A stretch of 64,000 nucleotides of DNA from Okamejei kenojei (Eukaryota): NCBI GenBank assembly GCA_035221665.1, contig CM069162.1, positions 31,868,001 through 31,932,000 on the forward strand. The letters are read 5' to 3'. Each line of letters starts with the position of its first letter. The stretch's first letter is position 1. The position numbers and the translations under genes are program-made. Shown piece by piece: positions 1 through 64,000 of this stretch. The notes beneath the pieces were generated by a model, which worked only from the letters and a program-made list of their open reading frames with translations, did not search any database and was not told the origin of the DNA.

Positions 1-24
1 GAGTGAGTAATCAATTTGGGATGT

Positions 25-300
25 TTCCCAATCGCCATCCATGGTTGTTGTACAACCATCGGGTACCATGGTTGTGTAGGCCAGTCGGGAATGATCAATA
101 TGTCAGTTGCAGAGTCTAGTTTAATTTTCTGCAATACCCGACTGGTGAGGCAGCATGGGGGAAATGCGTAGCAACCCATTTCCCCCAATGGATAAAAATG
201 CATCCAATGCTATTACCCCAGGGTCTGGTTCCCACAACACATACGTTGGTATTCGATGGTTCAGCCTGGACGCAAATAGGTCAATATCTGGTGTCCCCAA
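25..300 (-). pseudogene. DIRS DNA N6-adenine methyltransferase-like (MT) domain remnant
   Basis: Minus strand reads LGTPDIDLFASRLNHRIPTYVLWEPDPGVIALDAF, then after a frameshift CYAFPPCCLTSRVLQKIKLDSATDILIIPDWPTQPWYP. DLFAS, YAFPP and P.WP..PW are hallmark motifs of the DIRS1-group MT domain. Confidence 0.85.
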
Positions 301-339
301 TGTGAGCTATAATATCTCCAAAATCTGGGGGTTCAACAT

Positions 340-724
340 CCACTCAATGTTGTCATTGAATACACGTGACCTGGTGTCCGCCACTGAATTAAGCTTCCCA
401 GGCAAATAGGTCGCAGTAATCCAAATATTTCTTTCAATGCACCAGTGCCAAATTGTATTAGCCAATTCATTGCAAACTAGCGACCTAATACTACCCATAT
501 GATTGATGTAAACCATTATTGTAGCATTATCTATTCGAAAGCGGACATGTAATCCCATGAATTAGTACAGAAGCCCGCAGTCCATGAAACACCCCCAGCA
601 TTTCTATATAGTTTATCCCATGTGACTCCAGGAATGTAGACTCATGAGAGTTCCATCTGCCACCACAACTGGACATCGTACCAGTTGCTCCCCAGCCTGG
701 TGCACTTGCGTCAGTTAGTAGCAC
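340..724 (-). pseudogene. DIRS RNase H domain remnant (frameshifted)
   Basis: ORF 527..724 (LLTDASAPGWGA...INYIEM) and ORF 307..558 (IDNATIMVYINHMG...IWHWCIERNIWITATYLPGKLNSVADTRSR) match the DIRS-type RNase H pattern. Confidence 0.9.
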
Positions 725-3237
725 AACATCAGGGTTGCTCCCTATAATAGGTCAATGACACTCTTTAATATTATCTACCCACCATTATAGCTTGTTTCTA
801 GCTTCCGGTGGTAACCAAAGTGGCCGATCAACGCAGCCAGCATTTGTTTTTTAAATGCTGTGATTTGTGACCTTTGTGAATTTCGGTAGTGTAGCGGTCC
901 GAATCGTGCAGCTGGGAATGTAGTTACCAATTTAGAGTTACCAATACCAATAACTTTCGCTGTTTTGCCACATGGTCGATACCCTGGCGCAAGCAAGATT
1001 GTGGCACTCTTCTGATATAGCAGTAGCTTTATTAGTTGGGATGATAAACTTCATTAAATTAGTGTCTAAGGTGAACACCAAATCCATAACCCGTAGCGGG
1101 TGCAGTTTTTGATTTGTCTGGATGGATTACAATCCCAGTTTCTCAAGCAGAGCCTTGGTTGCAGCCACTCCTTGAATTGCCAATTGGAGGGTCTGCCCCA
1201 TTATAAGGATTTCATCCAACATGCCATCACTATAATCTTGTTGTCGGAGAAGAGCCAATACAGGTAAATACCAACTTGGTAAACAGCCTAAGCTGTGATG
1301 GTTCCATTAGGCAATGCACCCTTCCAGACAACTTCAGAATTCCCTGTGAGCCTCAGCGATGGGCACCGTATAGCATGCTTCTTTCAAACTGATACATGCC
1401 ATAAAGTACCCTGAGTAAAGCTTCCACCTAGCTGTTCCAAAAACATCCATTTTGACATGGGTATATTGTACAAAAGTGTTCAACTCAGCTAAATCGATTA
1501 TAACTCAATATGTCCATGCTTGGTTATGCCAATTACCACTTTTCCCTGCTCGCCATATAATTTCAGCATGCCCTGCCTCCACCTCTTTTTCGGGATAGAG
1601 TAAATTCCTACGAGGCGAATGCTGGGTATGGGAATCTATACCTCCCAAGAATTATATACCCTTGAACACTTTGTAAAATAAACTCATCTGTGGTTACAGT
1701 TTTCCCCATATGTCCAAGGCCGCCCGCAATCGCCCACCTATTCGTACAGGAGGGATACTACGGCGTGAGAGGAGCCAGACCCCCTTACCTCCATAGTGAA
1801 CGGCGGTTCCATACATACGGTGCTTCGGGTGGACGTTATGGAGGTCGGTAGAATCTTTGTGCCCTATCCGGCAGCCTTGGTTCACTGGTTGTATTAGGCT
1901 GTTGCCGGTGATATGGGTGAACTCTGACCGATGGAGTTTCATGAGGCCCACTGTTTTGGCCTCCTTTGTCCAGTCCCTTCACCTGTTTGTACAGGTCTCC
2001 AAGCAACTGATGCGGCGGTGGAGCGGTAATGGTCGGCACAACCCCGCGAATTTGGGGTTTTAGTGTGGGCTATATGGAGCTCTTACGCAGGCAATATATC
2101 TCATACTGGGCGTTGCATAGGAGTGCTAGCGCATCATGCTATTTACTGGACACATTATCCCCGATCAGGGTTTTCCAGAACGCCGTTATGCCCGTGGAGA
2201 ACCTTTCTCCAAGGTATTATTGAGAATCTGACTCCAGAGTTGGGCATACGTAGGCAATCAATGGTGCCCGCCAATTCGTGGTGCAGGGTTCACCTGTCTG
2301 GGTAGAAACGGCAAACTTCACTCACCACATCCAGCATCCTCCTCATGCTCTGGTTCAGCGGTCACTGGCTGTCCCTGGTCGTCGTCAAACTCAGCAGCTG
2401 GGCAATCATTAATGCTTCTGGCTGGAGACGATGAGGAGCTGAGCGGAGTCCTTGCACGGCTAGTGGATGCCGTTCTTCTCGTTCTTGGTCCCGATGGAGA
2501 TGTTGGACCATTTAAGAGCTCCAACCGCTCAATGCGACCGTCCCTGCTATATGCAGCGGACAAGCCGACTTCCCCAGGCCCTGCGAATTCACTGGGGCTT
2601 CCACCATCGGACCTCACCCCCTTAGGGTCTATGGTCCAATGGCAGGTCGTCGTGACCTACAGCCCAAGTAGGGTCATACGACTCCCGCACCGACTCTCCG
2701 CTAGTCTGTCTTCTCCCAGACTGTGGCGGCCCACCTGGCTGATAAGAAGGCAGGTGAGTTGACTCGGCGCCGTCCCCGGAACCTGGCTCCCCGGAGTCCG
2801 TGCAGGCTTACCTCCACACTTACACCATTACTTGGCGTGGAGGCGCATGGTCGGCCGCTCGCTGACCGACCGCTTCCTGCTGCCACCTCCGCCCTTGACC
2901 GCAGCCTGACGGGGTGTGTTGTCGGCGGTATCTGCTCCAGCAGGCCTACACGACGCAGCAGTGTTATGCCCGGGCTGCACGATGGCAGATATCCCTGGCT
3001 GCAGTACGCAATGCACTTTGCAGGGCTCCCCTGTCGTGCGGCTGTCCCCCGGCCCAGCCCCCTCGGGTCTACTGGAGCTCGGGGAGAGGTTGCCTGTAAA
3101 AGAAAAACAAGACCCCTTGCCACGTACCTGTATCCCCCCTTATTCTCTTGGGGGACGGGGGGCTCGGAGTCTGGACCTGTTGCTTGCAGCTCCGTAGCGG
3201 TAACCCATTCGGGTGAGTCGGCCCCTGTATTAGCGGG

Positions 3238-3445
3238 AGCGCCCGACTCTGCATTCCAGCCCCCACCGTTGCGATAAAGCTGCCGGCGTTCCGTGCAGCT
3301 CCGGGGACAAGGGCCGTCGGCTGGCCGCAGCTCAGCTCCGCGCCCGACTTCCTCATTCCTGCCCCCACCGTTGCGTTAAGCTGCCGGCGTTCCGTGCAGC
3401 TCCGGGGACAGGGCCGTCGGCTTATCGCAGCACAACTCAGCTCCC
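3238..3445. repeat. ~100-bp tandem duplication inside the DIRS gag/leader
   Basis: gcgcccgact...gcccccaccgttgcg...aagctgccggcgttccgtgcagctccggggaca...gggccgtcggct occurs twice in tandem (starting ~3239 and ~3340). Confidence 0.85.
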
Positions 3446-3644
3446 CGACAGCGTCGTCCTGCGGCCCTTGTCCATGCTGTAAAGGAAGGTAATACTCACC
3501 TGCCGGTCTTGTGAAGGAGGCCGGTGGGGAGAGCGCACTCCCCCCCCCAGCTGCCGCTGCAAATGCGCGCGACGATATGCTGCGCAAGCGTGCTGGCGGG
3601 TTCTTCACGAAGTCACTCACGTGACTCCGAAGTAAAATTAAGAT

Positions 3645-3915
3645 CTGTGGAGGAAGGAACTGCAGATGCTGGTTTAAACCGAAGATAAACACAAAGTGCT
3701 GGAGTAACTCAGCGGGACAGGCAGCATGTCTGGAGAGAAGGAATGGGTGACGTTTCGGGTCAAGACCGTTCTTCAGACTGGTTAGGGATAAGGGAAACAA
3801 GAGATACAGATGATGATGTAGAGATGATGTAGAGAGATAATGAAAGATATGCAAAAAAAGTAACGATGATAAAGGAAACAGGTCATTGTTAGCTGTTTGT
3901 TGGGTGAGAACGAGA
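3645..3915 (-). mobile_element. Penelope-like element pLTR fragment (subfamily A) with hammerhead core
   Basis: ggaaggaactgcagatgctggtttaaaccgaag...gacgtttcgggtcaagaccgttcttcagac; same family as copies attached to a PLE GIY-YIG ORF end elsewhere in the window. Confidence 0.8.
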
Positions 3916-4160
3916 AGCGAGCTGCTTGTTACGGATATGAGCCCAACACAGGCAGGTAGAACTAGTGTAGCTGGGGCATGCTGGTTGGCATGGGCCAGTT
4001 GGGCCGAAGAGTCTTTATCCATGCTTTGTGACTTCCATATACCCAGTAATCTTGATATTGCTCCTATATTGAGTCCCATGGCAGAGCAGAGATGTGCTGA
4101 CTTCCCCAGCAGTTGCATTGGGGAGATTGTGTACACACTTAATCTCTGCCAACTATGGCC

Positions 4161-4254
4161 GACTGAAGAAGGGTTTCAGCCCGAAACGTTGCCTTTCTCC
4201 TTCGCTCCATAGATGCTGCTGCACCCGCTGAGTTTCTCCAGCACTTTGTGTACC
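4161..4254 (+). mobile_element. 94-bp Penelope pLTR insertion (subfamily B) starting at the hammerhead core, 17-bp TSD
   Basis: ctctgccaactatggcc flanks it at 4144-4160 and 4255-4271; the insert begins gactgaagaagggtttcagcccgaaacgttg. Confidence 0.85.
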
Positions 4255-4527
4255 CTCTGCCAACTATGGCCTGTCAACCCATTCAACTTACAACATTCCA
4301 CAGACTCACCACCGTCTGCTAAAAGAAAATCCTCCTCATCTCATTCCTAAAGGTACTTATTTTAATTCTAAGGCTGTGCCCTCTAGTCCTAGACTCCGCC
4401 ACTAGTGGAAACATCCTCTCCACATCCACTCTATCCAGGCCTCTCACTATTCGGTAAGTTTCCATCATATGACAGCATGGTCACTTTAACGCAGCTGTCA
4501 CTGCCATGGTCTAGATCTTGGCATGGT

Positions 4528-4590
4528 TAAGGGGGGGATGGATGGGGAAGGGGGGGTGGGGGGGAATGGGGGGGGGAGGGGAATGGGGAG
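4528..4590 (+). repeat. G-rich low-complexity tract (G-quadruplex potential)
   Basis: Many runs of 4 or more G separated by short a/t loops. Confidence 0.7.
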
Positions 4591-4944
4591 AACCCTAGAC
4601 AGGACTCCTCCAACATGTCTCTGAGCTCCTGATGAATACCTCGGCCTGTATGTCCACTCATGCGGTTCTCAAAGCACTGATTTCCCGATTGTGACTGAAC
4701 GGCTCTGGATAATGGTTAATATTCCTATTAATGTTACCCCTGCAAGCTGAAGCGTCACGTTAGAGCAACTTCAAGTGTGCAGCCTGAGGTGTACGTTGGC
4801 AGTGCGATGATGCATGCCATCACTAATATAATTGGATATAAAAATAATTTTAACACGGTGTGCATGTAACTCGAGCCATGCAGAAGTGTTTGGTGAAGGG
4901 CTTCTTTATTCACTCACTCTGGTGTATGGCAGGTGAAGTCAGAA

Positions 4945-5672
4945 GGTCATATAGCGGTCGAATCAGGCCATTTGGCCCATCAAATCATGGCTGATCTAAT
5001 CTCTCCCTCCTAACCCCATTCTCCTGCCATATAACAATTACAGCACGGAGACAGGCCCTCTCGGCCCTTCCAGTCCGTGCCGACCATTTGTTTTCCCCTA
5101 GTTCCATCTACCTGCACTCAGACCGTACCCCTCCATTCCCTTCACGTCCATATACCTATCCACTTTACTTTTAAATGTTAAAATCGATCCTGCCTCCACC
5201 ACCTCTGCTGGAAGCTCATTCCACACAGCCACCACCCTCTGAGTAAAGAAGTTCCCCCTCACGTTACCCCTAAACTTCTGTCCCTTAATTCTCATGTCAT
5301 GCCCTCTTGTTTGAATCTTCCCTACCCTTAATGGGAAAAGCTTATCCACGTCAACTCTGTCTATCCCTTTCATCATTGTAAAGACCTCAATCAAGTCCCC
5401 CCTTAACCTTCTGCGCTCCAAAGAATAAAGACCTAACTTGTTCAACCTTTCTCTGTAACATAGTTGCTGGAACCCTGGCAACATTCTAGTAAAATGCCTT
5501 CTCCTCATAACCTCTGACACACGTACTAATCAAGACTCTATCTATCTCTGCGTAAAGATATCCACTGACTTGGACTCCACAGCTGTCTATGGCAAAGAAT
5601 TCCACAGATTCACCACCCTCTGACTAAAGAGATTTCTCCTCATCTCATTCCTAAAAGAACGTCCTTTAATTC
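4945..5672 (-). mobile_element. Nested CR1-clade LINE 3' fragments (one CR1, ~5030-5495, inside another)
   Basis: ORF 5098..5520: LGLYSLERRRLRGDLIEVF...TRGH...FFTQRVVAVWNELP, the classic CR1 RT C-terminus. A second CR1 3'UTR is split around it. Confidence 0.88.
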
Positions 5673-7054
5673 TGTTTAAGAAAGAACTGCAGATGCTGGT
5701 CAATCGAAGGTAGACAGAAATGCTGGAGAGACTCAGCGGGTGAGGCGGCATCTGTGCTGAGTTTCTCCAACGTTATTCCCGTCCATCCTTTAATTCTGAG
5801 CGTGATACACGGTGCCCGTACTGTAAGAATGGTTTATTTCCCCGGGACTCTGCTGCTTTTCCCACAGAACATTCCAGACCCTTAAATCAGAACGGGAATC
5901 GTAAACCGACTAATTAACACTGCACTAACGTTAGGACGGCACGGTGGCGCAGCTGTATCTTCAAACTGAACTAAAGTAAGCCTATAGGAAGGAACTGCAG
6001 ATGCTGGTTTAAATGGAAGATAGACACAAAATGCTGGAGTAACTCAGTGGGACAGGCAGCATCTGTGGAGAGAAGGAGTGGGTCTGCAGGACATAAACCT
6101 GTAGGATCCCTGCATGGGCAGCTCATCACTCAACACCTAACGTGAGTGGGGAATTGGGCAGAGATGGTGGTGACCTTGTCAGCCACTGGCACTGCCACCC
6201 ATCACTGCTAGTTGGCTGCAGGAGCCGATGCCACAGATGGAGTATCCTTGCCCTGCTAACCCAGAACAAACCGTGACAGTTGTCCTTTGTCACGAGCAGA
6301 GAGGAGAGCCAAAAGCCGCAGATGTGTTGGGGCCTCTGATGCTCCCCGGCATCTCTTCCTTCTTCTTGTAACCACCTCATCCGTGAAATGTCACGTCGGA
6401 GCCAGTTCCAAATTCCAAGCTCACCTGGGGAGTGAAAAGTGAAAGAAACACCACTAATAAGTGCTTCATAAATATTGAAAATTCCACAACAATGCAGACG
6501 CATCTCACTGCAATAATGGTGCATTAAAATCATGAAATGTATTACAATACTGGAATTGTGTGGCAAGCATTGTAAGAGAAAAGCAATTAGCTTTCCTTCC
6601 TCCCTTTCCAGACAGTCACTCAGAAGGGAAAACAAAACACAAAACCTGGCACATTCGCTGCTCCATAGTTTATTTCAATCATTTCGCATTAAATCTGGGT
6701 CCAGAATGAGTTGGTTAAATGGGCACAGGTTCCTCTGATCACCGAGCGCTGAAGGTGCTGAGAGTCTGACTGCATCAGACGCCAGCACAAGACATCTGCT
6801 TCTGAATCTGCCCATCCCTCCCTTGGTGTGGGAGACTTGCTGAAGCAGCCGGCAGATCAGCTTTCATCTGGTGTCCTGGTTTAGCCTTCATTATTAGGAG
6901 GGCAGGTTCCCACTGAGCCCAGCCCGCCACTGGTTCACAAGGCAGCGAGCGGGAGGTGAAAGGGCAGATGCCCTAACATGGGGGCGGTGAACACTCATGC
7001 TCACTATTTGCTGCCTGAAAAACTGCAAAGGGTTAGATTCATGAGCACACGGCT

Positions 7055-7362
7055 TAGCTTAGTCTAGGTTAGTTGATGCTGCGCGGAAACAGGCCCTTCG
7101 GCCCACCGAGTCCGCACTGACCAGCGATCCCCGCACATTAACACTATCCTACACACACTAGGGACAGTTTACACTCATACCAAACCAATTTACCTACATG
7201 CCTGCACGTCTTTGGAGTGTGGGGGGAAACCGAAGATCTCGGAAAAAACCCACGCGGTCACATACAAGCTCCGTCCAGACGGCACCTGTAGTCGGGATTG
7301 AACCCGGGTGTCCGGTGCTGCAAGCGTTGCAAGGCAGCAACTCTCCCGCTGTGCTACCCGTC
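7055..7362 (-). mobile_element. HE1-type tRNA-derived V-SINE
   Basis: Reverse complement has a tRNA-like head with B box (ggttcaatcc), the central V-domain (tgggttttttccgagatcttcggtttcc) and the CR1-shared tail gggccgaagggcctgtttccgcgc. Confidence 0.85.
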
Positions 7363-7462
7363 ACGGTGGTGGTGAAGGCCTATGGCGCGCTTGCCCGCAT
7401 TGCTAGGGGCATTGAACATACGAGTTAGCAAGTCATGATGCAGTTCTATAAGACTCCAAAGG

Positions 7463-7692
7463 TTGGCACGGTGGCGCAGCGGTAGAGTAGCTGCCTCACA
7501 GCGCCAGAGATCCGGGTTCAATCCTGACTACGGTTGCTGTCTGTATGGAGTTTGTACGTTCTCCCTGTGACTGTGTGGGTTTTCTCCGGGTGCTCCAGTT
7601 TCCTCCCTCACTCCAATGACGTACTGTACAGGTTTGTGGGTTATTTAGTTTCTGTAAATTGTTCCTCATGTGTAGGATAGAACTAGTGTACA
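7463..7692 (+). mobile_element. HE1-type V-SINE (3' truncated), head-to-head with the previous copy
   Basis: A box tggcgcagcgg, B box ggttcaatcc, V-domain gtttgtacgttctccctgtgactgtgtgggttttctccgggtgctcc. Confidence 0.88.
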
Positions 7693-7749
7693 ATCATGTT
7701 GCCACCTGCAAATGTAGTCGCTCGGCAGTAACCAGACGCCCTGCCAAAT

Positions 7750-7975
7750 GTTCAAGAAGGAACTGCAGATGCTGGAAAATCGAATGTATTCAAAAATGCT
7801 GGAGAAACTCAGCGGGTGAGGCAGCATCTGTGGAGCGAAGGAAATAGGCAATGTTTCGGGTCGAAACCCTTCTTTAGACCCAATTGAAACGTTGCCAGAA
7901 CGTTTCCCAGAAACGTTGTCTATTTCCTTCGCTCCATAGATGCTGCTGCACCCGCTGAGTTTCTCCAGCATTTTT
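7750..7975. mobile_element. Penelope pLTR (subfamily B) with inverted arms
   Basis: aaatgctggagaaactcagcgggtg...ggagcgaaggaaatagg is followed by its reverse complement ctatttccttcgctcc...cacccgctgagtttctccagcattt. Confidence 0.8.
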
Positions 7976-8589
7976 ATCTGCCCAGACTAATTTGTCTTCA
8001 CTTGACCCAGTTATAGACTCCCAACAATAGACAGGCAAGTGATGTTAGACCAATCCGTCATAGAAGTTCTCTGGACAACCACCTTTATTTACGGAACCAT
8101 TTTGGGATCTTGGCCGAGCGTAGCGGAGATTATCTGCAGCAACACACTTGTGGCAGCGAATCTAACTCAGGTCTGAAATCTCGGCTGATCATTTGCCGTG
8201 TGTCCGTATCTTCTCCCATCTCTTCTGAAGTAGAAAACCCTGCTGTATAATTTCTTAATATTGTAGACTTGACAGTATCATCCATCTTGTCAGTTTGAAA
8301 GGTCACTCTCCAGTTCCTGCAATGCCTAATCTGCACTGGCTTTTACAAGCCGATCCTGCCACTGTTCAAGACGGCTCTCTTCATCAAATTAAATTGCACG
8401 TTTTTTATAAACTCTGATCATTAGGTTGGAAAAGGTCTCCAGACATCACGCTTTGAATGTGTCCATGTAGGAAGGAACTACAGATGCTGGTTTAAACCAA
8501 AGACAGACACAAAATGCTGGAGTAACTCAGCAGGACAGGTAGCATCTCTGGAGAGAAGGGCTGGGTGACGTTTCGGGTCGAGAGCCTTA

Positions 8590-8902
8590 AGGGCCTGTCC
8601 CACTTACGCGACTTTTTCGGCAACTGCCGGCACCCGTCATAGGTCGGCAAAAATGTTCAACATGTTGAAAATCCAGCGGCGACCAGAAAGATGCCACGAC
8701 TCTTTTGGGTGACTAGGAGACGACTCACGACCATACAGGCGACATGTCGCGGGGTGAAGCCTGTATGGACGTGAGTCGTCGTCTAAAGAGTCATACCTTG
8801 TTCTGGTCGCCGCTGGATTTTCAACATGTTGAAATTTCTTGCCGGCCTGTAACGACCTATGACGGCAGTCGCCGAGAAAGACGCGTAAGTTGGACAGGCC
8901 CT
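8590..8902. mobile_element. PIF/Harbinger-like MITE with long imperfect palindrome
   Basis: TIR agggcctgtcccacttacgcg...cgcgtaagttggacaggccct; TTA on both sides (8587-8589, 8903-8905); internal inverted blocks (ttcaacatgttgaaaatccagcggcgaccag); no coding capacity. Confidence 0.75.
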
Positions 8903-8979
8903 TTAGAATATTGCTGCTTTAGTCTCATTTTCATGCCAGTTTCTTCCTTAAATATATCTCCTTTTTTTTCCTTGGATTG

Positions 8980-9299
8980 AGTTTAGTTTAGATTAATTTT
9001 GTTTAGTTTAGAGATACAATGCGGAAACAGGCCCTTCGGCCCACCGAGGCCACGTCGACCAGCGATCCCCGCACACTTACACTATCCTACACACTAGGGA
9101 CAATTTTACACTTATATCCAAGCCAATTAGCCAACAAACCTGCACGTCTTTGGAGTGTGGGAGGAAACCGAAGATCTCGGAGAAAACCCACACAGGTCAT
9201 GGAGAGAACGTACAAACTCCGTACAGACAGCACCCGTGGTCAGGATCGAACCCGGGTCTCTGGCGCTGTGAGGCAGCAACTCTACCGCTGCGCCACCCT
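8980..9299 (-). mobile_element. Full-length HE1-type V-SINE
   Basis: (gttta)n tail, CR1-like tail, V-domain, B box and A box (ccgctgcgccacc) all present on the minus strand. Confidence 0.9.
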
Positions 9300-9934
9300 C
9301 TACTGATTTTCCAGACCTCTTCTCTGTGTGGGCAGCTTCAATAGTTTAGTCAGCCACGGGTGATATCACAGATGAACCCAATCCCATCTAAAGACAAACT
9401 CCACGTATTGGATCGTGATGAGAGGCTGTAACCTCTGAGCAGAATTTATTCTTCCCTGGCCGGCCCAGGACTACTGAAGCCATTTATTGGGCCCCACTTT
9501 GCTCACTTTAGTTATTCAATCATGGCCTTCCTAACCTCCACACAAAACACAGCATTACCCAGCTCGCTGGCGCTCCAAGTCATTATTCCTGGCAGGTGTA
9601 AGGAGGGGGACTCCGTGACTCGTGACTCCGGCACGTTGTAATTGTATTGACATCTTGGGAGAAATGTCAGCCTTTTACTGCTCTCTTCACACAAACTCCA
9701 TTTTCAATTTCTCCTGTCCATCTACATTTTACCAATATCACTCCTGTCAATGCTCCTTTGCAATTTTCTTCCCTGTCTTTATTGAACTCCACTATAGTCT
9801 GCGATGTTCCTGGATGCCATTGTGGGTAATGTCACTTTCCTCACTCAGTCTTGTGCAGTAAGTCTATTTCCACCAAGCTTCAGACCTGCAGAAATTCTTA
9901 TCAGTTTTCTCAACCACTTATAGTTCTTAGATAG

Positions 9935-10131
9935 AACACAAAAGGCTGGAAGGGAGACAAAAAAGCTGGAGTAACTCAGCGGGACAGGCAGCATCTCTGG
10001 AGAGAAGGAATGGGTGACGTTCCGGGTTGGTTCGGTGCCTTCGTTCCAGAGATGCTGCCTGTCCCGCTGAGTTGCCCCAGCGTTTTGTGTCTATCTTCTG
10101 TTTAAACCAGCATCTGCAGTTCCTTCCTACT
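9935..10131. mobile_element. Penelope pLTR (subfamily A) with inverted arms
   Basis: gctggagtaactcagcgggacaggcagcatctctgga is followed by its reverse complement, ending ttccttcctac. Confidence 0.8.
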
Positions 10132-10297
10132 TATGGCCCACAGTTTCTGCTAGTGTAGGGGGGAGATTAACGGCAATTCGAAGGCTTTGGTTCCCAACTA
10201 AAACGCAGTGTTTGATGCAACAATATGTCAGGAGTCATGCCTCATCATGTTACCAACTCTTAAAATGTCATGGCATTATAGACATCCCAAGTTTTAC

Positions 10298-10706
10298 TGT
10301 GTAGGAGAAACTGCAGATGCTGGTTTAAACCAAAGATAGATGCATAAAACTGGAGTAACACAGCAGGGTCAGACAACCTAGCCTAATGAATATTGATTTC
10401 TCTAACTTCAAGTAATCCTTGTATCTCCTCTCTCTCCATCCCACCCCCACCCTAGTCATTGTACTAGTTTCACTGTCGTCCTGACGAGTCTGTAACTAAT
10501 TTTCACCTAGGCCTGGTTCCTTTGCTATCGTTACTTTTTTGCATATCTTTCATTCACTTGTTCTATACCTCTCTGCATCACCGTCTATATCTCTCGTCTC
10601 CCTTGCCCCTGACTCTCGGTCTGAAGAAGGGTCTCGACCCGAAAGGTCACCCATTCCTTTTCTCCAGAGATGCTGCCTGTCCCGTTGAGTTACTCCAGCT
10701 TTTTAT
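10298..10706 (+). mobile_element. Penelope 3' end: ORF terminus, pLTR with hammerhead core, and inverted arm upstream
   Basis: caacctagcctaatgaatattgatttctctaacttcaagtaa = QPSLMNIDFSNFK* (PLE GIY-YIG C-terminus); ctgaagaagggtctcgacccgaaaggtc at 10621-10648. Confidence 0.82.
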
Positions 10707-23125: not shown

Positions 23126-23888
23126 TTGGGCAGTGAGAAGATTGGACATTTTTTGGACATTCTTGGACTGATACAACATACATCATTGCTCCTAAAAATA
23201 AATCCAATTTATAACATAAACCGGGCAAGAGCACTTCTTAAGGACAAAGTGTTTTTTTCAGCCAGCATAGCCCAGACCATGGGATGAAAGGTTGGAATGA
23301 AGAGTGTGGCTACAGGCTTGAGATACAGCTGCAGGCACCCTGGTGTTAACGGTCTTAAAACACAATACATCTTCAACCCTCTTTTTTCTTTTAACTTTTA
23401 GGTAATAAATATACAATACATAAACCGTGCGAAACATTCATCCAACATTTCCGGAGGCTCTACAAGTTATTCAATACAGTCTACAAACATTGCTCAAATT
23501 TCGCAAATTTGTCCCCCACCCTCATCCAGGGAGAACCCTTTTTTTTAAATTTCAAAATAGACTAAATTCAGGTACTAAATATATACAATAAATATACAAT
23601 GAAAACCCTCTATTCAGACCCACAACTGTGTCGCTGCTCTCCAAGGATCAGCGCTCATTATTAATTGATACTTTGACGGAGTTCTATTGTTCAGATCCAG
23701 GAGCTAATTTGTCATTAATGGAAATTTGAAATGACAAAATAAGAGCACTTAGCAATAATTGGATTAATTAGCTTAACAAACCAGAAATTAGGTCCTTGAT
23801 CCCATATAAGGGTTTCATCTGATAATGCAATAATGTTCCAGGGTGTAAATGTGGTGATGAGCGGTGAGCATGAATAGCAGTCACACAG

Positions 23889-24078
23889 AGGTAGACAAAA
23901 ATGCTGGAGAAACTCAGCGGGCGAGGCAGCATCTATGGAGCGCAGGAAATAGGTGACGTTTCGGGCCGAGACCCTTCGCCTATTCCTTCGCTCCATAGAT
24001 GCTGCCTCACTCGCTGAGTATCCCCGGCATTTTTGTCTACCTTCGATTTTTCCAGCATCTGCAGTTCTTTCTTAAACG
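23889..24078. mobile_element. Penelope pLTR (B) with inverted arms
   Basis: aggtagacaaaaatgctggag...gcatttttgtctaccttcgatttttccagcatctgcagttctttcttaaac. Confidence 0.82.
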
Positions 24079-24449
24079 CAGGGTCAGGCATTTTAGTCAC
24101 ATTTGATGGTGGAGACGTGAGACGTTTGTCCGTGTGGATCAGTGGGAGAATGATGAATATACTTTCCGAAATTCATACAACTTGGGCAGTGATTGGAAAT
24201 TACTCATTAATAAGCAGAGCTGAAGTATAAATGCTAACCTTCTGCTTCGAATACTGATGATTGTTTTGGTTCTAAGTTCTATCAAAGAGGTAGTTAGTAG
24301 TTCAGCACTGTGTTGGAGGGAACTGCAGATGCAGGTTTAAACTGAAGATACACACAACATGCTGGAGTAACTCAGTGGGACAAGCAGTCTCTCAGGAGAG
24401 AAGGAATGGCTGACGTTTCTGGTCGAGACCCTTCCTCAGAATGGATAGT

Positions 24450-24688
24450 TCATCTACCACAACCAGAGAGCGGTGCTGAACTACTATCTACCTCTTTGGT
24501 GACCCTCGGACTATCCTTGATTGGACTTTGCTGGCTTTACCTTGCACTAAACGTTGTTCCCTTATCCTGTATCTGTACACTGTAAATGGCTCGATAGTAA
24601 TCATTTAATGTCTTTCTGCTGACTGGATAGCACGCAACAAAAGCTTTTCACTGTACCTCGGTACACGTGACAATTAACTACACTGAAC
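24450..24688 (+). mobile_element. Rex1/Babar- or L2-like LINE 3' tail (other copies ~36160-36360, 38450-38570, 45915-45995, 49625-49880, 56460-56580)
   Basis: Recurrent 3' end gcttttcactgtacctcggtacacgtgacaat(a/t)aacta with stem-loop tgtac-ctcg-gtaca and a short-repeat tail. Confidence 0.6.
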
Positions 24689-24690
24689 CT

Positions 24691-24952
24691 CTATTTCGGT
24701 TGAGTAGTTTACACCCCAGCGGTATGAACATTGACTTCTCCAATTTCAGGTAGTCCCTGCTTTCTCCTTCTTTTCCCTCCCCTTCCCAGCTCTCCCACAA
24801 CCCACTGTCTCCTCCTCTTCCTTTCTTCTTCCCACCCCCCCCCCCACCCTCATATCAGTCTGAAGAAGGGTCTCGACCCAGAACGTCGCCTATTTCCTTC
24901 GCTCCATAGGTGCTGCCTCACCCGCTGAGATTCTCCAGCATTACTGTCTACC
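24691..24952 (+). mobile_element. Penelope 3' end (B): GIY-YIG ORF terminus plus pLTR
   Basis: 24691-24753 translates LFRLSSLHPSGMNIDFSNFR*; hammerhead-like ctgaagaagggtctcgacccagaacgtc at ~24860. Confidence 0.85.
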
Positions 24953-25057
24953 TCTGTTCCTTCCACGCACTTAGAAATCATCCCATGTTCATCCCGGTCA
25001 AAACTCCCAGACCTCGTTTTGGTCCATGTCGAGTTTATTGTCACATGCACAGGCACT

Positions 25058-25832
25058 GGAGTTCTCTGCCGCAGAAGGCAGTGGAGGCCACTTCACTGGA
25101 TATTTTCAAGAGAGAATTAGATTTAGCTCTTAGAGATAACGCAATCAAGGGATATGGGGAAAAAGCAGGAACGTGGTACTGATTTTAGATGATCAGCCAT
25201 GATCATATTAACATAGAAAATAGGTGCAGGAGGAGGCCATTCGGCCCTTCGAGCCAGCACCGCCATTCATTGTGATCATGGCTGATCGTCCCCTATCAAT
25301 AACCCGTGCCTGCCTTCTCCCCATATCCCTTGACTCCACTAGCCCCTAGAGCTCTATCCAACTCTCTCTTAAATCCATCCAGTGATTTGGCCTCCACTGC
25401 CCTCTGTGGCAGGGAATTCCACAAATTCACAACTCTCTGGGTAAAAAAGTTTTTTCTCACCTCAGTCTTAAATGACCTCCCCTTTATTCTAAGACTGTTG
25501 CCCCTGGTTCTGGACTCACCCAACATTGGGAACATTTTTCCTGCATCTAGCTTGTCCAGTCCTTTTAGAATTTTATATGTTTCTATAAGATCCCCCTCAT
25601 CCTTCTAAACTCCAGTGAATACAAGCCTAGTCTTTTCAATCTTTCCTCATATGACAGTCCCGCCATCCCAGGGGTCAATCTCGTGAACTCACTCAACCTG
25701 TCCAGGTCCCCCTGCTTCCTAACATCCTCATCACAGTTCACACTGCCACCCAGCTTTGTGTCTTATTGATTGGCAGTGCTGGCTCAAAGGGCCAAATGGC
25801 CTGCTCCTATTTTCTATGTTTCTATGTTTCTA
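25058..25832. mobile_element. Nested CR1s: young minus-strand copy (~25210-25762) inside a plus-strand CR1 3' end
   Basis: ORF 25296..25535 (FFTQRVVNLWNSLPQRAVEAKSLDGFKRELD); the flanking plus-strand CR1 3'UTR resumes at ~25765. Confidence 0.88.
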
Positions 25833-25839
25833 GGTGAAG

Positions 25840-26330
25840 TAGAGTCATAGAGTGATACAGTGTGGAAACAGGCCCTTCGGCCCAACTCGCCCACACCGGC
25901 CAAGAATGTCCCAGCTACCCTTGTCCCACTTGCCTGTGCTTGGTCCATAACCCTCCAAACCTGCTCTATCCATGTACCTGTCCAACTGTTTCTTAAATGA
26001 TGGGATACCTCCTCTGGCAGCTTGTTCCATACACCCACCATCCTCTGTGAAAAAGTTACCCCTCAGATTCCTATTAAATCTTTTCCCCTTCATCTTGAAC
26101 CTATGTCCTCTGGTCCTCGATTCTCCTACTCTGAGTAAAAGACTTTGTGCATCTACCCGATCTATTCCTCTCATGATTTTGTACACCTCTATAAGATCTC
26201 CCCTCATCCTCCTATGCTCCATGGAACAGAGACCCAGCCCACTCAACCTCTCCCTGTAGCTCACACCCTCTAGTCCTGGCAACATCCTCGTAAATCTTTT
26301 CTGAACCCTTTAAAGCTTGACAATATCTTG
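25840..26330 (-). mobile_element. CR1-clade (HER1-like) LINE 3' fragment sharing its tail with HE1 SINEs
   Basis: ORF 25845..26285 (RRMRGDLIEVYKIMRGIDRVD...RTRGHRF); tail gggccgaagggcctgtttccacactgtatcactctatgactct. Confidence 0.88.
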
Positions 26331-26454
26331 CAGGCATCTCAGGCACATAGATCCAGACAACATGCAAAAACATTATCCAGACAAATTATACCTATATTCC
26401 ACAGAACAGTGAAAAGATAAAGACTGCGCAAAAATGAGAAAGACTTTAAACTTT

Positions 26455-26666
26455 GTAAGTTCTCCCCGTGACCGTGTGAGTTTTCTCCGGGATCTTCCAT
26501 TTCTTCCCACACTCCAAAATCGTACAGGTTTTTGTAGGTTACTTGGTGTGGTATAAATGTCAAATTGTCCCTAGTGTGTGTAGGGTAATGTTAGTGCGGG
26601 GATCGCTGGTCGGTGCGGACCCGGTGGGCCGAAGGGCCTGTTTCCGCGCTGTATCTCTGGAAACTA
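26455..26666 (+). mobile_element. 5'-truncated HE1-type SINE
   Basis: V-domain ttctccccgtgaccg...cccacactccaaa plus CR1-like tail. Confidence 0.8.
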
Positions 26667-27547
26667 AGATGGTGCCGACCGAGCTCAGAGCACAAGAGAA
26701 GGAGTTGGTCTTTGTCATTGGGCCCAGCTGGGAGGAGAATGGGCTAGAGTGACACCATGTTGAGTGGATGAATACAAGGAAATAGAAGGAAAGCAGAGAA
26801 ATTGGGCAAACTTGGAGATGGATGGGAAGAACGGAAGAAAGAAAATGGGTAGGGACGGCAAATACAATAGATGTGGAAGAAGACGGGACAAACAGGCTAG
26901 GTTGTCCATTGGACTGAGAGAGCATTTATAAGTTCAAAAGTGATCGTTGCAGAATTAGGCCATTCGGCCCATCAAGTCTACTCCGCCATTCAATTATGGC
27001 TAATCTATCTCTCCATCCTAACCCCATTCTCCTGCCTTCTCCCCATAACCCCTGACACCCGTACTATCAATCTCTGCCTTAAAAATACCCACTGCCTTGA
27101 CCTCCACATCCTCAACAGTGGCTGCAGGAAGTGGGGACATAAAATGAGATGACATTTGACTTGGTTTCCCCATGCCATTATTTATACACTATCCACTCCT
27201 CTACCTTGCTAATTTAAAATGCAACTTTACACTTCAAAAAGGCAAGTTATAATTTTCTTTGCATCAGCGGTTTTTTCCCGTTACAATTTTCTTTCTTTCT
27301 GTTTCAACAATTTTAATGATGATGTAAGTAAGTGTTTGTCTGCGTTGTGATCACTGAGGTGTGATGTTTGCATTCACTTCTGTATCGTTTCCTCATGGTG
27401 CTAACATCTGCAGCCGATAATTGTTAAAAATTGCGTTATTTTAACATTTTAATAAATATTCTTCTCTAATTGCTCAAGAATGAGGATGCAATTTGATTTA
27501 AAAATGCTGGGAAATGAAAATAGAAACGGCAAAAGTATTACAAATGT

Positions 27548-27575
27548 CTGAAGAAGGGTCTCGACCCGAAACGTC
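27548..27575 (+). ncRNA. Minimal type-I hammerhead ribozyme core in a Penelope pLTR (identical cores at 36974-37001 and 56067-56094)
   Basis: CUGAAGA-A-GGGU(CUCG)ACCC-GAAAC-GUC: conserved CUGANGA and GAAA boxes, helix II, a loopless helix III and a GUC triplet, as described for PLE minimal hammerheads. Helix I looks short (2-3 bp), so activity is unproven. Confidence 0.72.
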
Positions 27576-27739
27576 ACCCATTCCGTCTCTCCAGGGATGC
27601 TGCCTGTCCCGTTGAGTTACTCTGGCTTTTTGTGTCTGTCTTCAGTTCAAACCAGGATCTGCAGTTCCTTCCTAAGCAAACATGAAATGTGTTACTTGCT
27701 TTGTAGAGGAGCACAGATTCACAGCTGGAAAATGTTTCA

Positions 27740-28890
27740 AAAGAACCTGAGGAGCAACTTTTTCACTCAGAGGGTGGTGGGTATTCATAAGTTCATAAGT
27801 AGCAGGAGCAGAATTAGGCCATTCGGCCCATCAAGTCTACTCCACCATTCAATTATGACTGATCTCTCACTCTCTCCAAACCCCATTCTCCTGCCTTCTC
27901 CCCATAACCCCTGACACCCGTTCTAATCAAGAATCTATCTATCTCTGCCTTAAAGATACCCATTGTCTTGGCCTCCACAGCCTTCTGTGACAATGAATTC
28001 CACATATTCACCATCCTCTAACTAAACAAATTCCTCCTCATCTCCTTCCTCAAGGAATATCCTTTAATTCTGAGGCTATGACCTCTAGACCTAGACTCTC
28101 CCACCAGTGGAAACATCCTCTCCACATCCACTCTATCCAGGTCTTTCACTATTCAGTAAGTTTCAATGAGGTCCACCCCTTATCCTTCTAAACTCCAGCG
28201 AGTTTATGGAACGAGCTGCCAAAGGAGGTCGTGGAGGGAGGTACGATAACAGCATTTAAAAGGCGCTTGGACAGGTACATGGATAAGAAAGGTTTATAGG
28301 GATATGGGCCAAATGTGGGCAAATGGGACTACTTTAAGGGGCTGTCCCTCTTGGGCGACCTAATCCGCGAGTTCTGCCAAGTTTGCCCTCGACTCATACT
28401 CGCAGCATGGTTGACACGAGGTGGTAGGAGGTCTTTGTAACTCTCCTTCATGCTCGAGAGTAGTCCCCGCGTACTCGAGGCCTCAGCTAGGTTGCGGCGT
28501 ATTTTTCAACATGTTGAAAAATGCCCACGAGTGAAAAAAGGTTGCTATGGAAAAGATCGATACTTTTTTTACTCGTAGGTTTAGTCGTAGTAGGTCGGCA
28601 TGTTCGTCGTAGGCAATCGAGGGTAGTTGAAGGTAGTCGTAGACAGTCTTCAACATAGTCGGAGGAGGTCGAAGGAGGTCGTCTTCACTCTCCACTACTC
28701 GGTGTCCAATTTTCCCGAAGTTAGTCGTAGCTAGTCGTAGTTAGTCGAAGCTGGTCTTCAACATAGTCAAAGGAGGTCTTTAACATGTCATTTTTTTAAA
28801 CTCTTCTAAACTCGCCCTTTAGATGGGGTCTTGGTTAGCATGGACAGTTGGGCTGAAGGGTCTGTTTCCATGCAGCCTGATATTATAACT
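27740..28890. mobile_element. Plus-strand CR1 3' end interrupted by a minus-strand CR1 (~27785-28202) and a MITE
   Basis: aacctgaggagcaactttttcactcagagggtggtgggta resumes as tatggaacgagctgccaaaggagg at ~28205 and again as agatggggtcttgg at ~28821. Confidence 0.8.
28337..28818. mobile_element. PIF/Harbinger-like MITE (related subfamily), right TIR mostly deleted
   Basis: tta + aggggctgtccc...gccct + tta. Removing it restores the CR1 sequence gggactact-tta-gatggggtc, showing a 3-bp TTA TSD. Shares ttttcaacatgttgaaaa with the MITE at 8590. Confidence 0.7.
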
Positions 28891-29354
28891 CGAATACAAT
28901 CTGTTTGGTGAGAATTTACTCAATCATCTTCAAAAATGTACAAACCACCTCAGCAAAAAACAAAGACGTGATCTCAAAACACAAGATAATAATAAGAAAT
29001 TCAACTGGAACCTGTCATTTTGAAAAAAACCTTCTCTGTGTGGCTTTGAGTCTTTTCAAAGGTTGCATTTTTTAAAGCATTTTTGATTTTTATAGCGAGC
29101 CATCTGTGATTTTAAACTTGTCGCATATTTTGTCCGTAATAAGGAAAAGCTGGCTGAAAGCGGCCCAGCTCTCTCCCGGTGGCTTTGTTTTGCATGTTCC
29201 GTCAGAAGTAATTAGACAAAGTAAACTCGTGTAATTCAACAAATGTCATCTCTGACCCTGCATAGGCGAAAGGGGGGGGGGGGGGGGGGGGGGGTGTACA
29301 GCGAGACCCCCTCAGCAGGTCCTCATTAGATCTCCAAAACACACTCATATAATC

Positions 29355-29545
29355 ACCCATACAGGCGTCACCCCACGACATGTCGACACGTGACGCCTGT
29401 GTGGTCGTGAGTAGTCGCCCAAAGAGTCGTACCTTTTTCTGGTCGCCGCTGGATTTTCAACATGTTGAACATTTTCGGAGACCTGCTGCGACTATGACGG
29501 GTGCCGGCAACTCGCCGAAAAAATCACATAAGTGGGACGGTCCCT
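29355..29545. mobile_element. Right half of a PIF/Harbinger-like MITE (8590 family)
   Basis: tctggtcgccgctggattttcaacatgttgaa...taagtgggacggtccct + tta. Confidence 0.75.
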
Positions 29546-29767
29546 TTAGAATCCTTTATATTATTCTCGAAGTAATTATTTTTTCTCTTCAGTTACTTTT
29601 TCTCTTCAAATCTCCTTGATATTTGTATTTTGTGCGTAAATGCATCCAACGACTGGAGTCTGCACTCATAACCCTCCAACCTCAAATATCAAAAACCTTA
29701 AAATTACATTCATTATTCTAAATCTGCTCCACATAGTATTTATTGCCTGATCTTTTGTATATTTCCT

Positions 29768-30492
29768 TACACGATGGCGCAGCGGTAGAGTTGCTGCCTC
29801 ACAGCGCCAGAGGCCCGGGTTCGATCCCGACTACGGGCGCTGTCTGTACGGAGTTTGCACCTTCTCTCTGTGACCGTGTGGGTTTTCTCCAGGCGCTCCG
29901 GTTTCCTCACACACTCCAAAGACGTGCAGGTTTGTAGGTTAATTGGCTTTGGTAAAATGGTAAATTGTTTGTATTCACTGGAGTTTAGAAGGATGAGGGG
30001 GTATCTTATAGAAACATATAAAATTCTAAAAGGACTGGACAAGCTAGATGCAGGAAAAATGTTCCCAATGTTGGGCGAGTCCAGAACCAGGGGCCACAGC
30101 CTTAGAATAAAGGGGAGGCAATTTAAGACTGAGGTGAGAAAAAACTTTTTCACCCAGAGAGTTGTGAATTTGTGGAATTCCCTGCCACAGAGGGTAGTGG
30201 AGGCCAAGTCACTGGATGGATTTAAGAGAGAGTTAGAGAGAGCTCTAGGGGCTAGTGGAGTCAAGGAATATGGGGAGAAGGCAGGCACGGGTTATTGATT
30301 GGGGACGATCAACCATGATCACAATGAATGGCGGTGCTGGCTCAAAGGGCCGAATGGCCTCCTTCTGCACCTATTTTCTATGTTTCTATGTTTCTATGTC
30401 CCTAGTGTGTGTAGGATAGCGTTAGCGTACAGGATCGCTGGTCGGCATGGACACGATGGGCTGAAGGGCCTGTTTCCTTAAACTATACTAAA
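29768..30492 (+). mobile_element. HE1 SINE with a young CR1 3' fragment (~29968-30397) inserted
   Basis: SINE split at gtaaattgt|ccctagtg; the insert encodes LYSLEFRRMRGYLIETYKIL...WNSLPQRVVEA and ends in (tttctatg)n. Confidence 0.88.
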
Positions 30493-31497
30493 AATAGAGA
30501 GGGAGCCATTTGGTTCACGGAAACTCTGCTGCCTCTTGGTGCAATCCTATCCATCCCTAACTGTTATGTTTGAACCCGCCCTCTTTCACATCCATCAACT
30601 CCAACTGATTCTCCTGTTCCCTATCCATTCCAATGGTCACATTAAGAAGGGTCTCGAACCAAAACGTCACCCATTCCTTCTCTCCATTGATGCTGCCTGT
30701 CCCGCTGAGTTACTCCAGCTTTTTTGTGTCTATCTTCGGTTTAAACCAGTATCTGCAGTTCCTTCCCACACAAACAACCAGCCTTAATGTCTTTGGAGTG
30801 AAAAATAAAATGGAGGCACTAGGGAATGTAAGATAGACACTGGGGAGTAGTTTATTAGAGATTATGTAAACACAACACAGATAGCAGCCAGGTCACGATT
30901 GAAGAGCTTAAAGAGGTGCTGTCAAAGTTGCATGCTGATTGCTTGCCAGTTGATTATATCCAAGCAGACTAAGTACATGGTTCAACACGATGATGAGCTT
31001 TGATTATTGCCAAACTGTCTCTTTCGCACTGAACATTTGTTTCAACATTTGTGGAATTTTAAACTTTCAGATTTTTAATTATTATTAGGGATTTAACAAA
31101 ACATAATTACTTTTTTTCTGCATGTTATCCATCTGTCTTAACGGATGCCCTCCTCCATTCTGTTTACTCTGACAGACTGGGTGTTAATACGGTTTGGTTG
31201 TGTGTGCCCAGTTACACCGCACTTCACGATTTGGCAACCTGCGGTATCCAGTACTCCTCCAGAGGGAGCCGCCAGGCCAGTGGTGGACGGGGGGCACCGA
31301 GGGAACATCTAGACCGACGGCACGGTAGGTGTGTAGACCTTTCATCTGGTCCCTGGGCCAGGACATCATTTAGCCCTGTCCACACACTGTTGTTGACCCA
31401 TGAACACACTTGTGGCCCTGTGTTGCGTTAAGCATCAGTGTTAGACTTGACTGGCGCTGCTCCCTATTCTGTTCGATGTTCCTCACTGAAGCAGGGT

Positions 31498-31975
31498 TAG
31501 AACATAGAACATAGAACATGGAACATAGAGCACGGAACATAGAACATAGAGCACGGAGCACGGAGCACGGAACAGCACAGGAACAGGCCCTTCAGCCCAC
31601 AATGTCCGTGCTGGACATGATGCCGAGTTACACTCATCTCCTCCACCTGCACGAGATCCTCATCCCTCCATTCGCTGCGTATACTACCTATCTCTTCAAT
31701 GCCCTTCTGGCCCCGTAGCAGGAGCATCCACGTCCAGTATCCTGAGCTAATTCTGCAACCGCCATCATCTACTGCGACAGGTGACGGCTCCCACTGATTG
31801 TCTCCGGAAGCTCGTGTCCTTTTCAGGACGGACGGTGACAGCGAGGTCAACATTTGTAACAAGATGGCCTCCACAGGCAGCCCCGGCAGCACGTCCCAGA
31901 CCCCCACCACTACCCTGCCCCGCGGATCTCCTTTAAACTTTGCCGCTCTCACCTTCAAGCTAAGCCCTCTGACAT
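31498..31975 (-). mobile_element. Old CR1 3' fragment with an expanded 7-mer tail
   Basis: Tail of agaacat/ggagcac units (31498-31575), then acaggcccttcagcccac and a decayed CR1 body. Confidence 0.6.
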
Positions 31976-32945
31976 CCCCCCCTCCCCCCTGGCACAAGGG
32001 TTGGAGGTAACAGTCGCGTGCAGGATGCGTGAGGCATGATGTTACAGATGGTGATGGCGGACACTTCTGCGGTTGCCTCGTGGATGTTCAGCTTTGAACC
32101 ATCTACTCTGCTCGCTTAACACAATTGTAGTGTCATAGCTTCATGGGTTCATAAGTTGTAGGCACGGAATCAGGCCATTCGGCCCGTTGTCTGGATAGGG
32201 TGAATGTGGAGAGGATGTTTCCACTAGTGGGAGAGTCTAAGGCCACAGGTCACAGCCTCAGTTTTAAAGGAACTTCCTTTTAGGAAGATGAGGAAGAATT
32301 TCTTTCATCAGAGGGTGGTGAATCTGTGGAATTCATTGCCGCAGAAGGCGGTGGAGGCCAAGTCAATGGATATTTTTAAGGGAGAGATAGATCAGCCACA
32401 ATTGAATGATGGAGTAGACTCGATGGGCCGAATGGCCTAATTCTGTACCTAGAATCTATGAGCATATGAACCTCACTCCAGTTAAAATGACTTACTCCAG
32501 TTAAAATTGCTAGAACAACTGAGCAGAAAATCTAAATCGAGACTGTAGAAGTACAGCGGCAGTTTGGGAGTTGCGGAAGCAGGGGGTGCTACAGTGCTGC
32601 AGACCCGTGGGGTGCAGGAATGCCTCAGGTTCTGGGGTGCCAGTGTCAGATTGTCGATGATGTTCTCTCTCTGCTCATTCAAGCTGATGAGAACAAACTA
32701 CGTTGATGCACAGCACGAAGGTGACTGCCCGCGACATGATGAATATCGAGCAGCTGCTTTACCACTGGCTTATGTTGAAGCTGCAGTTAGTGGGAACTTG
32801 TTTGTAAAGATTGAGTGTGGCTTCTCCTGCATTGGAGATTTATCTCATTGGATGTTCTGATAGAGTCTGAAAGGCAGGACTTTCTCCAGCACAAAACCCA
32901 CAATCTCATTCATCAACCCATCCCAATCTCAACCAACCCCAACTT

Positions 32946-33288
32946 CTCGAAGATAGACACAAAATGCTGGAGTATCTCAGCGGGACAGGCAGCGTCTCTG
33001 AAGAGAAGGAATGGTGACGTTTCGGGTCGAGACCCTTCTTTAGACCTGACACTCTCCCCAGACGCTCAGTCTGAAGAAACGTCACCCATTCCTTCTCTCC
33101 AGAGATAATAGACAATAGACAATAGGTGCAGGAGTAGGCCATTTGGTCCTTCGAGCCAGCACCGCCATTCAATGTGATCATGGCTGATCATCCCCAATCA
33201 GTACTCTTTGCTCCCTTTCCCACTGAGTTACTCCAGCATTTTGTGTGTATCTTCGGTTTAAACCAGCATCTGCAGTTCTTTCCTACAC
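32946..33288. mobile_element. Penelope pLTR (A) inverted arms with a CR1 tail inserted (~33106-33220)
   Basis: Two hammerhead-like cores in opposite orientation; tagacaatagacaataggtgcagg CR1 tail. Confidence 0.75.
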
Positions 33289-33449
33289 AATCCCAACTTC
33301 TCTCCTCTCGGATCTACTTGCTATTCAAAGCTTTTTGTAAGTTATCTAGTTACAGTATATCATGCTGCTACCCATGGGCCTTTGCCACGAGGGTGCTTAA
33401 GTGTTGCGTGCAGTATAACAGAGGCTTCACTTTATGGAGTGGAAGGAGT

Positions 33450-34092
33450 ATTTAATTGTCATATCCACCGAGACTGGAGCAATAAAGTGCTTACAGTACT
33501 TGCTGCAACTGTACAGGCACGTTGAAAGCAACAAAACAACAAGTAAACATACAATATATGATCAGTTATACCGTAAACCATAATATTGCAAGAAACAGTA
33601 CATGGTGTACACTAAAGTCCGCAGTAACTTAGTACTGAATGTTGTGTAGTGTTCAAGAGCCTTAGAGTTGATGAGAATAAGGGGGAAGTCATTTAGAACG
33701 GAGACGAGGAAACATTTTTTCTCACCGAGGGTGATGAGTGTGGAATTCTCCGCCTCAGAGGGCGGTGGAGGCAGGTTCTCTGGATACTTTCAAGAGAGAA
33801 CTAAATCGGGCTCTTAAAGATAGCGGAGTCAGGGGATATGGGGAGAAGGCAGGAACAGGGTACTGAATGGGGATGATCAGCCATGATCACATTATTGAAT
33901 GGCGGTGCTGGCTTCAAGGGCCGCACCTATTGTCTATTATTTATTGTCTATTGAGAAGAAGCTGTTCGTGAACTTGAAGGTCACGATTCTCATGCTCCTG
34001 TACTTTCTTCCCAATAGTTGCAGCAAGATTGCAAGCGCGGCCAGTGGTCTTTGTTGATATACGCTGCCTTATTTGAGGCAGCGCTTCCTGGA
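33450..34092 (-). mobile_element. Diverged Rex1/Babar-like 3' fragment interrupted by a plus-strand CR1 (~33675-33952)
   Basis: Minus strand near 33955-34015 resembles the GRKYRSM...KFTNSFF C-terminus; the CR1 ends in (tattgtc)n. Confidence 0.55.
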
Positions 34093-34692
34093 GAACCGTA
34101 CAATGGTGGGACATGCACATCTGTCTGTCACTCTTTGTGGTACCGAGAGACCAAAACAAAAGACTGAAATTGAGAGCAAGGTTGGATGTTGGGGGTGAGA
34201 TGGGAGCCAGTTGTCAGTTTATGCCAAAGTCATATTGCACAGAAAGAGGCCCTTCAGCCCACTGAGTTTGTGCTGACCATCAGCTAATATTTACAATGTA
34301 CAATGATCACACATTCATTTCTGTTTTCTATTTTTTTATTTGTTTAGATTAGAGAAACAGCGCAGAAACAGGCCCTTTGGCCCACTGGTTGGTAGGGGCA
34401 AGTTGGGCCGAATGGCCTGTTTCCACGCTGTATTACTCTATGGTTCCATGGTTCTATGACTCTAATGAAGCAAACCTCTCTGGAATTTGATGCAATGAGA
34501 AATTGATACCATTGGAAGGTCCTTTGATAAATTGATGAATCGGTCCATGGAATATTAATGTTAGAGACTTTGATTGAAAAGTAGATTTTTAAAAATCTAT
34601 AACGCTGATGTAGTGACAATTATTTCCGCGTCAAACACCTTTCTGGTGGAGAGGCCCTGCTGGCCTCTGGAAAGCACCAAGTGATGAAGGGA

Positions 34693-35080
34693 GTCTGAAG
34701 AAGGGTCTCGCCCGAAACGTCACCCATTCCTTCTCTCCAGAGATGCTGCCTGTCCCGCTGAGTTCCCCCAGCTTTTTGGTGTCTACCTATGAGAGACACA
34801 AAGACGTTTGCACTGTGAGAGCTGGCCTGTGAAGTAGAGGCGGAGTGGAGAACCGTGAAAAGCATTAGACAGACACAAAATGCTGGAGTAACTCAGTGGG
34901 ACAGGCAGCTTCTCTGGAGAGAAGGAAAGAGTGACGTTTCAGGTCAGGTCTGAAGAAAGGTCTCGACCTGAAATGTCACCCATTCCTTCTCCTCAGAAAT
35001 ACTGCCTATCCCGCTGAGTTACTCCAGCATTTAGTGTCTACCTTCGGTTTAAACCAGCGTCTGCAGTTCCTTCCTGCACA
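34693..35080. mobile_element. Two adjacent Penelope pLTR (A) insertions (34693-34788; 34866-35080 with inverted arms)
   Basis: Hammerhead-like cores at ~34695 and ~34950; family arm sequence. Confidence 0.78.
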
Positions 35081-35834
35081 TCGGGAACAGCGTACATGCT
35101 AACGATTTATTTCATTCGCTTTTCGGCATCAGGAGCTGTTGCTGTAGAACGTTCCTGAAGGATGCTCGCTGGATGGTGCAAAAATGGTCCTTTTTCATCT
35201 TTGCGGCAAGTTTGTCTCTCTTGCAGACATGATCATCCATCTGTTCCATAAATAAATCTTAATTTGCATTTCATTATCTGAAAAAACCTTGCATCTTGCA
35301 AATGAAACCTGTTTTCAGGATTGTTTTGTTTAAGGAACTCGTTACTTTAACAATGGCTCAGAAATTGAAAATCACCAAGTGTGGAGCTGGAACAGGTCAT
35401 TATAACGTTGCAGCGAAAATTAAGGAGTTTTCCCCCCAAACCCTCGGCTCCTCATAATGTTTGGATAAATATATAACTAGGACAAATAGATCATACAATG
35501 TTTGTAAAATGTATGAAACCAATCCAATCTATGAACAAAGAGACATCGAGTTTTTATGAAAAGTTGCTCCTTCTACTCTGCAACAAAGGTTAAATTATTT
35601 CATTTCTTAATAACTTTCTATTTCATCCTCCAAGACTAAAACAGTTTTTTGTTATAAATTAAACTAGACATTATTGCTTGTGCATGTTCCCTCTCCGTTG
35701 AAATATTCAATCCCAATGTGGTCATTGCTAATGGTTAGAACTGCTAACAGATCAGACTTGCATTGCATTTTGTTTGACTCTGTCCAGGTGTGGACGCACG
35801 TTGGGCCAGGTGGAAATGCCTCAATTGAGAGTCA

Positions 35835-36088
35835 TGTCCCCACTTGTTCAGAGAACTGGTGTTGGCAGAGCCAAGGTGTCTCCAAACAAGTGGGGATATA
35901 ACTCCAACGATGTCTCCTGCGAATGTGGCATTGAACCCCAAACAATGGAACAACTGCAGAAATGCCCTCAACTGGAAAACCAATGCGCAGCTGCCGATCT
36001 CACCGCCTACAATGAAGATGTTGAGAAATGTGTTCAGCTCTGGCTGAACAATATCTAATCTTGTGACGTGGGCTTGATAAGAAGAATT
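35835..36088 (+). mobile_element. 3' end of a Vingi/Ingi-like non-LTR retrotransposon
   Basis: RTGVGRAKVSPNKWGY...CECGIEPQTMEQLQKCP...DL...W* resembles the R.RTG.GR...WG...C.CG...QT..H...CP zinc-knuckle C-terminus; short 3'UTR ending gataagaagaa. Confidence 0.6.
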
Positions 36089-36339
36089 TAGTTTGTACGC
36101 AGTTAAAAATCCTTCGGAAATCTCCGGGGCTGAATCAACGTGCTTTATTGCAGTGGTTTTGAGTTCAGTTTAGTTTATTGTCACGTGTACCGAGGTACAG
36201 TGAAGAGCTTTTGTTGCGTGCTAACCAGTCAGCGGGAAGACAATACATGATGACAATAGAGCTGTCCACAGTTTACAGATACAGCGTAAAGGGAATAATG
36301 TTTGATGCAAGACAGTGCAGTAAAGTCCGATTAAAGGCA

Positions 36340-36421
36340 GTCTAAGGGTCTCCACTGGGGTACAAGGTAGGTCCGTTTAAGTCTAAGGGTCTCCACTGGG
36401 GTACAAGGTAGGTCCGTTTAA
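36340..36421. repeat. Perfect 41-bp tandem duplication at a Penelope insertion junction
   Basis: gtctaagggtctccactggggtacaaggtaggtccgtttaa at 36340-36380 and 36381-36421. Confidence 0.95.
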
Positions 36422-36640
36422 GAAGGAACTGCAGATGCTGGAAAAATCAAAGATGTTGGAGAAACTCAGCGGGTGAAGCAGCATCTATGGAGCGAAGGAA
36501 TAGGTGGCGTTTTTCGGGTCGAGACCCTTCTTCAGACTCTTTACACTCTTCAGAGACTCGACCCGAAACGTCTCCCATTCCTTCTCTCCAGAGACGCTGC
36601 CTGTCCCGCTGAGTTCCTCCAGCTTTCTGTGCCTTCCTCG
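36416..36640. mobile_element. Penelope pLTR with inverted arms (left arm B-type, right arm A-type)
   Basis: Left arm ggagaaactcagcgggtgaagcagcatctatggagcgaagg; right arm ccttctctccagagacgctgcctgtcccgctgag. Confidence 0.72.
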
Positions 36641-37489
36641 CACCACTTGTACTGCATCCATGTTGACAGGACATGCATAAAATCACAGCTCCTTTGGCAG
36701 GACAGCGTGTTCAGCAGAACGATGACTGACTTCCTGAGAATACTCTGCGCCAGACACTTAAACGCGGCAAACGCTGGCGGGAGAAGATTGGGCAAATATT
36801 TCAAGAACAAATTGAAGCAGGGACGGACACTGATAACTAAGACAGGATTAGACTTCAAACTCTAAATAGAGAATGGATAACTTTGAAATGCAGCAACGAG
36901 GAAAGCAGTTGTCATGGAAACAGCGGCACTAGCAAGAGAGGCAACAATAGGTTGTAAACAGAGTTGCTAACGTCTGAAGAAGGGTCTCGACCCGAAACGT
37001 CTCCCACTCCTTCTCTCCAGAGATGCTGCCTGTCCCGCTGAGTTACTCCAGCTCTTTGTGTCTATAAAGGTTGCTAAACAGGTGTTGTTAGTCCCCAGTT
37101 AACCTGGGGAGTAATAATTAGACGATACAGGCAGCTCAGACCTGCAGGAAATGAAACACTCGCAGTCAATTGCTTTGTGATAGAAGACCTATCTGTGTTA
37201 AATAATTACCAATCGCTTGGGACGTCAGCCAATAATCCTTGGCCACTACTGCAGACACAAGATGCACTTGTCATGTGCTCTAGAATTCCTCAGCCCAATA
37301 TCTTAATTAGTGTGTAGTATCCGCGCTTTGGTCCGTTTCCAGCTTCCTGCATTAATTGGGAGATTTGCATTTCATTCATTGGACGTGCCCATCCCGAATA
37401 AAATCATTGATCACGGCCCTGAACTTCCACACCTTATGCCCTGTGTAACGGCGTGGTCGGTGTTGTCATCGTGTGGTGATTGCCTTCCA

Positions 37490-38022
37490 TCGGGCGGTCA
37501 CGGTGGCCCAGCGGTAGAGGTGCTGCCTCACGGCGATAGAGACCCGGCTTCCTGCCCGACCAGGGATGCTGTCTGTACCGAGTTTGCACGTGTGACTGCG
37601 TGGCTTTCCTCTGGGTGCTCCGGTTTCCTCCCACATTCCGAAGACATATCGTTTGTAGGCAGGAAGGAACTGCAGATGCTAGTTTAAACCGAAGACAGAC
37701 ACCAAATGCTGGATCAGTCTGAAGGAGGGCGCACGGTGGCGCAGCGGTAGAGTTGCTGCCTTACAGCGTTTGCAGCGCCGGAGACCCGGGTTCAATCCCG
37801 ACTACGGGCGCTGTCTGTACGGAGTTTGTACGTCTCCCCGTGTCCGCTTGGGTTTTCTCCGAGATCTTCGGTTTCCTCCCACACTCCAGGTATGTACGTA
37901 AATATCAAACTGTATGTGCAACTTGTCCCTAGTATGTGTAGGATAGTGTCCATGTGTGGGGATCGCTGGTCAGTGTAGACTCGGTGGGCCGAAGGACCAG
38001 TTTCCGCGCTGTATCTCTAAAC
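37490..38022 (+). mobile_element. Two HE1 SINEs (37490-37650 diverged; 37727-38022 full length) separated by a Penelope fragment
   Basis: A and B boxes tggcgcagcgg / ggttcaatcc, V-domain and tail. Confidence 0.82.
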
Positions 38023-38831
38023 CCCTGTATGTCAAAGGTTATGGGGACAAGGCAGGAGAATGGGGTTGAGATGGAAAGATAGATCAGCCATGATTGAATG
38101 GCATAGACTCGATGGGCCGAATGGCCTAATTCTGCACCTATCACTTATGAACTTAAACTGAATTAATTTTCTAGCAAACAGAATGTGAGGCAAAGTCAGA
38201 CGGTAAAGATATATTCCAGACGTAAGGTGTATCCAAGGGACTCACATCCTGGAATGAAAGTCAATCATACCATATATTTGTGCTATTGGCAGGTCAAGTC
38301 AGTATATAATGGTTCAGTTGTTCCAGAGTTCCTGGCGTGTCCAGTGATCCGCATAAAGTGTGACCAAGCAGCAGATTGACCCAGGGGAACAGTGAGGTGC
38401 TCGGAGCTCTCTCTATCTGTCCTGGGAAGACAGTGGGAATATCAAACTGTGTTCAGTTTATTGCCACGTGTACCGAGGTACAGTGAAAAGCTTTTGCTGC
38501 GCGCTGACCGGTCAGCGGGAAGACAATACACGATTACAGTCGAGCCGTTTACAGTGTACAGGTACATGACAGAGGAGTTTCAGAAGTCCGTAGTTAAAGT
38601 AATAGATGTTGCTGCAGGAGTGGAGATGTAAGTGTGCGGAGCGATTGTAAGATGTGATTGTTGATCTGCTTCTGTGGCCAGCACGATAGTCGCCTGGGCT
38701 GGGCACCATCATGGCAGCAGTTGTGAAAGTTTATCAAGGTTTAAAAATCATTTGGACAGATATATGAATAGGATAGGTTGAGAGGGACATGGGCCAAACA
38801 CAAGGAGGTGGGACTGGTGTAGATGGGGCAC

Positions 38832-39057
38832 ACGATACGATACGATAGAACTTTATTCATCCCAGGAGGGAAGTTGATCTGCCAACAGTCATAATAACAC
38901 GTCAAGATAGATTAAATTAAAGTGAGGAGTGGAAAGTCCAGGATTCGAGATGTGCAAGATTTTGGGGGTGGGGGTGGGAGAGTCAGTCCACCCCACGACA
39001 GAAGGGGGAGGAATTGTACGGTTTAATAGCCACAGGGAAGAAGGATCTCCTGTGGCG
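38832..39057 (-). mobile_element. Rex1/Babar LINE 3' end with (tatcg)n tail, abutting a headless HE1 SINE (39055-39260, +)
   Basis: Minus strand RHRRSFFPVAIKPYNSS; 3' cttccctcctgggatgaataaagt followed by the tail. Confidence 0.72.
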
Positions 39058-39962
39058 GAGTTTGTACGTTCTCCCTGTGACCTGCGTGGGTTTTCTCCGA
39101 GATCTTCGGTTTCCTCCCACACACCAAAGACGTACAGGTTTGTAAATTGTCCCTAGTGGGTGTAGGATAGTGTTAGTGTGCGGGGATCGCTGGTCGGCGC
39201 AGACCCAGTGGGCCGAAGGGCCTGTTTCCACGCTGTATCTCTAAACTAAGACTAAACTAACCGGGGAATTGCCCAGCAGATTAGACCCTTGTGAGGCAGC
39301 CTGAATGTGATCTACTTTCTACTGAAGGTACTCGAGTTGAATCAGACTCATGGTTTACAAGTTAATTTGTGGGCCTGTTGATTATCTTCCTGCCTCACAT
39401 CAGTCTGAAGAAGGGTCCTGGCCAGACACGTCGCCCATTTCCTTCGCTCCGTAGATGCTGCCTCACCTGCTGAGTTTCTCCAGCATTTTTGTCCACCTGT
39501 GGATTATGTCGGTCATCTCGTCTGACCCAAATGCTCGCAGTCCCGAGGAGAGCTTTCCTGCCACATGGGAGCTGGCAACCTCTGCTTCAGGCGGAACCCA
39601 TTTATTTGGAGTGCAGCTTGTGGGGCTGATTATAAATGCTGCTGTTCTCTGCAGTCGGATGTCCGCACGGCCGCTGGGCTGAAAGGCATCGACCGTTTCC
39701 CCACGGGGGGCTCGCTGGGGCCAGGCTGGCGCGGCAAAGTATTCTTCAGGCAGTGCCTGGGGCAGAGTGCAAGAGGGAACTGCTGATTACGGTTTAAACA
39801 CACCACGCTGGAGTAACTCAGTGGGACAGGCAGCATCTCTGGAGAGAAGGGGAATGGGTGACGTTTCGGGTCGGGACCCTAAGAGCAGGTTTACCTCTGC
39901 CGTGCCGTGGAAGGGAGGAGGAAAGCAGAGCCGGGAGAAGGCAGGAACGGGGCACTGATTGG

Positions 39963-40819
39963 AACTTGGAACTTGGAAAACTTTATTGTCATTCAGACCT
40001 TGCGGTCTGAACGAAATTTTGTTGCCTGCAGTCATACATATAGTAAATAACAAAACACACAATAAACACATATTTAACATCCACCACAGTGAGTTCACCA
40101 GACACCTCCTCACTGTGGTGGAAGGCAAAAATCTTGTCTTTGTCTCTTCCCTTCTTCCTCTTCCTCTGCGCTGAGGCGACCCGGGCCTCCGATGTTGTGA
40201 CCGCACCGGGTGATGTAAATAAGTCCCGTGGGTGAACCGCGCTCCGCGAGCGGGCCGGTTCAACTCCGCGGCCCGGGGCGGTTGAAGCTGCCGAAGCTGC
40301 CGCCCTCCAGTCCAGCGGACGCAGCTGTTGCCGTGGGAGCTCCGGAAAAAACAGGTCCACCAACCCGTGACCTGCGAGCTCCCAACGATGTCGTCCACTG
40401 GGCCCGCGGCCGTCCTCCGAAGTCGCTGCCGCCACCGGAAATCCGCCACAGCTCCGAGTCGAGCCGCCGGAACGCCGCAATGCCTGAACCCGCCACAGCC
40501 CCGAAGTCGGCCAGCCCCGCGCTGGTAAGTCCTGGCTGGCTCTGCCTCCGGAGCCTCGGGTCGGTCGCAGTTAAAGTTGGAGGCCGCCAGCTCCGCGATA
40601 GGCCTCAGCGCAGACGGAGACGGAGAGGGGGATACGACAAGTAAAGTTGCGTCCCCCCAAAAGGAAGAGACTAAGAACGTTTCTCCCACCCCTCCCACAC
40701 ACATACACTACATAATAACTCAAACTAACGCTAAAAACAAGAAAAGAAAACAACAAATAAAAAGAAAAACAGACAGACGCAGGCGAGCCGCTGCTGCCAG
40801 GGCAACGTCGCCACTCCCA
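39963..40819 (-). mobile_element. Young ~860-bp non-coding retroposon with LINE-like 3' end and (ttccaag)n tail, inserted in a CR1 3'UTR
   Basis: TSD gattgg (39957-39962, 40820-40825); CpG-rich interior; minus-strand 3' end ttcagacc-gcaa-ggtctgaa-tgacaataaa plus 7-mer tail. Confidence 0.75.
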
Positions 40820-41396
40820 GATTGGGGACAATCAGCCGTGATCACAGTGAATGGCGGTGCTGGCTCGAAGGGCCGAATGGCCTCCTCCTGCACCTATTGT
40901 CTATTGAAAGATGAGGGTTCTCCCCATTGTGGCATTTGCTCTGTGTCTAGAAGCAGCCGCTGGACGCTGGAGGGATCTTGAAAACCCAAACGCAAGCAGG
41001 GAAAAGCGCTGGAGCATGAGGGGTGTAATTGGGGGGGGGGGGGGGGGGATGCAAGTGTGGACGATTAGATGGGGTTGTGTGTAGAGGGTAGAGGATGCAA
41101 GGAGAGTTGTGGATGGATGGAGAGGTGTGTAGAGGTGAGGATTTAGGTAGTGTAGCGCGCACACTGTGATGGCAGCACTCCTCATCTCAACTCTCCATCA
41201 CACTGCACACCTGCCTTTAGATTCCAGCTGCTTCCAGCGTAGTAATCCCACACAACTGTTAGCCTGCACATCTGTTGGCAGAATAAGGGGTACTGGTAGA
41301 GATGGGTGTTGGAAGGGGAGGCCCCGGCCAGCGAGCTGGGTCTAGGTTCAGCTGCCTCTCTATCCAACTGACCAGCATCATTCTGTAGCCAAAGAT

Positions 41397-41589
41397 AGAC
41401 AAAAATGCTGGAGAAACTCAGCGGGTGAAGCAGCATCTATGGAGCGAAGGAATATGCGATGTCTGAAGAAGGGACTCGACCCGAAACGTCACCTATTCCT
41501 ACGCTCCAACGATGCTGCCTCGCCCACTGAGTTTCTCCAGTATTTTTGTCTACCTTTGATTTTTTCACCATCTGCAGTTCTTTCTTAAA
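41397..41589 (+). mobile_element. Complete mini-Penelope insertion (B): inverted arm, hammerhead, pLTR and tail; 18-bp TSD
   Basis: cattctgtagccaaagat at 41379-41396 and 41590-41607; core ctgaagaagggactcgacccgaaacgtc at 41463-41490. Confidence 0.88.
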
Positions 41590-42009
41590 CATTCTGTAGC
41601 CAAAGATTGCAACACCATCCATAACACTACGTGCCATCTGCAAAGTTACCGATCATATTTCCTATGTTCAAACCCAGACGGTTAAAGTATAAAACAACCT
41701 ACAATGGTTGCACCATTAATCATTGCATGAACCACAGCTCATAGACCTCCCCCGAAACGTTGCCTATTTCCTTCGCTCCATAGATGCTGCTGCACCCGCT
41801 GAGTTTCTCCAGCACTTTTGTCTACCTTCGATTTTCCAGCATCTGCAGTTCCTTCTTAAACACATTATCCAGCAGTTTCTCCGAGCGATGGGCTGACACG
41901 CCAGCTTGTAATTACCTGGCTTGAATGAAGATGCCAGGAACAATGTGCCATATATTAATCACCATCCTTAATTCATCAACCACACTTTCAAAGGCCTTGC
42001 ATCTATATT

Positions 42010-42470
42010 GGGCAGCAGTGGAGCAGCGGTAGAGTTGCTGCCTTACAGCACTTGCAGCGCCTGAGACCCGGGTTCCATCCTGACCACGGGTGCTGGCTGT
42101 ATGGAGTTTGCATGTTCCCCCAGTGACCTGCACGGGCTTGCTCCGTGATTTTCAGTTTCCTCCCACACTCCAAAGCCGTACATGTTTGTAGATTAATTGG
42201 GTTGGTATAAATGTAAATTGTCCCTAGTGTGTGTGTAGGATAGTATGGGGTGATCGCCAGTCGACGTGCAGCTCGATGGGCTGAAGGGTCTGTTCCCACA
42301 CTACACCACTGAAGGGTAACTTTCTACATGGTACATGGATAGGACAGGTTTGGAGGGATGCGGGCCAAACGCAGGCAGGTGGGACTAGTGCAGCTGGGAG
42401 ATGTTGCTGGGGTGGGCAAGTTGGGCCGAAGGGCCTGTTTCCACGCTGTATCACTCTGTGACTATGACTG
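42010..42470 (+). mobile_element. HE1 SINE (42010-42302) followed by a CR1 3' end (42325-42470)
   Basis: SINE head gtggagcagcggtagagttgctgcc; CR1 tail tatcactctgtgactatgact. Confidence 0.8.
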
Positions 42471-43029
42471 AGCGCCCCAGCTAATGCTTTAATCATTACA
42501 GCCTCGGTCTCCATCATAGTCAGTGGATGATCATCTATCACTGTCTGACACTGAACACAAGATTAATTCAGAAATACTGCATATCCAAGACAATTCATCA
42601 ACATTTTAAAACTGCTGTACTCCTATTAGCGCCACTCCATTCATGTTAGGTTGAATTTATTCCCTGCGCCGCTCTCTTTCATGTACTTACATTATTTAAC
42701 CGCGTGGACCGAGACTAATTTTTTCTGCACTTCACTTGGTCCCAGCCTTAGCTTGGTTAACGTTTTGAAGAAAGGCATCTTAATCAATTATCTGTGCAAA
42801 GTCTACATTTCCCTCTCGAACTTATCTTAAAACGAGCAAATTAATGAGTCGGGAATCTCCAGTTATGATGTTCAGCCACCGACCGGAGATATCAGGTCTG
42901 AGGGTCAGTAGACTGGGCAATGTGAAGAATAATTAATTAGGAATAAAAATAATTAGAGTATGAATTTAAACTGGGCAGGAATGTAGCAGATAGAGCTCCG
43001 AGACACATTGAATAAAAACATTAGCAGAA

Positions 43030-45360
43030 CGCCACAGAAGGCAGTGGAGGCCAATTCACTGGATGTTTTCAAGAGAGAGTTAGATTTAGCTCGTAGGCCT
43101 AAAGGAATCAAGGGATATGGGGAGAAAGCAGGAACGGGGCACTGATTCCGGACGATCAGCCATGATCATATTGAATGGCGGTGCTGGCTCAAAGGGCCAA
43201 ATGGCCTACTCCTGCACCTATTTTTCTATGTTTCTATCTAATGAACACTGGTCACAAAGTCATGGAGTCATACAGTGTGGAAACAGGCCCTTTGGCCCAC
43301 CGGGTCCGTGCCGACCAGCGATCCCCGCACTTTAACACTAATCTACACACACTAGGGATAATTTTACATTTTTATACCAAGTAAATTAACCTAAAAACCT
43401 GTGCATTTTTGGAGTGCAGGAGAAACCAAAGATCTCAGAGAAAACCCATGCGGTCACAGGGAGAACGTGCAAACTCCATACTGACAGCACCCGTAGTTGG
43501 GATCAATCCCGGGTCGAGTTTGGCAAGTTGGGCCAAAGGGCCTGTTTCCGCGCGGTGTCTCTAAGCCAAACTAAGTAATATGTATCACGGGTGAAGGAGA
43601 AGCAGTGGATGAAATAAATGCCGATTTCCAGCAGTCATTTGATAAGATGCTTCATCATTGGTTTTGTGGAAGCTAAATGTTCCTGGTCGAGATTTGAAGA
43701 CCAGCTGGTTAACGTGGAGAGGATTTATTCTCGTTGTCACCGGGATCAACACTTCACAAAGAATATACAGTTTATTTTTGTTAAATATTTTTATTAGATG
43801 TAAGTACATGTTAATAGAATATACTTCTCACATACATTCGTAATTTTATTAATATTAACAATTATGTCTTATATATTTCATACTTTTTTTTGCAAGTAAG
43901 AAAAGATAGAGAAAAATAAAGAGAATATATATGCAGTTTAGTGTACTTTAGAGATACAGCATGAAAAACAGGCCCTTCGGCCCACTGAGTCCGTGCCGAC
44001 CAGCGATCCCCGCACACTAACACTATCCCACACACACTGGCGACAATTTACAATTTTACCAAAGCCAATTAACCTACAAACCCGCACGTCTTTGGAGTGT
44101 GGGAGGAAACCGGAGATCTCAGAGAAAACCCACGCAGGTCACGGGGAGAACGTAAAACTCCGTACAGACAGCGCCCGTAGTTGGGATCGATCCCGGGTCT
44201 CTGGCGCTGTGAGCAGCAGCTCTACCCGCTGCCCCCCCCCGTGCCGCCAGATAAAGACAGGGAGCACATGGTAGCTTGTTTTACTGATGACTCAACAATA
44301 CGTGGGCAGGGAAGGTGTGAAGAGTACATCAGGATGTTACAGAAGAAGGTTGTTTGGCAGATGGAGGAAAATGTCAGAAACAATGAAATGATCCATTTTA
44401 GAAGGTATACTAAAAGGAGATGCATGTAAATGAGAGGTTGCAGATACTCTGTATTGTCATATGTCAAGGGCTAGTAACCAGGAAACCTACAGAATGGCCT
44501 GACCCACTGAGTTTAGTTTAGAGATACAGCACAGAAACAGGCCCTTTGTCCCACCGAGTCCGCACCAACCAGCGATCCCCGCACACTAACACTATCCTAC
44601 ACACACTGGGGACAATTTACAATTTGAACAAGCCAATTACCTACAAACCTGCACGTCTTTGGAATGTGGGAGGGAACCGGAGATCCCGGAGAAAACCCAC
44701 GTGGGTCATGGGGAGAACGTACATTCTCCATGCAGGAGTCTCTGGTGCGGTGAGGCAGCAGCTCCACCCGCTGCGCCACCGTGCCACCCTTATTTCTTAC
44801 TCCAGCGTTCTGTGTCTATGTTTGGTGTAAACCAGCATCTGCAGTTCCCTCCTGCACATCTTGTTGGTCTCTCATTGGGTGAGATGCAACGTGGTTCAGC
44901 TAATGGTGACATTCCAGAGTGCCTGAAGGATGCTCAGTAAAACCAAGAATCACTTTGCATTGCAATGCGATACACATGCCTGATATATTAATGTGCCATT
45001 GCAAGCTGAACAGATAGTAAATACTCACTGGGTAAAACAGAAAGGTAGCGAGATATAGCAGGGAAACAGGCCCTTTGGCCCATCCAGTCCACACTGACCA
45101 CCAATGACCCATTCACACTAATCCGACATTAATCTAATCCAATTTTCTTCCTCCATATTATTATGGTTTCCACCCAGGATCGACCCCTCACCCACACAGC
45201 AGCCAATTAGCCCACAAACCCGCACGTCTCTGGGATGTGGGACGGAACCAGAGCATCTAGAGAACAGGCGAACTCCACACGGACAGCACGCAATGTCAGA
45301 ATTGAGTCTGTCTCTCTGGCACTGTGAGACAGCGGCATTACCAGCTGCACCACTGCTGGC
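43030..45360. mobile_element. Cluster: CR1 3' end (43030-43240, +) and minus-strand HE1 SINEs (~43270-43515, 43935-44248, 44510-44789, 45050-45360)
   Basis: Repeated SINE consensus blocks acaggcccttcggcccac...gggaggaaaccggag...gctgtgaggcagc. Confidence 0.82.
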
Positions 45361-46125
45361 CACAAAGAACCACAGACTTATAATAATTTGCCAAGATGAG
45401 CAAGAAATTATTGAACAGACACATCGTCACTAGCTGACTACCCGTGAGGCTGACGCTGCCTTGGTCACATACATTTGCATTGCTGAGAACAGTCTCATCA
45501 GCAATCTGGAACATGGTGCTTTAATGGGTATACTTAGAGGTAACCCTTCCAATTAGTGTTGTATGAAGCTATCCAGACCAGGGAGGTCCAGGCCTGACTT
45601 GTATTCAATCGGTGACTTCAAGCCATGCTTGATTAGTGCGGGTGTCGAGGGTTATGGCGAGAAGGCAGCAGAATGGGGTTAGGAGGGAGCGATATATCAG
45701 CCATGATTGAATGGTGGAGTAGATGATGGGCCGAATGGCCTATTTCTACTCTTTTCACTTATGAACTGATGAAGTAAACCGATCTCAATCCCATGTTCTG
45801 GCGGGAGTGGCAAATACAAGATACAACACCAACAACAAACGGTCACAACACTGCCTTCCAAAGACAGACACAGAAAGCTGGAGTAACTCAGCGGGACGGC
45901 AGCATCTCGGCTAATGTCTTCCCGCTGGCTGGTTAGCACGCAACAAAAGCTTTTCACTGTACCTCGGTACATGTGACGATAAACTAAACTGAACTCAAAA
46001 TTCACTCATAAATGCCTCTTCCAGGAACAAGAGGGGAGTTTACCAGCTCACGTCACAGGTTAGATCAGAGAGCTGAACGACATCTCCCCTCACACCTCCG
46101 CAGAGGTTGATTGCAGAGGGATAAA

Positions 46126-46545
46126 AACATAGAAACATAGAAAATAGCTGCAGGAGGAGGCCATTCGGCCCTTCGAGCCAACACCACCATTCAATATGAT
46201 CATGGCTGATCATCCAAAATCAGTACCCCGTTCCTGCTTTTCCCCATATCCCTTGATTCCATTAGCCCTAAGAGCTTTATCTAACTCTCTCTTGAAAACA
46301 TCCGGTGAATTGGCCTCCACTGCCTTCTGTGGCAGAGAATTCCACAGATTCACAACTCTCTGGGTGAAAACGTTTTTCTTCATCTCATTTCTAAATGGCC
46401 TAATCCTTATTCTTAAACAGTGACCCCTGGTTCTGGACTCCCTCAACATCGGGAACATTTTTCCAGCATCTAGCCTGTTCAATCCCTTAAGAATGTTATA
46501 TGTTTCTATAAGATCCCCTCTCACCCTTCTAAATTCTGGTGAATT
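46126..46545 (-). mobile_element. CR1 3' fragment
   Basis: ORF 46210..46560 (RRVRGDLIETYNILKGL...WNSLPQKAVEA); (catagaaa)n tail. Confidence 0.88.
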
Positions 46546-46629
46546 CCAGAGGAGAGGCATGACAGAAGAATTTAATCAGTCTCGCAAAGAGTTCAGCGGT
46601 GAAGACTATGCTCTGCCAACAAGTGCCCC

Positions 46630-47490
46630 GCAGTGGCGCAGCGGTAGAGTTGCTGCCTTACAACGTTTGCAACGCCGGAGACCCGAGTTCCATTCCAACT
46701 ACGGGTGCTGTCTGTGCGGAGTTTGCACGTTCTCCCCGTGACCCCGGGCTTTCTCCAAGATCTTCGGTTTCCTCCCACACCCCAAAGAGATACAGGTTTG
46801 TGGGTTAATCGTCCTTTGTAGGGTGCGTGTGTGTAGGGCACGTGTGTGTAGGGCGCGTGTGTGTAGGGCGCGCGTGTGTAGGGCGCGCGTGTGTAGGGTG
46901 CGCGTGTGTAGGGCGCGCGTGTGTAGGGCGCGCGTGTGTAGGGCGCGCGTGTGTAGGGTGCGCGTGTGTAGGGTGCGCGTGTGTAGGGTGCGCGTGTGTA
47001 GGGTGGGCGTGTGTAGGGTGCGTGTGTAGGGTGCGCGTGTGTAGGGTGCGTGTGTGTAGGGTGGGTGTGTAGGGTGTGTAGGGTGGGTGTGTGTGTGTTG
47101 TAGGGTGGGTGTGTGTGTAGGGTGGGTGTGTGTAGGGTGGGTGTGTGTAGGGTGGGTGTGTGTAGGGTGGGTGTGTGTAGGGTGGGTGTGTGTAGGGTGG
47201 GTGTGTGTAGGGTGGGTGTGTGTAGGTGGGTGTGTGTAGGGTGGGGTGTGTGTAGGGTGGGTGTGTGTAGGGTGGGTGTGTGTAGGGTGGGTGTGTGTAG
47301 GGTGGGTGTGTGTAGGTGGGGCGTGTGTAGGGTGCGCGTGTGTAGGGTGCGCGTGTGTAGGGTGCGCGTGTGTAGGGAGCGCGCGTGTGTAGGGTGCGTG
47401 TGTAGGGTGCGGGGATCGCTGGTCGGTGTGGACTCGGTGGGTCAAAGGGCCTGTTTCCGTGCTGTATCTCTAAACTAAACTAAACTAAAC
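46630..47490 (+). mobile_element. HE1 SINE containing an internal ~590-bp minisatellite
   Basis: Head at 46630; V-domain to ~46810; SINE tail resumes at 47408 gcggggatcgctggtcgg. Confidence 0.88.
46817..47410. repeat. ~15-bp minisatellite (gtgtgtagggtgcgc / gtgtgtagggcgcgc / gtgtgtgtagggtgg variants)
   Basis: Direct inspection; about 40 units in variant blocks. Confidence 0.95.
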
Positions 47491-48090
47491 ACTCCACCCA
47501 ATGCACATGCTGCAGAATGGGGTCTTCAAGCGAGCACAGTGTAATTTTCTTTAAACCTATTTGATCTTGCAGAAAGTATATCATCTTTACTTTAATGACT
47601 TTCCTGTTGCTGCGATATCCCTGCTTAGTGGCGTGCTCTGGCTATGTTGTAGCCGACACTACAAATTCATGAAGATAATTAGTTTTAGTGCGATGTTTGT
47701 TTTTACTTCTGCTGCATGATATTAAAGGTTCAGTGTAAAGTAATAAAAGCAGAAGGCGCTGCAACAGCTGGGCAAGTCAAAGACTCTCTTTGCAAAGAGA
47801 AACATGCTGAACAATTGTTTGCTTAAGAAGCTCTGAAGATGGGTCCCGACCCGAAACGTTGGCTGGCCATTTCTCTCCACACACACTGCCTGCTGAGTAC
47901 CTCCTGTGCTTTGTTCTATACAGTCGAATAAGCAGTTCCCTGCCTGGTGTTTACAGCAGGTTGCTTTGTGTTTTCTGGCAGCCGCAGTATGTTGATCGTG
48001 GTTGATTGGAGCGGTACATCAGCTCTGTTCCACCCTGCTGTGGGCCACTCGGCCCTTCATAAGGTCATAAGTGATAGAAGAATTAGGCCA

Positions 48091-48264
48091 ATCACAATCA
48101 TAATACTTTTTTAGCCAAGTATGTTTTGCAACATACGAGCATTTGCCAGACAGTCACACAAATAAAAAGCAACGGAACACACAAAACACATTTTAACATA
48201 AACATCCACCACAGTGACTCCTCCACATTCCTCACTGTGATGGAAGGTGAAAAAAAGTTCAATC
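48091..48264 (-). mobile_element. 5'-truncated relative of the 39963-40819 retroposon, inserted in a CR1 tail
   Basis: Shares aacatccaccacagtga...cctcactgtg(a/g)tggaagg; has its own GCAA stem-loop at 48119-48136. Confidence 0.68.
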
Positions 48265-48749
48265 TATCGAGTCTACTCCGCCATTCAATCATGGCTGAAC
48301 TACATTCCCCTCTCAACCCCACTCTCCTGCCTTCTCCCCAAGAGCAGAACTCGCTATCAAAACATGGAGGGGACGGGGGACACAATTTATTTTGCGGGCG
48401 GCGCGAGCATGCGCCTGCTCACACACACATGCGCGAGGCTGCGGAGGCTCAATCCGGCTAGACAAAGATACTAGAGGAGCCGAAACCCTGAAACATTCGC
48501 CTCATTTGTGTTTTGCATCCGAATCGGGTTTAAAAGTTCGAACAGGCAATTAAAGTAAACCTTTTTTTTCGTTCATTTGACATATTTGACCAAATAATAA
48601 ATTGCTAGTATCTTTAGTGCTAAATGCAGCTCAACTCTGCCTGTGTCGCCGGGTTAACTACAGCCCTGACTGGACTGACGGGACACCAGTGCGCTGCTTC
48701 TCTGCGCTGCCCATATTTCCCGCAAGTTACTCCAACGTTTGTTTCTATC

Positions 48750-49085
48750 TAAAGGTACGTACTTTAATTCTGAGGCTTTGACCTCTAGTCCTGGACTCTC
48801 CCACTAGTGGAAACATCCTCCCCATCCACTCTATTCAAGCCTTTCACTATTGGGTAAGTTTGTATAGGTGCAGGAGTAGGCCATTCGGGCCTTTGAGCCA
48901 GCACCGCCATTCACTGTGATCATGGCTGATCATCCACAATCAGTACCCCGTTCCTGCCTTCTCCCCATATCCCCTGACTCTGCTATCTTTAAGAGCCCTA
49001 TCTTACTCTCTCTTGAAAGCATCCAGTGAACCGGCCTCCACCGCCCTCTGGGTGAAAAAGTTTTTCCTCGTCTCGTTCTAAATTC
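48750..49085 (-). mobile_element. CR1 3' fragments
   Basis: ctggactctcccactagtggaaacatcc and taggtgcaggagtaggccattc blocks. Confidence 0.8.
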
Positions 49086-49905
49086 CCGGATGGTTGAGCA
49101 GACACAAGACGTCCAATCAGCTCCTCCTCCTGCTTCTTCTGGAGTGCTTACGTTTCTCAGTGTTGTACAGCGAATAAAACCAATCTGTCCATTTGTTTTG
49201 CATGGCTACTAAACTAAACTGTTACCAAGGAACCAAGTACCAGATTTTATCTCAGCCTCCAGGGTTATTTGTGTAAATCCATCCCTTTCATCCTTTTTCC
49301 TTTGTCTATAATTCCTACATAGGGGAGTGTGACATATTTATTAAACAAAACATTTCAAATGCTTTTAGTCAAACTCAATTAGCAGTCTGTGCTAACTCTA
49401 CAAAAGCCACATTCATCTTGCTATTAAGTTTTCTCCCATTTGTGATGTTCTGACGCATATCCTTCCACTAAGATCTCTTCATTAGTTCTGTCAACAGTAT
49501 TTTGCATCTATTCCATGTAGCAGGCATTTAAAACTGGCTCCCCCGCCTCCAGTGGCAAAGCCCATAGCTCAGCGGCAGAGACCACAGTGTGCGGCAACAC
49601 GCCGAATCCAGCATCAGGACCGTTTCAGTGTAGTTTATTGTCCCGTGTACCAAGGTACAGTGAAAAGCTGTTGTTGCGCGCTAACCAGTCAGCGGGAAGA
49701 CAATACACAATTACAATCGAGCTGTTTTCATTGTACAGATACAGGATAAAGGGAATAACGTTCAGTGCAAGGTAAAGCCAGCAGTCCAATCAAGAATAGT
49801 CCGAGGGTCACCAATGAGGTAGATAGTGGTCCAACACTGCTCTCTGGTTGTGGAAGGACTGTTCAGTTGCCTGATAAAATATGAACTTGAAGAGCTCTCC
49901 CCTCC

Positions 49906-50088
49906 CCTCGTGGTCTCCATGTCGGAGCTGTCCCTGTGGTCTCCACGTCGGAGCTGTCCCTGTGGTCTCCACGTCGGAGCTGTCCCTGTGGTCTCCACGA
50001 TGGAGCTGTCCCTGTGGTCTCCAACTTGGAGCTCCCCCCTGTGGTCTCCACGTCGGAGCTGTCCCTGTGGTCTCCATGTTGGAGCTGC
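49906..50088. repeat. 26-bp minisatellite, about 7 units (cctgtggtctccacgtcggagctgtc)
   Basis: Period 26 (gtcggagc at 49921, 49947, 49973); no unique spacers. Confidence 0.93.
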
Positions 50089-51147
50089 CTCATGGTCACC
50101 CACTGGTCCCACACAGTATGAGTAGTAAATCTACACGTGCAAAGCAGCACATCTGTTTCTATCTTATGTAACATCTGCCTTGGGCACGGGCCTGCTGGCG
50201 TAGGCCGGGGAGTGTCTGTACATATTATTTCCTTCGCCACTCCCCAACGTCCTCCCTGCCCCAATTCCCATCATGAGTTTCTCAAGAACAGTGCAACACA
50301 TATCAGCGACCTCCTGGATTCCCTCAGTCATGCCCAGACCGCCAGCTACTCTCCAGGTGATCCCAACAATAAGTGCGTGCCCAGCAGAGCAGAGCTGTAA
50401 CCGCATCAGGTGCAGGTAAACGAGCAGCTTTTTCTCTGACCACTGTGCACTTGGACACAAAGGCACGGACAGACAATGCACCAGGAGTGTAAGATCTGTA
50501 GGCTTTTACCAGCCGCGTGCTGCACCTCAGGGGCATTTCAGTCTTCTCTCCGCGCTGCTAGAGGCTGCTTGGTGACTACAATGCGGCGAGCATTTAGCAG
50601 GAAATATGTCTTTTCATGCTTGTTGCAGCAGCTCTGTGGAGCACTTCTCATCAGCGAGTGTCTGCCTTGCGATGGAAACCTGCTCTTTCAGGATATACAA
50701 CGCACACCCATCTTCCCTTCCCACCGGAACTGCAGATGCTGGTTTAAACCGAAGATAGTCACAAAATGCTGGAGTAACTCAGCGGGACAGGCAGCATCGC
50801 TCAACTCTTTTCTCGACCTGAAACGTCACCCATTCCTTCTCTCCAGAGATGATGTCTGACCCGCTGAGTGTCTATCTTCCTTTCCCATTGAGGTGCCTTT
50901 ACAGCAATTATTGTTGCAGAGGCCCCTGATGCATATCTGGCAGTGGGCTAGAGACACGTGATTACGAATTGTCACAGCCGTAGGCAACATGAAGTGGTGA
51001 CAAATGTTTGTGACGGATTGAAAGGAAAAGGGAGTTCTTGCAGTTTTATTGGGAAGAAAAATAGAATGGATATCAGCTAAAACCACGAGGGAAACTGGGA
51101 AACAATTCACAGGTGGGGCTTCCAGTAGATACGGATAAACGGTGTGA

Positions 51148-51643
51148 GGGCAGCACAGTCGTGCAGCTGGTGGAGTTGCTGCCTCACAGCACCAGAGACT
51201 AAGGTTCGATCCTGACTACCGGTGCTAACTGTACGGAGTTTGTACGTCCTCCCTGTGACCGCGTGGGCTTTCTCCGGGGACTCTGGTTTCCTCCCGCACT
51301 CCAGAGACGTGCAGGTTTGTCAGTTCATTGGCCCTCTGCAAATTGCACCCAGCCTATCGGATGCGATAGTAGGGTAGCGTAGGACTGGTGTGGAGGAAGG
51401 AGCTGCAGATGCTGGAGAATCGAGGGGACACTGGGGGTTGTGAATGCCTGTCCGGCGGCTGTAACTGTAGCGTAGGACTGGTGTGGAGGAAGGAACTGCA
51501 GATGCTGGTTTCCACCGAAGATAGACACCAAATGCTGGAGTAACTCTGCTAGTGTTGGTGATCGATGGTCGGCGTGACCTCGTTGGGCCAAAGGGCCTGT
51601 TTCCACGCTGTATCAACAAGCTAGACTAAACTAAACGTAACTA
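51148..51643 (+). mobile_element. HE1 SINE interrupted by two Penelope termini
   Basis: SINE head at 51148, B box ggttcgatcc, tail at ~51550-51640; Penelope ends at ~51390 and ~51483. Confidence 0.78.
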
Positions 51644-51880
51644 ACGTTTGGAAGTTGCTTCTAATGTCCGAGCAACAACTAGGGAACCGATTCAATCAAG
51701 ACGCCAGTGAAAGATCTGTCTTGTTGTTGTACGAACAAATATCATCTGAAAGTTTCCAAAAACATACATACCCCCCCCCCGTGTATCAGATTGGTTTATG
51801 TTCCTTCCTTATGTTCCATTATTCTCTCTCTCATAATGTTGTTCACAGTCCACTGCATTCTTGAACTTGTTTAGTACCTG

Positions 51881-51930
51881 GCCCAGCCCAGCCCAGCCCA
51901 GCCCAGCCCAGCCCAGCCCAGCCCAGCCCA
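51881..51930. repeat. (GCCCA)10 microsatellite
   Basis: Perfect pentamer run. Confidence 0.97.
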
Positions 51931-52429
51931 CCAGAGGAGTTTATATTCCTGGAGATTTATAACTATTCCTTCTATTGTGATTTGATTATCTCCATTGACA
52001 AACAGTACGTTTTCTGCAGTTTGCCACAAAGGGGCCTATTAACTTATTTCACCCAAGGATAACTCCACTCTGCAGTCTGTTGCTCCTAGATATTCCAGGG
52101 GAATGTAACATCATAGGGTCAGAGGAACAGCATTAGGCCATTTGGCCCATCGTCTACTCTGGCCATTCGATCATGGCTGATCTATCTCTCCCTCCCAACC
52201 CCGTTCTCCTGCCTTCTACCCGTAACCCCTGACACCCGCACTAATCAGGAATGTTGAAGAACGGAGGGGTTTATGTAGGGAATTGGAAAACTGGAGCCTG
52301 ACTGGAGAGGCAACAATGGTGGGTTGTGGGAATATTGATGCAGAGGAGTCTCCAACGCGAGCAACAGAGAGTTGACCGAATGTTATTCGAGTGGTGGAGT
52401 GGATATACTCCCTTTACCTTACTTTACTT

Positions 52430-52691
52430 GCGAGATACACAACCAGCGATCACCCCATACACTAGCATCATCCTACACGTTAGGGACAATTTACAATTTT
52501 TTTAAAATAAGCCAATTAACTGACAAACCTGCACGCCTTTGGGATGTGGGAGGAAACCGGAGCGCCCGGAGAAAACCCACGCAGTCACAGGGAGAACGTG
52601 CAAACTCCGTACTGACAGCGCCCGTAGTCGCGATGGAACCCGGGCGTCTGGCGCTGTGAGGCAGCAACGCTACCGCTGCGCCACCGTGCCA
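52430..52691 (-). mobile_element. HE1-type SINE
   Basis: Head taccgctgcgccaccgtgcc and V-domain. Confidence 0.85.
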
Positions 52692-53139
52692 CTTTCTCTC
52701 CACAAATACATCGGCTGTTACATCTCCTGATGCAGATTGTTTGCCAAATGTCTCCGGATATTTTACGACTTTAAAAGCTGGCGTATAAAACCAAATTGTT
52801 GTCTGTTTTCTTTTTCAAAGTGATTAGTCATTGAAAACTCCACAGATAAATTGATTCAGAATGCACAATTAAAATTGGTGTAATAAATCCAGGGTTTGTT
52901 CTAAATCTAATCCTCATTGCAACATGCCAGTCATGTTGGTTCACAAGTTATAGGAGTACATTCAGCCCATCGAGTGTACTCCACATAGAGTCTGGGCCAG
53001 TAGGTTAACACAGTCCATGTTGACCTCAAATGCCCTGCCTGCAATGGCCTCAAATGCCCCACACCTCCTCTCCCCCCTCCCCCCCCCCCTCACACATAGG
53101 GCCGCAGGGCAGGGCAAGGTGTGGAAACACAAAGCATGG

Positions 53140-53455
53140 ACAGGCAGACCAAGTGTAGGCTCGGCGATCGTTTCATCAACACCTGCGCTCAGTCTGCCAA
53201 GGCCTACTGGATCTCCTGGTTGCTAACCATTCCAACTCCCCCTCCCATTCCCACACTGACCTTTCTGTCCTGGGCCTCGGAGGAGCGTGAGGCCACACAA
53301 ACTGGAGCAACGGCACCTCATGTTCCGCTTGGGCAGCTCACACCGCAGCGGAATGACCACTGGACCCCACTCCCCTTTTCTTCCCATCTGTCCTGCACCT
53401 CTCCTTGTCTTACACCATTCACCTGTCTGACCCGCTGAGTTACTCCAGCACTTTA
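53140..53455 (+). pseudogene. Penelope GIY-YIG endonuclease C-terminal remnant plus pLTR fragment
   Basis: With frameshifts reads QTKCRLGDRF-HLRSVCQGLLDLLVANHSNSPSHSHTDLSVLGL...KLEQRHLMFRLG, like the PLE endonuclease pattern G.T.R.L..R..EH...VA.HF...H; followed by cccgctgagttactccagcac. Confidence 0.8.
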
Positions 53456-53622
53456 TCTCGATCCTCAGTACCACAGATATGTAAACACAGTACTCAATAA
53501 TATAATGATTAGGCAGGAGATTAGAGAGAGTGAGGCAAGATAGAGAGAGGAGGGAGAGAAGGTTGGAGTGGTGGTATGGGAAAGAGAGAGGGGTTTTGAG
53601 AAAGAGTAAGAATGAGGGTGGT

Positions 53623-53626
<4 letters not shown>

Positions 53627-53663
<37 letters not shown>

Positions 53664-54190
53664 GTTACTGGGGATGAGAGAAAAGGAGAGGCAGAAGAGA
53701 GTACTCGGGGACCGCATGCCGTCCTGCTGTCTCATCCCACATCTCTCAATCTCTTCTCCTCAATCTCTCCCCCAGCTTTCTCCCCCTCCATCTCGCCCTT
53801 CTCTCCCCTCTCTCTCTCACTCTCCCCCTCTTCCAAGAGAACTCCCCCCGTCTCTCCCCCTCAATTTCCCCCCGCTCCCCCCTCAATCTCCCCCCTCAAT
53901 CTCTCCCCCTCTCTCTCCCCCTCAATCTCTCTCCCCTCAATCCCCCCTCTCTCATCCCCCCCCCTCAATCTCTCCCCCCCGTCAATCTCTCCCCCCCTCA
54001 ATCTCTCCCCCTCAATCTCTCCCCCCCTCTCTCTCCCCCACTCTCTCTCCCCCCTCTCTCTCCCCCCTCTCTCTCCCCTCTCTCTCCCCCCCTCCCCTCT
54101 CTCTCCCCCTCTCCCCCCCTCTCTCTCCCTCTGTCTATCCCCTCTCTCTCCCCCCTCAATCTCTCTCTCCCCCCCCCTCTCTCCCCCCTT
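53627..54190. repeat. (GA)n microsatellite (53627-53660) and ~450-bp polypyrimidine tract with ctcaatctctccccc subrepeats (53740-54190)
   Basis: Direct inspection. Confidence 0.92.
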
Positions 54191-54481
54191 GATCTCAACA
54201 CACATTGGACGTTGACATACATATTGTCTTCTTGCAAAGATCAGTTTAGAAGGAATGCAAGGATTGGGTTATAAGACTGATGAAGATTGCAAACATTGGG
54301 ATAGACCCGCTGAGACTTTATATTATCTTATTAGTGATTACGAAGGCAGATTATTTTATAGTGTATCAAACAAAATTCCTAAGGGCCATTGAAGAACACT
54401 GGTGTTCCGTTATGGTTTAACTGCGCAATTAAAACTGTGATTATATCCCAATTAATTTTTAACTTGCAACTATTATTTTTA

Positions 54482-55341
54482 NNNNNNNNNNNNNNNNNNN
54501 NNNNNNNNNNNNNNNNNNNNNNNNNNNNNNNNNNNNNNNNNNNNNNNNNNNNNNNNNNNNNNNNNNNNNNNNNNNNNNNNNNNNNNNNNNNNNNNNNNNN
54601 NNNNNNNNNNNNNNNNNNNNNNNNNNNNNNNNNNNNNNNNNNNNNNNNNNNNNNNNNNNNNNNNNNNNNNNNNNNNNNNNNNNNNNNNNNNNNNNNNNNN
54701 NNNNNNNNNNNNNNNNNNNNNNNNNNNNNNNNNNNNNNNNNNNNNNNNNNNNNNNNNNNNNNNNNNNNNNNNNNNNNNNNNNNNNNNNNNNNNNNNNNNN
54801 NNNNNNNNNNNNNNNNNNNNNNNNNNNNNNNNNNNNNNNNNNNNNNNNNNNNNNNNNNNNNNNNNNNNNNNNNNNNNNNNNNNNNNNNNNNNNNNNNNNN
54901 NNNNNNNNNNNNNNNNNNNNNNNNNNNNNNNNNNNNNNNNNNNNNNNNNNNNNNNNNNNNNNNNNNNNNNNNNNNNNNNNNNNNNNNNNNNNNNNNNNNN
55001 NNNNNNNNNNNNNNNNNNNNNNNNNNNNNNNNNNNNNNNNNNNNNNNNNNNNNNNNNNNNNNNNNNNNNNNNNNNNNNNNNNNNNNNNNNNNNNNNNNNN
55101 NNNNNNNNNNNNNNNNNNNNNNNNNNNNNNNNNNNNNNNNNNNNNNNNNNNNNNNNNNNNNNNNNNNNNNNNNNNNNNNNNNNNNNNNNNNNNNNNNNNN
55201 NNNNNNNNNNNNNNNNNNNNNNNNNNNNNNNNNNNNNNNNNNNNNNNNNNNNNNNNNNNNNNNNNNNNNNNNNNNNNNNNNNNNNNNNNNNNNNNNNNNN
55301 NNNNNNNNNNNNNNNNNNNNNNNNNNNNNNNNNNNNNNNNN
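54482..55341. other. Gap or masked run (860 N)
   Basis: Run of n. Confidence 0.99.
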
Positions 55342-55411
55342 ACATGTGTCAGTCCATGGATTTTAGCGCAGGGTTCCTGTGCTGAGGAAATGCCAGTGTC
55401 AAAGGTCCTGG

Positions 55412-55695
55412 CTTAGTTTAGAGATACAGCACAGAAACAGGCCCTTCGGCCCATCGAGTCTGCATCGACCAGCGATCCCCGCACACTAACACTATCCTAC
55501 ACATACTAGGGACAATTTTACATTTATACCAAGCCAATTAACCTACAAAACCTGTACATGTTTGGAGCGTGGGAGGAAACCGAAGATCTCAGAGAAAGCC
55601 CAGGCAGGTCACAGGGAGAACGTAGAAACTCAGCACCCATGGTCAGGATTGAACCCGGGTCTCTGGCGCTGTGAGGCAGCAACTCTACCGCTGCT
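55412..55695 (-). mobile_element. HE1-type SINE
   Basis: Tail, V-domain and head consensus blocks. Confidence 0.85.
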
Positions 55696-56062
55696 CCTCC
55701 GTGCAGCCGAATGCTCTTCTGCTCAAATCACGCAAAGTACCGATCGCCAGTGCCTCTCCTGCTCATTCACTTTCTCTCAAAGGTTCATTATTCTCACGCA
55801 CGCACTGCACGGTGAAACTCTTACACCCGTGGCCGCATTGTTGTGCCAAGGTCAAAAGAAAAAGTCTAAAGTCCAAAGTCAGGTCCACACGCTGATGATC
55901 TAATGATCCGTCTCCTCCAGCCAGCTCTCTGACGTTACTTCCAGCCACACGCTCCCACCCGCCCTCACTGATTCACGCTGCACTGACAGAACATCAACAA
56001 ATGTAGAAGCTCTGTTTGGGAGCAGACAGCTGACTGCTTCCTTTACCCTCGCCACCCTACTT

Positions 56063-56197
56063 GAGTCTGAAGAAGGGTCTCGACCCGAAACGTCACCCAT
56101 TCCTTCTCTCCAGAGATGCTGTCTAACCCGCTGAGTTACTCCAGCACTTTGTGTCCATCTTCGGTTTAAACCGGCACCTGCAGTTCCTTCCTACACA
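56063..56197 (+). mobile_element. Penelope pLTR (A) from hammerhead core to tail
   Basis: ctgaagaagggtctcgacccgaaacgtc (56067-56094)...ttccttcctacac. Confidence 0.85.
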
Positions 56198-56221
56198 GAT
56201 TGTTTAGTTTAGTTCAGTTTA

Positions 56222-56457
56222 AGGGCCTGTCCCACTTGCCGATGTTTGCGGCGACTCCCGGCATCATTGGCTGACGTATCAGGTCACCGAAACATTCGCG
56301 CCGTGATGTGGCGTGATGACGTATTGACGCGCGGGGTTTTTTCAAGTGTCGCATCATTTTTTTTGTCGCCGCTGGATTTTGAAATGTTCAAAATCTTTTG
56401 GCGACCCTGATATGACCCCGGCAGTCGCCGAAAAAGTCACCAAGTGGGACAGGCCCT
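56222..56457. mobile_element. PIF/Harbinger-like MITE
   Basis: Perfect TIR agggcctgtcccacttg / caagtgggacaggccct; flanks tta / taa; inserted in a LINE tail. Confidence 0.78.
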
Positions 56458-56612
56458 TAAGTTTATTGTCACGTGTACCGAGGTTTTGTCGCGTGCGACC
56501 CAGTCGGCAATCGAGCCGTCCACAGTGCGCAGATACAGGATGAAGGCAATAACGTGAATAATGTTTACTGCAAGATAAAGTCTGCTTAAAGAGAGTCCAC
56601 CGGGACGCTCTC

Positions 56613-57650
56613 CATAGAAACATAGAAATTAGGTGCAGGAGTAGGCCATTCAGCCCTTCGAGCCTGCACCGCCATTCAATATGATCTTGGCTGATCATCC
56701 AACTCAGTATCCCGTACCTGCCTTCCATTACATCTGATCCCCTTATGGGGCCACATCCAACTGCCAATGAACTGGCCTCAACTACCCTCTGTGGCACCAG
56801 AGACTGGTGAAGAAAGTCTTCTCATCTCGGTCGTAAAAGGATTTCCCCGTTACTTCCCCAACATCGGGAACGCCTGTCCAACAAGAATTTTTGTACTACC
56901 CCTCTTGTAGGCCGAGTATCCATCTTTCTCATTAAGGTCCTGGCCCCAGCAGTCTGGTGAACATCTTCGGCAAAAATTTCCTCAGATTTGGAAGACCAGA
57001 ACTGTAAGCAATACTCCAGGTGTGGTCTGACCCTGTAAACACTATACATACCATTCGCTTTTTTTCACTAGCCTTGCTGCACCTGCATGACTTTCAATGG
57101 CTAGGCCAACCAAAGGCAGCATCTGCCAAACATTTGCCCACTCACCAGCCTATCCAAGTCACCTTGCAGTCTCCTAGCTCCTCCTCAAAGCCCCCAGCTT
57201 AGTGTCAATCCGCAAAACTTGGAGATATGCCTTCAATTCCCTCATCCAGTAAATAGCATGCCCTGCTGTGCCAAAAAGGACCCGTTTACTCCTACTCTTT
57301 GCTTCCTGTTTGCCAGCCCGTTCTCTATCCACATCAATACTGATAGTATGCTTTAAGTTTGTTAAGTATATAGTGGGACCTTCTTCTTCCAGAATATACC
57401 ACATCGTACTTCACATAAAATTCCACAAGCATGATTTACCTTTTGTAAATCCATGACTTTGTCAATGATTTCACCACTTTCCAAATGTGCTGCTATCCCA
57501 TCTTAATAACTGAGCAGTTTTAGACTAACTGGTCTTAAAAAGAGGGGTTACATTGCTACCCGCCAATCTCAGATCTAAAGGAGTTTTGAATTATCACTAA
57601 TGATCCACTATTTCCTGAGCTACTCCTTAAGTAATCTGATGCATCGGCCT
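56613..57650 (-). mobile_element. ~1-kb CR1 fragment riddled with small deletions
   Basis: catagaaacatagaaattaggtgcaggag tail; RVRPHLEYCLQFWS (ORF 56822..57049) is a CR1 RT motif. Confidence 0.75.
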
Positions 57651-58244
57651 GTATTTCAGGCAGATTAGTTATTAACAACCTTAACCTTGTATGACTCTTG
57701 CAATATTATATTCCATCCAATTAGTTCCTTGGTATGTAGCACACGGATTGTTGATAAATTTTTGAATTTTTTTTACGGAACAATTTTGGAACAATTTTGC
57801 AGTCACCAAGTAGGAGCTTATCTTGGCATTAGGCCATAGGATACTGCATTAGAAACTCAGCTTTCATTTGAATTTACTAAGCCATTTGGAGGACTCCTGT
57901 GCTGTTGTATCCAAGTAATACTCTGTCTTTATTTGTGTGGAACTTGGTTAAGGTACCGGATTATCCCGCTCTATCACAAAGGCAGCACAAAGATGTAAGT
58001 CTGTGTGAGCGAGATTGTGCATGGGATCAAGCACTCGCTCAGCTTGGAGCGAGAAAGTCCATCAAGGGAAGAAAATCACATCATTTGATGCTTGGAACAT
58101 TACTGAGGGGTAGCTTGTGAAATAGGTAGAGCGCTTGGAACATCTAGTTGTTTAATTTAACGCATGTATGGAACATCTATAGAAGCATTATAATGTCACT
58201 TCTAAAGTTCCCAGTGAATACAATCAGCAGATACTATCATAACA

Positions 58245-59095
58245 TTTATGAGAAGGCGTTGAACAGGTACGTGGATGGGACAGGTTTAGTGGGATATGGA
58301 CCAAACGCAGGCAGATGGGACTAGTGTAGCTGGGGCATGTTGGTCGGTGTTGGGCAAGATGGGCCGAAGGGCCTGTTTGCACGCTGTATGACTATATGAC
58401 TCCATATGCAAATATCAAAGTGGCCCAGTGTCTTCAGAGGAAGACATAATTTAAAGGGGGCTCAGTATTTCTGCTTTGGATGAGGTGACAAGTGCCGCAG
58501 AGGTCATTGCAAAGCGTACCACAGCTACAAGCTTGGTTCATTGTCGTAGAGTCATTCAGCACCGGAAAAGGCCCTTCAACCCAACTTGACCATGCTGACC
58601 AGATGCCCTATTATGCTGGTCCCATTTGCTTGTGTTTGACCCATGTCCCTCTAAACCCTTCCCTTCTCATGGCTCCAATGTGCATCTAACCCAACCTCTA
58701 GGGTGGAACATCTATCCAGACTAAGGCCTGGTCAGGGCAATAGAAAGACCTTCATGGCAGTCATGAAGAAGGACACTGGAGCTGTCTTGGTTAAGATTTC
58801 TCTTTCAAAAATCGGATTAATTTATTGTGCAGAAATGGATTCCAGTTTTCGACATCAGAACAGCTGTTACTAGAAGAGATATTTACTTGCATTCTATGCT
58901 GTGGTATTTTTAGGATGGGATCAAAATTCTTAGGAACAGAGATGACTGAAGTCATAAAGTGATACAACGAGGAAACAGACCCTTCGGCCCAACTTGCTCA
59001 TACTGGCCAACATGTCCCATCTACACTAGATCCACCTGTCTGCGTTTGGCCCATATCCCTCTGAACCTGCCCTATCCATGTACCCATCTAAATAT
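58245..59095. mobile_element. CR1/HER1-like 3' tails (58245-58405 +, ~58550-58660 -, 58955-59095 -)
   Basis: gcaggcagatgggactagtgtagctgggg...gggccgaagggcctgttt tail blocks. Confidence 0.72.
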
Positions 59096-59984
59096 TTCAG
59101 GACTAGGTCAGATCTCAGACATGTTCCGCCAATCAATTGGATCATGTTTGATCTCCCCTCAGCTCCTGACACTCAGCTTTGCTCCGCAGTCTTCGAGATT
59201 ACTCCATCTCAATCCTGAAACCTTCTGTCCATCCAGCGTCTCCATTTGGGGGAAGCAATTGCCAATTTAGTTTTTGTGAAAGTTAGGTAATCTTCCACTT
59301 TCCCCAACAAGGGAAGTAAGTCAGTCCTCTGTTGATTGTTAAAGAGTCGACTAAAAAGTGCAGGCAGATAAACAATCTGTTTGCTTCCTCTCTGTACCAC
59401 CTCTGACCGTTTGAATTCTGATCATAGGATTAATAGGTGAATTTATATTCCATAAAAGTCATAAATCAGGTTGGGTCTCAGATGACAAGTGATGTATATG
59501 CAGTCCCAGCCCTCTCCAAGTCCATTGCCCCAGACTAGTTTGTGTGTCAAGTGGTATTAAATTGCAATCTGACACCCATTGAAAGGTTAAATGTTTCCTT
59601 GATGATGTCTTGGTGGAACAGCGCAGTGCAATGGCTGTCAACTTGCAGAAACAACCTTATTCCATTTGTCCGGGATTGCTTCAGCTTTTTGTTCACCGGT
59701 TTGTTCATTTGGTCCTAGTCCAGACAGGCTGCGCCACTAATTGGATTGCAACCTTCTGCCATTTGTTTTACTTTCTTTCCCCTTGCGCTCATCACGGGTG
59801 AGTGATGAAGGTAGTGAAGAATAAAGTGCTGGAGGAGACCGCTGCGATGTGGTGTACCGTACCGAGCGAGCTAGCTAACCCCAGCCAGTTAAGATGCTGC
59901 GCTCAGCAGGGGAGAAAGGAAAACACTTTCCACGTGTCCTGGTCATCGTCAGGATTCCGTGCCACAAAAGCAACTCCATGCAAC

Positions 59985-60945
59985 CCAAGATAAACACAAA
60001 AAGATGGAGTATCTCAGCGGGTCAGGCAGCATCTCTGGAGAGAAGGAGTAGGTGCTGTTTCGGGTCGAGACCCTTCTTCAGACTGAGAGTCAGGGGAAAG
60101 GGAAACGAGAGATATAAACGGTGCTTTAGAGAGAAAAAGAACAAATGAATGAAAGATATGCAAAACAGTAACGGTGATGAAGGGGACAGGCCATTGTTAG
60201 CTGTGGGCCAGGAGAAAACGAGTTATAGACAACGTGACAACACGATAACTTTGAAACTAGTTTCCATGGAGCCCGTGCAGGTATCATCGGTCCTGGTAGT
60301 TAAGATCAAAATGGTTGATTCTTCATGGGATTCAGTGGAGATGAATGTGTAAAATTCATTCTCCTTCTTTAGACTTTATTTTAGTCTTTAGAGATACAGT
60401 GTGGAAACAAGCCCTTCGGCCGACCAACGATCACCCATACACTAGCACAATCCAACTCACCAGGGCCAGTAGACAATAGACAATAGGTGCAGGGGGAGGC
60501 CATTTGGCCCTTCAAGTCAGCACCGCCATTCACTGTGATCATGGCTGATCATCCACAATCAGTTCCCCGTTGCTGCCTTCTCCCCATATCCCCTGACTCC
60601 GCTATCTTTTAGAGCCCTATCTATCTCTCTCTTGAAAGTATGCAGTGCACACGCGTCTACTGGCCTCTGAGGCAGAGAATTCCACAAACTGACAACTCTC
60701 TGTTTCCTCGTCTCCGTTCTAAATGGCTTACTCCTTATTCTTAAAATTTACAATTTTTTACCAAAGCCAATTAACCTACAAACCTGTACGACTTTGGAGT
60801 GTGGGAGGAAACTGGGGCACCCGGAGAAAACCCACGCGGTCACGGGGAGAACGTACAAACTCCATACAGACAGCGCCCGTAGTCGGGATCGAACCCGGGT
60901 CTCTGGCGCTGTGAGGCAGCAACTCCACCACTGCACCACCGTGCC
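59985..60945 (-). mobile_element. Penelope pLTR (59985-60260) and an HE1 SINE (60380-60945) with a CR1 3' end inserted (60469-60745)
   Basis: Family consensus blocks; tagacaatagacaataggtgcagg CR1 tail. Confidence 0.78.
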
Positions 60946-61244
60946 AGCGTTTCCGATGAAGGAGTAAAGCAAGGTTTGACTGACTGTTCAGGAGCACTCT
61001 CCTGGAACCCACAACGTCCTCTCACGGGTAGATGGATAAATAGATACCTGCAGCTGGTAATATTCTAGGTGTGGAAATTGGTTGCCCACAGCAACTGCAA
61101 TTAAAAACTTGTAAATTGCTTGGGGATATCCCAAGGATCGGATGAAATGTAATATCAACGTATTGCCTTTGGGGCAGTAGCTAATAATAAGCGAGCCAGA
61201 GGGTATAGGTGTAAGGTGGCAGATGTAATAAGAACCTGACGTGT

Positions 61245-62730
61245 AACAAATGGTGGTGGGTGAATGGAACGAGCTGCCAGAGGAGGTAGTTGAGGCAGTT
61301 ACTATGGCAACATTTAAGAAGTACATGGATAGGGCAGGTTTAGAGGGATTTGGGCCGAAACGCGGGCAGGTGGGACTAGTGTAGCTGGGACACTTTGGCT
61401 GGTGTGGGCGAGTTGGGCCGAGGGGCCTGTCTCCACACTGTGTCACTCTGTGACTAAGTCTCTAATAAGGAAGAAAACATTCCAGACATCCCTTCCACAG
61501 ACCACCTGCACTGAATCTTGGCACCTAAATGTCAGCTGCTGAGTTACGTACGACATGGAACCAACAGAACTGCAGAAGGTGCCCTCAAGCACAACACGGT
61601 AGCAACAGCCATTGAAAGACCCGGATAGAGTAGATGTGGAGAGGATGTTTCCACTCGTGGGAGAGTCTCGGACCAGAGGCCACAGCCTCAAAACAAAAGG
61701 ACGTACCTTCAGTAAGGAGGTTTCTTTAGTCAGAGGGTGGTGAATGTGGGGTGGCTGTGGACGCCAAGTTGGCCTTCTGGATTTACTCTGCTCCTATCAT
61801 TCATGAAAGTCCTTTATGCAGCGCCCCATGGCGATCTCAAGGCAAAGCGCGTTACAGCCAGCTAATGCAAGAAACCGTAGCAGTGTTGTCAACTACCAGT
61901 GCATTTCCTCTATAAACGCTTGCTGCATATTAAACCGAGCTGGGCTCCCAGAGAAGCACTTGGCAAGGCCTTCTAGTTTGTTTGCATCAAGGATGCATCA
62001 ATGTGGCAGCAGGAATGTTTCCCCTTTCCTAATGAAACGTGAATTGAAGGCGCACTTGCCTGAACGCTGATGCTTTAAGCGAGCGTGAGCAGATTCCGGG
62101 AAGCTGGCTGTGTTTTCCAAATTGCTATGGGCGTAATATCGTGCTGATTGGATAATGCGTTTAAATTAGGAACAGATGCATCGTCTGACAGAGCCTGATT
62201 CCCAGATGGAATGTTATCATTTTACTGATTCTGTCTTTGCAGCTCGGTAAAGTGTCAGCTCATCTTCTGGGCCGCGTGGCCACTGGATCTACATACAGGG
62301 GCTGAACCTGGAGGTGCTGACTCAGCTGGGACTGGGACAGCAATGGCTCAGTACATCAGGCCGGGAATCATTTGTAATTACAATACTTTAGAGTGATACA
62401 GCGTGGAAACAGCCCCCTTCGGCCCAACATTACCCATACCAGCCAACATGTCCCAGCTACACTAGTCCCATCTGTCCATGTTTGGTCCAAATCCTTCCAA
62501 AACGGTCTGATCCATGTACCTGTATAACTGTCTCTTAAACATTAGGATGGTCCCTCAACTACCTCCTCCAGCAGCTCGTTCCATACACCCAACGCCCTCT
62601 GTGTGAAAAAGTTACCCCTCAGATTCCTATTAAATCTTTTCCCCTTCACCATAAACCTATGTCCTCTGGTCCTCGATTCACCTACTCTGGACAAGAGACT
62701 GTGCGTGTACCCGATCTATTCCTCTCCTGA
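61245..62730. mobile_element. CR1 3' fragments (61245-61455 +, 61615-61800 +, 62390-62728 -)
   Basis: tggaacgagctgccagaggaggtagttgaggcag; gaaaaagttacccctcagattcctattaaatc. Confidence 0.78.
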
Positions 62731-63183
62731 TAGTTTCCAATCGGATTGGATGTAATATAAAGGAATATTGGAGGAATTGATGTCCAATCCAGACACACTT
62801 CACCTTTCTGCTTGTTGTACAATGCAGTCTCCATCTCACGATGTGGTATTTCTAACATATTGTACCCTTCTGAAGCCTCAAGTAATCTGTAGTTGCATCT
62901 GTCGTGGCCAGATCAGGGTAAAGCAGATCATGGAGGTAAGATCTTCAGGGTCAAATATTGGGTCTGCTGGAACTGGGCTCTTGAATTATAGAAACAAAGA
63001 ACTGCAGATGCTGGTCTGAAGAAGGATCCTGACCCAAAATGTCACCCGTACCTTTGCTCCACAGATGTTGCCTGATCTACTGAGTTACTCCAGCACTCTA
63101 TGTCCATCTTTTTGAGTTATATGTCAGACTACTGGGGCCAAATTATTGGTTAAGATTTCCAATATGTGTGGAGAATAACAGTT

Positions 63184-63472
63184 TAGTTTAGTTTAGAGAT
63201 ACAGCGCGGAAACAGGCCCTTCGGCCCATCAGGTCTGCACCGTACGCCAGCACTATCACACACACTAGCGAGAATTTACAATTTTACCAAGGCCAATGAA
63301 CCTACAAACCCGCACGTTTTTGGTATGTGGGAGGAAACTGAGGCACCCGGAGAAAACTCATGCGGTCACAGGGCGAACGTGCGAACTCCATACAGACTGC
63401 ACCTGTGGTCAGGATGGAACCCGGGTCCCTGGCGCTGTGAGGCAGCAACTCTACCGCTGCGCCACCGTGCCG
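63184..63472 (-). mobile_element. Full-length HE1 SINE between ~96-bp diverged direct repeats
   Basis: (gttta)n tail to head ccgctgcgccaccgtgcc; repeats at 63088-63183 and 63475-63571. Confidence 0.88.
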
Positions 63473-63962
63473 GCCTCCAGCACTTTGTGGCCGTCTTTCT
63501 CAGTTATATGTCAAACCTCCTGGGGCCAAATTATGGATTCAAATTTCCGATATGTGTGGAAAATAACAGTTATGTCTTCACTCAGCCTGGGATTGATAAT
63601 GTCACGGCTACAGATGGAACAATACTTAAATACCAATTCTTCAGAAGATTAATAAGCCCAATGCTTTAGGTATTACTCCAATCAAAACGCTTATTATTCT
63701 GACAATATTTGAGAGCATTCAACAGCAAAGGAGATTTTGTATTTATGGCCATTTATGGCCCATTCATCGTTCATGGAGAGAGTTGCAGGGACTGGAATTT
63801 GACGGAATCAGGATTCTTCACCCTTTTCTCCTGAGATAATTAAATGACCTTTCCTGTAATTGGACAAGCAAAATCAAAGATAAATTGCGTTAGTCCCCGA
63901 GTGGTCCATTGGAGCTTCATCGGAACGTCAGGGAAAGAGAGATAGTGTTGGAAATAACACGC

Positions 63963-63963
<1 letters not shown>

Positions 63964-63995
<32 letters not shown>

Positions 63996-64000
63996 AGGGA
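63964..64000. repeat. (GA)n microsatellite running into a G tract
   Basis: Direct inspection. Confidence 0.95.

What the first reader, a model, noticed from the sequence alone, without database searches (positions are those of the whole stretch)
3645..63110. About 40 Penelope-like pLTR fragments, many carrying a minimal hammerhead ribozyme
Seen: the most common short repeat contains CUGAAGA-A-GGGU(CUCG)ACCC-GAAAC-GUC, intact at 27548, 36974 and 56067 and variant at 4163, 10621, 12912, 22437, 41463 and others. Helix II variation keeps pairing: GGGU/ACCC versus GGGU/GCCC (minus strand ~23960; 4171), with loops CUCG/UUCG/UUCA. The motif lies downstream of a GIY-YIG ORF end (MNIDFSNF[KR]* at ~10390 and 24691-24753), which ties it to PLEs. 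Known: PLE pLTRs encode minimal type-I hammerheads with a palindromic, loopless helix III thought to act as dimers, and an extra A after A9 is tolerated in natural hammerheads. Inference: at one fragment per ~1.6 kb, a host pre-mRNA crossing this region on either strand would carry many ribozyme cores that could pair with each other.
Basis: partly seen in the sequence, partly recalled or inferred. Interest (0 to 1): 0.75.

Follow-up and report, generated by a model that had tools for sequence, protein, structure and literature searches.

The report
Skate Penelope stubs carrying idle hammerheads
About 39 short leftovers of a Penelope-like jumping gene sit in this stretch of skate- or ray-like DNA, many with a stripped-down self-cutting RNA motif of a kind already known from such elements; the motifs are likely idle passengers, but the sharply repeated start and end points of the copies likely record where the element's RNA begins and where copying starts.

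Summary
Confirmed: 53 repeat arms form 39 loci, one per 1.6 kb; shuffles give none. 24 arms span the hammerhead core, 10 keep core, helix II and palindrome, and helix I is only 2 bp. The layout is the known Penelope one: GIY-YIG-like ORF end upstream, head-to-head copies, optional ~38-nt tail, target duplications.

The idea that these cores cut host pre-mRNA as cross-copy dimers is not supported. Predicted dimers lie 1-55 kcal/mol above the monomer folds, opposite-strand copies would form -109 to -154 kcal/mol duplexes, and catalytic G12 is mutated in 16% of genome-wide contig depth. Transcription of the window could not be tested.

The extra is in the ends. 14 of 43 arms start within 4 nt of the core's first base, against 3 of 43 at the cut site, often after an extra G. 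All 11 classifiable inverted pairs join one short and one tailed arm. Likely reading: uncut, capped RNA starting at the ribozyme, copied from two internal start sites. The scan noted this family and these end patterns before, in other windows of this genome and in other genomes.

The parts
3632..3914 (-). long pLTR arm, subfamily A, -141 to tail end (positions relative to core C3); G10.1 mutated
4163..4251 (+). solo arm, subfamily B, starts at C3, short end, 17-nt target duplication; core intact (GUU), no helix I
5665..5756 (-). solo arm +44 to tail end, no core
5985..6083 (-). solo arm starting at +28, the first base after the predicted cut; tail end
7756..7974 (.). head-to-head pair, tailed + short; G5 mutated
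8466..8588 (-). solo arm +6 to tail end
9949..10130 (.). head-to-head pair, short + tailed, no full core
10297..10707 (.). head-to-head pair: tailed stub (-) plus long copy (+) with ORF end at 10386-10415 and core at 10621 (palindrome broken)
11659..11716 (+). solo arm +30 to short end
11785..11969 (.). head-to-head pair, short + tailed, 10-nt duplication; core at 11877 (-) passes but has no helix I and is inside a hairpin
12872..13014 (+). solo arm -40 to short end; core at 12912 with palindrome broken; reference
14538..14830 (.). head-to-head pair, short (long upstream part, intact core at 14619, -) + tailed
20953..21061 (+). solo arm starting at -2, short end; 1-nt deletion in core
22191..22576 (+). 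long pLTR copy with tail; core at 22437 damaged; reference
22957..23130 (.). head-to-head pair, tailed + short, 11-nt duplication, no core
23889..24077 (.). head-to-head pair, short + tailed; partial core with GGGU/GCCC helix II
24308..24443 (-). solo arm starting at the core, tail end; helix II damaged
24691..24953 (+). subfamily B copy: ORF end 24691-24753, ~105-nt pyrimidine-rich spacer, core at 24860 (G12/A13 changed), short end
27546..27674 (+). solo arm starting at -2, tail end; intact core at 27548, helix I 2 bp
30644..30772 (+). solo arm +3 to tail end
32948..33289 (.). head-to-head pair, short (G5 mutated) + tailed arm that lacks helix II and is split by a ~100-nt insertion at 33107-33208
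34692..34788 (+). solo arm starting at -3 after a G, short end; 1-nt deletion in helix II
34867..35080 (.). head-to-head pair, short + tailed; core at 34950 passes but is inside a hairpin
36413..36640 (.). head-to-head pair, tailed (starts at -3 after a G; core broken) + short
36972..37065 (+). solo arm starting at -2, short end, 8-nt duplication (within chance range); exact core at 36974, no helix I
37661..37713 (-). solo tail stub
39389..39506 (+). subfamily B arm -13 to short end; core at 39405 damaged
39767..39880 (-). solo arm +7 to tail end
41389..41591 (.). head-to-head pair, short + tailed, 20-nt duplication; core at 41463 passes with 3 of 4 helix II pairs, inside a hairpin
41751..41866 (+). 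solo arm +17 to tail end
44797..44858 (+). solo tail stub
45858..45908 (-). solo stub, short end
47832..47919 (+). divergent copy; intact core at 47833 with a 4-bp helix I including a G-C to C-G swap; best candidate for activity
50726..50869 (.). head-to-head pair, tailed + arm ending early at +69, 14-nt duplication
51482..51549 (-). solo tail stub
53130..53469 (+). frameshifted remnant of the endonuclease-like ORF end (about 53130-53360) followed by a pLTR stub at 53423-53469
56055..56211 (+). arm with intact core at 56067, helix I 2 bp, tail end
59982..60261 (-). long pLTR arm, short end; core at 60081 with U16.1 mutated
62995..63110 (.). arm starting at -2 (63014-63110, +, G12 mutated, short end) with a small inverted tail piece in front, seen by eye and not counted among the 12 pairs

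Best explanation
The repeats are short, decayed insertions of the ribozyme-bearing end of a Penelope-like retrotransposon, and most were likely copied from RNA that the ribozyme had not cut. Shown: two fixed 3' ends about 38 nt apart; inverted pairs with one end of each kind inside one target duplication; 5' ends piled 2-3 nt in front of the core. Inferred: the element's RNA is capped and starts at an initiator-like TCAGT at the ribozyme's first helix, which would explain the 2-bp helix I and the extra G at junctions. The enzyme, likely a dimer nicking both target strands, would start copying inside the RNA at about +93 and +130. Priming near the 5' end of the RNA would give ~97- and ~134-nt run-off copies, priming from both target strands the inverted pairs, and priming in the downstream repeat of read-through RNA the rarer long copies with the ORF end. 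The hammerhead is likely kept by selection in master elements and idle in the inserted copies.
For: 3' ends: 24 short, 26 tailed, 3 other of 53 arms; genome-wide loose ends behind 22528-22532 and 22568. Pairs: 11 of 12 are short + tailed (one after merging a split arm), the 12th is tailed + shorter; P=5e-4 for 11 of 11; 4 of 12 pairs have 10-20-nt duplications, null >=10 nt in 4 of 144. 5' ends: 14 of 43 at -4..0 (corrected P=2.6e-8), 3 of 43 at +26..+30 (P=0.26); in DNA run X3 the top four loose-end sites are -5..-2 (1136, 603, 896, 773 contigs), with AT-rich flanks at 0.32 agreement for -4..-2. Extra G: 8 of 12 at these starts vs 5 of 20 at other starts (Fisher p=0.025); G is the consensus letter before -3 in X3, X17, X19 and X1, X3; an extra G marks capped full-length L1 insertions (PMC11702581 passage). 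Decay: G12 G>A 16.3%, C11.1 C>T 11.9%, loop CpG 7.8-8.3% of depth in X3. Precedent: two internal RT starts, both strands cut, predicted dimer, uncut RNA as main template, no RNA ends at the cut site (PMC11167929).
Against: No RT domain or full-length element was obtained; the GIY-YIG call rests on a relative (P0004) whose Atlas hits score 0.86 and which has no GIY-YIG match in Pfam. The junction G is a small sample, and in inverted junctions such as 63016 it can come from the other arm. An initiator-like YYANWYY occurs 10.7 times per kb per strand (TCAKTY 1.3), so the motif alone is weak. The same TCAG also looks like a splice acceptor. In D. virilis the start site lies 46 bp before the intron, well upstream of the ribozyme. 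Lay-out data are contigs, only six loose-end rows per run were shown, some were not counted, the -5 class mixes in other subfamilies' upstream sequence, and under-samples the cut site (36 reference bases behind it). One arm (6083) starts exactly at the cut site.
Confidence: 0.6

Rival explanations
1. Same element, but the 5' pile-up marks a stall of reverse transcription at a 3' splice site (bound by splicing factors) or at the ribozyme fold, in a longer unspliced RNA.
For: 6 of 9 longer copies have CAG right before T-1 behind a pyrimidine tract, with a branch-point-like CTRAC/CTCAY at -12..-8; only 73 of 4171 YAG sites in the window have such a tract. In D. virilis the intron ends at the 5' end of helix I and helix I is 2 bp (PMC4209133). 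A GT overlaps the ORF stop in both subfamilies (10412-10413, 24750-24751).
Against: No GT..AG joint among the 15 of 183 joints shown; no shared upstream exon in loose ends of X17 and X19 (agreement 0.35-0.42; weak test). The whole pLTR is 62-80% pyrimidine. A stall does not explain the extra G.
Confidence: 0.22
2. The short copies descend from a few non-autonomous master elements of fixed length (SINE- or retrozyme-like), so the shared start is a founder effect.
For: Uniform lengths, target duplications, very high copy number (83-109 thousand contigs laid per DNA run).
Against: The same start occurs in subfamilies A, B and the divergent 47832 copy; long copies run on into the ORF end; every inverted junction differs; no head-to-tail arrays among the 53 arms; starts are not at the cut site as for ribozyme-processed RNA.
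Confidence: 0.1
3. One reading: dispersed cores in a host pre-mRNA pair with each other and cut the transcript.
For: 10 cores pass sequence criteria, 8 on one strand; the ACGU palindrome allows a nested double hammerhead; minimal hammerheads showed low activity as dimers and none as monomers (PMC4209133); protein can assist folding (PMC11167929). Copy 47833 is only 1.3 kcal/mol from its monomer folds in a short construct.
Against: Double hammerheads are 1.3-18 (short constructs) and 7.3-55 kcal/mol (with flanks) above the monomer folds in all 7 pairings tried; sense/antisense duplexes of 4 nearby copy pairs are -109 to -154 (nearest-neighbour model, no tertiary terms, no positive control). Catalytic G12 decays at CpG rate.
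Confidence: 0.06

Closest known systems
[quoted passage not shown]
   Same: CUGANGA / GAAA / UH core, extra base between 9 and 10.1, G10.1-C11.1, loopless palindromic helix III, mostly single dispersed motifs, pairs on opposite strands, thousands per genome in fish, coelacanth and Xenopus.
   Different: Helix II is 4 bp (7-8 in S. mansoni) and helix I 2 bp (4-5 in S. mansoni; 2 in the D. virilis variant). Cartilaginous fish are not named in the parts read; figures and supplements were not seen.
EN+ PLE insertion unit: pLTR, inverted 5'-truncated copy, one-sided 30-40-bp tail (PMC8557442, 12 of 19 passages; PMC3846280, 8 passages)
   Same: Head-to-head copies, tail on one side, target duplications or microhomology, heavy 5' truncation, ORF end running into the pLTR.
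   Different: Here most copies are only 50-140 nt and many share one 5' start with an extra G; I did not find that described.
Poseidon of Anolis carolinensis, PAc (PMC11167929; parts 1-2 of 4 read)
   Same: Two RT start sites bounding the tail about 100-140 nt behind the hammerhead; AT-rich targets; uncut RNA as template.
   Different: PAc has its start codon in the core; this core (CUGAAGA) has none. Clade not established here.
Non-LTR retrozymes (bioRxiv 10.64898/2026.07.22.740005; parts 1-2 of 5 read)
   Same: Non-coding, PLE-derived, type-I hammerhead; reported in the one chondrichthyan sampled.
   Different: Defined by tandem units each with a hammerhead; the copies here are solo or head-to-head.

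Membership tests
EN+ Penelope-like element | telomerase-like RT domain | not testable with these tools
   No RT part of this family in the window, no genome held, pattern scans of three collections empty. RVT_1 hits at 17930-18606 belong to another, LINE-like element.
EN+ Penelope-like element | C-terminal GIY-YIG endonuclease ending at the pLTR | tested here: inconclusive
   Remnant 53159-53287 is 79% identical over 33 aa to P0004, which has a YIG motif and a similar end; Atlas top hits for P0004 are GIY-YIG clusters at 0.86, family share 24% and 15%, a lead only; no usable Atlas hit for the remnant; no GIY-YIG in Pfam.
EN+ Penelope-like element | optional 30-40-bp tail at one end | tested here: met
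   Two 3' end classes near +93 and +130; one of each in 11 of 12 pairs.
EN+ Penelope-like element | inverted 5'-truncated copy head to head | tested here: met
   12 pairs among 39 loci.
EN+ Penelope-like element | target duplications in part of the copies | tested here: met
   10-20 nt at 6 of 41 segments against 4 of 144 random pairs; one of the six (39389) overlaps the element's end and is doubtful.
EN+ Penelope-like element | clade marker (Zn-finger-like linker of Neptune/Nematis) | not testable with these tools
   Linker not present in the window.
Minimal type-I hammerhead | core CUGANGA, GAAA, UH | tested here: met
   Consensus of both subfamilies; 10 of 24 core-spanning arms pass in full.
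Minimal type-I hammerhead | extra base after A9, G10.1-C11.1, helix II | tested here: met
   Helix II cells 93% paired, first pair GC 16, GU 2, AU 1, other 3 of 22. Covariation is weak: 9 of 500 shuffles reach the score, a level related sequences can reach without structure.
Minimal type-I hammerhead | palindromic loopless helix III | tested here: met
   A15.1-U16.1 in 21 of 22; 15.2-16.2 CG 14, UG 2, broken 6 of 22.
Minimal type-I hammerhead | helix I of 4-5 bp as in the S. mansoni type | tested here: not met
   2 bp in 10 of 19 copies folded, 0 in 3, 3-5 in 6; matches the 2-bp D. virilis variant instead.
Minimal type-I hammerhead | self-cleavage after position 17 | not testable with these tools
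   No raw RNA reads; needs an assay.
Rfam hammerhead families | covariance-model match | tested here: not met
   No match at gathering score; no hammerhead among 32 matches at E<=10.
Non-LTR retrozyme | tandem units each with a full hammerhead | tested here: not met
   No head-to-tail array among the 53 arm coordinates; a few tandem joints exist elsewhere in the genome (1-3 contigs each).

The most novel reading that the evidence does not exclude
This Penelope family starts its capped RNA at the first base pairs of its own hammerhead, so the ribozyme's cut would remove a ~31-nt capped leader, and a dimeric enzyme copies the uncut RNA from two fixed internal sites, one for each nicked target strand; the swarm of 97/134-nt copies and short-plus-tailed inverted pairs is the in vivo record of that cycle.
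Probability: 0.3. Interest if true: 0.6.

Novelty: new member of a known kind. Interest (0 to 1): 0.33.

Why it matters
The motif and its home are known. What hammerheads do in Penelope-like elements, and how the tail and inverted copies arise, are open questions (PMC8557442, PMC11167929). A family this abundant lets both be tested by counting ends in one assembly: whether templates were cut, where the RNA starts, and whether the two RT start sites are assigned one to each target strand. It also suggests why thousands of cores in a vertebrate genome need not harm host transcripts.

Tried and rejected
Rfam at two thresholds: no hammerhead; the miRNA-like hits are the inverted pairs. Host gene: Pfam on 299 of 391 stop-free, mostly non-repeat frames of 45 aa or more, plus one ORF-end frame, gave only transposon domains above cut-off; short exons would be missed, so this does not show the window is intergenic. 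No RNA holder listed; X15 and X16 were marked probably DNA, X17 and X19 are guessed RNA and only contigs. ORF-end peptide searches: nothing and one unrelated repeat protein. The peptide read across the core found three ORF calls over the same repeat, no full element. Pattern scans of metagenome (2), genome (1) and viral (1) contigs: 0 matches. Folds of six copies are no more stable than shuffles (z -1.04 to 1.19). A type-III reading was checked by eye and fails at helix I. Fold-back self-priming as the source of pairs was set aside because the arm starting at the core is tailed in 4 pairs and short in 2. Lunse et al. 2016 on PLE hammerhead dimers is not held; I know it only by title and through a review (PMC6765202, 5 passages). 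PMC6431247 (7 passages), PMC12602865 (0 hits) and PMC11371274 (2 passages) held nothing on point. Supplements of PMC4209133 and PMC11167929, not seen, may already show elasmobranch motifs or 5'-end patterns.


Full report
Numbering. Positions are given relative to C3, the first core base (0); the predicted cut is after +27.

Observation. A profile from 23 window copies finds 53 arms (31 on +, 22 on -; 5,949 bases) and none in 10 shuffled windows. They form 41 segments, or 39 loci after merging two split elements by eye. 24 arms span the core; 10 keep all invariant bases, at least 3 helix II pairs and the palindrome. Rfam has no hammerhead match. The host looks like a skate or ray: the only named relative found is a Leucoraja erinacea protein that carries a piece of the same ORF. 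The family is very abundant: 83-109 thousand contigs per DNA run were laid on single copies (not a copy number).

Link to Penelope-like elements. Two copies run back into an ORF end (10386-10415, 24691-24753). Its longest open piece is 79% identical over 33 aa to P0004, which has a YIG motif; the Atlas puts P0004 nearest GIY-YIG clusters at 0.86, a lead only, and Pfam does not confirm it. The layout is stronger evidence. 3' ends fall near +93 (24 arms) or +130 (26 arms), 3 elsewhere, and the same two ends appear among genome-wide loose ends. Twelve loci are head-to-head pairs; 11 join one short and one tailed arm, the 12th a tailed and a still shorter arm (P=5e-4 for 11 of 11). Four pairs lie inside 10-20-nt duplications, so a pair is one event. 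An inverted truncated copy and a one-sided 30-40-bp tail are described hallmarks (PMC8557442; PMC3846280), and the tail of Anolis Poseidon is the stretch between two RT start sites (PMC11167929).

The ribozyme motif. It has the features listed for minimal hammerheads (PMC4209133): extra base after A9, G10.1-C11.1, loopless palindrome. Helix II is 93% paired; covariation is weak. Helix I is 2 bp in 10 of 19 copies folded, with U-A to U-G in subfamily B and one G-C to C-G swap at 47833. The consensus lines of subfamilies A (34 arms) and B (15 arms) are identical from -5 to +27 and differ at about 15 places in the next ~100 nt (read by eye); non-CpG core sites mismatch 8 of 280 times against 269 of 3314 downstream (p=6e-4; coarse subfamilies and base composition may inflate this). 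This points to constraint in the master lineage. In the copies the CpG at C11.1/G12 decays: 8 of 33 and 3 of 33 in the window, 11.9% and 16.3% of contig depth in X3 against 7.8% and 8.3% at the loop CpG. That G12 is the catalytic base is established knowledge, recalled.

The pre-mRNA dimer idea. Only sense copies count: 8 on +, 2 on -. Three of the 10 have no helix I and three lie in hairpins of -101 to -132 kcal/mol. In 7 pairings the best fold holding a double hammerhead was 1.3-18 kcal/mol (44-nt constructs) and 7.3-55 kcal/mol (131-nt constructs) above the two monomer folds, while four nearby opposite-strand pairs gave duplexes of -109 to -154. The model has no tertiary terms and I had no positive control. 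Published minimal hammerheads cut weakly even as dimers, and the Anolis one needed protein and left no RNA ends at its site. Whether the window is transcribed is unknown.

The 5' ends. Of 43 arms starting between -45 and +75, 14 start at -4..0, 8 of them at -2 (corrected P=2.6e-8); 3 start at +26..+30 (P=0.26). Dropped before the count: six long arms, three arms whose upstream looks like another subfamily's (24855, 39389, 56055) and the second half of the split arm. In X3 the four top loose-end sites are -5..-2 (1136, 603, 896, 773 contigs); -4..-2 have AT-rich flanks at 0.32 agreement, -5 mixes in other subfamilies. X17 (another organism) has the same four sites, X19 has -5, -3 and 0. The cut site is not among the six rows shown per run in either call; under-samples it, and the smallest rows shown for X1 and X3 apart from one of 81-97 contigs have 411-431, so a smaller peak there is not excluded. 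Most copies therefore contain the whole core, so their templates were uncut there.

Why that start? TCAG before T-1 reads two ways. As a splice acceptor: 6 of 9 longer copies have CAG behind a pyrimidine tract, as do only 73 of 4171 YAG sites, and the D. virilis intron ends at helix I; but no spliced form showed. As an initiator with A-3 as first base (consensus recalled): the base in front of the start is G in 8 of 12 copies against 5 of 20 at other starts (p=0.025), and G is the consensus letter before -3 in all runs where that row is shown, as expected from a copied cap (PMC11702581). I began with the acceptor reading; earlier AI notes suggested the RNA start, and I then tested the G. The end pile-up and the short + tailed rule I had counted before reading them.

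Mechanism. Shown: ends, pairs, duplications, decay. Inferred: capped RNA from -3/-2; internal priming at +93 and +130 by a dimer that nicks both strands; run-off to the cap gives the short copies, priming from both strands the pairs, priming in the downstream repeat of read-through RNA the long copies. I put the identity at about 0.9 and the full mechanism at about 0.5.

Verdict. A real and dense, but known, kind of feature. The fixed start with an extra G and the strict pairing rule were not found in print in my searches and make the family a useful test case. Interest 0.33.

Noticed in passing
window 15000-20500 (+): Decayed L1-like LINE (RVT_1 and zf-RVT hits; the L1 label is my recall) with a DDE_3 transposase fragment at 16978-17307 on the other strand.
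   Followed up: no
window 5098-5529, 25845-26309, 29789-30298, 46210-46575: Related ORF remnants that look like 3' ends of CR1-type LINEs (label recalled).
   Followed up: no
window 47825-47870 (+): Divergent copy with a 4-bp helix I and the most favourable predicted dimer; the upstream half of the helix may be flank by chance.
   Followed up: partly
window 3645-3776 (-) and subfamily A generally: The frame starting at C3 is open through the tail in subfamily A and is in phase with a GT that overlaps the ORF stop; it is closed in subfamily B. Coding role not shown.
   Followed up: partly
P0005: A Leucoraja erinacea SAC2-like isoform ends in a peptide matching the element's endonuclease-like remnant: a likely exonized or mis-predicted piece.
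   Followed up: no
loose ends before 22477 and behind 12942: A third abundant subfamily with the same core and a different sequence after +31, in three organisms.
   Followed up: no
window 33050-33106 (+): Arm with a clean 15-nt deletion of helix II between two GAA repeats, then split by a ~100-nt insertion.
   Followed up: no
window 2000-3400 and 39900-41000: GC-rich stretches with long stop-free frames and no Pfam match; unexplained.
   Followed up: no
window 13279-13794, 54482-55341; 46600-47480; 53600-54270: Two N gaps, a short-period tandem repeat and a C/T-rich low-complexity tract.
   Followed up: no
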